The notes beneath the pieces were generated by a model, which saw only the letters and a program-made list of their open reading frames with translations, searched no databases and had not been told where the DNA came from. 64,000 nucleotides of DNA from positions 434,001-498,000 of the forward strand of contig CDRNST010000051.1 of the NCBI GenBank assembly GCA_977016875.1. The letters are read 5' to 3'. Source of the DNA: Pavona decussata (taxonomy: Eukaryota). The position numbers and the translations under genes were made by a program. This document shows, piece by piece, positions 1 through 64,000 of this stretch (positions are counted from its first letter, which is position 1; every line of letters begins with the position of its first letter).

Positions 1-278
1 ACATCTGGTAAAGCGTCATATTCACAAATCAAACCAACTTTCAGGCCTCCATCTTCACCAGTTTCAGCACGAAAAGCGGTATCCAAAGTGTAATGGGGCG
101 TCACATCGAAACCGTTCGCGGCTAAAAACTCCGTGAGTTGATCGTGAGCATATTTCTCTTTGAAACACAACTCTGGGTTCGCCCATATTCTTTTGTTGAG
201 ATCATACAAATTTGTAGAATAAGCATCGATCCCTTCTTTTGCTTTCTGTTTCAAGATCTCGGCCTGACTACTCGCCAT
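1..278 (-). CDS. PM20D2: Peptidase M20 domain-containing protein 2-like, copy A, exon 1 (gene runs off the window)
   Basis: ATG at 278 reads MASSQAEILKQKAKEGIDAYSTNLYDLNKRIWANPELCFKEKYAHDQLTEFLAANGFDVTPHYTLDTAFRAETGEDGGLKVGLICEYDALPDV, paralogous to exon 1 of copies B and C. Confidence 0.88.
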   Translation of the reverse strand, partial: MASSQAEILKQKAKEGIDAYSTNLYDLNKRIWANPELCFKEKYAHDQLTEFLAANGFDVTPHYTLDTAFRAETGEDGGLKVGLICEYDALPD

Positions 279-495
279 TTTCTCCGAAATACTTGGCACC
301 CGTGACCCTTGGCATAAATGCGCTCTTCTGATTGGTTGGATATTTATGGCTTCTAGACGCATGACAATCGCGTGACAAACTTCGTGCACGCAATGACAAG
401 TTTGGCTTAGGCCCACAGTTGCTTTTAATAGCCAAAAGACATATTTGAATTGATGGAATCGTCAAAATAATGGCTCAGTTTTGTTAACAATTGTT

Positions 496-1265
496 GGCTT
501 CACACTACAAGCTAAGTTAGTTTCAAGTACGCACTTGATTCAAGTGCACTTGAAAATCTCAAGTCGCACTTTATAGAAAACTTGGCTTCACACCTGGTGA
601 CAAAGTATACACGTGAAGCACAAGCTGTCAATCATCGTTCGCGGTAAAATCAGAAATGGGACTGCTCGCCGGAAAATCATGAATCCTTTACAACGGAAAA
701 ACGTTTTGTGTTGTTAACTCTTTATTTTGTCTTTAATTTTAACTCAGAGAGTTTTAACATTACAGGAAATGCATAGGTACTTCATTGTTTACGAGTACTT
801 GGCGACAAAACAAAAGAACAAGCGACATCTTCTGAACTGAAAATCGATGGTTCAGGCTGTCCATAAAGATGAAATTCAAATAAGATCGTAAGTTTAAATC
901 GGCTTTTCCTTCTTTTTTATGTTTACTTACAAAAAAGACTGTTCCATGGAGTCCTCAAAATGCGAGGCGTATTTCCAACCATCCATTTTGATTTTTTTTT
1001 TTTTAATTAATTTTAGTTCACGGCAAAATGTTTATCTGTCCTGGCACCGCAGCACGTGGCTTTCAATTGGTTTCCCTTTCCCTATTGGTCAAGTACGTTC
1101 TCAAGTGTGGTGTTGGCCATACTTGGCGGCGTACTTCGGCTTCTTTGAACTGCGAAAGTTTCCATGGTCACTAAGTAAAGTTCAAGTTGGTAGGTTTTAC
1201 CCCTTCACACTCAAAGTAGGTTTCAAGTGCACTTAGATTATACTTACAAGCTCTAGTGTGAAGCC
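496..1265. mobile_element. Non-autonomous DNA transposon (MITE), PIF/Harbinger-like ends
   Basis: TIR GGCTTCACACTA..TAGTGTGAAGCC with TCAAGTGCACTT subterminal repeats. Confidence 0.6.
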
Positions 1266-1591
1266 CCCTAATAGCCTTACTCATGCACAGAAACTAGCAT
1301 TAATTTAATATGTTTGGCTGAAATTGCTAGGACGGGATCGGGAATAGATTGCAACTTGAAAAAATGGCTAACTTTTTCAAGTTCTTCCTGAGTATCCCAG
1401 AAAAGTCTCTAAAAACTGATTAGCACTTGTTCTTCCTCGGATAAATTCTTTACTGTTTTCTTCATGGTGCTCTAACAGCAATTTCATGTCAGAAAAAAGG
1501 GTTCTTTGTCAAATATAATGAGCAGTTTTGACCAAAATACAGCAAAATCGGCGCAGGGGCACCCAGGCAACGGATCGTTTCGGTAAATTAT

Positions 1592-1836
1592 CTGGCTCCA
1601 GTTGTTCAAAGGCCGGATAACTTTATCCAGTGGATAAGTCACTATTCGAGAGTTTCAATCTATGCAAATATTTCAGTGTTTCCTCTTGTACAAGCGAGTA
1701 TGCATACTCCAACCTCAGTTAAGTTTGGTAGTGTACCAAAACCTTGGACAACGTTTAACGTGAAGTATATTTTAGACCCTGAATAGTGCCTTATCCAGTG
1801 GATAAAGTTATCCGTCCTTTGAACAACTGGGGCCTG
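1592..1836. mobile_element. MITE with ~55-bp TIRs
   Basis: ctggctccagttgttcaaaggccggataactttatccagtggataag is inverted as cttatccagtggataaagttatccgtcctttgaacaactggggcctg. Confidence 0.8.
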
Positions 1837-2037
1837 TTCAGAAGGCCCTTAATCCCCTACAATTTTCTAAAGAGAATTTTCAAGTCCATCGTTTGTGATA
1901 TGGGAAATTGAAGGCTTGTTTTTTTCGGAATGATAAAAATGTGGTTACAGGTACCGAAGAAAGGTCAGCTGAGATTTTCGGAAAGGAAATAAGACCTAAG
2001 GTTCCGATAAGGTTTTCAGGGAATGGATAAAAATGCC

Positions 2038-2280
2038 CGGGGGCCTGTTTCTCGAAAGTCCCGGTAACTTATCGGCCCGGTAAGTATATTTTAAAATGTT
2101 TTTTTCGCCAATTACACAGCTATTACAGACATGGCACTTGGCCAATGTGTTTATAGAATTATGAAATTTTAAATTTAGTATTAAAGCTAACAAAAATTGG
2201 CTTCTGTTAAGTCAAATTTTTCACTTAAGACACTTATCGGGCCCGGTAAGTTACCGGGACTTTCGAGAAACGGGCCCCTG
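2038..2280. mobile_element. MITE, copy 1 of a family also at 5503-5748
   Basis: TIR ggggcctgtttctcgaaagtcccggtaactta..taagttaccgggactttcgagaaacgggcccctg; internal sequence shared with copy 2. Confidence 0.8.
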
Positions 2281-2559
2281 GTTATTTCGAAAAGACTCAA
2301 GTTTCGCTAAAATGACCGAACAGATAAAAATATTATAGCGCGGCCTGAAATGAACCTAGAGAGCTTTAAAAGCACTCCACATAGCCTAAAATGGTGTTTC
2401 AAAGGATTTAAGAGAAAACTGTCGTTGGGTGACCCTCACAGAATCGCCGTTACAGTGCCCCTTCAAGTTCTACTTTGCAGACTTTGCCGCATCCTTCTGA
2501 GTAAAGAGTTTGAAAAAGGCGCACCTCATCGCATTTCCTGTTCACCTAGGTGAAGCCGT

Positions 2560-3469
2560 TCAAAACCTCCCGCCTGGAAACCCTCGACTGATTCTTGAAG
2601 AAGACCGTTGAAAATGTAATGGAAAACTTTTGCAAGCCATGCTAACCCTCGGGTACAGTTGGAACTGTGTCCAGTCAAACATTATTATCAATAAAAATGA
2701 TTCTCGATAGTTTGAAAGCTCTTAAACAGCTGTTACAGGAGTTGACTCCAAGCCACGAAATTGACCTGCACGCTTGCCTCACCGTTCAAGTAGAAAATTT
2801 ACACGCAGTGGGTCACTTTAAGGAACAGTTTTCCACTTTGCTACAGTATGCGCGAAATTTGGCAAATATTGTCTATGAGAGTACCAAGAGGGCTGTACAG
2901 TGGGCCGCATACTACTTCACACACCAGAAGTCTTACTATCCCATTGCCCCTCAAGCACCTCCACTCAATGCCCTTCCACGGATAAGTCACCTTGGTCCGG
3001 CCAGAAAATTGAATGAAAGAGAGCGGGAAATCATATTAGACTGGGCAGCAAACAACGGTAAAGCTGTCAGGCAAAGAACAGTGCACCAGAAAACCACCAA
3101 GTTCAAGGCAGGTACCCTCCCGCTCAACATTTATGCCGCCTCATGGAAACCAACGGAGAAGAGTAGGTTTGGCAAAAAAGTTCTGGATTGTCCTGCCAGC
3201 GATACGGAAAGTCCTTCAGAGACGCATTCTGAAAAAACAAGAAGCAACTGAACCAGACTTTTCCAAAAGGAGGTGAGATGGAGTTAGAGTGCCAAACATC
3301 AGAGCAAGGTAACGAGGACTTGGAAATCAATCACCAGACTGATGAGTACGACACCGACTCTGATAGTGAGCTTCTCCCTGTGAGTGACCATGATGATGAG
3401 ACGGTGTTTCTCCACGCCGTAACAACTCGCAGTGGAAGAACTGTTAAAGTAACATCAAAACTCTTTTAG
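2560..3469 (+). pseudogene. Degenerate intronless, probably transposon-derived ORF fragment
   Basis: ORFs 2667-3251 and 3278-3469 read like one broken protein with an acidic C-terminus and VTTRSGR; no clear start; sits among repeats; family not recognised. Confidence 0.4.
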
Positions 3470-3591
3470 GTGTATCCGTGATGAATGCACCTTATTTCTT
3501 TTTAGTCCTTTGATCTCCTTTTTACAAAAAGGTGTCATCGAGTAAATAAAACATTGGATGAAAACATTGCATGAAATAGGAAGGAAATTCA

Positions 3592-3662
3592 CAACCTCGT
3601 TCCCAGGGTCTCTCCTCTGCACGTCCCAGGGAGTGAGAGAAGAGACCCTGGGAACGAGGTTG
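3592..3662. mobile_element. 71-bp hairpin MITE with 9-bp TSD
   Basis: caacctcgttcccagggtctct..agagaccctgggaacgaggttg flanked by ggaaattca on both sides; same family at 37593-37668. Confidence 0.85.
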
Positions 3663-3894
3663 GGAAATTCACAATGTTAAGGTTTTCAAAAACCGCAAGA
3701 TCTTTTTAACTTTCACGTTAATCACCGTGAAGCATGAAATGGGAATATTAATTACGGTGATGCGTTCTTTAACATATTTAATAGGCGTGTTCAGTAAAAA
3801 CCAGTGATAAACTGTGTTTGCAAGGACCACCGTGACAAAATAAAAGTACCGGGTCCTGTAGTGAAGGATCTAATCAGCAAAACAATTGTAAAGC

Positions 3895-4697
3895 AAATAA
3901 TCTAAAAAAAGAGAGCAAGGCAGGGGCGTAGCGTCCATATACACACGTACGCCCGTGCGTACAGCTGAGACCTGAGAAAAAAAATTTTCTCTTTAAATTT
4001 GCTGGGTAATAATTTCATATTTTCACATTATACTGGCGTTTTTTATTAGAATTCCCATTATCCAAGCATTAATCATTCAGTGCTGGCAACTAATAACTAT
4101 TACGATGACGGACGAAAGATATAGCTTCCTAGCTAACCTTCATATACATAAACATAAGAACGTGGATCTTAACAGGTTGGTAAAGGAGTTTGCCCGTCTT
4201 AAGGGTCGACGCCTCGCCCTCTGCTTGTGACCTGTCTTCATTGTTTTTGTATTTTTTTTTTCTTTTCGGCACACTGTAGCTTACAGAAAACACTAGGGAA
4301 ATGGTGAAAATAAACAACTTTCTACTTCAGTTTTGTCGCAATATTTATTGAAAATGCCCCGCAGAACAACCAGGAGATGGCATTTCTGAAACCCTAAATT
4401 TCAAAATTTTCGGGGGGAGCATGCCCCCAGACCCCCCTAGTTGTAAGCGCCAAAGGCGCTTACGAAAAATTTATTCTCGTGCGTACATCTTCAAAATCCC
4501 ACGCTACGCCCCTGCAAGGCTGATTTCACGGTCAGGGAAGTATATTTTCCAATATTTCGAAAGGCACGGCCTTTCTTCTTCAGGGTATGTTTGAGACTCA
4601 AACATACCCTGAAGAAGAAAGGCCGCGCCTTTCGAAATATTGGAAAATATACTTCCCTGACCGTGAAATCAGCCTTGCTCTCTTTTTTAGATTATTT
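3895..4697. repeat. ~100-bp foldback (left arm interrupted by a MITE) with hammerhead-like core, Penelope-end-like
   Basis: 3895-3920 plus 4515-4595 is the reverse complement of 4597-4697; the arm contains CTGAAGA-agaaaggccgcgcctttc-GAAA. Confidence 0.7.
3921..4514. mobile_element. MITE with 14-bp TIR and 5-bp TSD, nested in a foldback
   Basis: caggggcgtagcgt..acgctacgcccctg flanked by CAAGG on both sides. Confidence 0.85.
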
Positions 4698-5502
4698 AAT
4701 AGGCGTGAACCGTTCGAAGGAGCGCCCCCCCCCCCCCCAACGGCCCCTTTTGAACAGGTCGTTCAACATTGTTGAAAGTGTAAAAAAAAATGAAAACTTG
4801 TTGAAAGCGTGTTGAATCGACTTTAAAATGATTTAAACTTTTACTCAACATCCATGAAACATTCAAGAAATTGCCCCCTGGTCATTCCTGCTCTATGCAA
4901 TGCGGCCTTTCTCCGTAAACACGTGCATCCCCAAGCCCAGGTACTCACTACACTACCCAACGTATGTACAAACTCAGAGGCTTGACACTCGAAAGTACCA
5001 CTGAGGCACTGTATAAACGTATATCAGAGAACATTCCACACATTTTTATTATTATTCATTATTTTTTTATTTTTAAAACATTGTCATTATGTCTGTTATG
5101 TACCTACTGTAGTGACTAATAATGCTTTTGGTGTTGAGTTCAGAATTTAAGGCATGTGCTACACTAGGCAAATAGAAAGCATAATATTGTTGTGTGCACT
5201 TACATGTATATGCATTTAAATATCTAATCAGGGTTTGTTCCCTTTCACAGAAAAAAAAAAACTCTGCAGGACCTTTGAAGGCCTGGTTTGAAGGACTTTG
5301 CCATATTTTCCATTGGCTTTATACCAAAAGGGGTAGTGGAGACAGGGGTTTAAAAGGGTTTAGTTTTCAAGCCATTTTGGTCTCTAAAGGGGTATAAATT
5401 TTAACAATTTTGGTCTTTAGTCTGAAAAATAAGCATGGATTTCATAGAAATGGCTATGGACTTTAGAAACCAGCCCTGAAAATGGGTACAAATTTTAGAG
5501 GC

Positions 5503-5748
5503 CAGGGGCAAGTTTCTCGAAAGTCCCGGTAACTTACCGGGCCCGATAAGTATACTTTTTTAATGTTTTTTCGCCGATTACACAGTGATTACAGACGTGG
5601 TACTTGGCCAATGTTTTCACAGAATTATAAGATTTTAAAATTTAGTATTCAAAGCTAAGAAATATTAACTTCTGTCAAGAAACTTTTATCACCAAAGACA
5701 CTTATCGGGCCCAATAAGTTACCGGGACTTTCGAGAAACGGGCCCCTG
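5503..5748. mobile_element. MITE, copy 2 of the 2038-2280 family
   Basis: Same TIRs and internal sequence. Confidence 0.8.
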
Positions 5749-6010
5749 GTCTGAAAGAGGGTACTAGTAAATGACATATTTTAATCTCAAATAGGGTCAG
5801 GGTTTGAAGCCCAAGCTGCACATCACCACCCCTAGGCTTCAAACCTACCTACCTACCTACCTACCATACAAAATCTTAAAAACTGCCCCCAGTTTGGTTT
5901 GTTCTTTATAAAAAAGAAAATCATATCAGGTTTAGTGAAATTACAAAGTTTCCTAAAAATCCTTTTTAAACTTGGGGACATACAACAACCCAAAGTTCCA
6001 AAGCATTTAA

Positions 6011-6371
6011 GGACGTTGCCTATTTTTGTTACTGTGCATACGTTTTGTGCATCTCGAGATACTCGGGTTTCCTATGGGTGGTGCCTACTAATACAGGGAT
6101 ATTTTTGCATGGTTTAAAACTATGCGGAGAAAGCAGAATATAGCAAGTGCTCTTGGTATCCAAAAAGAAAATTGGGGATAGCCATGCATTTTTCAGAGAT
6201 AAAAAAGCTTCAATTTTGAACAAAACGCTATACATTTCTTTGTGTTTTACTGTTTTAATGCGTGGTTACCCCCAAATTTCTTTTTGGATTTCAATAGCCA
6301 TTGCTAAGATCTGCTTTCCCCTCATAGTCATAAACCAAACAAAAATACTTCTTTGTTAGTAGGCACCATCC
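6011..6371. mobile_element. TTAA-flanked MITE (Kolobok-like)
   Basis: TTAA|ggacgttgcctat..gtaggcaccatcc|TTAA; related fragment near 23100-23230. Confidence 0.7.
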
Positions 6372-6492
6372 TTAATTAGATTATAGACTGTGAGTAGTCT
6401 CTCTTTTGCTGGCAACCTGTCACAGCAAAGTTCATTACTCTGCTCAAGGAAAGTTTGAAGCCTGAATTTTATTTTTTGTGAGAGTTAATCTG

Positions 6493-9400
6493 TCACTCAT
6501 TATTTTTAAAGTCATTCCGCACTTTGCCAATCAAATTAGGATTACACAGCACATCAATAGCTGTCATAGCCAATGCCTTGCTAGCAATCAGAGTCTTCTT
6601 GTTAGCCAGTTCTGTTGCTGCAGCTGTTGTGAACGAATGCGAATGATTGGGAGCTGTCGTTCCAATAGAATACATGGGATGGATTGAAGGAACCACGTGT
6701 GAAACATTACCCATATCAGTAGAGGCTACTAGATCTGTGCCAGGAACAAATTTGACTCCCAACATTTCTGCATTTGCTTGGTATAGATCTGCCAGGGTGT
6801 TGTTGGAATCCAGGTTTGAGTAACTGTTTGGACCCCATTCAATACTGACTTTACAACCTGAAAGAATCAGGAAAAAGGCATTACATAGTAAAATAGTCAC
6901 CATACCATAAACACACTTGTCTATATGAGTCAATGACCTCCTTTCAGGTTCAAATGAGTTTTTCAAAATATTATCAATAGATTTTTTGTTAAACACTTAT
7001 CATGACTGGTCCCTTGAGGGAAACAAAATTAACTGTTTCCCTCAAGGGAACAGTCATTAAGTTATTTGTTATATAGCACAACAAAGATATAAAATAGATC
7101 AAACATGGTCTAGAGTCATTTCTTCTTATCTGTTCAAAAGGGGTGGAGTACACCCAGCACTACCAACCCAACAAATATTGCCCTGTCAAGCCACTGAGTG
7201 ACACGTTATTTCTTAGTGTATTATTATTTTTCTCTTACTTTGTACCTATTATTTGTCCACCCCCATGTACCTACCTTAACCAACCTACACTGTACCTACC
7301 TATGTAGCTAAACCCGCACCCAATAGATGTAAAAAGATTCCATGAGATGTAATGAAACAATCAACATTATTTTACTTCTTACCAGTAGCTGTTGCTGCTG
7401 CTTCAAAGCAACCTGTGACCTTTTCACGTAATTCTTTAAGCTCCTTGTCAGTTGGCGCTCTGAGATAATAAATGAGCTGAGCACGATCAGGAATTATGTT
7501 AGGCTTCACACCCCCCTCTGAGATGACACCATGTACACGCCATGTGGGCTTCATCTGTTGTCGTAATACACTTATGCTGGTATACGCTATGACTACTGCA
7601 TCCAAGGCATTGATTCCTTCCCAGGGAAATGCAGCAGCATGGGAAGAATGGCCTTTGTAGGTGACGGTGACTTTGTCACGAGCTAAAATTGTTGGTTTTA
7701 GAACATCTACTGGAGAAGCATGAACCATCATACAGAAATCTATATCTTTGAAGCAGCCATTGTTAATCATCAAAATCTTGCCCCCTCCTCCTTCCTCTGC
7801 AGGAGTCCCAAAAACAACGATTTTCATTTTTGGCTTCTCATTGACTGCCTCCAAAGCAATCTTAAGACCTGCAAAGATAAACTAGGTCAAGGAAAACAAG
7901 TAAAGAGCTGATGAGAACCTAACAAAAAAAGGGATTTCAGTCTTCTGAACAGAGACAATTTGTGGAAGCTTTCTAATGCTTAGTGATTAGTAAGCAACTT
8001 TTATTTAAGAAAAAAATCCTTTGAATTTTCACATGTAAAGATAACCATATGTCTCTGTACAGATCCTATTACAATAAAAATAATGGTTATGCATCATCCA
8101 TCTCCAGGCTGACCTCACGGCATTAGTATTTTTTGAAAAAAATTATATTGGCAAATACCCCAGAGCATGGACAAACAAGCTGGTCTAATGACCCATGGTG
8201 CAGTTTAAAAAAAAAATACATTGACTTCTTCATTTCAGGGTTTACTGTTATTTCAATAAAAGCTTATTCACACCAAACTACAGCAGTCTCAGATAAGTCC
8301 TGTTTGTCTGAAATTTGGCAGTGGCCTTTCATTTTGTGGATCTTCCATCTCATTTACATCCTCCTCAGATGAAGTTAATCAAGATATTTAGTGTCTTTGC
8401 TGATGAACTTATCATTGAAACAAAGTGACAGTATTGTGAGGTGAAAATCATGAGGAAGTTGAATGCCCTGGGGTAGTCTAATGCCTGATCCCTGGGGCAG
8501 ACGGTGTCGAAAAATACCCCACAAATGCCCAAGGGGGAAGAAGGGCCATGCTGGATTTGAATGATGCATTATTTATTATTTAAAAGCCACTCCTAAAGCC
8601 CTGGTCAAACAGCGTATGATAGTTGATGAAAGTTGATCATAGTCACAAGCATCATCGACTACTATCAACTATCAAGCAGGAAGTCAAATGGCTTAAAAAA
8701 CTCATGCTGAGCCGATAACAGTTTTCCATGAGCATCTCGTGTTGGGCACCTGCTGAGTGTAAACATCACAAACATTGCATTGCGTCAACTTACAAAACTT
8801 TACACGGATGAATTTTTGTGGCGGAAGAGGGTGGCAGCCCGCTTCATTTTCCATCAGTTGTTGGAAGAACTAGCGGAAAATGAATCTTGAGAGTTCTGGT
8901 GGCGAAAACAGCTGACCGAAAAACTATCATCAACTATCATGAAGAAGTTGAACACGCTCAAAGTAAATGATAGTCGATGATAGCACTTGATATAGTTGGT
9001 GGTCAAACGAGTGCGCGAGTTTTAACTTTCATCGACTATCATCAACTGTCATTGACTATAATGCGTCGTTTGACCAGGGTTTATTAAAACCCTGAGGTAC
9101 CTGTATTTTAAAAGACCAAGCAGATCATTTTACCCTCGAGTTTTCAAAGCAAGGAAGGTGTTTACCTAAAGCAGCTGCTACACCTGACTCAGCGATGAGA
9201 TTGTGTCCACACGCATGTCCCACCTCTGGTAAAGCATCATATTCACAAATCAAACCAACTTTCAGACCCCCATCTTCACCAGTTTCAGCACGAAAAGCGG
9301 TATCCATAGTGTAATGGGGGGTCACCTCGAAACCGTTCGCAGCTAAAAACTCCGTGAGTCGATCGTGAGCATATGTCTCCTTGAAAGCTAGCTCTGGATT

Positions 9401-9499
9401 CTCCCATATGCATCTGTTAAGAGCATACAGTTCAGAAGAATAAATATCGATCGCTTCTTTTGCTTTCTGCTTCAGTATTTTCACCTGATTATCCGCCAT
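6493..9499 (-). CDS. PM20D2: Peptidase M20 domain-containing protein 2-like (Xaa-Arg/beta-Ala-Lys dipeptidase family), copy B, 3 exons, ~394 aa
   Basis: Exons 9166-9499, 7383-7868, 6493-6857 with GT-AG phase-1 introns, total 1185 nt; motifs EYDALPEVGHACGHN, GTPAEEGGGGK, PWEGINALDA, GGVKPNIIP, STDMGNVSHVVPSIHP. Confidence 0.93.
8597..9081. mobile_element. MITE (Harbinger-like) in PM20D2-B intron 1
   Basis: agccctggtcaaac..gtttgaccagggtt with repeated gatagttgatga/actatcatcaac subterminal motifs. Confidence 0.7.
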
Positions 9500-11495
9500 T
9501 TTTATCGAAAGAGGCCCTTGGGGGCCATTGGGTGACCTCACGTGACCCCACGTGAAAAGCCGCGTTCTCGTTCCGTGGCGCTAACCAGAAGGGACGCGGC
9601 TCATTATCTCCGCTGTTGTAATACATGCAAAATATTGAACACACGGTGGACTGGCTGGTCCAGAGGTATGTTCTAATTAAAAGATCTTTAAAGTATCTTT
9701 GTTTGCAATTTAGCATGATGATTTTTCATGGCTACAGTTTAAATTATGCAATCAGTTAAGTATTTACAGGCCTTAAACAAGCTCATTCCTCATTCTTTTT
9801 TTTTTTTTTTTTTGAAGTTCTAGCCAGCTTTATACAGCTTTTTTGGAGATATTAATATTTATAGCAGAAGAAAACATCATTTTTTAAATGCCCCTTTTTA
9901 AAAAGGCATCCAGTTATCAAGTGTTGGTTGATTTTCATTTGACAGTTGGTCTGTAATGTCTGTAATTAACAGTCAATTAATGAGGGGAGTTGTTCTTCAC
10001 AATCGCCTTCTGTTCTTAGTTTACAGATGGAGTGAGACAAAGTGGACATCACATGTGAACTAACAGCAAGGAGGAACAATGGATCAGCATGTGGACCAGA
10101 TAACTTTTTTTTGCAACATGAAAACGAAAAACACCAGTTTTGGAATTATGCTAATTACATGCATGGGTAGTATAGTACATCCACTCAACGAATAATCCTG
10201 AAAGCAATCGGGCTGTATGGTTTGATTTAACTGGTCAGGACTGCAAACAGAACAGAAAATAGTAAGTATTCAGTGTCAATATGAAACAAGGTGTTTTAAA
10301 CTTACTTGTTGTCCCGGGGAGGGGGGAGTGGTACTCCTCGAATTATTGGGAATTTATGATTACCAAAACAAGTTTCAATTTTTTTTAAAGCATGGTGACT
10401 GATTGACATTGTGAGTCTGTGTTTACTGTTGAATGGGTAAATCATCTTTTTTACAAAAAAAGTTTCAAGTTTTTTAAAGTTAAGTATGACATCACCCATT
10501 CAAACAGTATACACAGACCCACAGTGTTGACCAGTCTCATGTTTTAAAAAAACTTGAAACATTTTAAGTAAATCATAAATTGAATTAGTAAACTCACAGA
10601 CTAACAAAACCTATCAGTTTTGAGCTCTCATTTAGTAAAAATGCTACATTTTAACAGTCTTTTCTTATTTTTTTTTTCTTTTTAAAATTGAGTGCAGTTA
10701 TATAACAATATTTTTATTGTGGAATTAATAAGAGGAAATCTGACTCTTGACTGACCTTCCGCATACTGCTCAGATGCTCTAACTGTAAAGCCATACTGAC
10801 TCATGGTGGGCTACAATAATCAGGCCATTTACCAACTTCAAACCAGTGACATCAACTTGTGTTTTATTATTTTTATTTTTTTCATTTATTTTTAAATTGT
10901 TTTGCACTTTTTTCATCATAACAGTCTAACTATGAACATTACAATATATTAACAAGCTAAAAATACACAAAATAATGAAAAGGTAAGATGTGCGCTGTGA
11001 CCAAAGTAGCCTAGGCTTTTGGGTTGGTCAGTGCCACTTGCAATTAACTGGTGTAGACATTAAACATAACTATATGACTGAGAAACAGGAAAAAAATAAA
11101 AGTGCAAAACAACGCTGCATTCTGCTGGGATCAGCAATGTTGAAGCCATTCTATGGGACTATAAAGAAAGAAAGATAATATGTTTGCCAACCTTAATAAG
11201 TAAATGGTTATCTTATAGTGGCGTTTATAAAGTTCACTCTTCTGTTGAAAAATCTCTAATTAAAATTAAGCTGTTGTGTTGTAAATGTTCTTTTGGTACT
11301 CCTGCAACATCTATAAAATAAATAGTTAACATAGAAAAATATGCACAGCCCCATCATCAAAAATTATTAATTAAAAATCATCATTAATTAAAAATATTAA
11401 GAAATGTGCTGGCACCTATGTACATCCCATAATTTAAGCTGCTACCTGTTTATCAAATCCATACTTTGCTAATGAGTAACTGTTGTCACTTGTTG

Positions 11496-14400
11496 TTACT
11501 TTGTTGGCGGGTGGGATTTTTCAAAGTCATCCCGCACTTGGCCAATCCTATCAGGATTGCACAGCACATCAATAGCTGTCAAAGCCATCGCTTTGCTGGC
11601 AATCAAGGTTTTCTGATGAGCGTTCTCTGTTCCTGCTGCTGTTGTGAATGCATGTGAATGATTGGCAGCCCTTGTACCGATAGCATACATGGGATGTATT
11701 GAAGGAACTACATGCGAAACATTGCCCATGTCAGTGGAGATAACACAGTCTTCTCGAGGAGGAAATATTACTCCAAGATCCTCTGCATTTGCTTGGTATA
11801 GTTCGGCTAGAATGTTGTTGTGATCCATGTTTGCATAATGGGGTGTTAACCATTCCAAAGATACCTCACACCCTAACAACACAAAGAGATAAAATCAGAC
11901 ACAATGTTAAGCTGCATACTTTTTCAAAATTTACAAGATTGGAACTGAAAAGTTAAAGAGCATGTTAGAACAGCTTGCGCCATTTGACCCTGCAAACCAA
12001 ATCACAGTGTGTATATACATGTACATGTAGTATCATGTTGATGATTTGCTAGGAAGGCTTACTCTGGAATTACAGAATGTCAGTAAGAGCTGTCAGTCAT
12101 AATAGATTCAGGATCTAATTTTCTGTGTTTAACCTTAAACATGATGTGACTTTGTTCTAGGGTTACTTACAAACATTGTAATGTATGTACAATGTACATG
12201 ACAAGCTATGACAATGAAAGAATTTTAGGTCATTCCAGCTGTGTCATTCTGTTTCAATCCAATTCATTCTGTTACCATCCTGGGCCATTCCAGTAAACAC
12301 AGTCCTAAAGTGTTTGGCATTAATGTTAGCTAACCTGTCGCCAATGCAGCACTTGTGAAGCAGTTTTTAACCTTTTCACTCAATTCATTGAACTCCACCT
12401 CATTTGGAGCTCTCAACTCAAACAGCAACTGAGCACGGTCAGGAATGATGTTGGGCTTTACACCCCCTTCAGAAATGATGCCATGTACACGCCATGTGGG
12501 CTTCATCTGCTGTCGTAATACACTTATGCTGGTATACGCCATGACTGCTGCATCCAGGGCATTGATTCCCTTCCAGGGATATGCGGCAGCATGAGCTGCA
12601 TGGCCTTTGAAGGTTACAGTAACACTTTTCTCAGTTAAAACTGTTGCCTTCAGCACATCAACAGGGCAAGGATGAACCATCATACAAAAGTCAACATCTT
12701 TAAAGCAACCATTGTTGATCATCAAAGCTTTGCCTGCTCCAAGCTCCTCAGCAGGAGTTCCAATAACTACTATTTTGACTTTGGCCCTGTGAGTTATCGA
12801 TTCCAATGCATTCTTGAGACCTTTAAGTGAGAAATCAATATGCCAAGTTAGAGGGAATGAAGGCAGCAAAATATGGTCATTAAATCTATTTTGAGACTTT
12901 GTGAGACAGTAAGACTAGCATTTTTTTTTCTGTGAGCCCAATACTTTCTCAACCTTTCAAAAGGGAGTTAGTTTTTCCAGCCAGAAGGCCAATGTCCTCA
13001 AAATTGAGAGGTAGGCTTCAGGCAGACACACTTGACTGTCTAAGTGGCACACCAGATGAGGGAATCAACTGGGGTAATAAAAAATCACATCCTAATTACT
13101 GCAATTGAGCTACAGTGGGGTCCTGCAAACTAAAGCCCCAGTCATTCTTGTTGGATCACTTTTCTCTGTACCTTCCTCAAATGTTGGCAACAGTCAGTGA
13201 CTCAACACCAAAAACTGATTTAGACTATAATTTTGGCTCAACATTGAGGGGAAGGGTCAGCGCCATGCACAAATGGCCAAAGACGAGTATACACCTGGAT
13301 ATATTAAGCTTTTCATCTAATGGGACTGAGGTTGTAGGCAGGTGTGGAGTGTTTGCTTATTTCTCTATCTCAAGCTCGGTAATTTGTACACACTGCATTT
13401 CACCCAAAATGTGAGAAAGGCTCAGTAGTTGTGGTGGATTTTGGTCTATCAATTCATGACCAATAAGAGAATAAGAGATATTTAAAGTAACCCACAATGC
13501 TGCATGGTGAGTACTGATGTTCACAGTATTATACTGTGCTATGGGTACAGAATGGGGTGTGGCTGGGGACAATATACGCGGTGTATGACATTTGCAGACT
13601 GCAGACTGCAGACCGCAGACTGCAGACTACAGACTGCAGACTGGCCAGACTGTTAATTGTAAAATAATACACATTGAAACATAAGAATAAAGGTGACGTC
13701 ATCATCAATAAAGCAACATCAAAAAAAATTGGAAATCAGCCTTGGCCTGGGCTCTGGGTACGAGGTTGATTTTTCCCGCGTAAAGTTACAACAGCCTCTT
13801 TCTCAAGTTGTCTTATGCTGTAAAGGTTATTGTTGTATGATAATAACAAGTAGCCAACAAATACTTGTCTATTAAGTAATTCTTCAGCAAAGAAAGTTCG
13901 GAATGCGGTAGGATATTGTACAAGAATGTCTAACCCGTTGTTTGTACGGCGCGTGGGAAGCGAATATTTGTCTGTGGATTGTTAGAATATAGCAGAAATG
14001 AACTAAAGCCTGGAATACAAATAAATCGTCGGCCGTATTTGTGATGTGGAAGGAATCTAAATACTGTGAATGAGAAACCATATGTAATAGATGCTATCCG
14101 CTCGATCCGCAATTAATAATATGAACACCGCTGGCAGAACCATTTCGTGTTAACACGCACCGAAACAATGTTTTTTCGCGAAGGAAATAACATTATATAA
14201 AGGCTCTAGTGGGTAGTTTTAGTATAATTCTTAAAGTGATGCTGGTTATTTATGAGTAATGCACAGTGTGAGAACCAAAATCTTAGAGATTTATTAAGCT
14301 TATAATATCTGGCCCCTAAATAAATTATTGTGGTGGTCTGAGAATTTTCGGAAGTATACAGTGTTATGTATACACTTACCACAGAGAAATTACCACTGGT

Positions 14401-15168
14401 GAAAACAATGTACAGTCTGCGGTCTGCGGTCTGCGGTCTGCAGACTCTGCGGTCTGCGGTCTGCGGTCTGCAGTCTGCAGTCTGCAGTCTGCAAATGTCA
14501 TACACCGGTTCAAAACTACTATTAATACTCGAACAGGACCCACCAAACCTCAAAATAGATGGTGGTTTCTGCCTGCACCCCCCTTGCTCAACCTCAAAAG
14601 TTGGTGTCTTTATTGACTGAGCCACCCCTCTATCCAGCCATGGCTTTTCTTGGTATCTGTAGCCATAGCTAGCAATGCTGACTCTTGTTAGCTGAACATT
14701 TCTGTGTCAACTCTACCGGTAATGTCTATGAGATAGGGGGTGTCCTCGATGAACCCCCAGACAAGGCAGGTCCTCTTCAACAAACTTGTTACGACCATAA
14801 TGATTATAATCTTCAGTATGATGGCCCAGTTTACCTAAAGCAGCTGCTACACCTGATTCAGCGATGAGATTGTGTCCACACGCATGTCCCACTTCTGGTA
14901 AAGCGTCATATTCACAAATCAAACCAACTTTCAGACCTCCATCTTCACCAGTTTCAGCACGAAAAGCGGTATCCAAAGTGTAATGAGGGGTCACATCGAA
15001 ACCGTTCGCAGCGAAAAACTCCGTGAGTTGACCGTGAGCATATGTCTCCTTGAAAGATAGCTCTGGGTTTTTTAAAATCCTTTGGTTTAGACTGTACAGC
15101 TCAGCAGAAAGTTGGTCGATCGTTTCTTGTGCTTTTTGTTTTAGCACCATAACCTGATTGTCCGCCAT
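11496..15168 (-). CDS. PM20D2: Peptidase M20 domain-containing protein 2-like, copy C, 3 exons, ~398 aa
   Basis: Exons 14835-15168, 12335-12820, 11496-11872; exons 1 and 2 are the same sizes (334, 486) and phases as in copy B; same M20 motifs. Confidence 0.93.
13579..14507. mobile_element. MITE with TIRs and 7-bp (gcagact)n subterminal arrays in PM20D2-C intron 1
   Basis: cggtgtatgacatttgcagactgcagac.. and ..gtctgcagtctgcaaatgtcatacaccg. Confidence 0.85.
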
Positions 15169-15204
15169 TTTGGTTTTGCGCCTCCTGCTACCGTTCTTTG
15201 GTGA

Positions 15205-15268
15205 CCCCAACCCCCCCCCCCCCCTCCCCTAACCCTAACCCTAATTCCTAACCCTAATCTAAACCCTT
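15205..15268. repeat. Poly-C plus degenerate (CCCTAA)n telomere-like tract
   Basis: cccctaaccctaaccctaattcctaaccctaatctaaaccct directly upstream of the PM20D2-C start. Confidence 0.75.
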
Positions 15269-17349
15269 TTCATAGGGTCATTCCTCTTCGTTCTTTGTGT
15301 CGTCACGCAACGCTACTTGTGGGAAGGAGCATTGCGTGACGACCACAGAAAACCCCGTCTGGTATAATTCTCTGTCACGGAGGAGTTTTAGCTTTTCCAA
15401 AAATCAAAAAAGAATCAATAACATAACAAGTTGGCAGTATGAGAAATCCAGAGTATTCAGTTTTCACTCAAGGATAGAATCCGCGTTCCATTCAAATTTT
15501 AGATGCTCCTTTTAGGCTATTCATCTCTCAATCCCCCCTCCCCCCAAAAAAAATATCCATACTGAGGGAAACGTTAAAACTGATTGATAAGAATCATACA
15601 GTAAAACTGAAAGTGAAAGTATGAGTTTAAGAAGCGTCGACACGTTTTGATTTTCTATTTTATTATTATCATTTTTTTTTTGATGACCTCCCTCCTTTCC
15701 CAGTTATTGAAAAATATTTTGGACAGCCTCCCCTCCCCCCAAATTGTTACAAATTGTGGACTCCTCTCTTTAATCCCCTTGCTTCCCCAATTGCAGCCTC
15801 CCACCAACCAGATATTAGATATGATGATAAATGATAAAATGGTACTCGGACGACGTCTCCAACGCAAAAAATGGAAAAGAAAAAAACGGAGCTGTAACAA
15901 GTGTGCTTCACGCGAATATAATGCAAACAAATGAGCACAACTTAATTTGAATTTTATTGCATCATCAATCTATGTTCCATTTTTGCACAACTTCTGAATT
16001 TTCTGATAGAACCAGTTTTTAGCTGTTTGTCAAACTTAATTTACTCTTCTAGCTCATTCATTATCGTAAATACTCATACACTGTTGTCATTCACGACAGG
16101 CCATACTGTGCTAACTATAGGTGTAAATGTGTTCATTTTTTTTAATTTAGTGAACAGAAAGCATTGTTGTAGCATCAGCATCAGCCTACAATACATCGTA
16201 ACTGTCTTTTACCGAGATACTTGCGAAAATCAAGGCAACATGCTACTGTAATCATTCAAATGTCATTGCCAATATTCTTTGACTATTTTCCTTCACAACG
16301 CGCCACGTTTTTTTAAAGTTAAACCATAGTTTCAACCTGCATAGATTCTAATCATTTTGGTCTTTATAAAGTAAATAGACCATATTCGTATTCTAGGTAT
16401 TGAGCAATGGAGGTTCTTGTGGGGGAATATATTAAAAAAAAATTGCAAGTGAAAAGATTCCTCTGCTTAAGCCTTGTCTGCATGCTATTTCCAGTACACT
16501 ATCGAGAATTCGAATACGGTCTATTAAAGCCTGGTATTTACTACCAAAGCAAGCCAAGCGAGCATGTAATTCATGGTAAGGTAAGGGTGACTATACTGAG
16601 GGTTGGGTGACTATATGTAGAGTTAGGGTTAGGGTTATGTGGGTGACTATATGGCAACTAACCATGAATTACTTGCCCACATGCGCGAGTATAAGCACAA
16701 ACATAACACTTACGTCAACGTAAAAATGGGCTCAACGCATGCACAAGTCGATAGATAAAACATTTTTCTCTTCCGTTTGCATTCTGTTATGCTAATGTCG
16801 CAGTGATTTGTAGTAGAAACCGGGCAAGAAAATGAGGAGATGTGTTTCGCACCCCCTCACCCTTTTGTTCCTTGTTTTCACGATAGAAAAGAGCGCCTTT
16901 GTGCTTTGCTTATGCTTGCATTTCTGCTTAAGCAAGTAGTAAAACCCAGCCTAACCACAGTTTGGGTATTTTGGTTGTTAGTTTTTCATTTTTCATCATA
17001 GTTAACTGAGGGACTGGTTATGAAACCTTGCCATGAAAACTATGGTGCTGCAATTTATGTTGGAAGGGCTGCGACCGAGCAAAATCCTTTGTTTTAACGT
17101 TCACACTACAGTTGAATATCTCAGCAGGAACGTTTCAATTGGTCAGTTGCTCCAACACATTTCAAAATCTATTGTGGTTTGTGCGCGGTCAAGGCCAAAA
17201 ATGCTAACAAAAAACTTATAACAAAGAAATTTGTCAGGCTTCATAACCATTGCCTTTTTATTAACTGTGCTTTTCATGTACTCTCCAATATAGGTTTGTA
17301 GGTCGGATCGGATGCGTGATGGTGGTTAATACAGAAAATAAAGTAAAAG

Positions 17350-20300
17350 TCAACAACGGTCACTACACTCGATCGAAAACAACGGCTTTATAGGGATACG
17401 GCAGTTCGGTCCTTCCCAGCCTTCCAAGCACACTTTCCTTCCGTCACGTGGATCGCACGTGTAATGCCCGTGGACGGTGTCGTTATGCGGAACGCAGTAT
17501 TCACTGCAGTCGGGCCCATACCACCAGGGATTACACACTTTGATTCCATTGTCGGTGCATATGTACTGTGCTTCTTCCACGCTTCTATCCTCGTGCAAGC
17601 ATGTCAAAGAACAGTTGGGACTGAATCCGTGAAAGCCATCAAAGCAGACTTTGTTGCCGTCGTTATCGCACGCGTAATGGCCGAGTTCTTCATCGTCTTG
17701 TGGGACACAAAATACCGTGCACTTCTCGCCATGCCAGCCGTGCATGCACGTCTTACTTCCGTCAGGAGCACAGTTGTAATGTCCGCCATCGTCGTCGCGA
17801 GGAATGCATTGCGCACGACAGTCGCTGCCAAACCACGACGGTAGGCACTTTTTCATTCCATCTGAGAGTCTACATCTGTTGCGAGAAACAAAACGTCGCT
17901 TCAGTATGCGCGTGAATCTCTGTAAGAGTTCGCGGACAAACTAAGAGCACTTATTAGCAGCGTGTGCACGAGTTTGCTTTCCTGCGGTGGGAAGGTCTGC
18001 CCAAAATTATTTTGAATAATAACAAATCCGAAATTCTTTTCGGAGTACGACTGACACGTATAAAATACTTCGTGTAGTAGTGAAGGCCAGGCATGCGTTT
18101 TAGTACTGGTGCAAACAAAAGACGTACAGGAATCTGGCAGAATCAGAACATGTATGCCGTGAACCAGAGCCGCATGCGAGGGGTAGCCTGTGTGACAGTC
18201 CAACAGACATTTGGGGGAATATGGAAAGGAGATTAATTGATTAATGAATTTAAAGGGTGTCAGAATCTCAGGGAGGGAGGAGGTGGGGCTAAAGGCTTCA
18301 CATATCTCGACCCCAGTCAATTCTCTAACTCAAATCGGGATAAGGATTGTCACTGACACAGGATGGCGGGATGGATCAAAATCTAATGACTTACTTGTAA
18401 TGACCCAGCTCGTCGCTGTCCTGAGGCGCGCAATACGTAGAGCACCGCGAGCCAAACCAGTTTTTTACGCAGCTCTTACAAAATGGCCCTTGCCAGTTTC
18501 GCAGGCATCTCTTGTTTCCTTCCGTATCACAGGAGAAGTGTCCACTCTGCGGGTCATCCCGCGGGACGCAGTATCGAGTGCAGCTGCTTCCAAACCAACC
18601 AGGCCTGCAAACCTTTCTTCCCTCTTGATCACAAGTGTAGTGCCCGCTCGAGTCATCCCGCGGGATACACTTCACATTGCAAGCTGCACCGTAGTAATTC
18701 TTGTCACAGTACAACTCCAGCTCAAGTCCTACGCTAATGCGACTTGCAGTGAGCATCAGGTTTTTCCTCAGTGGACTATGAGATGGCCCTGGTCTGACGG
18801 AAGCTACTTTGATGTGCGTGCTTTCCACGAAGTCATCTCTTGTGTATTTGTCTTTATCCCAGACTTGCACGCCTATGGTAATGGTGCCCTGAAAGACGAA
18901 AAACTTTTTACTTAAGCTGCGTGATTTAAAATTATATTCGAGAGCATTTTGAGCAGACTTAACGGCTAGCCCTTCTGTTGTCTTAGACACATGTACAGTC
19001 GAGTAAAAACCTGAACAAGCACGCCGCTTGAAAGTTTCCGGTTGCGGTAAGATTTTCGCGTGTGCTTCCGAAATTATGTTACTTACCGTCTCGTGGGAAG
19101 CTGTTTCTCTCGACAGAAGGCACTTGAGACCGACAGAAGGCACTTGAGACAGGGACAGCATGAACAGACTCAAACAACGCGACGAACCAATCAAAACCGG
19201 CAAGGCAAAATTTCTACACCACGTAACAGATGAAAAGGACAGGAAACGTATTCAAGCCCTGTGAATCTCAAATCTGGGTCTTTAATCTGAATTTGTAGTC
19301 AGGATTTCTATTTGGGAGATCAAATCCAAACGCGAACCCGGACTTTAGTTTGTGTTGTTTTCAGAACACTTGCCATCGGTTGAGAAAGTGTGCGAGATTT
19401 TACGTTCATTAGCCAATCACACTACGAAGCAGAGTTAAATCAAAAGCGTTTATGAACAAACAAAACCGCTCTATGCACGCAATCACCTGAAAAGAATCAA
19501 AGGCAAACTCTCTCCTGATATTAATGTTGTGATGGTTGTCATTATGTCCAACCACCCCTGTCTGGCTTCTTCCCAAGTTACATCTGCGTGTAGAGCCGGA
19601 CCCTGACTGCGTCACGCACAGCTTAAAGTAGGCGTCGCACGGATAGCAGCGGCCAAAGTTAAACATCAAGTGGTCGCAGCATTTTCCATTGCTCATACGA
19701 TGGGTCGGGTTTCTGTAGCTTTTGAGGGTGATCACTGCTCGCCCCGTTCCTTCACAAGGTACCTGTTAAGCACAAAGATAAACGTTTGAGATGTCCATCC
19801 ACGCTCCACGCGTGCGCTGCTTTCGCCACGCACGTTGGACGGACGGTCGGGTAAATCTTTTAATACTTTATTATCTCTCCGCCATGTTCCTCTTGGCTTC
19901 TACCCTTTGGATGTTATTTTTTACCATTTTCTATCCTCGTTGCTTTGGATTCCTCCTATTTTCCGAGTTTCAAAAATCCCTCAACGAAGTTACCAGTTTA
20001 ATTAATATTTGGAACCTTCAGCTTCTTAGGGTTAATCCGAACATTTTCCTCTCCATTGTCTTTTGTTTAAAACAAAAGAACAATTGTTATTTAGAATTTT
20101 TCAGTATATTAAAGAAAAACAATCGTAAAGTACAATGGTCACATTTTGCAAGACTCGTAAACAAATGTGACTGCGGTTTTTCTAATCGTCTGACAGTGCC
20201 TCGATAACCAATTCAAAGACGGGTGTTAAAAGCTCGGGTAACGAAGAGGGCGGAAGATCTTCTGCCATTCTTTACTGAAGTTTTTTTCAGTGCAAAACGA

Positions 20301-22336
20301 TTTTGAATAAAGGAAACAGAAACCTTGTTAGCTTTTAATCTTAAAAAAGTGTTAGCTTGGGATTTAACACGAGTAAAAATTTGTAATATGTTTTACCCTG
20401 CCCCTTTTCTGGGAAATCACGCGATTCCGAGCAAATTTTAAGATAACCTTATCCGCCTTCGCTTTGTTTGAAAAATGCCTCCTCCTCCTCCTGTTTTTCT
20501 TTTAACAATAGGAACAACATGCTCTTGTGATAATTCTTAGGTAAATGGTAGACAGCATGTATTTTGTCTAGTACATGCTGAGGCTGGTTTTCGAAATCGC
20601 CGAAAGACAGGTAACTTGAAGATGTGTTTGTAACCTTTGAGTACGAGTATGACAATTCAAATGAACTATTGAGCATTACTCAGTTCCTGTGCTAACTTGG
20701 ATGAAATCCTAAAATATGACCATTCAAATGAAAGCTGCTGAGCAGCACTTCCCTGTTGTGCCGTGTTTATTATATTGTACAAGGTGGCTCTAACTTCCGA
20801 GTCTGTGGATGAAATCCTAAAGTGTGACCATTCAAATGAAAGCTACTGAGCAGTGCTTTCCTATGGTGCTGTTTATTGTGCTATACAAGATGACTCTAAC
20901 GTTTGAGACTGTGGATGAAATCCTAAAGTTTGACCATTCAAATAAAAGCTACTGAACAGTACTTTCCTGTGGTGCTGTTTATTATGCTGTGCAAGGTGGT
21001 TCTAACTTTTGAGTCTGTAGTTGAAATCCTAGAGCGCGATCATTCAAGTGAAAACTTTTCAGCATCACTCTCCTGTGGTGCTGTTCATTATGCTTTTCAA
21101 AAAGACTCGTGAATCTAACGTTCGAGTTTGTGACCATTTACAGAAAGCTCCTTCTCAGTTTCTGCTAGTAATGTTGCATTTGTATTTGATTTTTTTTATC
21201 TTCTCTTTCTTTTTCTATGCATGGGTAGTGTATCCCCGTATAATTTTCAAATTAGTTTTTATTAATAACTACCGGTCAATCTAATCTGGAAAAAAAAAAG
21301 GCTTACTGTTAGGGTCGGAGAAAAATTACCTCGTTTCGCTTAGACGCCAGACCAGGTATGACGGATTTGAGCAATGAAAAAAAAATTACATGTTCGTGGT
21401 GACTACAGCTATCCGATCACGTACAGATATTTAAACTTCACTTATTTCCTTGTCCCCAAGGGGGGAAGTGGGCCGGAAACGTACATATAACGTTTGTCAG
21501 TAAATTTTATGAAAAACCTTTCACTTTCCAATCTCTTGCTTTGTTCTTATTGGGAACAATAGCACTTAGATGAATCAAACACTCTTATGACCACTTTATA
21601 AACTTTTCGTGACCGCCGCATGCAAACAATAGAGGCCGATAAGCTTGTGCACCTCTATCAAAGTAAACAAAAACTCGTGTCCTACGTATACCTACCCCAC
21701 TTGAAACATTTGTAGAACCAGTAAGTAAAATGAGGAAAGGGTTTCTTTTCCTGCGCCCAAGTAATAGCCGAAGACATGCCTTGGTCCCTAATACCCATCC
21801 CCTGATTCACCCTGTAGTCTCAGCAAATCTCCTCACTAGGAACCTCCACCCCCACCCCCACGATCTCTACCATCAAATTCCCGTAGGTCCGGTAATGGTG
21901 AAGGAAGCTCTAAGATAAATTTGTTTTTTATTTGGAAAAATAAAGACAATATTGCCTCTAAACTTGCTCAGCTGGTGACATGCATATTGAGCAGATTAGG
22001 CACCGTCGGGTTGAAAAATATCTGCACCGTTGATAAGTAGAAATCGTGAATAGAGTGTGACAATGGCTTACGTATTCAATACCGAGGTTTGTTACGTATT
22101 TTCTTTTTACCAAGTTATACGTATAGTGTATGCGGGCTAGGGAACGAAACTGAGAAATTTGGCGGTTTCTTCTTCTGATAAAACAGAAAAATTAAGACCA
22201 GCTAACATGCGTTAAGGCAAGGGAGCATACTTCGTCTCGATTGCTTTCATTTGAACGATCACAAGGGTTAAAAGCGAGACGTACTTACCATGAAGCACAT
22301 GGAGAGAACAGTTGCGCTGACGAGCGACAGAAGCAT
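17350..22336 (-). CDS. Secreted Delta-like protein: signal peptide, C2/MNNL domain, 7 tandem DSL-like units, no EGF and no TM (~447 aa)
   Basis: Exons 22289-22336 (MLLSLVSATVLSMCFM), 19487-19762 (LKSYRNP..NGKCC..CDAYFKLC), 18395-18888, 17350-17875; phases 0/0/2 are consistent; DSL consensus [43 protein letters not shown]. Confidence 0.88.
20650..21135. repeat. ~106-bp tandem satellite, about 4 degenerate units
   Basis: Repeats of gatgaaatcctaaagtgtgaccattcaaatgaaagctactgagcagt..ggtgctgttt..ctaactttgagtctgtg. Confidence 0.85.
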
Positions 22337-24335
22337 TTTGATCCGTGTAGTCGACTGGCTCTAAATCGGTTGGCGTCGAAAACGTTTAAGTTTAAGTAAA
22401 CGTTACTACAATATCGGTTTCTCGGTCTGACTTCCTTCACAGTCTTGATGACCTTACGATTCGTTCATGTATATATATATAGGTGTTGACAAGTTGTATT
22501 ACGTGTTATCCAATGGGCGAGGCATTTGAAGTTTGGCCCCGTTCCTAGATCATTCCAGATAGATATATCTATGCCACGCATCACGCACTCCGCACGATTT
22601 ACACGTTAAAAGTTCACTCATCCCTTCCCATCATTATATTTATGATCCCGAGTGAACAAGGACAATTCTCGAGAAGACCCGAGAACAAAATTGTTCCACA
22701 ACTGAATATAATATCAAAGCAAGAGAGAAGATAGCTCTGCAAAGGTGAAACAAAAACACAGTCTTGAAAACGGCAGCGCGTGCGCGTGCGGTGCTTTTGC
22801 ATTTTTTTTTTGGGGGGGGGGGGGAGCATTAGTCCGATTAGTACCGTATTTCCTCTCACAGAGGGGAGCTTCTTAGACGTGGGACGAGACTTATCAAACA
22901 TTTCCACACAGTCCTGGACTGATTTTCGATATTTGAACCAAAAGCAAGAGGCACTACCATATGCAATGACGAATAAAAGCGGTTTACAAGATTTTTGTGA
23001 ATGTCTCCTAATGCTACTGCGCATACCTCCAGAGCATTTTTGCGCGGATTATGACTATGCCGGAAAAAAAAACTTTAATAAAAAGGATTATTGAAATCCT
23101 AAAAGAAAATTGGGGGTAACAAAGCATATTTTAGAGATAATTAAGCCTCAATTTGGAAAAATATATTATTTTGTTCTTTAAAGCTTTATAGAATTATTTA
23201 TTATTTATTTTTTTACTGCATGGCACCGTCCTTCACGTCAGCCTTTTTAACCCTTTGGCGTAGCCATAACGGACAAAACCAGTGCAAAGGCTAAGACAGG
23301 CAGTGCGCGATGCGAAAACTCATTTCAGATTGTAACAGAAGTGGAAGGGGAATTTTAAATAGAGGGAGGAGGCTCACGGGCATTTTTATACCTGAGGGGG
23401 AGGGGGGACTTATTACAAGGGTGGTTGGGGGATGGGACTTTTAAAACTGATAGTGGTAAGGAACTAAATAGAGGAAATACGGTGTGCAGCTCGCCGAAAA
23501 TCTACCTGGTAACAACCGGGACTAGCCTGCTTACGCCACACGTTTCCTTAGAGAAAGTGTAGAAACGCCACTCCGCGTTATACAGCATATCTCCATGTTT
23601 ACTCCAAGTCGCAAGTTCTCGCGGACTTGCAGACATGCGTAGAGTACTCGCGTCTCTCCAAAACACGCACCCCATATTTAACACTTGCACCTGCTACACA
23701 GCCTAAAGCCGGTTGAGTAAAATACAGCTAAAATAGCAGTCTGGGTGCGCGATGGTGAACCTGTACATTTGTCTCAAACTTACATTGGGAAAAGCGCCTG
23801 ATGTTGGAAATGTTGTCCCTGACAGTCTCACGGGCAGCTTCCATAATGCTAGCGCCGCACACATTGAGAAATATCATGATTCATTGGCACATCTATGTAT
23901 AGCGGATTGTTTTTAGCTCGGTCACAAATACTGCGATGCGGTATGGAAGGAAGCCAGACAAACTGAATCAACTCGATGCATAAACATATTCTTTAATCTA
24001 ATAAACTTTATTCGTTACATGTTAATTCTGATGCGATATTACACTCTGCTACAAAAACCGTATAATGTTGGGTAAGGGAACGATTGGTCTCTTCTGATTG
24101 CAAGTTCAAAGCTTTAAAAAAAAAAATAGGTTGTAGGTTGTTAATGAGAGAATAGTGTTGGCTGATTGACGCTATTGTTACATCAGTGATTTATGATGTC
24201 GTGCACAAGGGTCGTGCCCCTAGACATTGCCAAAAAATCAGTGGCAATTGTAGTTTGCCAAAAATTGATATATGTGATTATATACGGCAACAGAATCTAA
24301 AATAAGACAGAGAGATAGAGATGCACTACAACCAC

Positions 24336-27300
24336 TCAGTTCTTACTTTTAATCAGACAATTTAGCCCTTCCCAGCCGGCCTTGCACACTCTGCTCCCAT
24401 CACGTGTATCACACGTGTAATGCCCGTGCATGTTGTCGTCATGAGGCACACAGTACTGCCGACACTCGGGTCCATACCACCACGGCTTGCATTGCATGAA
24501 TCCATCCTCAGTGCAATCGAAGTTACCTAGCTGGGTGGAGTTATTGCACGTCAGTGAACAATTGGCTCCGTATCGACCTAGCAGACAATCTCTGCAGTCC
24601 GGGGGTCGGTATCCATCTAAGCACACTTTGTTGCCATGGATATCACAGGTGTAATGCCCTCGCATGTCATCATCTCGGGGAACACAGAACACCGTGCAGT
24701 TCTCACCATACCACCCATCTTTGCACATCTTACTTCCGTCATGCGCACAGGTGTAGTATCCGTTGTCATCATCCTCGTGAGGAATGCAGTGCGAACGGCA
24801 TTCGGCCCCAAACCACCACGGTAAGCAATCTTTCTTGCCATCGGCGGGCCTGCATCTGTCACCCCAAAAAAATGCACCAAAAATGTCAAAAAGGGGTTCA
24901 AAATATCATGGGTTGTCCTAATTTCCCAGTAGTGAGAAATCATTATTTTCCAAGCCCAAACTGATCGTGATGACCAAAGTGACTGGCCTGTCGTTTTTCT
25001 AACATCAGACCCATGATCATCATTTCCATACATTGACTAATCGGCGTAAACATTTCATGTAGTTTTCAAAGCTTATCGAAAAAAAAAATGGTAATTGCTC
25101 ATAGCGTATGTAAACACAACATTGGCTTCTGTTACGCTGTCAGAATTATCTTGAGCGACAGCTGAGGAAGGACAGTTTGAATGCCAAAATTAGTGACAAA
25201 CGTTAGACCACTTGAGAAGACCCTCCAAGAGTCGAAGACTCTAGATCTAATTTTAAACACCTCAGAGTTTCATTAGTATCGATGGCAGTACAAATTCGCT
25301 CTAGTTGAGCCACTGTTTCCATTAGCTCGCGTGCGTTCTTCTCTACGCATGCTTTAAACTGTAAACTGATCATTAAGTTAATGCGCTCTCACTTACTTGT
25401 AATGTCCTTGCTCTTCACCATCCTGAGGTACACAGTATGTAGAACAGCGTGGACCAAACCAGTTTTTTACACAGCTCTTGCAAGATGGCCCTTGCCAGTT
25501 TCGCAAACATTGCTTATTTCCCCATTTATCACAGTTGAAGTGTCCATTCCAAGGGTCATCCCGCGGGACGCAGTATCGGGTGCAGCTGCTTCCATACCAA
25601 CCATCCCTGCAAATCTTTCTTCCCAGATAATCGCAAGTGTAGTGCCCGCTCGAGTCATCCCTCGGGATACACTTAACAGTGCATGAATCACCGTAAAAGT
25701 TTTCGTCGCAGTACACCTCTAGATCAAGGGTTAGTCTAACGCGTCTTCCTCTCAGCTCTTGACGGCTTCGGTAGTGGGACGATACGCCGGGTCTTACAGA
25801 AGGAAGCGTCACGTACTTCTCGACGCGCTCCACAAACTCATCGTTAAAAATTCTGTCCTTGTCCCAAACTTCCAGCCGTAACTTGATGTTGCCCTGAAGC
25901 AAAATTTAACAAAAATTTATGGGGGCTTTTAGAGGTCCGTAGGTAGTTTCTGTTTTCTTATAACGAGAACGATTTACTCGGCCTTGCTCGGATGCAAGAA
26001 CAAATATTTTGTCAGCATGATGTAGAAAAAAGAGTGGTTTGCAATTGATTGTTAAAACTGATTTTGCATTTGCTTTGGTTTTACTTTACTACACATTGTG
26101 ATTGGTTAAACACCATTCAGTTCCTTAACCAATGAGAAGCAAAACAAACTGAAACCCAATAGTGGATTGTCATATGTATTTTCCCGCGTTACATGTTCTA
26201 GCTCAAAATTTTGATTGGTCCAATGCGCTGACTTGCTTCTTTCGTGATTGACCAGAGAAAATATTTTGGGGTTTGATTTTACCATGATAACAAGCTCAAT
26301 TGTTGTTATATAATTATTAATGAAACGATCTTTTCTGTGCACTGCGAATGAAATCAATTTACATGCAAGACTCGTGCAAGTGTCTCACGAAGTGAAGCGA
26401 GGAACTTCATCAGTTTTGTTATGTTAATTATTATATTTTTTTACTTATTAATAAAAGACAACGCACCTACCAGTGTTTTCTTTTAAGAATAAGTTATTCG
26501 TTGAGTTGATTTTACGTCCTTGTTTTTTGTCCCGTAATGGCAGCTGATGCACTATACCTTGACTCATGAATAATTTATAATTTGAATTAAATTCTGAGTA
26601 AATTAATATAAAGTTTACAGCTGATTTAGCGAGGGAGTGAATTCAGCCCACATTACGATAACTCGTTCATTGCGCATGCGCGCATTCACGAGTTAAAAAG
26701 GGACCGAGTGTGTGCTAAGAATTCAGGGTGAGAGATAACTTGTACAACTCGTGTCTGGAGTATCTGTTCAGATTAGTAGTTAATGTTGACCACGTCAAGA
26801 AACGTTCAGTACATTACTCATTTGTCCTTCTTTTAGATGAAGCATTTATGAGACGAGCTAAAGACAGGGTTGAGAAAGGCTTATCATTAAATTGAAAAAT
26901 TGGTTGGAAGCGTCTGCATATGTATACATGGCATGCTGCATGCCGCCTGAACAAAGGTCGTAACCACGCTAAGGATAGGAACTGGAATGTACTTACAGCA
27001 AACGATTTGAAAGCAAAGTCCTTCCTGATGTTAATTGAGTTGTGATTGTCCTCTTTTCCAATTACCCCGGTCGTAGCTCGTCCAATATTGCAGTCGGAGC
27101 GTGATGCTGAGTCCGTCACGCACAGTTTAAAGTAAGCGTCACACGCTGAGCAGCCAATGAATTTGAAGTCACAGCAATCTCCGTTGCTTTTACGATGTGT
27201 CGGATTGCTGTAACTTTTGAACGTGACGACTACGTGCCCCGTGCCTTCACAGCTCACCTGTTGAGATTCAGAACAGTGGTCAAGTAAGTTGTTACACGAG

Positions 27301-28498
27301 TCAGGACAGTTAGCCTCCACAAATTCCGACACAAGGAATTAAAGCTTAGAAAAAGGACAAGCCTGCGTATCAATCGGCCCGACAGAAACTCAAGCGCCTG
27401 TATTACAAGCTCGTGAAGAACACGCGCGGTATTGCAAATAAAACGTGTGGAGTGACTAAGGAGAGTTGGACTGTGGATTTGAGAGGCTGACGCGCGAGAA
27501 TCCACGTTTTCCACTATTCGAGGAACGGACTAAATTACCCCGCGGGAAGAGACCCGTCTCTAGAGTATTCAAGAGTGCCTGCTGGACCCCACCCCACTAG
27601 GTAGTCCCGATTCCCGCCAAGATTTTTTTTTTGCCTTGTGCGATCCTAAATTTCCTTACTAGGCCTAACGCTCAGAAGGAATTTCATGGGTTCACTTAAA
27701 CATACACTGCAGAGTTAATTATCTGTTTCATTGTGTCATTAGTTCTAGCGGCACAACATTCATTGTATATTTTTTAAATCCAGAGTTACATTCAATAACT
27801 ACCAATGGAAAACAAGACAGATCAAGAAAATTCTTCATGCTTCATGCTAGAACAATCTTATTTAAGTATTAAACATGATCTAAAATTAACATACTTTCTT
27901 CTTTTATCCTCTTTTATCCTCAAATGCGTGACATCTGTTGAGCCAAACCAGTGCAGTAGGCCTGGCTAGCTTTGCACTACTAGGCTGGTATTGCCATATT
28001 TTGCAGGATATGGCCCAAAGGAAAATGGCGGTAATATTTCAAAGTGGTTATGTTACTGCATTTAAGTCATTGAGGATCGGCAATCATCTTCCTAACTGCA
28101 AAAATTTTGATTTCAGTGTGCAATTACATAGGGCATTGCCAACCTTGCCTGCCTATCTGTTAGCCTTGTAATTGCCGCCAAGTCCCCTACCCACCCCCAA
28201 TTCTTAAATCACTCACTCCCCCAGAAAATTCCAGCATTTTTGGAACGAGTGAGAACAATTGAAAGCTTTATACTCTCTCGGTTTATTAAAAGTGATCATT
28301 GAATGTTTTAACTGGAAATTAAAGGTGCAGGAACTTTAACCCGCTCAATCTCTTTTCAAGAGCAGCGTTCAACTTCTAACTGAAGGGAAAAAAACACTTT
28401 TCATAAAAAATTGGACTTTAGACAGACCGAAGCAGGTAACCGAATACACTTACCACAAAGAACAGCAAAATAGCAGCTGAGGTGACAAATGACCACAT
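24336..28498 (-). CDS. Secreted Delta-like protein, paralogue 2: signal peptide, C2/MNNL domain, 7 DSL-like units (~440 aa)
   Basis: Exons 28454-28498 (MWSFVTSAAILLFFV), 26997-27257, 25397-25893, 24336-24855; same intron phases as paralogue 1; a possible A|GTAAG donor near 24346 could add a short 3' exon. Confidence 0.87.
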
Positions 28499-29104
28499 CC
28501 TTATGCTATACGCCTTGTATGCAGAATTGAAAATAACTCTACGGAGGCCTTCGGACTCGTGTGGTTTGAAATAGTCAAAAAAGCAGACGAAACTCGAACG
28601 CACCGCCACTTGATCTGATCTCTCGTAAAGCCCACCGTACAGAACAGTACGTACACCACGTAATACTACCTTTCTTATATCGATTGTATTAAGGTCTTTA
28701 CAAGGGTTGTGGCAGAATGACGCTGGCGGTGGTCATAATCCAACTTGTTACAAAGCAGGAGTTTTTCCCGCCACAGCGTGCGCATTCATTGGCTAGTTAT
28801 GGTCACATGACACTGTTTCCTGCGAAAAGTCCATGTGCGCGTGAACAGTGCGAAACGTGTGACGCTAAAGGGTGACAGTTCACCGTTACCCACGGATGTT
28901 GATCGCTGTTGCACGTGAAAAGAGCGTGACTGAAGGGGCTGTCTGAAGGTGGCACGATGTTGTGATAAGATTGTTAGCGCGTTTGAAAGTTTTGTTGTTA
29001 TCCAGTGAATGTCACCCCCGGGGGGAACTTCCTAGTAACAGACTAACTGGGATATCCCAATGGATAGGTCTGCAATTTCAACATAGTTACTAGAATGGGG
29101 AGTA

Positions 29105-30007
29105 GGGAATCATCGAGTTGGGATTCGAGTTCGAGTTCGAGTTGGACTTCGAGTTAGACTTCGAGTTGGACTTCATGACAAATCGATAATATCGATTTGA
29201 CACACGAAATCAATTTATCGATTTTCACCGATTTCCGTTATCAATCGGTAAAAATCATCCGTAAAAATCGCTTACGTCTCTTTCTTCCCTTCGTGCGACG
29301 ATCGTTTTCTCACAGGGGACCACCGCCGCTTGTATTATTTCAACAGACGCGTAATAATCAGACCCTTTGTTCAATCACGTTGTATCAACAAACTCAATTT
29401 GACTGGCGAGCCGCTGAGCCGCTTGAATAAAACTTGTCAGTCTATTTGACTGGCGAACCGCCGAGCTTCTCTATTTTATAAATAGTGACAGGCCTGTGCG
29501 ACTCTCACGTGCGTGTTTTAGCCGTTTTTAGAGTTTTGCTCTCACGAGTATATCCTTGAGAGACCTACCTCTTTTGTATAAAATTAGAGGGGGTTCCTTG
29601 TAAATTTCTCTGAACAATGTTTGTCGTTCTATTAAATGCCAGTTTTCCATTAGTATTTGTTTCAAGTTTGTAACTAATGGGTGGTATTGAACAGATCGAA
29701 ACTGTTTTCTTCTGTTGTACACCATTTTCTTTTTCGTATAGACCATGCTTAGTATCTACATTTTTCGTATAATTCGTTTGGGATGGGGGGTCCGATTCCA
29801 GAGCGCGCTCTCGAAAATAACGAAGTATTTTGCTTTTTGTATTTTTATATTAGTAAAAAAAATAACGAAATATTTAGCTTTTTGTTTTTTTTCTAGTAGT
29901 ACAACTCCGATTCCAACTCGAACTTCAACTCGAAGTCCAACTCGAAGTCTAACTCGAAGTCCAACTCGAACTCGAACTCGAATCCAAACTCGATGATTCG
30001 GGATTCC
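29105..30007. mobile_element. TIR element with (tcgagt/tggact)n arrays enclosing a Penelope fragment
   Basis: gaatcatcgagttgggattcgagttcgag.. is inverted at 29931-30007. Confidence 0.7.
29528..29746 (-). mobile_element. Penelope-like retroelement ORF fragment
   Basis: QYHPLVTNLKQILMENWHLI..FREIYKEPPLILYKRGRSLKDILVRAKL resembles the linker between RT and GIY-YIG in Penelope-like elements. Confidence 0.7.
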
Positions 30008-32727
30008 CACTAGAATGGGGTTGAAAAATTGCAACAAGACTGGCACATTGGAAAATGAAAGAGCTTGAAATACCACGAACCCCAGCTGAAATGCATCTCG
30101 GTCTTGCAGCGGAACACACCCAGCAAAAAAAAACTAACCAACTTACCATACTTGTGTGATGGAATTCAAGCGGATTCAAGTCGGATGCCTGCCTTATTGA
30201 AGATAAACTAATTCCAAATTCGGCTGGTTACAGAACTGACTGTATTATCTGGTTCTTGTTCGTGACACATGCGCTTCATGTGTCAATAAGCTGATAATTT
30301 GTTCCTAATTACACCTAGGTTTAATCTATTTAAAAATGCATTTGTTGTGCTAACAATAGCAACGCAATAGATCATATTTCCCTGAATATATCAGTCCCTT
30401 AGACTTTCCCACAACCAACAATTTGTAATGTTCACACAGTCCCTTAAGAGAAAATATCAAAAGAACGGCTGTATAAGCTAATCAAAAATAGAACCCTCTG
30501 GAACAATATAACAAATAGTAGAACCAGAGAAAAGTACCCAACTCGGCAGCTTTCATTTTAATTACTAATCACACTAGCGGGCTTTTTACACTGAACTAGA
30601 AAGGTATTTCACCCGGGAATTAACTCGGTTATGTGATAGAGTCATTGATGCACTCATATTGTTGTTAGATTCTGTTAGATTTAATAATGTAATATGGTCC
30701 ACCTGAGGTTAAAAGTATATGTAAGTTTGTACAGCATAAAGTTTACTAGAGAAAAACAACGATTTCTGAAAGAGAAATTTGTCTTAGGTACGTAATAACT
30801 TATTTACTGCATGTTTTAAAGTAAGCTAGGGCTTTGTTGAGAACCATTTCTCATTCATGTAACCAGTTTTCTTCAGATTCTCATTACACAAAATATACAA
30901 ATATCACTCAGGCAATTTTACCTAGATATTTAAAAAACTAATCTCTAGTAAATGGTCTTGTCAAGATTTTTTTCATGCGCATAACTTTTCGGCCATGAAG
31001 CTACATAATTTGAAAACTTATTAATTACAACTTGATATTTCAATAATCTTTAAAGCCAATTTTCTCTTTGCCATTTTCTCCCATTTTGATTTATGTAAAT
31101 GCTCAATCAAAATAGCCCATTGATAGCTGGATTGGATTAGATGCATTTTGAAATTTTAATTTCGTAACGTCTAATTATACATATATGCCGGAGGTCTGTA
31201 TCGGGAAAAACTGTGGCCAAGACCTTGAGTATGCGGTTGACGGGGCCGTGCTCAAGATAGAGGGCACATTTTTCCTAACACGGACTGACCTAGGCCGGTG
31301 AATAACATTTTTATTTTTTCCTCAACAAATTATTCTTTCTTCCTTTCATTCTTGTTTTTCTTGCATGTTTTGGCTCAGAAGTATTTACAAGTACTTTTAA
31401 CTAAAACTTAAAAATTTTAAAAGCCAAGTTTTTCCTTGTGATGTCTTTGTCAATATTCTTTGTCATTATTACCGTACCTATCTAATTTCGTGTTAAAATT
31501 TCGATAATTCTGAAACCAATTAATTTCTCTTTGCCATTTTTTTCAGTCACGATTTATCAGTAAGAATAATTCTAAACTTAGCACTGAACTAAAGAGACTC
31601 ATTTATCTAAAATATAAAATTTACAGGCGACCAGCCTTCTCTTTGAATAACTGAGAGTATAAAGTTGTTCTATCCTACTGCTACTTAGAGTTCTTAACTA
31701 AATTTTCTCCTAGTCTTGCTGATTTAGCATGATCGCGATAGTGTTCATCCTCAGAGAGGCACTATTTAAACAAGAATGTTTCTGTCATGAAACTATCGGC
31801 TGGTAGCTGCCCCTCAGAAATTTGAAGGCAGTCGGGGGGGCTACTTCCTTATAAGAGGCTAATGGGGATGTGCCGCTGGATGGGGTCGCATTTTCATGAC
31901 TGGATTGACTATAATGGGGTTGCATTTTCAATAGAGTTACTACAATGGGGTCGCACATTTTCGGATTTTTGGGGTAAGAAAATTCTATTACGTAAGGATT
32001 CAAAATAGTCTAAGTTAAAAATGTCAGAAAGTTGATGTTTATTAAATCTAACAATCACCTCGCATTATATTTCGTTCTTGAAACCACAACTTCAATAAAC
32101 CAGTTTCACAATAGCACAAAACCACCGGTCCAGAACAAAGTAGATGCATAAATAGAAAGTGACTTAGTTGGGATCGCGAAAATTACATTTTCCCAAAAGT
32201 GACTAAGATGGGGTCTATAACTGGCCACAAAAGAGACTATAATGGGGCAGGGGCTCTGAGAAGCCAGCGGCACATACCCAGCAAAACTGAACCCAAGTAC
32301 CCCCCCCCCCCCCCCCCCCGGGTGAAAACGTCCCCCAAATTGGTGGTAGCAAGGACGCAAGTGTATGCTCCCTCATATATCAAACACCACATTCCAGTCA
32401 CTGTCCACGGTCAGCTGTCGGCTGCTAGCAGCGCGCTTGGGTTGATTTCGTTTGCTAAACAGCGGGTTGTTGTACATTACTAAGTGATCGTCTATCTGTC
32501 TTGAACCGTCTTCACCCCTACGAATTAAGAAAACGACCTTTCGTTGTTTCGATTCAAAATAGCCTCCCAAAATAATCGGGGGTACCCTTTGTTTTCATTC
32601 GATTATGTACCAGGTTTATGAATGTAATTTTGACTCTACCATACCAAACGTGAAAATGATGTGCCAAACGAGGAATAGCCTATATAAAACTGCCACAATG
32701 AACTGAATGGTAAGAGTAAAGACTTAA

Positions 32728-32854
32728 AGTGCCCCTGGGACGAAAATTTCATTTTCCATCTTTTTGCATTTACATGTAGAACATGAGTAAGAAGGTCATA
32801 TTCTACAAGAAAATGCAAAAAGATGGAAAATGAAATTTTCGTCCCAGGGGCACT
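32728..32854. mobile_element. Hairpin MITE with TTAA TSD (Kolobok-like)
   Basis: TTAA|agtgcccctgggacgaaaatttcattttccatc..gatggaaaatgaaattttcgtcccaggggcact|TTAA. Confidence 0.8.
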
Positions 32855-33254
32855 TTAAGACACGATAACTTCCAAACAATGTTAGGCTTGAAATACTTGT
32901 GCTTGCCTCAGCAACCCACAAAATGAAGTTGCTATTACATCTTGTGATGGCAAATAAAAACAATGAGACTGAAAATGCTGCAACAACAATTGGCAAACTG
33001 GTGGCGAGCAATTAGAACCAACAGAAAATAATTCTCTTGTTAGAACTTGTTACTACTCTTACCAATGTTTTAGAAAATTCTATTGTGTTGGAAAATTTTC
33101 ATTTTAACTCGAAACTTTAAACACCTGAAAGGTAATGAATAGATTTATGCAGTAATGGGAAGTTTGTGGCAAAAAAAAAACCAGGGGATTTTTTTTTGTG
33201 TTCGTGTCTTTGTTTTATTTGTTTGATTTAAGGAGAAGGCGCCCTAAGAGACAC

Positions 33255-36200
33255 TTACCACGAGATCTCTTGAACTTCACACATCATCTCGTTCATCTCG
33301 TACTGGGAGAGAACATCAGCTGCAGGGTTAACCTTGCAGTGTAGAGTCCTGTCCATTGAGCTGCCTTTCTCATTTCCTTTGTCGTTCCGTTGTCTCTTAT
33401 AAGGGACTGGCTTGGATCGGGATCTGCAACTGTACATGCCGTAAAAAAGAGAGGTTTATAAAGTAAATCAGGTGTTCAAGACTTTTCTCTGTTTTCATCT
33501 TGCACTACGGACTTGATTCAACTTGCACTATGACTCGACCATCTTGCACTATGAGTGGACCCGAGTTGTAGTCGAAATGGCTTTAAAATGTTAGCAACTC
33601 ACCTCAGCAAAGCTATCATACCTCCAGCACATAGGACCAACAGAAGCGCAAAACCTCCAGTTATCAATCCCATGCGCGTTTTTGTCAGCCATTTTTCTTA
33701 AGGCGCCTTTTTACTTTGTTTCTCTATGGGTAGCATTCCACTCTCAGTTGGTGGCTCAGCCGGTATGATGTATTCTGTAATATGTTCTGATTCGGTGGAA
33801 GCCGTGGAAGATGTTGACGGCGTGGACGATGTTTCTGGCGAGTGGGTTGTAACTCCTGAATAATGAACAAATAAAGAGAATCATTACAAAAAGAAGTTCC
33901 TTTAGTTACAGCTGAATGGAATAAACCTGTTAGATGCCTTATTTCAAAGAGTCGCCTCTGACCGATGCCCAGCCGTTCTGTTTAAAACTTTATCTCTGCA
34001 TTCGATTGAGTCCAAAAGACCTTTAGAAATCACTGCATTACGCGTTTCACAAGCACTAAACAAAAGAAACTTCAAAAAAATCGTAATCATTATTTTTTGG
34101 GCAAATAACTGAATCGCATGGTTACGTGTACATTCAAAACGAAAACGGTTTTTTTTGTCTTCTACTGATCGTGGCTCTAATAACTTGAAACTGACGGTAA
34201 CAATAATTACATTATGACAATTGTCCGTTTTTTCAAGGAGCCCACGTTAACTTCCTCATTTCTTCCCAGTGCTTTATGACCGATAATTATTTGTTATTAA
34301 GTCTTAAGCAACGACCACGCCATAGAACGCTTGAATTTTTAAAAATAAATCAGTGTATTCGGTCTATAATTTGAATTGTCAGAAATAGAAGTCTGGGGTA
34401 AGCGATAGCGCTCGACAAAGTGTATCTGGTACTTGTACTTACTGTGAAGACAGCTTTCTCCTTCCCAACCTTCCAGGCACACTTTTTGACCCGTCTCTTT
34501 ATGACATGTGTAATGTCCTAGGTAACTGTTCTGTGATCTGCAAAACACAGTGCAGTTAGGTCCGTACCAATGCTTGTAACATAATTTGCTTCCATCCGCG
34601 ACATCACAAGTGAAGTGCCCAGAAGAATCATCTCTAGGGATGCACATCACGGAGCAGGTAGGGCCATACCAGGCTTGGTGACAAATTATGGACCCGTCCG
34701 AGGGCTCACAATCATAATGTCCCCTGGAGTCATTCCTAGCGACGCAATGCGTGGAACAATTGGGTCCAAACCAATGCTGGTGGCATAGCTTTCTACCATC
34801 ATTGCCATCGCATTGGTATTGCCCGTGAGAGTCATTTCTCGGTGTGCAATACACTGTGCAATTTGGGCCAAACCAGTCGTGATGACATATCTTGGTGCCA
34901 TCCCCGACACTACAATGGTAGTGCCCTCGTGAATTGTTCATTGATTTGCAGTACGTTTTGCATTCACTTCCAAACCAGTTGTCCAAGCAAACTTTGCTAC
35001 CATTAATTTTACCACACGTGTAATGTCCATGGGAGTCATCGTGCGGGGCACAGAATAAAGTGCAACTAGCTCCGTACCAGTTGCTATGACACTTTTTGCC
35101 ACCATCGATTTTATTGCAGTTGTAATGGCCAAACCAGTCGGTGTCCTGAGGAACACAATGTGTACTACAATTCTCGCCATACCAGTCTGGGTTGCAGATC
35201 CTTTGACCCGACTGTGGATGGCAAGTGAAGTGGCCAACATCATCATGTCTGGCAGCACAATAAACTTTGCAGTTCGGACCATACCAGTTGTGGGAACATA
35301 ATATGCTTCCATTTATTGCACACTCGTGTTGACCCATGGAATCATTCCTGGCTTTGCAGTGCACGGTACAGTTTTCGCCAAACCAGTTTGGAAGACACTC
35401 CTTCGCTCCAGTGCCACTGTGACAAAGATAATGACCTGAGGAATCATTTCTCGGTGAACAAAAAATATCACAGTCACCTCCGAACCATCCTACCAGACAC
35501 TCTCGTTTCCCAGTAGTGGAATTACACGTGAAACCCATAGAGGAATCATTCTTTGGTGTGCAATCACACGATGGACCAAACCAGCCTTTTAAACATATTT
35601 TGTTTCCGTTTGAGCCGCAGTTGTAACCTGCAATGGTGTCATTGGTTTGTTTGCAATAAACGTTGCACTGGCTTTTACCGTACCAGTTCTGCAAACAAAT
35701 CTTTTGTCCCTGTGAATCGCAGGTATACCCCGCAAGGGAGTCATTCCTAGGCATACAGTGCACTTTACAACTGGGCCCATACCATCCTTTTAGACACACC
35801 TTTCTCCCTGTGCCAGACTCACATGAGTAGTGTCCATGCGTGTCATCATCATGAGGGACACAATACACTTTACAGCTTGCACCGTACCATCCGGCTCGAC
35901 AGATCCACTCACCAGTGGCTTTATTACAAGTGTAATGTCCTGCGGTATCGTCATCGCGTGCTACACAATACGTAGTACAACTAGGACCATAATAATCTTG
36001 ATTGCATTGAACGGAGTATTGTAGCACCGTTGTAGAAGGATTACCTCCCAGAGATACTTGCACCCATTTTGCTTGCGATGCCCACGATGTCGGGGTGACG
36101 GTGATTTGGCGTTGATATTTGTCGATGAGATCATCTGCAGATATTCCATCTTCATCCATAGCCTGGATACTTACAGCGAATGAACCCTAGCAATATGAGA

Positions 36201-37736
36201 TTACAATTGTAAACCCAACGGTGATCAACATCTACGTTCTTCTTGATTCTAATTCAAAGTGTAACATATAGTTGGCGAGAATTAAATAAATGATCAACAA
36301 AGGAAACAACTTTAAAACAAAAAAAATTCTGTCATGCAGCACACAAAGAAGAATTTCTATTAACAGAAGCCCATAACCTCTATCTCTCATTCTAAGCCTT
36401 GGAGTGAACCCTTTCCCGAAAAAGATTTATTTTTTGAGGAAGTCTTAGAGGACCTTTGGAACCCCTGCAGTTCAAATACCCAATCAAAAAAGATAAAAAG
36501 ACAATGGAACAGTCAGTTTTCATATGTCATTCGTTTCCCGTGTAAATCTATTTTTAGAACTGCTTTTCCTGGTAAAGGGTTGAATTAAGGAATTAATAAA
36601 GATGGAGGCTCCTAGTCCTGGGCTTCTGCTATTGATCAAATTTTAGATCGCCAAACTTGACACAAAACTAAAGTTTTCCAATTTGTGTTGGTAAATGTAA
36701 GTTGACGGTCCTGTGCACTTCACAGAAACAGTTGAAGGCAGACATGTTGGTTACTTGTTGACCGAAGTAGAGCAAATCTCTATAAGTAACTTTTTCAATA
36801 ACCTTTCTGCGCTGGAAACTTGTAGTCAGTGTGAGTATGTGTGTAGCTATCGTGCAACAGGTACATGCTGCTTACTTCAACCAATTAAACCTAAATTACA
36901 CTTCGCGTGTCTTGATGTCATCTGCACGGCGTGGCATGAACTGATAATGAACGACAAAAAAAATCCTCTTTGGGGAAGTGGTAATAAAGTATGTATGTAT
37001 GTATGACAAACAATGTCCTCAGCTCTTCAGGGTAAGTCAAAGAAAGTTCATAATAACTCGTAAAAACGTTACCTTCCATGAAGAAAACGTCCACACGAGA
37101 GGATTTCTTCCACCGCTTTTGAAGGCCTCGTTTAGCTTAAAGACAACGTACTTTGTGTTATCGTAGGTCTTTGTCGTTACAGATTTGACACAAGATCCAC
37201 CGGCATTTTCTTTCAGGCATATCTTTAAATAATAGTCGCAACTCCTGCATGGTGACTCACAGCAGTTTCCGTTTAAGTCTAAATTGGAGGGATTTGAAAA
37301 GCTCTTCAAAAGGACGGACAGTTTTCCTCCTGGGCCGGCTGATATGGGAACCTGTTGGCGCAAAATGCAAGACTTTATAAAATTTAACTTCAAAATTAAA
37401 CTGGGGTTTTGGATGGTCTCTGACACAGCTGTCTGAAACGGCGTTGAAACGACACACTGAGTCCCGACTGACTAGGTGGCTGACTAACTGTATGGATGGA
37501 TGGATGGATGGATGGATGGATGGATGGATGAATGGATGGATGGATGGATGGATGGATGGATGGATAGATGGATGGATGAATCCGGATGGATGCAACCTCG
37601 TTCCCAGGGTCTCTCAACTTTCCGCCCAAGCTTGGCTGGGAAGATGAGAGACCCTGGGAACGAGGTTGGGATGGATGGCGGATTGTCTCGGCCTAAGTGC
37701 TTGACTGACTGACTGACTGACTGACTGACTGACTGA

Positions 37737-37772
<36 letters not shown>

Positions 37773-40407
37773 ATGAATGAACGAACCTTGCTAATTGCTC
37801 ATTTGGCCCATGCAGTTCTTCACGCACTTATACCCGGAGGCATGCAACAGTGAGCTTTTTTCTGTTATTTCATAGATTTTCTAGGCCCATGGCGATTGTC
37901 TCTTGAATTTGAAAAGGCGAAATAAGAACTTTTCGTTCCTTCGTTCAAAAAAAGTTACATACAAAATTTCATGCAATGTCTAAACTTGCAGAGTATACTC
38001 TGCTATGTGTCAATCCCACATTTCAATGTAATTCTTTTCATTTTGTTTTTATTCTTAACTGATGATTTTAGGTATTACTATTAGGAAGGTCACAGGAAAA
38101 CAACCCCTGCCAAGATATTATTACTGCGAATTATCAAGAGCGTGCGGCAATGCGATTTCGAAACCTTAATTGTTTCTCTGACTTTTTGAACTACCTGTAT
38201 GACCAAGGAGGCGGATGTCTGCCAATCAAATACGTAAAATAAATAACAACATTATCCACCTCACACTGTCGAACTATTGCATTGACTAATGGTATCGCTG
38301 TTTTTGGCCGACTCTTTGAAGTATTATATTGAACAATGAGGCCCTGACCGGAACGCAATTTCATTGAATTATCTACCTCTGCACGTTGCTCAACCGAACG
38401 TCTGAGTAGAACTTCCAAGTTATTTCCAGTAGATCGGAGATACTGATCCGTTTCACCTTTAATTTATTTTATGGAACACTTGCCGTAATTTGACTGTAAT
38501 TTTTTTTGTCTCCGAGATCGGTTTTTGTCACTGCTGAAACTTAGCGTCACTGATCTTCTCATTTGTCATAGAAAACGAAAGAGGATCACGATGATCCTGT
38601 TTTGTGGAAACAAACTCTGTGGCCACTCGACCCAAAATTAATCTTCTTAACTTTTACTTAAGCGATTAACAGTTTTTCCAAAGTTGGTTTCGAAACAACT
38701 GAGATAGGTCAGGGTTTACGAATCCGTTAAATGGCTGCAGACAACTTGAACCGCGAAAACTTGAAACTGGTGAAAAGTTAAAGCCTTGAGACAACGTATT
38801 TGATTTGGTTAAGAACTGTCGGTTATCCCGGTTTCGGTCCTTAGTTGTGCGCAAGTCATGTAAAGAGTAGCAGAAAGAATTAAACAATTTTTAATACGAC
38901 TGTATTTGCAAATCAGTGAGTTCCTTGCCTTCAGCAGTCCGGTACGACCTTTTTGCTTTTCGGTAATCTATATTTTGAGGGGCTGAAATAGTAATGTAAC
39001 TTGATTATAAACGCAAAACTAAAGAAGGGAGCTCTGCAACGAGAGAAAATTGTTTTCCAAAACATCTTTTCCCGTTTGTGCCGACATGAACTATTTGTTT
39101 CCCCAAAAGACTTTGAGTATCTCAAATAGTTCAGACACGTTTGTCAAACAATACCCGGTTCGTGTCCGCGCAAATGATCAGGAAAAGTTTTATAGACCTT
39201 TTCCTCATGCATGTTATAATGTTGCGTTTTCCATAATTTAACCCCCCCCCCCCCCACCCCTAATCTCGTACCAGTCGCGTGTGTCTCCTTCGTATCGTTT
39301 CACCCGTATGTTATGACCAGTGACCGATCTTCATTGAGGCGTGTAACACAAGTGCACTTTAATTTTTACTCTTCATTTCCATTTTGGATATATGCAAACA
39401 AATGTAATCGATGCTCCGTCGGTGAAAACTTTGTTTCAGAGAGCAATTTGAAAATTTGATAGGGTCGAAATCCAAGCAGAAATGAAAAGAAAACAAAATG
39501 TTCTTGTTTACTAGTTCAGTGTTGAAAAGCGGACTTAACTTGAATTGCAGCCGTGGGAATGAGCCTTCAATAGCAGAGCTCAGCCTCCACGCTTTGACAT
39601 GCACGGGTCAAATCTGGCGGATCAGCAACGACTTGTTTGCAAAATAAAATTCTCTAGTCTTGAAGAGCAGTTTGTTAGAAAAGTTGCTAAATCAACAAAA
39701 ACATCTGGGCTTCTTTCGCGGGCCATGAAAAGAATGTAACTATTAAATTGATTTAGGATATGGCCCTGGCATTGACCCGGTCACAGAACAGGAAACCCGC
39801 GCAACCAACCAGCTAAATAATTTTGCCGATCACGGACCCAGCCCGCACACAGAGACAACAGAAAAATTGCTTCGTTTTGCCGTTTATCAAGTAAAGATAC
39901 AGCTGAAAGCTGGGGGCAGTGCTCAGACAGTTTCATTTACGTTAGCTAAGTACAATTTTTCAAAGAATTAAAGAAAATCTTGATTTAACTCCTTGTGAAA
40001 GGGTAGCGTTCAAGCTGGGCCAGCTACATGTCACTGATGCAATATTACCTTTCGACAACAAATGTTGACGGATCATTATAAAATATGTGTTTTACAATAC
40101 AGTGAAAATCGACAAATCTAAATACTGTTAGTATGATCCCAGTAAAAACATTCATATCCTTAGCAATGCGTACTGGATGTTAACTTTGAATCTTTTTTTT
40201 TTCGGCCAAGTTTAAAATCTGCAGAGGCAGTCTGCAAACATTGTTTATCAAAGTGTAACTGGTTTCAGTGAACTGCTAACATTAACATTCCCTTTTCTAA
40301 ACGGCTACTGTCTATAATACTTATTCTTGCTGACGTACCTGGAAACTGATGAGCAGAGATAAAGAGAGTAGAAAAACAGCGGAGTATGAAGGCGCGAAGA
40401 GTGCCAT
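33255..40407 (-). CDS. Delta-like protein: signal peptide, C2/MNNL, 15 DSL-like units, Ser/Thr stalk, in-frame TAA at 33698-33700, then TM helix and cytoplasmic tail (749 aa as assembled, ~837 aa without the stop)
   Basis: Exons 40339-40407 ([23 protein letters not shown]), 37073-37351, 34443-36186, 33603-33855 (..[35 protein letters not shown]), 33255-33423 ([16 protein letters not shown]); all GT-AG and in phase. Confidence 0.86.
37492..37770. repeat. Compound microsatellite (GGAT)n/(GACT)n/(GGCT)n interrupted by a MITE at 37593-37668 (TSD ggatggatg)
   Basis: Read directly from the sequence. Confidence 0.92.
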
Positions 40408-43400
40408 CGAGGCCAGTGTGACGTTGCTTGAATTTGTAAATCAGAGCTCTGCTAATTGAATATTCGGTGAAAACACGTACACGAAAAAGCACCACTCTAA
40501 ACCAAAGGGCACGCACAGTCGAGGTCTGCACGAATGCCAACACAAACTAGTTAACTCTGCGTACCGCTAAAATAACAAACCGATATGTTGACATTGGGTT
40601 GTACTCATAGCGCACGTGATCAGCTTATCAAACGCGCGTAAAACTATCTACATGGTGTCCGCCGACCCCAGCAACGCAATGATCAAAAGGATCGTTGTTT
40701 CGAAACGGTGACACATCGATTGCTTAACAATTAGTAGGTCAATGTTATGGCTGGTTTGCTTTTATTTTTACCAGAAAGAGAACAGAAAGGACGCTGTGTA
40801 TTTGTACTAAAAAATGGAGTCCAGTTTGAATGAATATATCTTCCCTTCTGGTTACGAGTTTAGGAGCTGATAGGTTCAACGCTAAGCTCTTGTTTTTACT
40901 TAGTCATAAAGAGGTGCGGAAGTTAGGAAATACAGCATCATGAAAAGTTGTGCAAGGTAAGTTAATTTTGTCACTTTTACCTTACGTCATGAAATGACTG
41001 TACTTATATCCCCTGGGAAGAGGAGAGGAAGGATTGGGAATAAGCCGATAGTCGTCATAACACAGATTTAAAGCCATCACCAAGTTTATTGAACGGAGTG
41101 CATAAGTTTCATCTGGGCATAATATTTCGTCTGAATTAGTAAATAGGGGTTTGAAAACAACGCAGCTTGACTAGCAAGACCGGGCCCACCTCCTCCTTGG
41201 GACTAAGTTCTGAGCATCATTACACCATGTCAGTCATGATTAGTGATCATGGACTCAAATAGATTTCACATCTCGATACAGTTCGATGACATGCAATCGC
41301 AAAGATCGGTACTCGATTGGTGTGTCAATAGAAGAGTTGTTCAACGCATTGCAATGATGTAGCATCTCAAAGCATCGATATTTCATTCAGTTGGTACATC
41401 AAAATTTCGTGACGTTTCTCGGAAAGGTCATTTTGTCATTGCAGGTGATGATTTGCTTTGAAGGGGGCGCAATATCAAGCAATGACGCTGTTTGTGGCGA
41501 AATCGTAAGAAAATGGTTTGCCCTCTTAGCGCAATCCGCATACTCTTTTGTCACCATCATCTGCAGCTAGCAAAACACGAGAACAAATCCTACGTTTGCG
41601 TTTTTTACGGGCACTTGACCCTGATTTGACGGCCCGGAGGCAATTTTTTTGAATCCCTAGTTGAAATCAATCCGAGTTTTACCAATCTTTATTACCTCAC
41701 ACTTAAAAAGTGCTCGTCATATCATATCGAAAATCAAAGATCAAAACTCTGTAACATGTAAAAATTTTAAAACTCGAAAGAATCACTCAGTGTTTGAAAT
41801 CACGCCAAACAAAACGTTATCTTTCTAAGTTACAAGTGGATCTTGTTTGTACGCCTCTACGCATTACCCACTTTCTCTTACCAGTTATTTTCCCTTGTTA
41901 AATAAAATAACTTTAAAAGTGATATTTCAATTGTTATAATAAAAAAAATTGTTATTTCGCAACATGAGTGATTCCAACTGGTAGACGGCTTTTATAAATT
42001 ACAGAAACACCATCAAAAATTAAATTAACCACGCATCTCAGTACCGTTTCGCAATCTTATTTCTGTCCGACAAAGGTCATTGACCGTTCTCCGCCTAAAC
42101 AGACCAACTTTATATATTTTTAAGTGGATTAAAAAATTAGTTACAACCAGCCCCCTGCAAACAAATATCTATCTTTTAATTTTAATTTACTTTTTACGTT
42201 CTAAAAAGCCGTTGGATAAAACTATCCAGAATACACTAATCAGTCGTCATCCATAAAGATCCACAGAAACACGAGATCTTTATTTGATATTCCATTTCGT
42301 GATGTTTACGATCGTCGCTTTGAGAGCCGTTTGAACGCGTCTTAAATTGTGTTGCCAACTCATTTCAAAATGTAAAGATTACATAGATCAATATTTCACT
42401 GATGGAAGGCACTTGAAGGGCACAAGTCGCTCTTGGAAAAGGTCGTGACAGAGATTAATTACAAAAATCTTTTGCAGTTATCTTTCATCAGAATCGCATG
42501 TCCAATATTACGAAGAAGCTCGCATAGAAGCGCACAACTTTAAAAATACATACCTCGAATAAATAGTCTAAAAGCTTCACAAACGAATTACGAGAAACGG
42601 CAAACGGTGATTTATTTTGCACCAATAACGTTGCGACTCACTCAGTTTTGTTTTCAAAATCAATAGAGATGAGATTTTACTGATGCTTGCAAGTCAGTTT
42701 CTGTGAACCTCCAAGTAAAAGTCAACCTGTGGTAGACCCATTTTACTCTGGAAAGTTCGAATCTTCTCCACACTTGAAATTGTAATTAACAAACTTTACT
42801 CCACATTGTCTCTCTTCGCCCATAAATGGATACCAGGGGAAAACCCTACAATGGACTAACATCCAATTCAGGAGAGAGAAGCAAATCTCCTATTGAGTTA
42901 TGTCCACAGAACTTGAAATGCAACTTTTACACATTTTCCTTAAAGCGACATAAAAAGAAATCTGAAAAAACAAACAAACAAACAAACAAAAACATATCAG
43001 CATCAAGCACGCAACTGCATGATCAGCTGTCAGAAACCACATCTTAGCTCCACTTAGTTAAATCAAGTGTTAGCCATGCGTATGCTAATTGCCTTGCATT
43101 GCTACTCTTTTGATCGATAGCAGTTTTCAAATCCTCAGTATTTACGAATATTTGACATTTTGTGGAAGTCGATATCGAGATTACAATTGTGTTAGCGCCG
43201 TGTAGGTCGTGTAAGTATTGGGAAGTGTAATACATCTGCTCCAGTGAAATATCAACACTGAGCACTTACCAAAATGTCCTGGACCAAACTTCTTTGAATA
43301 GATTTAAGAACGTGGTGACGACTAGCTATTTCGATATCGCTTTCACCGCGCGATCCTCTCCCTGGGCAAAGTTTTGTCACTCATAATTTGGGCTGTGAAT

Positions 43401-43479
43401 GATTATAGTGACAACGAAAATTATTTACTGCATCTGTGACAACCAGTTGGATCTCAGGGCCTTTGAACGTGGATTCGGG

Positions 43480-43850
43480 GTGATAAACTGATTACTAACC
43501 GTGCGGGAGGTCGCGGGTTCAAACCTCGGCCGCACCACCACTCGGGGTCTTTTAAATAACTGAGGAGAAAGTGCTGTTTTTGTTCTAACATCTGCAAATG
43601 GTTAGACTTTCTAGTTTTCTCGGATGAGGACGATAAACCGTAGGCCCCGTCTCACAACCCTCGTTTGTAAAGAACTCTGTGGGACGTTAAAGAACCCACT
43701 CACTGTTCGCAAAGATTAGGGAACGTAGTTCCCGGTTTTGTGGTCTGGACTTTGTGTGTATATTCTCATGATTGGGTGGGTAAATGCTCGGAGATATTAA
43801 CTGTGTAAGCTACTCTTAAATTGGAGGGTAGAATAAGATATGATGATGAA
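43480..43850 (+). mobile_element. tRNA-derived SINE-like element (copy at ~53820-54190)
   Basis: B-box-like ggaggtcgcgggttcaaacctcggcc followed by a conserved body and (gat)n tail. Confidence 0.6.
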
Positions 43851-44465
43851 CCTATCGCACAGCTTGCTTTGCCTTTCGTCATCGCTTCTTCACATTGTCT
43901 CTCTATCTCTGCCCGAATTTACGAATTTGGTCGTCACTGAACCTTTAGACAAGAACCAATCAAATAGCTCAAGATCAAGTAGCCTCCCATGGAGCTGTTT
44001 TTAGGGGAGTCGCTTTACCCTCTTCCCCACAAAGAGGAGAGGCTAACAAAATGTCGAGGGATAAACCCTGCGATGGAGTATCGTCTCGTCCAGAGGGAGT
44101 ATAGTAAGATATCCCTGGTAGATTCATCCCTTAGGCACCATTGGTTGGATGTCTAGTGCACAGTTAAGCGCTTGACTCGTGAAGACGTTATCTATCTAGT
44201 TGCAACGGCAATTTACTATTATCTACGTACTGTCGGGGGAAAGTAAACGCGCACTTTATCGAAGGACGAAATCTGTGCTTACAAACTTCGCAAGTGATTG
44301 GCATATGTCTGACCGATAAACTGATAAGCGATGCAAGTCCGGGTCTTAAACAAACTACAGAAACAAACTCTTAACAGCCCGCTTTATTTGATTCTCAATA
44401 CAAGCAACAGATTAAACTTGACGCACATTGATGACCTAGCGTCGGCGACTCGGCGTCGGCCCCAG

Positions 44466-47400
44466 TTATTTCCCTACTGGCCTCCAACCACCTCCGCCTC
44501 CCCCTACGGGTCTCCAGCCTCCACCACCGCCTCCAACAGGTCTCCAACCTCCCCCACCACCTCCGCCTCCTGGACGCCAGCCACCTCCACCTCCACCTCC
44601 ACCACCATTTCCGCCTCCACCACCCCCTCCGCCATTACAATACGAGCTCTTATCGAAACTTCCCTTCGCGACATTATTCCTGAAGTCGTTCATCATGTTT
44701 CCTGCGGGACGATAGCGGCCTACCACGTAGGTACACCCTCTGGAGGTAGCTTTTCCCATCCCCAGCTCTACACTCTTCTTCCACACCACCTGGGTAAAGT
44801 GTCCCGTGCCGGATCCCCATCCGGGATTGTTGAAATTGAACTTGCAAACTTCTTTATACCTGAGTGAAAGATTGACAAAAGGAGATATCTTAGCACCCCT
44901 CTTCTGAATTTACCCTGTGTTCTAATCCTGTTTTAAATGTTTGGTATACAACAGTCTCATATGAAGATGAGTTTTCATCCCGTCACATTTTAAGTAGTAA
45001 AAAAATGCAGAAGAAAAAAATGCAAATAATAGTAAAGGCGAAAAAAATACTAGAGATTATAATTGTTTTTGTTAACTTAAAGTTGAAACAAGACAATAAA
45101 CAAACAAATAAACGTAAACACGAACAAACGCGATTTAATTTAATACTCATCATATACCGCACGTAGATCGAAGACAGAATCAATTAAATGAGGTCAGAAT
45201 TCCTTCCAATCAATCAAACAAGCCGACGATGGCTAACTGGGTGGCTAAAATCTCTGTGTATATGTCTTTTTTTAATCAATCGAATAGTCTTAACTTTCAT
45301 TTAAGCAAACTCCAAGTGCTTTGAATATCACAAACTTGGAAAATATTACCCAATCAGCTGTCTGGCTGTACACTGACGGTAAATTTTAAATCCCTTATCC
45401 AATAGGCCATTTCCGAGTTGCTGAGAACCTCACTATGAAAGCGAGGCTAAGTGCAAGACTTTTCATACGAAAATGAGTTTTGTTTGCATATGAATGAAAA
45501 CTGATTTTCATAACAAAAACTTTGCACTTAGCCTCGCTTTCATAATGAGGTTCAAAGCAACTCGGAAATGGTCTATTGAGTTTTTTTCTTATCCAGTGCA
45601 TATAGTACTCACCACATTTCAACAGCCTGCTGGGCCGAAAGGTCACGACCGCACGACATAGCGAGATTCTCCCCCTGACCTGGTCTCTGACTGGAGCTCG
45701 AGTGCTGAAGACTTCCCCTGCGTGCTAGCCGCTGGGCATAAGCTGCTGCCTGCTGGCTCATACCAGAATCCAAACTCATATCCGGGGCATCGTGTATCCT
45801 GCGATACTTGTTATGTGCAGCCAAGCCATCTTCGTCAAAAGATCCATCCCCACCGTTACCTCCGCCACCCCCGTTTCCGCCCCCACCACCCCCGTTTCCG
45901 CCGCCACCACCGCCATTGCCGCCGCCACCACCCCCATTGCCACCGCCACCGCCCCCGTTGCCTCCTCCACCACCCCCATTTCCGCCACCACCACCCCCTC
46001 CGCCATAACAATATGAGTTCTTATCGAAACTTCCCTTAGCGACATTATTCCTGAAGTTGTTCATCATGTTTCCTGCCGGACGATACCGGCCCACTACGTA
46101 GGTACACCCTCTGGAGGTAGCTTTTCCCATCCCCAGCTCTACACTCTTTTTCCACACAACCTGGGTAAAGTGTCCTGTGCCGTACCCCCATCCAGGATTG
46201 TTGAAATTGAACTTGCAAACTTCTTTATACCTGAGTGAAAGATTAACAAAAGGAGATATCACATCAGAAATATTAGTCGTATACGCCCATACCTTAGTAT
46301 TGACTCAACCAAAACACTATTGCATCATTAGTAACGTCTCGCTTAGATCATTGTAATTAATGCGCTTCTCTATGGCCTACCTGATTATCTTATTCAAAGA
46401 CTACAATATGTTTTGAACGCTGCTGCTAAAGTGATCACTTGCAAGCGGAAGTTTGATCATGTCACGCCACTACTTATTGAGCTACATTGGCTCCCCGTCC
46501 GTCAGCGTATTGTACTTAAGATCTTATTGTAGACCTTTAAGGCACTCCAACTCCAATGTACTTGACTGAGCTCATCAGTCCTTATGTTCCCAGGCGAGCT
46601 CTTAGGTCTGCTGACCAACCTCTACTGAAGCAGCCAACGCACAAGCTCAAATTGACTGGCTTTAGGGCTTTTTCAGTGTGTGCGCCTTACCTCTGAAACC
46701 CGCTTCCATTTGAGATTAAAAGCAGCGCATTTCTCTCTATCTTTAAAGCTAAGCTTAAGACCTATCTTTTTCGACAAGCATATTTTTAGACCTTTAATTG
46801 ACTTTTGATTTTTTGATTCTTAGATCTTTTTTTACATTCTTTTAGTGTATAGATTATATGTTCGGCACTGTAAAGCGCATTTGAGCGTTAGGAANNNNNN
46901 NNNNNNNNNNNNNNNNNNNNNNNNNNNNNNNNNNNNNNNNNNNNNNNNNNNNNNNNNNNNNNNNNNNNNNNNNNNNNNNNNNNNNNNNNNNNNNNNNNNN
47001 NNNNNNNNNNNNNNNNNNNNNNNNNNCTGTGTTCCTGTTCCAAAGTACGATGGCTTACGGTGGCTGAAATCTCTGTGTACATGTCTTTTAAATCCATCAA
47101 ATAGTCTTAACTTTAAATTTTCATTTAACTAAATTCCAAGTTCTTGCAACTGATCGTGAACTTGAAAATATTTGCCCAATCAGCTGCCTCGGTTGCCTCT
47201 ATGCTGGCTAGGGGCCTGGTTGTACACTGTCATGAACTTGGAAATGTTTACCCAATCAGCTGCTTCGGTTACCCCATATGCTGGCTATTGCTAACTATGG
47301 GCCTGATTGTCCACTGTCAGTAAACTTTAAATCCGTTATCCCGTTGAGTTTTTTCTTATTCAGTGCATGCAAGGCTATAGTACTCACCACATTTCAACAG

Positions 47401-48459
47401 CCTGCTGGGCCGAAAGGTCACGACCGCACGACATAGCGAGATTCTCCCCCTGACCTGGTCTCTGACTGGAGCTCGAGTGCTGAAGACTTCCCCTGCGTGC
47501 TAGCCGCTGGGCATAAGCTGCTGCCTGCTGGCTCATACCAGAATCCAAACTCATATCCGGGGCAACGTGTATCCTGCGATACTTGTTATGTGCTGCCAAA
47601 CCATCTTCGTCGAAAGATCCTGAACAAAAGAAAGGGTCCCAAAACAATAGGTTTCATATCATAGTCATGCCACTAAAAAATGCCCTTCCTTACATCAGTC
47701 GAGAACAGAATAATCTTTTTTACTTAAGTGACTACATCATGAGACAAACTATTCATTTTTTATTATCATTTTTGTCATATATATTTGCCTAGCTCCAGAT
47801 CTCGAAAATGAGTTTGTAACTTTGTACACATGAATTATAGTTTATGCCAGAAAACTGTTAGGAAAACTGAAGAAAAACGCTTGCGTCTAGGGAGAAAAAG
47901 CACTTCTGGACTAAGTCATTCACTGTTAAATCTAGCGATTCACGGTTGCTGTTAAGTGACTTTGGAACACAAAGAAACTGGCTTTACCAGCGAGTAAATG
48001 ACTAAAGTAAATGATGTTCAATGTTTAAGTCCTAAAAGGAAAAAATTGAAAAGGCATCCTCCCATAATACGTGTACTTTATCTTACCGTGAACTTTGTGC
48101 AACCCTCCTGAAAAAGAAAGAGATGCGTATGCGTCATGATCATCAGAAACGAATTTCTTTCGTAACAATGACTCCGACGTTATGGCAATAAAATTAAAAA
48201 TAATTCTCGTTTCCTGCATGCAAGATGAAAACAAATCTTTCGTTTTTTCTTTCTCTATTATTCAGTATTAGAAACCGATTTCCACACCGACTGACCAATA
48301 CAGCGTTTTCTTTGCGAATTTACGGATAATCATACCCTTACTGACCAAAAATGTGTCACAATTTTAATTGTGCTTAAAAGTGCTAAATTAAAATCAGAGT
48401 CTCGTCTCACCAACGATGCACAGCAGCCCCAACAACAGAGGGGAGAGATGAGAACACAT
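44466..48459 (-). CDS. Secreted CAP/SCP (GAPR-1/PR-1-like) protein with two CAP domains, poly-Gly/Asn linker and Gly-rich WRPV-repeat tail (~437 aa)
   Basis: Exons 48411-48459 (MCSHLSPLLLGLLCIVG), 48087-48107 (21-nt microexon), 47388-47619, 45613-46230, 44466-44859; motifs HNKYRRIH, GENLA, GHFTQVVWK, VVGRYRPAGN each occur twice; an assembly gap lies in intron 3. Confidence 0.85.
45401..45577. mobile_element. Hairpin MITE in a CAP intron
   Basis: aataggccatttccgagttgc..gcaactcggaaatggtctatt; absent from the paralogous introns near 47340 and 55775. Confidence 0.82.
46257..46890 (+). mobile_element. 5'-truncated LINE (L2/CR1-type) ORF2 3' end
   Basis: Broken frame HIRNISRIRPYL..LLYGLPDYLIQRLQYVLNAAAKVITCKRKFDHVTPLLIELHWLPVRQRI. 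Confidence 0.85.
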
Positions 48460-48718
48460 AGCGAGAAAATGATCAAATAATTTACGCCGCGTATTAGTCA
48501 AGCTTCTCTAACGTGTACGCTTAACTTCATGACCTATCGCTTTTAAAGTCTGGGGTGGAGTCGATTCTAAGGGATTGTTTGTAGTTACAGCAGGTGAGAT
48601 GAAAGGTGTTCAAACATATCAAAGCAAGGCAAAGAAAGTGCAATATTCCTACTTATTAAAACCTGGATCGTTGTATAATGCAATTCCAGGGATTTGATTG
48701 GCTTAGCGGCCATAGTAT

Positions 48719-49160
48719 CAGGGTTTTCATTTGAGGCCGGAGGCCGGACGTTTCGTCCGGTCGTTTGCCATTCCACGTCCGGTACTTTGAGATCAAGTTA
48801 CCAAACATTTTTGAAAATCAAATGAATTCGCAATGATAAGCCACTGAAAATTCTGTTGTTGCCATTCTCCCTCCCCCTCCCCCTACCAACTGACCATTTT
48901 CATTCAGTAATTTACTTTTTAAAGAGAATTTTAGTGAGCGCCAGCATTGCCTAGGAAACTGTTTCCTTGGTTCCAGAAACGCTGGAAATGGCGTTTCTGA
49001 ATATTCTATTTTAAAAATTTCCTGGGGGAGCATGCCCCCAAACCCCCCTAGGTGCTTGCCACTTCGGCGCTCGCGAGGCGCCTTACGGCGCCAAGAAAAC
49101 ATTCACGTCCGGTGCTTTCAGAAGTATGTCCGCTACTTAACAAAACAGTTGAGAACACTG
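48719..49160. mobile_element. MITE with CAG..CTG ends and 7-bp TSD
   Basis: atagtat|cagggttttca..tgagaacactg|atagtat; empty site near 57177 in the duplicate. Confidence 0.8.
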
Positions 49161-50313
49161 ATAGTATATGAGCCATTAGGCCATGCCTGTAAATTGTCTT
49201 CTGGTTGTTCTTGCCAAGCAAAATCAGCAAGATCTAGCAATATTTCTTGATTGTTTTTAATAAAAAAAATTATCCCACTCGCGCTTGTTGGACATGAGAT
49301 GATTATAATTGTTAATTATACTCAGGTTCAATCTGTATTAACGATTGGACAACGGTAAAAATATATTCAATCCAAAGCTATGATATCGTTTTTGAACTAT
49401 AATAGTGAATTTTACAATAGCATTCTGCTACCACTTTAATCCGAGTCGCTTAGAATCTGCCAAAAACTTTTTCCAAAATTTCTTAAATTCTCACCTCAGA
49501 AATCTATTTAGAGAATTAAATGAACACCACTTCATGAGAAAGACATGGCTAGACGCTAGGCCGTTCTATCTATCTACTTACAACTCAGAGCTACGTTTGG
49601 TTATTTATGTCTTAGCGAAAAAGACAGAAACATCACTCATACATAGAAATTGACATATAGCAATAAAATTCAAACTAAGCATTATTGATGTGGGACTAAG
49701 TAAAGAGAAAATTGCGTTTTGTTAGCAACTAAAGTTATACGTTGGAGCTACAAATATTTGCTTTCTCAGTTCCAGAACTGAAGTGTTATGTTCAGCTGTT
49801 CAGGTGGACAGCGGACTAAACCACGTGATTCACTATAATGTTTGTTTAGCTTGCCCACGCATGGTCAGAATACAGAAACAAATAATCGCATACGATATCT
49901 GCTGAAATAAGACTCCGCCTGATACTTAACAAGTGATTCTCAGTTAACAATTCAAAACCTATAGCTACTGGTAGTAGGGTTTACAAATTCATAATTTTTA
50001 TCTCATACCTTATTACCTTTCCTGTTTTAGTTAACCCCCCTCTCTAATAAACCCTTCCGGTTTAGGTTTTGATCATGTTTCACAAAATTGCGCTTTCGGT
50101 CTGCTTCTGCTATTACTCTAAAAAGCTCCCCTTTTTTGTCCCTTTTTGGGAAACCTTAAGTACTAGTTAAGAAGTCCCCTCACTTGGAGTTTAATGGACA
50201 GAATAGATGTAACATATCCTGATATTTATCCACGATGCGATCGATTGCCCTTGGGAATCATAGTGTACTCATCATAAATACAAACATCAGGTATTTAGAA
50301 CAACTCTGACAGT

Positions 50314-50644
50314 TCCGAGTATGCCTGTGTCACTTTCTGGAATAATACATCATTCTTATTCATTTACCAGGCTGGAAATATACCATCACATTTATTTCAT
50401 TTACCACACGTTCGACATTTAAATCCTAGCAGTATGCAGGATATTTGTCCCATGAACCTAGTTTAATGGCCTTAGCTCCCACGAGTCTCCTGTAGCTCAG
50501 TGGTAGAGCATCCGAACTAGTAATCGGAAGGTCTTAGGTTCGACTCCTGATAGGAGTACTCGGATTTCTTTTTTTCGAGTATGCCTGTGTCACTTTCTGG
50601 AATAATACATCACTCTCATTCATTTACCAGGCTGGAAATATACC
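50314..50644 (+). mobile_element. tRNA(Thr-like)-containing ~260-bp element with terminal direct repeats; tRNA-like core 50486-50558
   Basis: A-box tagctcagtggtagag, B-box ggttcgactcc, oligo-T; cgagtatgcctgtgtcac.. repeated at 50316 and 50576; absent from the duplicate. Confidence 0.75.
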
Positions 50645-51486
50645 GGATCTTGTGTCTTATAGGGGGCTTCGATCGATGGTAACGGTCGGATTGTCGGTCG
50701 ACTCACGGTCGACTCACGGTCGATATCTCGGTCGATGTATCCACCGAGCATCGGTCGATTGTCGGTCGAGTAGCGAGCGAGTGTCGGTCGAGCATCGGCC
50801 GCTATATAGGCGACGTATCGACCGATCATTGGATCACCTTCGGTCGGGAGATCGACCGACAGTCGGTCGCGATAGCATCGGCAGTGTGTCGGCAATACAT
50901 CGGTGAACCGTCGGTCAAGTATCGGTTAAGTATCGGTCGATGCATCGGCCGATACTCGGTCGACACGAAAAAGGAACGAGGATTTTGCTTTGTTCTAAAC
51001 CGGTTAAAGCGGGACACTACAGTGTAATACGCTGGCAAATTTTTGCGCGTTCTCTTGACCTAATATGGTAAAATGATTCAATAGTGGAAGAATAAAATGA
51101 GATAACGACAGACTATCGACCGACTATCGGTCGTTATTGATATGACGACCGATATAGCGGTGCGCTATGCACAGGAATGTCGATCGAGATAAGGACGAAG
51201 TGTCGAAAAAACACATCGATAGAATATTGACCGATATATCGGCCGGGAAGCGGTGAAATACCGATAAAGTATTGGTGATGTGTCGGTGAAGTGTCGGTGT
51301 GTTGCTATCTATATCGGCCGACAGCCACCTCGGTCGATACGACGACCGCCATAGCGGTACAACATCGACCGAGTCATCCCCAATTATCGACCGAGTTGCG
51401 ACCGAGGCTCGACCGAGATATCGACCGTCAGTCGACCGTCATTCGACCGACATATCGACCGTTGGCCCCCTATAAGACACAATATC
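50645..51486. mobile_element. MITE with CpG-rich (tcgacc)n subterminal repeats, inserted in the tRNA element
   Basis: gatcttgtgtcttataggggg..ccccctataagacacaatatc; splits tacc|atcacattt of the host repeat. Confidence 0.8.
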
Positions 51487-52630
51487 ACATTTATTTCAAA
51501 TAACTTATTACGAGTTCGGCGTGAATTGGTAAGATTCATCCGGCCACTTAATGGTTCAATTAAATATTCCTTTTAAACGGACGGGGCAATATTTTCTTGT
51601 ACTAGAGCTAATCATGTTATACAAAACAGTGATTCTTTTACTTCCCAACCCTCGGATCAATCGCGCGTTTGCTTTGATTCTGGTTGTTAAAGCTTTTAAT
51701 ATAGTGGCTTCACAAAAGGCAACGCGCTCTAGCCACTTGACCTGACCTGGCGAGTGGCCTCTTTTTCCCGCTTCGCTTTGCATGGATCGAGTTCCTGTTT
51801 CTCCTTCTTCACGTTGTGATTGGCTCATTTCGGTGTCTATGTTGTGCGCAGGTGTATTGTGGCTTTTGACTGCCCTTCGATTTCTTGCATTTAGCTAATC
51901 AGACGGAACAATTACAAATCGTCAACCTAACTATTTTCAAACGAGGTAAAAGTCAAAAGTAATCAATTTATGTTTTTTGCAATTCTGCGACTGCTGTCCG
52001 TTTACTTAATTCACACTCTTTTGAAGTTTTTGTTATTTCGTCCTATACATTGTTTTGAAGCTTTACTTCAATTTAGTCCAGGTACTACAACATAAATAAA
52101 CTGTGTTTTGTTGCGCTATGCAAAGTCCTTTTAACCTTTTAGTCCTTGGAAGGCAACCGCTGAGCTGATATACAGAGGATTCGAGTTGATTTATTTTTTA
52201 TTTATTCTGTGGTGTTTTTGTTTTCAATCTCTTTTAAAACAATTTTTCTTCAAACTTTTTGAGCCAAAGGGAGCACGTCATCTTGCGTGAGGTTTTTATT
52301 GTAAAGTTTTATTCCATGTTTAAAAGTTCCAAGACTATTTTGTGTTAAGTGACAGAAAGTTTGAAATGGCATGACGCAGATCGCGAGTTAAATTCATTTG
52401 ATATGTGTATTTATGGGTATATTCAATCCAAATTGAGCCCTAAATACAACAAATTTATTGAGGCAATAATGAAGGGAATTAACTCCTTATTACTTCATCA
52501 TTTGGTGGAAAGAATGAGAAAACATGATCGTAGGTTAGTTGTCAAAAGCACTCGGAACAAAAATATTCAATTTTTTTCCTTGTTTCTGAGTTCGCGTAAA
52601 ATGAAAACTACAAAGAAAACCGCGTAAAAG

Positions 52631-52993
52631 GAAACCGCAACCAACCAGCTCACTAATTTTGCCGATCACGGACCCAGCCTGCACACAGAGACAACAGCAA
52701 AATCGCTTCGTTTTGCTGTTTATCAATTAAAGATACCGCTGAAAGCTGAGGGCAGTGCTCACACAGTTTCATTAACGTTAGCTAAGTACAATTTTTCAAA
52801 GAATTAAAGTAGATCTTGATTTTACCCACTGTGAAAGGGTAGCGTTCAAGCTGGGCCAGCTACATGTCACTGATGCAATACTACCTTTCGACAACAAATG
52901 TTGACGCATTATTATAAAACATGTGTTTTACAATACAGTGAAAATCGACAAATCTAAATAAGTATCATCCCAGTAAAAACATTCATATCCTTA
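52631..52993. repeat. ~365-bp copy of 39792-40162 (intron 1 of the 15-DSL gene)
   Basis: caaccaaccagct..ttttgccgatcacggacccagcc..ttcatatcctta is near-identical at both sites. Confidence 0.85.
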
Positions 52994-53145
52994 AGCCCGG
53001 TTCATACGTCGAACTTTACATGAGATCCCGGTTCATACGTCGAACTTTACATGAGCCGAATCTAATACCTATTAAGGTCGACCCAAATAATTAGGTTCGG
53101 CAGTTGATTCAGACGTCGAACCTAACTGAAGTCGCACTTAATTAA
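52994..53145. mobile_element. DNA transposon end (Harbinger-like) with a duplicated 29-mer
   Basis: TTA|agcccggttcatacgtcgaactttacatgag with the cccggttcatacgtcgaactttacatgag unit repeated. Confidence 0.55.
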
Positions 53146-54826
53146 AGCTAAAGTGAGTCATGGTCAGCGGCTGTTGTTTTTACTCAACAAGATTCAAAAT
53201 GGCGGGAAAGATGAATGAGCTTGTTTGGTAAAATAATAAAGACAGGCCAAACACGGCTCCTACTGGTCGAGATAGGAAGAACATGACCTTCAAAGCTAAT
53301 TTGCTCTTACGAGTACGTCTCTCAAAGATCTCCCTTTTCTGTACGAAAGTAGAGAAGGGTCTTTGTAGATCTCTCTTCGCAGAGGTTGATTTTCTATGAA
53401 GTGTCATTTACCAGGAGCCATAATCAGGGATAGAGACCGTAACGAGATGCCATTTTGACTTGTGGGCTTGTCCCCTTCTGTTGTACCAAAAAATCTATTT
53501 TTAGAAAAAATGGCGCCATACGCGCGTGCGAGCACGCGTGTAAACGGCCAGGATCGCGCGTGGAGAAATTGAAATTTTTTTCTACGCGTTCAAAATGGCG
53601 TCCAAATTTTAAAATTCTGCCATGGAATATCTCCTCTGTGCCCACATTTAAGGAATTATACTCTCACAAAGAAAAGGTAACAATTAAAAGAAGAGGGGGA
53701 AAGTTGGAATGAGCGGCCTATTGATTACATGACTCTCACAGTAAAGTCAAAAAGGCGCCAAAAATTATTTACTGCATCTGTGACAACCAGTTGGATCTCA
53801 GGGCCTTTGACTGTGGATTCGGGGTGATAAACTGATTACTAACCGTGCGGGAGGTCGCGGGTTCAAACCCCGGCCGCACCACCACTCGGGGTCTTTCAAA
53901 TAACTGAGGAGAAAGTGCTGCTTTTGTTCTAACATCTGCAAATGGTTAGACTTTCTAGTTTTCTCGGAGAAGGACGATAAACCATAGGCCCCGTCTCACA
54001 ACCCTCGTTTATAAAGAACTCTGTGGGACGTTAAAGAACCCACACACTGTTCGCAAAGATTAGGGAACGTAGTTCCCGGTGTTGTGGTCTGGTCTTCTTG
54101 TGTATACTCTCATGATTGGGTGGGTAGATGCTTGGAGATATTAGCTGCATAAGCTACTCTTAAATTGGAGGGTAGATAAAGATATGATGACGAACCTATC
54201 GCACTTGCTTTGCCTTTCGTCATCGCTTTTCCACATAATTTGTCTATCTCTGCCCGAACGGTACGAATTTGGTCATCACTGAACCTTTAGACAAGACCCA
54301 ATCAAGTAGCTCAAGATGAAGATCAAGAAGCCTCCCAGGAAGCTGTTTTTAGGGGAGTGCATTACCCTCTTCCCCACAAAGAGGAGAGGCTAACAAAATG
54401 TCGAGGAATAAACCCTCCGTTGATATATTGTCTCGTCCAGAGGGAGTATAGTAAGATACCCCTGGTAGATTCATCCCTTAGGCACCATTGGTTGGATGTC
54501 GAGTGCACAGCCACGTGCTTGGTTCGTGAAGACGTTGTCTATCTGGCTGCAACTGCAATTTACTATTATCTACCCACTGTCGGGGGAAAGTTTTCGCGCA
54601 CTTTATGGAAGGACGAAATGCTTACGAGCTTCGCAAGTGATTGGCATATGTCTGGCCGATAAACTGGTAAGCGATGCTAGTCCGAGTCTCTAACAAACTA
54701 CAGAAACAAACTCTTAACAGTCCGCTTTATTTGTTTCTCATTACAAGCAACAGATTAACCTTGGTTCACATTGGTGACCTAGTGTTGGTGTCGGCCCCAG
54801 TTATTTCCCTACTGGCCTCCAACCAC

Positions 54827-56923
54827 CTACGCCTCCTGGACGCCATTACAATACGAGCTCTTATTGAAACTTCCCTTAGCGACATTATTCCTGAAGTCGT
54901 TCATCATGTTTCCTGCCGGACGATACCGGCCCACTACGTAGGTACACCCTCTGGAGGTAGCTTTTCCCATCCCCAGTTTTACACTCTTCTTCCACACCAC
55001 CTGGGTAAAGTGTCCTGTGCCGGATCCCCATCCGGGATTGTTGAAATTGAACTTGCAAACTTCTTCATACCTGAGGGAAAGATGAACAAAAGGAGATATC
55101 TTCGCACCTCTCTTATGAATTTACCCTGTGTTCTAATCCTGTTAGATTGACAAAAGGAGATATCTTAGCACACCTATTCTGAATTTACCCTCTTTTCTCA
55201 TTCTGTTTCAAATGTGTGGTATACAACAGTCTCATATGAAGATGAGTTTTCATCCCGTCACATTGAAGTAGTAGAAACAGGCAGAAAAAAAAATGCAAAT
55301 AATAGTAGTCTGAAATGTCAGCCGTCTCCTCCACCTAACCCACAGGGGGCGAGCCCCTGTGGGTTAGGGGTAGGAGACGGCTGACATTTCAGACTAAAAT
55401 AATAGTAAAGGCGAAAAAAATACCAGATATTATAATTGTTTTTGTTAACTTAAAGTGGAAACAAGACAATAAACAAACAAATAAACGTAAACACGAACAA
55501 ATGCGATTTAATTTAATACTCATCATCTACCGCACGTAGATCGAAGACAGGATCAATCAATGAGGTTAGAATTCCTTCCAATCAATCAAACAAGCGGACG
55601 ATGGCTAAGGATGGCTAAAATCTCTGTGTATATGTCTTTTGTTCTTTTTTTAATCCATCAGATAGTCTTAACTTTCATTTAAGCAAACTCCAAGTACTTT
55701 GAATATCACAAGCTTGGAAATTGTTACCCAATTAGCTGTCTGGCTGTACACTGTCAGTAAACTTTAAATCCTTTTTCCAATTGACTTTTTTAAGAGCCCA
55801 TGTCATGGGTTCCTGGTTTTTTCTATCCAGTGCATGCAAGGCTATAGTACTCACCACATCTCTACAGCCTGCTGGGCCGAAAAGTCACGACCGCACAACA
55901 TAGCGAGATTCTCCCCCTGACCTGGTCTCTGACTGGGCCTCGAGTGCTGAAGATTTCCTCTGCGTGCCAGGCGCTTGGCATAAGCTGCTGCCTGCCGGCT
56001 CATACCAGAATCCAAACTCATACGCGGGGCATTGTGTATCCTGCGGTACTTATTATGTGCAGCTAAGCCATCTTCGTCGAAAGATCCTGAACAAAAAAAA
56101 GGGTTCCAAAAAAAAAAGGTTTCATATCATAGTCATGCCACTACAAATGCCCTTCTTTATATCAGTTGAGAACAGAATAATCTTTATTTCTTAAGTGACT
56201 ACATCGTGAGACAAACTATTCATTTATTTATTATCATTTTTGTTGTATGTATTTGCCTAGCTCCAGATTTCGGAATTGTACTTTTTACGTATACATGAAT
56301 TATAGTTTATGCCAGAAAACTGTTAGGGAAGCTGGCGAAAAACGCTTTCGTCTAGGCAGAAGGAGCACTTCTGGACTAAGTCATTCACTGTTAAATCTAG
56401 CGATTTACGGTTGCTGTTAAGTGACTCCGGGACACAAAGAAACTGGCTGCACCAGCGAGTAAATGACTAAAGCAAATGATGTGCAATGCTCTATTCCTAA
56501 AAGGAAAACTGATTCAAAAGGCATCCTCCAAAAATACGTGTACTTTATCTTACCATGAACTTTGTCCAATCCTCCTGAAAAAGAAAGAGATGTGCATGCG
56601 TCATGATCATCAGAAACCAATTTCTTTCATAAAAATGACTCCGACATTATGACAATGAAATTGAAAAATAACCCTCGTCTCATGCATTCAAGATGAAAAC
56701 AAATCAATGAAGAAAGTTGTTTCTCCTTTCTCTCTCAGTGTTAGAAACCGATTTCCACACCGACTGACCAATTTACCGTTTCGTTTTCTTTTTAAATTTA
56801 CGTACAAACATACCCTTACTGACCAAAAATGTGTCACAATTAAGTGCTAATTTAAAATCAGAATCTCGTCTCACCAAAGATGCACAGCATCCCCAAAAAC
56901 AGAAGGGTAACATTAGAACACAT
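54827..56923 (-). CDS. Secreted single-domain CAP/SCP protein, paralogue (~181 aa), Gly-rich tail lost by frameshift
   Basis: Exons 56875-56923 (MCSNVTLLFLGMLCIFG), 56554-56574, 55855-56086, 54827-55070 (ends YCNGVQEA*); CAP motifs intact. Confidence 0.83.
55306..55396. mobile_element. 91-bp hairpin MITE with 9-bp TSD
   Basis: aaataatag|tagtctgaaatgtcagccgtctcc..ggagacggctgacatttcagacta|aaataatag; empty site near 45024. Confidence 0.9.
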
Positions 56924-59739
56924 ATCGAGAAAATGATCAAATAATTTACACCGCGTATTGGTCAAGCTTCTCTAACGCGTACGCTTAACTTCATGACCTA
57001 TCGTTTTTAAAGTCCGGGGTGGAGTCGATTCTAAGAGATTGTTTGTAGTTACAGCAGGTGAGATGAAAGGTGTTCAAACATATCAAAGCAAGGCAAAGAA
57101 AGTGTCATATTCCTACTTATTAAAATCTGGATCGTCGTATAATGCAATTTCAGGGATTTGATTGGTTTAGCGGCCATGGTATATGAGCCATTATACCATG
57201 CCCGAGAAATAGCGACCATTAAATTGTCTTCTGGTTGTTCTTGCCAAGCGAAATCAGCAAGATCTAGCAATATTTCTTGATTGTTTTTAATAAAAAAAAT
57301 TATCCCACTCGCGCTTGTTGGCATGAGATGATTATAATTGTTAATTATACTCAGGTTCAATCTGTATTAACAATTGGATAACGGTAAAAATATATTCAAT
57401 CCAAGGCTATGATATCGTTTTTGAAGTATAGTGAATTTTACAATAGCATTCTGCTACCTGACCACTTTAATCCGAGTCGCTTAGAATCTGCCAAAAACAT
57501 TTTTCCAAAATTTCTTAAATTCTCACCTCAAAAATCTATTTAGAGAATTAAATGAACATTACTTCATGAGAAAGACATGGCTAGACGCTTGGCCGTTCTA
57601 TCTATCAACTTACAGCTCAGAGCTACGTTTGGTTATTTATGTCTTAGCGAAAAAGACAGAAACATCACTCATACATAGAAATTGACATATAGCAATAAAA
57701 TTCAAACCAAGCATTATTGATGTGGGACTAAGTAAAGAGAAAATTGCGTTTTGTTAGCAATTAAAGTTATACGTTGGAGCTACAAATATTTGCTTTCTCA
57801 GTTCCAGAACTGAAGTGTTATGTTCAGCTGTTCAGGTGGACAGCGGACTAAACCACGTGATTCACTATAATGTTTGTTTAGCTTGCCCACGCATGGTCAG
57901 AATACAGAAACAAATAATCGCATACGATATCTGCTGAAATAAGACTCCGCCTGATACTTAACAAGTGATTCTCAGTTAACAATTCAAAACCTTCTGGAAG
58001 GGGGGTTTAGAAATCCATAATCTTTAACTCAGACCTTATTGTCTTTCCTGTTATAGTAAACCCCCCTCTCTAATAAACCCTTTTTTCAGGTTTTGATCAT
58101 GTTTGATAACATTGCGCCTTTGATCTGCTTCTACTTTTACTCTAAAAGCTCCCGTTTTTTGTCCCTTTTTGGGAAACCATAAGTACTAGTTAATAAGCCC
58201 CCTCCTTTGGGGTTCAATGGACAGAATAGAGGTAATATATCCTGATATTTATCCACGATGCCCTTGGGAATCATACATGTACTCATCACAAATACAAACA
58301 TCAGGCATTTAGAGCAATTCTGACTGTTAAAGGTAACTTATTACGATTTCGTGAATTTGTAAGATTCATCCGGCCACGTAACGGTTCAATTAAATATTGC
58401 TTTTAAACGCACGGGGCAATATTTTTTGTACTAGAGCTAATCATGTCATACAGAACAGTGATTCTTTCTCGACTGATCCTCGAAAACCTCGAATTAATCG
58501 CGCGTTTGCTTTGATTCTGGTTGTTAAAGCTTTAAATATAGTGGCTTCACAAAAGGCAACGCGCTCTAGCCACTAGCAAGGCAAACATTTTGGCGTTTTA
58601 TTTTCAACCATTCAGGAGAAATCCAGCGACTTTACTTGGCGAGTGGCCTCTTTTCCCCGCCTCGCTTTGCATGAGGTTCCTGTTTCTTCTTCTTCACGTT
58701 GTGATTGGCTCATTTCGTTGTCTATGTTGTACGCAGTTTGTTTGTGATTAGACAAGTGTATTGTGGCTGGCGACTGCCCTTCAATTTCTTGCATTTAGCT
58801 AATCAGACGGAACAATTACAAATCGTAAACCTAACTATTTTCAAACGAGGTAAAAGTCAAAAGTAATCAATTTATGTTTTCTGCAATTCTGCGACTGCTG
58901 TCCGTTTACTTAATTAGTTAACTACATTGTTTTGAAGCTTTACTTCATTTTAGCCCTGGTACTTCAACATAAATAAACGGTGTTTTGTTGTGCTATGCGA
59001 AGTGATTTTAACCTTTTAGTCCTTGGATGGCAACCGCTGAGCTGATATACAGAGGATTCGAGTTGATTTATTTTTTATTTATTCTGTGGTGTTTTTGTTT
59101 TCAATCTCTTTTAAAACAATTTTTCTTCAAATTTTTTGGGCTGAAGGGAGCACGACATCTTGCGTGAGGTTTTTATCGTAAAGTTTTATTCCATGTTTAA
59201 AAGTTCTAAGACTATTTTGTGTTAAGTGACAGAAAGAAAAGTCTGAAATGGCATGACGCAGATCACGAGTCAAATTCATTTGATATCTGTATTTATGTGT
59301 TCAATCCAAATTGAGCCCTAAATACAACAAATTTATTGAGGCAATAATGAAGGGAATTAACTCCTTGTTACTTCATCATTTGGAGGAAAGAATGAGAAAA
59401 CATGATCGTAAGTTAGATGTCAAAAGCACTCGGAACAAAAATAGTCCATTTTTTTCCTTGTTTGTGAGTTCGCGTAAAATGAAAACATTGCATTGTAACT
59501 TCACCCGGATTTTGCTCAGATTGATGTCAATCAAAACGCATGCATGTTTTACATGCAAACAAGTTATTACACAAAAGAACAATCCTTCAACATTTCACCA
59601 GCAGGATGATTTTTATCGACTCGTGTTTGCTGTTTAGCAACTCAAAATTCCTAGGATGACTCTTGTTTGCTTACTGAATGTGAAAACTGAAAGAAATATT
59701 GACGCCTTGTATCCAGAGCCTCTGTAATCACGGATCAAG

Positions 59740-62700
59740 ATGTTCATAGCATACATACCTGTTCTTATTCTACTTATCTCGGTGAGTTTGAAAAATCGTA
59801 TTGTTCCAAAGATATATGTCAGGTTGAACTCAAAAACTAACATTTTCATTTCCGAATGCCATGAGCTCACAATCACTGAGAAAATTGCAAAACCTATTGC
59901 TGACTTGGGATCATTTCAATGTCAGGTTTTTAATTTTACAGTTATAATTACTGCAAATCTTCATATCGTTTGTTTTTTGCGTTAAATAGGCTGAGCACAA
60001 CATCTATCAGCAGGCTTAGTTTTACAAGCTGGCTTCCAGGGTACAGCCCCGAGTGTGACAGTAAATGAAAGCAGAAATTACGTAGTATAGATTTTTGTCC
60101 ATAAAACTAGCTGTCTTCTTTGCGTAATGTTTGAGTCTCGATTAAAACCTTTATGAGAGCTATATGGGCGATGTAGCACTGGATCTAGAGACGATCAATT
60201 GAGGTATTTAAATTATTAAACATGTTTTAAAGCAAACACACCATGAAACTTCATCATCTAATTTAGAAACGACATCATTGTTTTACACCTGTTCTTTACT
60301 ATTCATCAATTCTACAATACTGTTGCTTTACCATTTGCTTAGAACGAGAACGGACTGAAAAATTCATCTCACTGCCCTTCATATAATGATGTAGCGTTAC
60401 CACATGGTATCGTATAGATAACGTCATTACTGTGTAGATAAACAACATAATTGCAAGAAATTAAAAGTGAACAGGAGTGAATTTGTCGTGATATTGCGTG
60501 AAATTATCCCAGTCTATGTACTAGTCATTTCCATGACCACTTTTTCCCACTGATATTTCAATTTTCTTCTGATTTCTGTAACAATGCCCTCTCTGCATGG
60601 TGGGTACCATTTTAGTTTCCACGAGTCCAACCCACTGAAAGTTTGGATTTCTCGTTCCTAGCCAGTGTTTGACATTCACGGCTAACCGTTGTAATGGAAG
60701 GGGTAGTACTGACCGGGAACTTGGTCAACAATATAAGGCTTGGAATAAATGTGATGGAATATCAGTTTAAGCCTGGTGAATAAATGAGAATGATGTATTA
60801 TTCAGTAAGTGACACAGGCATACTTGCAAAAAAAAAATCCGAGTGCTCCTATCAGGAGTCGAACCTAAGACCCTCCGATTACTAGTTCGGACGCTCTACG
60901 GCTGAGCTACAGGAGACTCGTGGGAGCTAAGGCCATTAAACTAGGTTCATGGGATAAACATCCTGCATACTGCAAGGATTGGAATGTCATGTGTGGCCTA
61001 TGCGCGATGGAATAAATGTGATGGAGTATTTTAAGCCTGGTGAATAAATGAGAATGATGTCAAGTGACACAGGCATACTCTTTTTTTTCAAGTATGCCTG
61101 TGTCTCTTACTGAATAATACATCATTCCCAAAATAAGGCTTGTCACGTTCCGATTTGGGAAACTAAAAGGTGCTAAAGGCTAACTTACCAGTAACTATTT
61201 ATCCGCCCAATTCAAAAAATCTGTTGCGCCAGGTTTTTCATCTTGTTTATAAATCGGACCGATTATATTTTCATGAGCTCACTCATTTTCTTTGTCAAAT
61301 GGAGCCAAATTGGCCCAATTAATCGGTACGTGTAAATAAACCTTAAAAGAAACTATAATATAATGAGGGAAAAATTGGAGAAAGGACAAAGTGCTCCCCT
61401 AAACCTGACATGATTTGAGCTCTTGGAACATTGGAAAGTCTGGAAAGGCATGATGCTAATTAATCTTTTTGAAGTGTTTATTCCGAGTAATCGGAATACA
61501 CACTATTAATGATCAAGCATCTTCATTTGGTGTTCATAACTAAACTGTCCGAGAAATTGTGATGTCATGTAAGTGTGACGTTCTCTTAAACTGTTTTTCA
61601 ATTTGTGACATTCAATTTCAGGACCGCTGCAAAGGCTGGGGGATGTTATCGCTAAAACTGGTTAGCTACAAAAACCCAGAGAGTAAACTGTTCAATGGTG
61701 AATGTTGTGATACACCTTCGTGGTGTGGCGTAAGTCCGTGTGAGAATTATTTTAAATTCTGTGTGACGTCACTGGGTTCCTTGAAACCGTGTCACCTGGG
61801 TTACAGAAAGACCAAAGTGCTTGGCGATGATGACTTCCGGTTTCCTGAAGTTGGCGCCAGCCTGGGGACTAATTTGTTAAATCCACTGACTTACAACTTC
61901 TCTTACTGGNNNNNNNNNNNNNNNNNNNNNNNNNNNNNNNNNNNNNNNNNNNNNNNNNNNNNNNNNNNNNNNNNNNNNNNNNNNNNNNNNNNNNNNNNNN
62001 NNNNNNNNNNNNNNNNNNNNNNNNNNNNNNNNNNNNNNNACAACTTTGATTGGACTGACTGGTTCAATCTTGATACATTCAGAGCAAACATGTCTTCTTC
62101 CATGTTTCAACGGCCGAGTAAAGCATTACCAACTAAAACAATCGGCAAGACTAAACCTACATTTGGCAATGGGTTTTCGACCTGTGATTAGTTCATTGTA
62201 TTATTTTAATAATTGAAGAGTTTTGGGATGCCATGGCTGGTTACTATATAAAAGGATGATTGATCTTAGATTGATCTTAGAAACTGCTCTCAAAAGAGCC
62301 CTAACGCAGTGATGACACTAAGTAGTTCTTGCTTTGGTGATTTTTAAAAGGGCTTGAATTTTTCATTTGCCTTGTGGGGGTTTTGGTGGCAACTGAGTGT
62401 CGTGAAAAAAATTCAATCAAAGTTGACCCTGGCCAATTACAACAAACACCAACTACACAATAAGCCAATGAATCTAAATACGAAATAAATGCATGTCATA
62501 TAACAGGTGCCAGGATCAGCTGGAAAACGCGTGAGAGTGAGTCTGCCATTAGTTTTGATTTTACTTGTAAGCGGATAGAGAAAGCGAGTTCGAGTTCTTT
62601 GGGATAAAGATAAACCTAAAGTAAGCACGAATTGTCGGCATTCAAATGATAACCGCTAGCTCTAACATATGTATAACTTAATCCGTTCCTATTTTCCAGG

Positions 62701-64000
62701 GAAGCACTGTTGTGGTGGAGGTGGGGGATGATGACGGCTGTCATATTATAGGAGCCCTCCACGATTTCGTCGACAAGTATACTTTAACGCTAAATCAGTT
62801 ACAATCTGTTTATTCTTATGCAAAATCGTCGATTGACGGTACAGAAAAGCTCTGTGGCAAACGATCATGCATGACCATAAGTGTCACGCTATACTGTGGT
62901 CCTCACTATCTGGTGCCGGACTGCCGTACGTATTGTGTGTCACGCAACGATAGTTTTGGTCACTAGCAGTGTAACTACACTGCTGGACGTAAAATATGTA
63001 ATGAAGGGTGGTACGATCCCATCACAAATTGTTTAAAGAGACGTAAGCTTTGTACTCCCAGGAATGACTCCTTGTGACATTATAACTGCGATTCTTCCAG
63101 CGGAGAAAAGTTGTGTTAAGACGGGTGGACAGGGGATAATTGCACGGAAGGTGTGTAGCACTTGTTAACGTCACGATACAGTTAGCATATTGTGCTCTTT
63201 GCTAAGCCAAGGTTACCGGCGTCATTGTTTATTTATCTGTTTGTTTTGAATCACACTGCATGTGCGCATGTTTGTTCAAAAAAGACGTCCATTGAAGCTA
63301 CACATACAAAAACGCAAGTTTTTCACTTTTTGGCTGATGGACGTGAATTCATTGACGTAACAGCCTCCGCAAACAAAGAAACTTTGCTGCTTACTGCTCC
63401 TTATAATTTTCATCTGATTGCTCGCGCACGTCCTAAAGCAAATTTTCCTTTCGCAAAAAATGCTTCGCTGAACGCACTCAAACGCGTACAGGGATCAATA
63501 AGGCAGACAAAAAAGGCCTCGGTAGCGAAGAACTGTGGGTTTTGTTGTTTAAGTAGCTCTTCAATTTCAGTGCAAAGGTCAATGTTTAATAGAGACTGAA
63601 ATTCTATGTAACAGCCGTGAAGGTTGAAATAATTTTCAACACTCTCTAACAAACCGACCAAAAGGTTAAATAAGATTTTCATTTACTTTTCAGCTTGTTC
63701 TTATTCACCTTGTCATCAACCGACAATCCATACCCACGAAAGTACTATTGTGGTATTGGCAACGACAGTTACACCAGTTTCCACACCACATGTAGACGTT
63801 GCGATATCGTCAACAAATCCGTCAACCATTGATTTCCCTACAAGTCAGTCTACCGCGCATTACTTTATGACATCTTCATCTATTAGCTCGGTTTTAAGGA
63901 CATTTTCTGAAACAAAGCCCCACAGTTTACTTTACTTCACACCACATTCGTCGACTCTTCTATACGGCTTCCAAACCCAAACGCTACGGTCAATAGATTC
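59740..64000 (+). pseudogene. Delta-like C2/MNNL + 2 DSL units + Ser/Thr-rich stalk with three in-frame stops; runs off the window
   Basis: Exons 59740-59781 (MFIAYIPVLILLIS|GTGAGT), 61622 to gap (LVSYKNP..NGECC..CENYFKFC..LLNPLTYNFSYW), 62700-63150 with TAG 62964, TGA 63075, TAA 63117, and 63694 to beyond 64000 (open, S/T-rich). Confidence 0.82.
60744..61128 (-). mobile_element. Second tRNA-containing permuted element (tRNA-like core 60844-60916) with an inverted terminal arm
   Basis: Reverse-complement homologue of 50314-50644; gaataaatgtgatgg repeated at ~60744 and ~61010; inverted aagtatgcctgtgtc..atacatcattc at 61090-61128. Confidence 0.75.

Follow-up and report, generated by a model that had tools for sequence, protein, structure and literature searches.

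The stretch of DNA analyzed here (the window, 64,000 nucleotides of Pavona decussata) carries within positions 17350-64000 four neighboring paralogues, which we call A, B, C, and D. A, B, and C are located on the minus strand and D on the plus strand. A sequence-only reading had interpreted them as Notch-ligand-like genes, in which a C2/MNNL head is followed by tandem DSL units without any EGF repeats. This raises the question of what kind of genes they are and whether their products act on Notch. Our data leave very little doubt that the cluster consists of conserved anthozoan RDSL genes, which are derived from Notch ligands. Repeated-DSL genes of Nematostella were listed as an oddity by Gazave 2009 (PMC2770060, Additional file 7) and the family was named RDSL (Repeated Delta Serrate Ligand) by Yoshioka 2020 (PMC7850063). 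Thus, the family is not new, and the suspicion that multi-DSL proteins had already been noted in cnidarian surveys was correct. They had been listed but not characterized, and we found no functional study of RDSL in the literature searched.

Domain composition of the cluster

For our searches, we used single exons or natural orthologue proteins, and N stretches were left as gaps. The splice junctions of the gene models are all canonical (GT-AG). When we searched with Pfam, the MNNL exons of all four genes scored above the cut-off of 22.5 bits for PF07657 (A 41.0, B 34.6, C 27.5, D 49.5 bits). DSL matches (PF01414, cut-off 24.2 bits) were found in every gene and the strongest one was obtained for C (E 5e-120). 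PF00008, hEGF (PF12661), EGF_CA (PF07645), and EGF_DL_JAG (PF21700) yielded no match on any exon of A-D. EGF families were present in the Jagged-like and Delta-like loci of the same genome, in the mollusc Delta P0037, and in the canonical-type protein P0149. The Teneurin-EGF model EGF_TEN (PF25024, cut-off 65 bits) was exceeded in C alone, with 85.6 bits versus 392 bits for DSL, and it reached 30-40 bits on A and B, which is below the cut-off. A Teneurin-type EGF array is therefore not the best explanation of the repeats.

These data confirm the basic architecture proposed by the sequence-only reading, and its numbers of DSL units (A 7, B 7, C 15, D 2) agree with the Pfam stretches. The MNNL motif xSYxNP..NGxCC..CxxYFKxC, which had been ascribed to all four paralogues, was recovered in A, B, and D, but C has its own reading of it. 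Similarly, A and B clearly have the signal-peptide exon that had been proposed for all four genes, and C has a good candidate (40339-40407), but when we looked for such an exon in D, none was found.

The DSL units are interlocked. They follow each other with a period of about 34 residues, while the domain itself comprises 45 residues (15 matches in C, spacing of about 102 nt). In Jagged-1, the DSL disulfides pair consecutive cysteines, and the loop C1-C2 superimposes on the loop C5-C6 (PMC3415683). In the arrays of A-D, the last disulfide loop of each DSL unit doubles as the first loop of the next one.

Genes A and B

The exons of A and B are as follows:

22289-22336, minus strand: A exon 1, signal peptide MLLSLVSATVLSMCFM, donor GTAAGT; matches the N-termini of the orthologues P0010 and P0012
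19487-19762, minus strand: A exon 2, N-terminal half of MNNL/C2; Pfam MNNL 41 bits; colinear with positions 177-451 of the related mRNA L053
18395-18888, minus strand: A exon 3, C-terminal half of C2, DSL1, DSL2, and start of DSL3; Pfam DSL in 3 stretches, E 4e-33; colinear with L053 444-944
17350-17875, minus strand: A exon 4, rest of DSL3 and DSL4-7, stop codon TGA at 17350-17352, no TM; Pfam DSL, related mRNA
28454-28498, minus strand: B exon 1, signal peptide MWSFVTSAAILLFFV, donor GTAAGT
26997-27257, minus strand: B exon 2, N-terminal half of MNNL/C2; Pfam MNNL 34.6 bits, splice sites
25397-25893, minus strand: B exon 3, C-terminal half of C2, DSL1-2, and start of DSL3; Pfam DSL E 6.5e-29; related mRNA L054 417-920
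24336-24855, minus strand: B exon 4, DSL3-7 with the B-type insert GYRPPDCRDCLLGRYGANC, stop codon TGA, no TM; Pfam DSL, splice sites, related mRNA

In both genes, the DSL stretches detected by Pfam are split 3 + 4 over exons 3 and 4, which gives seven units each. The stop codon directly follows DSL7, and there is no hydrophobic tail or TM behind this unit in either gene. Full-length spliced A-/B-type transcripts of several corals end at the same place and continue with a long 3' UTR. Two of the four genes had been described as lacking any TM, and this holds for A and B.

These transcripts also bear on the possibility that the cluster is an artefact, either a canonical Delta/Jagged gene with missed EGF/TM exons or a mis-assembled repeat. 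The Nematostella genes of Gazave 2009 were partial models, for which the authors left mis-assembly open (PMC2770060), and two assembly gaps are present in the region studied here. Against this stands that the A-/B-type transcripts of related corals end behind DSL7 and that assemblies from no fewer than seven anthozoan species, made independently of each other, show the same architecture. Moreover, we found no Cys-rich frames downstream of A or B, and the canonical Jagged-like and Delta-like genes of P. decussata sit on other contigs. The probability of such an artefact is negligible.

Gene C

For gene C, the following exons were modeled:

40339-40407, minus strand: C candidate exon 1, 23 residues, donor GTACGT; good signal-peptide candidate, predicted from sequence
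37073-37351, minus strand: C exon 2, N-terminal half of MNNL/C2; Pfam MNNL 27.5 bits, splice sites
34443-36186, minus strand: C exon 3, C-terminal half of C2 and 15 interlocked DSL units; Pfam DSL 392 bits, 15 stretches, E 5e-120
33603-33855, minus strand: C exon 4, S/T-rich stalk, in-frame TAA, then a 22-residue TM helix
33259-33429, minus strand: C exon 5, juxtamembrane cytoplasmic tail; acceptor 33429 picked by homology to P0034 and P0008
32373-32517, minus strand: C exon 6, tail with EDGSRQIDDHLVMYNNPLF (NPxF motif), stop codon TGA

C encodes a type-I membrane protein, in which 15 DSL units are combined with an S/T stalk and a tail that contains NPxF, and it carries a premature TAA in this assembly. 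Its exon 3 shares 61% identity with Oculina P0001. The sequence-only reading had assigned stalk, TM, and tail to one gene, and exons 4-6 of C provide these elements, but the in-frame TAA (33698-33700) is located 11 codons upstream of the TM helix. In related transcripts, this position is occupied by Q or R. Because the stop codon precedes the TM helix, C may be a null allele in this assembly.

A Pfam search of the stalks and tails yielded no domain. The TM forms of corals, Nematostella, Exaiptasia, Dendronephthya, and one EukProt cnidarian have the tail motif NP[LF][FY] in common. NPxY/F motifs are typical of endocytic and phagocytic receptors, whereas the tails of Delta and Jagged use Mib or Neuralized.

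In C-type arrays, units 1-2 keep RDD/HDD, and 7-8/15 later units carry N-D-S/T. About half of the units of C have a predicted NxS/T sequon on that face of the DSL domain that binds Notch in Jagged-1. The earlier description of the family as multivalent DSL proteins is doubtful in view of these sequons and of the interlocked 34-residue modules.

Long repetitive rods, S/T-rich stalks in C and D-type proteins, the many sequons on C, and the Teneurin-EGF match of C above its cut-off (85.6 vs. 65 bits) would also be consistent with structural proteins, in which the DSL rods serve as stiff, disulfide-rich, and glycosylated spacers in matrix, mucus, or adhesion without any signaling. We consider this scenario quite improbable. 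Conservation of the C2 head and of the cytoplasmic motif argues for specific recognition and trafficking, and A and B are small proteins (about 445 residues) with a unit number that is constant across species, unlike expandable matrix repeats.

Gene D

Gene D and the two assembly gaps are located as follows:

46895-47026, no strand: assembly gap, intergenic between C and D, inside a duplicated CAP-like block; touches no exon of the DSL genes
61622-61909, plus strand: D MNNL exon, frame intact, runs into the gap at 61910; Pfam MNNL 49.5 bits
61910-62039, no strand: assembly gap inside gene D (end of the MNNL exon, donor, part of the intron)
62700-63152, plus strand: D exon, C-terminal half of C2 and 2 DSL units, pseudogene
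63633-64000, plus strand: S/T-rich open frame, probably the mucin-like stalk of D; a stalk of this kind is present in P0047 and P0051, which are intact D-type relatives

The MNNL exon of D is 95% identical to P0038, which goes on with ..SYWQ and then a donor. Since the gap begins right after ..NFSYW, the sequence of about one codon and of the donor site is missing. D is probably continuous across the gap at 61910-62039, as judged from strand, order, and phase only. Its two DSL units contain three in-frame stops (TAG 62964, TGA 63075, TAA 63117), and when these were read through, PF01414 matches of 36.9 and 39.3 bits were obtained. The S/T-rich frame extends about 440 nt past the end of the window, and a TM-like frame (L031) is also located beyond it. 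D is a pseudogene that belongs to a fourth conserved subtype (C2, 2 DSL, mucin-like stalk, TM), in agreement with the decayed paralogue that had been described. When the C-terminal part of Oculina P0001 was compared with the D-type stalk, the similarity was not significant (E 0.1).

Conservation, phylogeny, and synteny

Spliced mRNA contigs of related corals are colinear with exons 2-4 of A, 3-4 of B, and 3-6 of C, and dN/dS values of 0.12-0.34 were obtained. Together with the transcripts, these values support the proposal that soluble (A, B) and membrane (C, D-type) forms belong to a real family under constraint. We found orthologues in Oculina, Desmophyllum, Montipora, Actinostola, and Nematostella, and related poly-DSL TM proteins in Exaiptasia and Dendronephthya. 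The octocoral TM form is probably a relative of C.

In a tree calculated from the C-terminal half of C2 and DSL1, A and B form a clade with support values of 97/99, and C groups with Nematostella P0003 (89/97). At its deep nodes, this tree recovered neither monophyly of RDSL nor a sister ligand. D formed a long unplaced branch, and P0007 was not placed relative to A/B.

In Nematostella, a C-type gene is located 12.6 kb upstream of a secreted gene in the same orientation as in P. decussata, and M20 peptidase neighbors are common to the P. decussata cluster and Oculina. A, B, C, and D represent four subtypes that are old and conserved. They have orthologues in other corals, and C occurs in anemones as well. 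The earlier characterization as a lineage-expanded birth-and-death family was therefore overstated.

Relation to Notch ligands and possible function

When A exon 3 was compared with solved structures (phmmer), we found the best agreement with Jagged-1/2 (E 1e-20 to 3e-21) and weaker matches (to about 1e-10) with the C2-DSL structures of DLL1, Serrate, and Delta. DSL1 of A is close in sequence to that of Jagged-1. The AF2 model of the A-type orthologue P0012 had a pLDDT of 80 and exceeded 90 through the DSL array. In a Foldseek search of the PDB with this model, the best 24 matches were all C2-DSL-EGF structures of Notch ligands (E 1e-16 to 3e-21). The next matches were C2 domains of cPLA2, E-Syt, and perforin (E about 1e-6 to 1e-7).

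The Notch-binding face of Jagged-1 involves F199/R201/R203/D205/F207. At these positions, DSL1 of A and B has K,I,R,D,S and that of C has Y,V,R,D,T. Thus, R203 and D205 alone among the five residues are kept in A, B, and C, and S or T is present at position 207. The canonical ligands of the same genome have Q,V,R,D,L (Delta) and F,Q,R,D,F (Jagged-like), and since its own canonical Delta also deviates at face residues, this five-residue comparison does not discriminate.

Decoy, clustering, and recognition roles, as suggested by the sequence-only reading, are candidate functions. In the explanation that we prefer, each protein would consist of a signal peptide, a C2/MNNL head, and a rod of DSL units alone. 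Because the membrane-distal C2 + DSL1(-DSL2) module keeps the architecture of a Notch-binding head, it is predicted to engage Notch-type EGF receptors and/or membranes. The secreted proteins A and B are unable to pull on a receptor, so they would act as soluble modulators or competitors. C would be presented on a long, probably N-glycosylated rod and might be internalized through NPxF. Taken as a whole (a Notch-ligand-derived RDSL cluster, a head acting on Notch-type receptors/membranes, A and B as soluble modulators), we regard this explanation as reasonably probable. That the RDSL head engages Notch itself is a more tentative suggestion, for which sequence and predicted fold argue. The EGF1-2 DOS region, which contributes to Jagged/Delta binding, is absent from A-D, and this counts against a Notch mechanism. 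The NPxF tail, which appears unlike those of Delta and Jagged, would count in the same direction.

These observations lend themselves to another reading outside the Notch system. Here, the C2 head would sense lipid or cell surfaces (apoptotic cells, microbes, symbionts), C and the intact D-type proteins would serve as receptors for endocytosis or phagocytosis and act via NPxF on PTB adaptors (CED-6/GULP, Dab, Numb), and the secreted proteins A and B would be soluble bridges or blockers. Such a system would resemble Draper/MEGF10 in its working but not in its family. The NP[LF][FY] tail has been conserved in Hexacorallia, in Octocorallia, and in a EukProt cnidarian, the fold of the head is that of a C2 domain (matches to cPLA2, E-Syt, and perforin given above), the hydrophobic Notch contacts F199 and F207 are absent from DSL1, and predicted sequons are located on the DSL face of many C units. 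In addition, a separate Notch-ligand-like cluster of Acropora, which was compared by its description only, responds to native symbionts (PMC7850063, PMC10584924). Nevertheless, we consider this reading rather unlikely. The head is nearest to true Notch ligands and not to other C2 proteins, R203, D205, and the entire DSL1 scaffold have been retained under strong constraint, and Pfam detected neither an EMI domain nor any other phagocytic-receptor domain in A-D. The more far-reaching idea that RDSL is a cnidarian surface-recognition/uptake system, which was built from Notch-ligand parts and handles symbionts, microbes, or dying cells, is still less probable.

In cnidarians, Notch plays a role in neurogenesis, cnidocyte formation, budding, and regeneration. 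The Notch gene of P. decussata was also located (C196), and its EGF11 and EGF12 are encoded on two exons (L047). Recent surveys of the cnidarian Notch pathway omit the ligand-like genes described here (PMC12166595, PMC10970066). Binding of the secreted forms to Notch would make them naturally occurring soluble modulators in an animal of an early-branching lineage, and it would mean that a ligand head had been transferred to a new scaffold. Without such binding, the C2-DSL module would have been reused for another kind of recognition. Since there are clear orthologues in Nematostella, where knock-downs are routine, the function of RDSL is directly testable, and the checked gene models, the four subtypes, the conserved tail motif, and the Nematostella orthologues are provided here.

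Comparison with known systems

The canonical ligands (Jagged-1/2, DLL1, DLL4, Serrate, Delta) resemble A-D in the sequence and the predicted fold of C2/MNNL and DSL1, and C and the D-type proteins share with them the type-I membrane topology. However, canonical Delta/Serrate/Jagged proteins have EGF repeats and a DOS motif, whereas A-D instead carry 2-15 interlocked DSL units. There is one DSL in the canonical ligands, but DSL1 of A-D is trailed by 1-14 more. Canonical ligands are bound to the membrane via a single-pass TM with a tail. In contrast, A and B are secreted, the TM of C is located behind the TAA, and D is decayed. The canonical tails carry Mib/Neuralized-binding and PDZ motifs, whereas NPxF is found in the tail of the RDSL TM form. 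Finally, DSL1 of A, B, and C lacks three of the five residues of the Jagged-1 face.

On paper, Draper/CED-1/MEGF10 share with this family a long Cys-rich rod, a single TM, and an NPxY/F tail. The automatic NCBI name of the Nematostella C-type gene (P0003) is 'protein draper'. Membership in the Draper/CED-1/MEGF10 family was ruled out, since there is no EMI domain, the repeats are DSL and not EGF or laminin-EGF, and the head is the C2 domain of Notch ligands.

The secreted DSL ligands of C. elegans have one DSL and one EGF and show no orthology to A-D. To our knowledge, they possess neither an MNNL head nor repeated DSL units. DSL-1 and its relatives resemble the RDSL proteins as soluble DSL proteins without a DOS motif, and they are a precedent for the action of a secreted DSL protein on Notch (PMC2504490, PMC3415683).

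The AnNLL genes of Acropora (aten_s0035.g8-g10) form a tandem cluster that is up-regulated with native symbionts. Their best Swiss-Prot matches are Dll4 or jagged-1b, and they fall outside canonical Delta and Jagged. According to the authors, they do not cluster with RDSL, and Hint is their only Pfam domain (PMC7850063, PMC10584924). A-D differ from AnNLL, as far as its description goes, by very strong DSL and MNNL matches.

The closest agreement is with RDSL as listed by Gazave 2009, which has a DSL-only ectodomain with or without MNNL and without EGF, and A-D match this architecture. The genes 212534 and 212543 of Additional file 7 correspond to P0003 and P0007. Nemve1|212534 (P0003) groups with C and also has a stalk, a TM, and an MYNNPLF tail. 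It is located upstream of the secreted 212543 (P0007), just as C is located upstream of B and A. The RDSL papers of 2009 and 2020 contain neither the four subtypes nor the split into secreted and membrane forms, and synteny, tail motif, and sequon pattern are likewise absent from them. New here are four conserved subtypes, a synteny of C with a secreted gene that is common to coral and anemone, the conservation of NPxF/Y in the tails of the TM forms, and the sequons on the DSL face of about half of the units of C.

Domain content and gene models

A six-frame scan of the window recovered the C2/MNNL motif of the sequence-only reading in three exons, together with a series of long cysteine-rich frames. 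The four neighbouring genes were modelled as follows (window coordinates).

Gene A, minus strand, GT-AG junctions: exons 22336-22289, 19762-19487, 18888-18395, 17875-17350
Gene B, minus strand, GT-AG junctions: exons 28498-28454, 27257-26997, 25893-25397, 24855-24336
Gene C, minus strand, GT-AG junctions: candidate exon 1 40407-40339; exons 37351-37073, 36186-34443, 33855-33603, 33429-33259, 32517-32373
Gene D, plus strand: 61622-61909, then a gap, then 62700 to ~63152

Every junction is GT-AG and the phases are concordant among the paralogues. In the Pfam search (cut-offs 22.5 bits for MNNL, PF07657; 24.2 bits for DSL, PF01414; 65 bits for Teneurin-EGF), MNNL scored 41.0 bits in A, 34.6 in B, 27.5 in C and 49.5 in D. 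DSL stretches numbered 3 + 4 in A and likewise in B, the single 1744-nt exon of C carried 15 of them (392 bits, E 5e-120), and D has two units, which reproduces the earlier count of 7, 7, 15 and 2. No EGF, hEGF, cbEGF or Delta/Jagged-EGF model matched in A-D. The sole competing model, Teneurin-EGF (234 positions), passed its cut-off only on C, where its 85.6 bits lie far under the DSL score. Thus, the units score as DSL and not as EGF, as proposed for genes lacking EGF repeats. A signal-peptide exon shared by all four genes had also been proposed; MNNL is indeed present throughout, but this exon is only a candidate in C and our search for it in D found none.

All homology searches were run on single exons or natural orthologue proteins. 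Logan contigs of related corals hold uninterrupted coding sequences of A-type (L053, 443 aa on 2.8 kb), B-type (L054) and the 3' part of C-type (L052), and their blastn blocks end at the predicted splice sites for exons 2-4 of A, 3-4 of B and 3-6 of C. Because of transcript L052, the acceptor of C exon 5 was placed at 33429; the site offers two AG acceptors at a spacing of 6 nt (33423-33429, ..tgtacag/ttgcag/atcc..), and the upstream one, used in relatives' transcripts, adds Ser-Cys. Against related-coral transcripts, dN/dS lay at 0.12-0.14 (A), 0.14-0.34 (B) and 0.14-0.21 (C). The closest protein matches of the window come from the scleractinian corals Oculina, Desmophyllum and Montipora and from coral transcript contigs, one of which has a short piece 98% identical to the window. 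These observations confirm the cluster, and its genes are real.

Across the 602 Mb assembly, every poly-DSL match falls in this cluster; separate contigs carry Jagged-like and Delta-like genes, which have EGF exons. Two Delta-like genes ~21 kb apart (L034 and L035, G000:C210:182615 and 203838) carry a single DSL of RDSL-like type (YCDANYYGADCNTYCVGRDDS.GHY), RDSL denoting the repeated DSL genes of cnidarians. An EGF exon was seen behind the DSL of L035, and in the tree L034 joins the RDSL group and not the Jagged-like/Delta-like pair. In the Notch gene of this genome (L047, G000:C196:1278001-1288000, minus strand), the EGF best fitting EGF12 (..NPCLNGICLDYSNRFKCIC; numbering tentative) apparently has no O-fucose Thr ahead of its third Cys. 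A 4901-residue open frame at G000:C180:231143-233059 with at least 9 LNR (Notch, PF00066) matches is a giant LNR-repeat protein unrelated to the DSL cluster.

Phylogeny and gene order

Orthologues of the cluster genes were found in Oculina, Desmophyllum, Montipora, Actinostola and Nematostella, and related poly-DSL transmembrane proteins in Exaiptasia and Dendronephthya. The EukProt entry labelled GoldUCD, which we take to be Aurelia, is a further member. A and B, whose joint clade has support 97/99, are distinct lineages of old origin, both present in Oculina; C clusters with P0003 of Nematostella and with Actinostola (89/97) in a tree whose deep nodes are unsupported.

In Nematostella, 12.6 kb separate the transmembrane gene P0003 from the co-oriented secreted gene P0007 downstream of it, the same order as C upstream of B and A here. 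The C-type P0003 spans 25 kb and houses a 7tm_1 gene and core-histone clusters in its introns (OW051997.1, 2.24-2.30 Mb; L039, L038), with a further copy of the histone cluster in the interval between P0003 and P0007. The Desmophyllum model P0020 ('Protein jagged-2') is a chimeric prediction that omits several DSL units; it opens with a C-type tail exon (..VSWTEDGSRQVDDHLV) joined onto a B-type gene, which points to the same gene order in Desmophyllum as here. The Oculina cluster (L040, CM126638.1, 17.50-17.53 Mb) runs M20, M20, C(+), A(-), B(-), and is rearranged; its Peptidase_M20 (M20) neighbours are common to Oculina and the window. The window carries two tandem copies of M20 exons at 6493-15210 (minus strand; M20_dimer E 8e-15), seen as internal repeats 6502-7834 and 11516-12785, and two M20 genes flank the Oculina cluster too. 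A 1929-residue Oculina model beside the C-type P0001 seems to fuse A and B.

Membrane anchoring and the state of genes C and D

A and B have neither a TM helix nor a hydrophobic C-terminus suggestive of a GPI anchor, in agreement with the proposal of two paralogues without any TM. For C, predicted to have stalk, TM and tail, the helix and tail exons are intact, but an in-frame TAA (33698-33700, exon 4) precedes the helix by 11 codons. At this position Q (P0034) or R (P0008) stands in transcripts of relatives; starting from the Q, one CAA-to-TAA change would suffice. Since the exons that follow the stop remain intact and under constraint (dN/dS 0.14-0.21), it is recent, heterozygous or an error. 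All TM forms compared (corals, Nematostella, Exaiptasia, Dendronephthya, the EukProt cnidarian) have NP[LF][FY] in the tail, a predicted signal for PTB adaptors and endocytosis. The Oculina C-type model P0001 has a long stalk and TM at its C-terminal end and no NPLF tail, and resembles the D-type stalk only weakly (E 0.1).

The suspected decay of D was borne out by TAG, TGA and TAA in frame within its two DSL units. In intact D-type relatives (P0047, 704 aa; P0051, 644 aa), a C2 head and two DSL units are followed by an S/T-rich stalk and a TM, and an S/T-rich frame of D and a TM-like frame lie beyond the window's end (L031). D itself is a decayed member of this conserved subtype. Gap 61910-62039 begins directly after ..NFSYW of its MNNL exon; in a close relative's gene call (P0038, 95% identical to this exon), ..SYWQ is followed by a donor, which leaves roughly one codon plus the donor unread in the gap. 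The exons on both sides are compatible by strand, order and phase, a fit that does not demonstrate continuity. A second gap (46895-47026), between the first exon of C and D, touches no DSL-gene exon; the adjacency of D to A-C depends on the scaffold join across it. It is enclosed by a segmental duplication (43417-52608 vs 53761-59486, 88-98% identity) containing CAP-domain (PF00188) ORF fragments, e.g. 45609-46262 (minus strand).

Structure and possible function

The 15 DSL matches of C cover ~45 residues each, with a mean start-to-start distance of ~34 residues (102 nt). Cysteines adjacent in sequence are paired by disulphides in the DSL domain of Jagged-1, whose C1-C2 and C5-C6 loops can be superimposed (PMC3415683). 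From this spacing and pattern we infer an array (loop A - loop B)n - loop A, in which each A loop belongs to two adjoining DSL units. When A exon 3 was compared with PDB by phmmer, it matched Jagged-2, Jagged-1, DLL1, Serrate, Delta and DLL4 (E 1e-20 to 3e-21 for Jagged structures, weaker for the others, to ~7e-10), with DSL2 aligned where EGF1 stands in Notch-ligand structures. For the A-type orthologue P0012, which shares 79-80% identity with A, the AF2 model has pLDDT 80 overall and >90 along most of the rod; its best 24 Foldseek matches were all Notch-ligand C2-DSL-EGF structures, followed by C2 domains.

Of the Jagged-1 face (F199, R201, R203, D205, F207), only R203 and D205 are kept in DSL1 of A, B and C; the canonical Delta of this genome deviates too. 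C-type arrays retain RDD or HDD at the face spot in the first two units. N-D-S/T occupies this spot in 7-8 of the 15 units of C and 9 of 15 in the Oculina C-type, but in 0-1 of 7 units in A and B. If these predicted sequons are glycosylated, the internal units of C would be spacer and not extra binding sites, which weakens the earlier idea of multivalent DSL proteins. We tentatively consider RDSL proteins as possible Notch modulators, the most probable reading but at less than even odds. A role in non-Notch recognition or uptake is less probable, and the remaining probability falls to a structural role or something as yet unconceived.

It had been suspected that such genes might already be noted in cnidarian surveys. 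The family is on record but was never characterised: we found no functional work on it in the literature searched, and poly-DSL genes are absent from reviews of 2024 and 2025 (PMC12166595, PMC10970066). Additional file 7 of Gazave 2009 (PMC2770060) lists Nematostella 212534 (P0003) and 212543 (P0007). Yoshioka 2020 (PMC7850063) gave the family the name RDSL and described AnNLL, the anthozoan Notch ligand-like genes of Acropora, as a separate tandem cluster that is induced by native symbionts.

Follow-up and report, generated by a model that had tools for sequence, protein, structure and literature searches.

We consider it likely that the window (the whole 64,000-nucleotide stretch of Pavona decussata DNA analysed here) contains a genuine stony-coral gene of the Delta family that is transcribed and spliced, and in which DSL modules are chained so that the terminal hairpin of each one docks on the core of the next. 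In the protein, a C2/MNNL domain and one complete DSL would be followed by another 14 DSL cores, and these by a Ser/Thr-rich stalk with a transmembrane (TM) helix after it. Its repeating module would be the C3-C6 part of a DSL, consisting of the PRDD..GHY loop and the terminal W-x-G hairpin, and this hairpin is predicted to dock on the following module in the way that Delta and Jagged have their N-terminal YYG hairpin docked on the core. Docking of each hairpin on the next core would make every six-Cys window a full DSL fold and the chain a continuous stiff rod, built of local disulfide loops and occupying the position that EGF repeats have in canonical ligands. The original prediction that the last loop of one DSL doubles as the first loop of the next is supported in silico by the overlap of profile matches, by the superposition of predicted structures and by a rule on the residues of the hairpins.

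The exons of the gene lie on the minus strand (Table 1, the 5' limit of the upstream exon being provisional), and the C2, array and TM exons were each analysed separately. The upstream exon matches residues 15-122 of the Oculina patagonica protein P0001 (tblastn) and, judging by the MNNL score on exon 37073-37381 alone, a C2/MNNL domain is present directly before the DSL, as in canonical ligands. The array exon holds the end of this domain, a Cys-free stretch, and then the first hairpin with the complete set of 15 DSL cores. In two studies, RNA-type contigs (X5 and X6) skip positions 36187-37072, 33856-34442 and 33430-33602, with joints at 36185/37072, 33854/34442 and 33429/33603. Since these contigs skip the introns exactly, they confirm the exon structure; splice sites and spliced contigs thus agree with the earlier claim that the 15 units lie in one 1744-nt exon. 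The stalk and TM exon was located solely by the tail of the Desmophyllum protein (tblastn), and no credible match to the C-terminal tail of the Oculina protein was found downstream of the array by the same program. The sequencing runs that contain the stretch are labelled as single organism or coral metagenome. A further run, X19, was discounted as RNA evidence: it is labelled metatranscriptomic, its contig is unspliced across the introns and it carries ~6% differences.

Table 1. Position and content of the features described in the window.
Feature	Positions	Strand	Content
Paralogue 1	17350-19203	-	C2-like N-terminus; 7 DSL cores in two ORF blocks; one inserted hairpin, CVKNWFGSRC
Paralogue 2	24336-25902	-	C2-like N-terminus; 7 DSL cores, arranged as in paralogue 1; two inserted hairpins, CVKNWFGPRC and CLLGRYGANC
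Stalk and TM exon	33603-33855	-	Ser/Thr-rich, Cys-free stalk and transmembrane helix; supported by sequence, splice sites and splice joints
Array ORF	34339-36159	-	606 aa, uninterrupted frame of 606 codons; 62 Cys (2 + 15x4)
Single array exon	34443-36186	-	1744 nt; AG acceptor at 36186, GTAAGT donor at 34442
Fifteen 4-Cys DSL cores	34450-35967	-	ORF residues 65-570
Unit 9	35062-35157	-	D-T-D-W-F-G-H-Y; Phe conserved in Oculina, Desmophyllum and Nematostella (four anthozoans with Pavona)
Sole free-standing first hairpin	35977-36006	-	ORF residues 52-61; C-x3-YYG-x2-C, before unit 1 only
Upstream exon	37073-37381	-	N-terminal part of C2/MNNL; Pfam MNNL (PF07657) 27.1 bits, cut-off 22.5
Fourth C2 and poly-DSL copy	61559-63152	+	Broken by the N run at 61910-62039
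N runs	46895-47026; 61910-62039		

In the intron between the C2 and array exons, contig depth spikes to ~5000x at 36962-37098 and 36277-36550, with many loose ends, which points to a high-copy repeat or a mobile-element fragment. Just upstream of the C2 exon, positions 37400-37830 hold a short-period simple repeat that reads as ORFs of HPSI- and SQSV-type repeats on one strand, with repeats of the MDGW type on the other.

Although the exon encoding the TM helix is spliced in, as seen in the X5 and X6 contigs, the assembly allele carries an in-frame TAA at 33698-33700 (minus strand), 12 codons ahead of the helix. Plus-strand position 33700 is A in the assembly and G in X5, X6 and X19, which turns the codon into CAA (Gln). 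The TAA allele is shared by run X1, which is probably the source sample, and Desmophyllum has a Lys at this position. The CAA codon in three runs together with the Lys in Desmophyllum suggests that most individuals probably make a membrane-anchored form.

The chain consists of one six-Cys DSL and 14 further four-Cys units. As originally proposed, a separate YYG loop accompanies the first unit only, the C-x3-YYG-x2-C hairpin preceding unit 1 alone. The units follow the pattern C-x11/12-C-x7/8-C-x8-C with a linker of 1-3 aa, and the parts of each core come in the order PR[DN]D..GHY loop, x7/8 linker and W-Y/F-G hairpin. The expected four cysteines are present in each unit, in keeping with the 62 of the whole ORF; the length of the 14 later units, put at 32-35 aa in the earlier description, needs a small correction, since the measured range is 31-35 aa. 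Each of the overlapping windows has the spacing of a six-Cys DSL, C-x8-C-x3-C-x11/12-C-x7/8-C-x8-C, and shows [WY][YFH]G where the first loop would be. Unit 5 departs slightly, with a linker of 1 aa where the DSL spacing would lead one to expect 3 aa.

Tandem Repeats Finder detected no tandem repeat at the DNA level in the array, which argues that the units are old and diverged and do not stem from a recent duplication or a duplication in the assembly. The comparison with other corals points the same way. The Oculina orthologue also has 15 units, of which units 1-11 pair one-to-one with those of Pavona, and the mean identity of orthologous Oculina/Pavona units is 67%, as against 46% among units inside the protein; the array would thus be old, with each unit having its own identity. 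These observations bear on the proposal that the locus is a decaying pseudogene or a repeat assembled in error. The in-frame TAA ahead of the TM helix in the assembly fits with it, and Gazave et al. (2009; PMC2770060) consider misassembly possible for Nematostella genes. However, spliced contigs occur in two studies, the stop codon reads CAA in three other runs, the array frame runs uninterrupted over 606 codons, units are kept one-to-one in another coral genus and a DNA-level tandem repeat is absent, so that we hold this proposal to be very improbable.

Evidence for the sharing of loops comes first from the Pfam DSL profile (PF01414; 46 positions, gathering cut-off 24.2 bits), which matches the array ORF with 392 bits (E 4e-120) over 15 stretches. 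Internal windows that include the last hairpin of the previous unit align to profile positions 1-44 with 47.1-53.9 bits, and the same internal units without the borrowed hairpin align to positions 13-44 with 34.6-38 bits. For the genuine first DSL (unit 1), the score is 46.5 bits with its first hairpin and 30.2 without, a gain of 16.3 bits; the gain from a borrowed loop, 10-16 bits, is about equal to that of the true first loop. Because windows with a borrowed loop score like the genuine first DSL, the last hairpin of a unit is by this measure as good a first loop as a real one. In a six-frame scan of the genome, 15 matches above the cut-off tile the exon every ~102 nt, neighbours overlapping by 8-11 codons, and 13 of the 15 begin at profile position 1. 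The exceptions are unit 5, which matches positions 14-44 only, and unit 6, whose match begins at position 5. Overlapping Pfam DSL matches with a period of ~34 aa had been named as a check of the original prediction, and they were found at full length and with a period of 34 aa.

Across all units, six-Cys windows score 46.5-53.9 bits and four-Cys units alone 30-38 bits, so that even the latter pass the cut-off of 24.2. This would also suit a different interpretation, in which the units are autonomous four-Cys beads of truncated-EGF or DSL-core type on short linkers, the sharing is an artefact of where the six-Cys boundary is drawn and no hairpin functionally docks on its neighbour.

Predicted structures provide a second line of evidence. 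The alignments used for modelling (A1, 45 rows; A2, 118 rows) were made of the repeats of the array and of its homologues, with true first-loop windows and internal windows mixed. An internal six-Cys window modelled alone (ORF residues 457-504) reached a pLDDT of 94 in AlphaFold. Its superposition on solved DSL domains, with the borrowed loop included, gave 0.8 Å over 47 residues for Serrate, 1.1 Å over 47 residues for DLL4, 1.1 Å over 45 residues for Jagged-1 (187-231), 1.2 Å over 47 residues for Delta, and 1.4 Å over 47 residues for both Jagged-2 and DLL1. The best unrelated fold, a Tie2 EGF, superposed at 2.9 Å over 44 residues (Z 3.7). The other computable check that had been named, the superposition of an AlphaFold window on a solved DSL, thus gave a fit of ~1 Å (0.8-1.4 Å, 45-47 residues) that takes in the first loop, the evidence here being AlphaFold predictions from a network trained on solved DSL structures.

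A model of three consecutive units (pLDDT 96, pTM 0.74) retrieved 27 Foldseek matches at E<=1e-3, all of them Notch-ligand DSL-EGF rods bar one SCARF1 entry. DSL domains aligned to this model in either of two registers, residues 1-81 (4xl1_E) and residues 35-112 (7alk_A). In VIA, the whole three-unit rod aligns to DSL-EGF1-EGF2 with a Z of ~9 and an rmsd of 6-8 Å, which is this large because the rods bend differently. Units 2-3 of the model overlay EGF1-EGF2 of Jagged and Serrate, an observation that speaks for autonomous beads, as does the existing proposal that the DSL is a truncated tandem of EGFs (PMC2725086). On the other hand, the pTM of 0.74 for three units indicates a fixed geometry between modules, and the superposition at 0.8-1.4 Å takes in the borrowed loop, both of which favor docking over beads.

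The same data bear on the proposal that the array belongs to an ordinary protein with EGF repeats, of MEGF/Draper/teneurin type, and has no DSL at all. Pfam gives weak matches to EGF_Teneurin and, with 85.8 bits across the ORF as a whole, to EGF_TEN, and the automatic NCBI names of two Nematostella homologues are 'protein draper' and 'MEGF11'. However, EGF_TEN and EGF_Teneurin both overlap DSL units and are the only EGF families above the Pfam cut-off in the array ORF, the DSL profile scores 392 bits against 86, the units have four cysteines and neither six nor eight, and an MNNL domain lies upstream. The structural neighbours are DSL regions of Notch ligands, canonical Notch EGF repeats appearing in Foldseek only at E>1e-2. 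An EGF-type identity was rejected on the Pfam scores and the Foldseek neighbours, and we give it hardly any credence.

The third line of evidence concerns the residues of the hairpins themselves. DSL domains have an aromatic residue before Gly (YYG) as the mark of the first loop, and G-W-x-G as that of the last. We classed the hairpins of the array gene, of its paralogues and of 27 homologues. Among the 88 that directly precede another core, 86 have an aromatic residue or His at position 6, with W at position 5 as well. Such a residue occurs in none of the 15 array-final hairpins, where E, T, Q or G is found instead, and in none of the 6 hairpins that precede an inserted extra hairpin, which have Q or E; the inserted hairpins themselves are aromatic in 6/6 cases, the residue being Phe. 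The association is strong (Fisher p = 2e-20), a value that ignores shared ancestry and that is drawn from rows many of which are orthologues. These counts argue that the signature of a first loop is carried only where the hairpin must act as one.

In the six-frame profile scan, 27 of the 32 DSL matches in the genome fall in one cluster on the contig, which besides the array gene contains the two paralogues and a fourth copy. The short inserts that had been noticed in the seven-unit paralogues were recovered: KSCVKNWFGSRC/KSCVKNWFGPRC and RDCLLGRYGANC occur in the minus-strand paralogues of Table 1. The further suggestion that such inserts supply a free-standing first loop and reset the chain is also supported, given that all six inserted hairpins have the aromatic residue and none of the six loops preceding them does. 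Separately, the fourth copy on the plus strand has DSL matches at 62895-63149 that carry three kinds of stop (1 TGA, 1 TAA and 1 TAG); this copy may be a pseudogene or may contain introns left unresolved.

This pattern, with the aromatic at position 6 kept only before a core and lost at the ends of arrays and before inserts, counts against independent beads, as it is hard to explain without contact between modules. We therefore regard the bead interpretation as improbable and retain the one in which each terminal hairpin docks on the next core.

One element of the original prediction goes too far, namely the description of the repeats as interlocked: judged by homology, each disulfide would close a loop of its own, and the overlap concerns the fold boundaries only. 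In Jagged-1, the cysteines of the DSL pair as 187-196, 200-212 and 220-229. The ~1 Å predicted fit and the cysteine spacing shared with Jagged-1, together with this pairing, suggest that the disulfides of the array would form sequential local loops (1-2, 3-4 and 5-6). Local disulfides would leave each four-Cys unit disulfide-autonomous, and they can be cited in support of the bead interpretation.

The closest proteins come from stony corals, namely Oculina patagonica P0001 (958 aa, 61% identity) and a Desmophyllum protein, with more distant matches in Nematostella, Actinia, octocorals, Aurelia, a bivalve and Mnemiopsis. Two Nematostella proteins match, P0003 (E 1e-142), which is 45% identical to the array ORF and has the same four-Cys chain, and P0006 (E 1e-106). 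The first sequence in Additional file 7 of Gazave et al., jgi 212534, lies within P0003, and Nematostella genes whose DSL domains are unusually arranged are mentioned in that study (Gazave et al., 2009; PMC2770060). The MNNL domain, the several DSLs, the absence of EGF repeats and the homology to Nematostella place the array gene in this published family of cnidarian poly-DSL Delta-like genes. DSL tandem-repeat genes were also reported in bivalves in 2021 (PMC8166818). In the portions consulted, these two papers count DSL domains and question the reality of the genes, but do not describe loop sharing, transcription or structure.

With canonical DSLs (PF01414; 2VJ2, 4XL1, 5MVX, 7ALT, 7ALK, 4XBM) the array shares the cysteine spacing, the YYG-type and PRDD..GHY motifs and a predicted fold within ~1 Å. 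In canonical ligands, however, one DSL is followed by 6-16 EGF repeats, whereas the coral gene has 15 chained cores with a four-Cys period and is devoid of EGF repeats. A related principle is known from Jagged-1, where the last loop of EGF1 forms one structural unit with EGF2, the exon-6 unit (Pintar et al., 2009; PMC2725086). There too, the C5-C6 hairpin forms an integral part, at the N-terminus, of the unit that follows it, and the DSL would correspond to a hairpin plus a truncated EGF. In Jagged-1 this concerns one EGF1/EGF2 junction of a vertebrate ligand, while the coral array repeats the principle 14 times with DSL-type cores. The idea that the DSL fold is internally repetitive, which had been put forward from the array, is a sound inference but was already proposed: as cited in Pintar et al. 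(2009; PMC2725086), Cordle et al. (2008) suggested an origin of the DSL from tandem short EGFs that became truncated.

We also observed arrangements of this kind outside the cnidarians. The delta-like 1 protein of the bivalve Ruditapes philippinarum (P0025) has a C2 domain, two DSLs with a common hairpin (166-209 and 200-242), ordinary EGF repeats and a TM helix, so that loop sharing would extend beyond cnidarians and beyond EGF-less proteins. In the ctenophore proteins P0026 and P0027, from Mnemiopsis and a related ctenophore, a C2-like N-terminus is combined with a TM helix and with arrays of DSL-like cores that include many extra hairpins, the Pfam DSL assignments being precomputed. According to a 2025 preprint, Mnemiopsis yielded no bona fide Delta-like ligand (10.1101/2025.09.30.679519). 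We found no description of loop sharing between DSLs in the literature searched for tandem, consecutive or multiple DSL, a search of limited coverage that makes for weak evidence of novelty. Reading the modules as overlapping, together with the hairpin rule, makes a modest addition to a gene family that was known and to the published proposal of a truncated-tandem-EGF origin of the DSL.

The loop that contacts Notch differs in the coral array from that of canonical DSLs, in that most cores bear an N-glycosylation sequon in it. In 8 of the 15 cores (units 3-7 and 11-13) the PRDD loop has an N-D-S/T sequon where its D-D would be, and seven of these eight (units 3-7, 11 and 12) are conserved in the Oculina orthologue, which suggests that the rod is a glycan-covered spacer. 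On this sequence evidence, the rod may be largely N-glycosylated and may serve to keep the C2-DSL head off the membrane; its position would be the one that EGF repeats have elsewhere, as the overlay of units 2-3 on EGF1-EGF2 suggests. In Jagged-1, mutation of F207 abolishes Notch binding (PMC3888931). Phe is present at the equivalent position in unit 9 only, and the head DSL has Ala there, which makes its canonical Notch binding, and thus a ligand role of the head, doubtful.

A more speculative extension, which we regard as unlikely though worth stating, would see the DSL as a single-copy remnant or seed of a four-Cys repeat fold with obligatory docking of hairpin on core. The poly-DSL proteins of anthozoans, bivalves and ctenophores would then represent the ancestral tandem state behind the lone DSL of Delta and Jagged, and unit 9 could bind Notch from within a rod shielded by glycans.

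The DSL is the module that gives every canonical ligand its specificity in binding Notch. The family of EGF-less Delta-like proteins of cnidarians has barely been studied. As poly-DSL domains overlap, counting non-overlapping matches truncates such proteins in annotation, and the rule of the aromatic residue at position 6 provides a simple marker of docking hairpins. Finally, a natural, expressed and conserved chain of 15 modules, in which each window is predicted to form a complete DSL, offers a means to test the proposal that the DSL is a hairpin joined to a truncated EGF.
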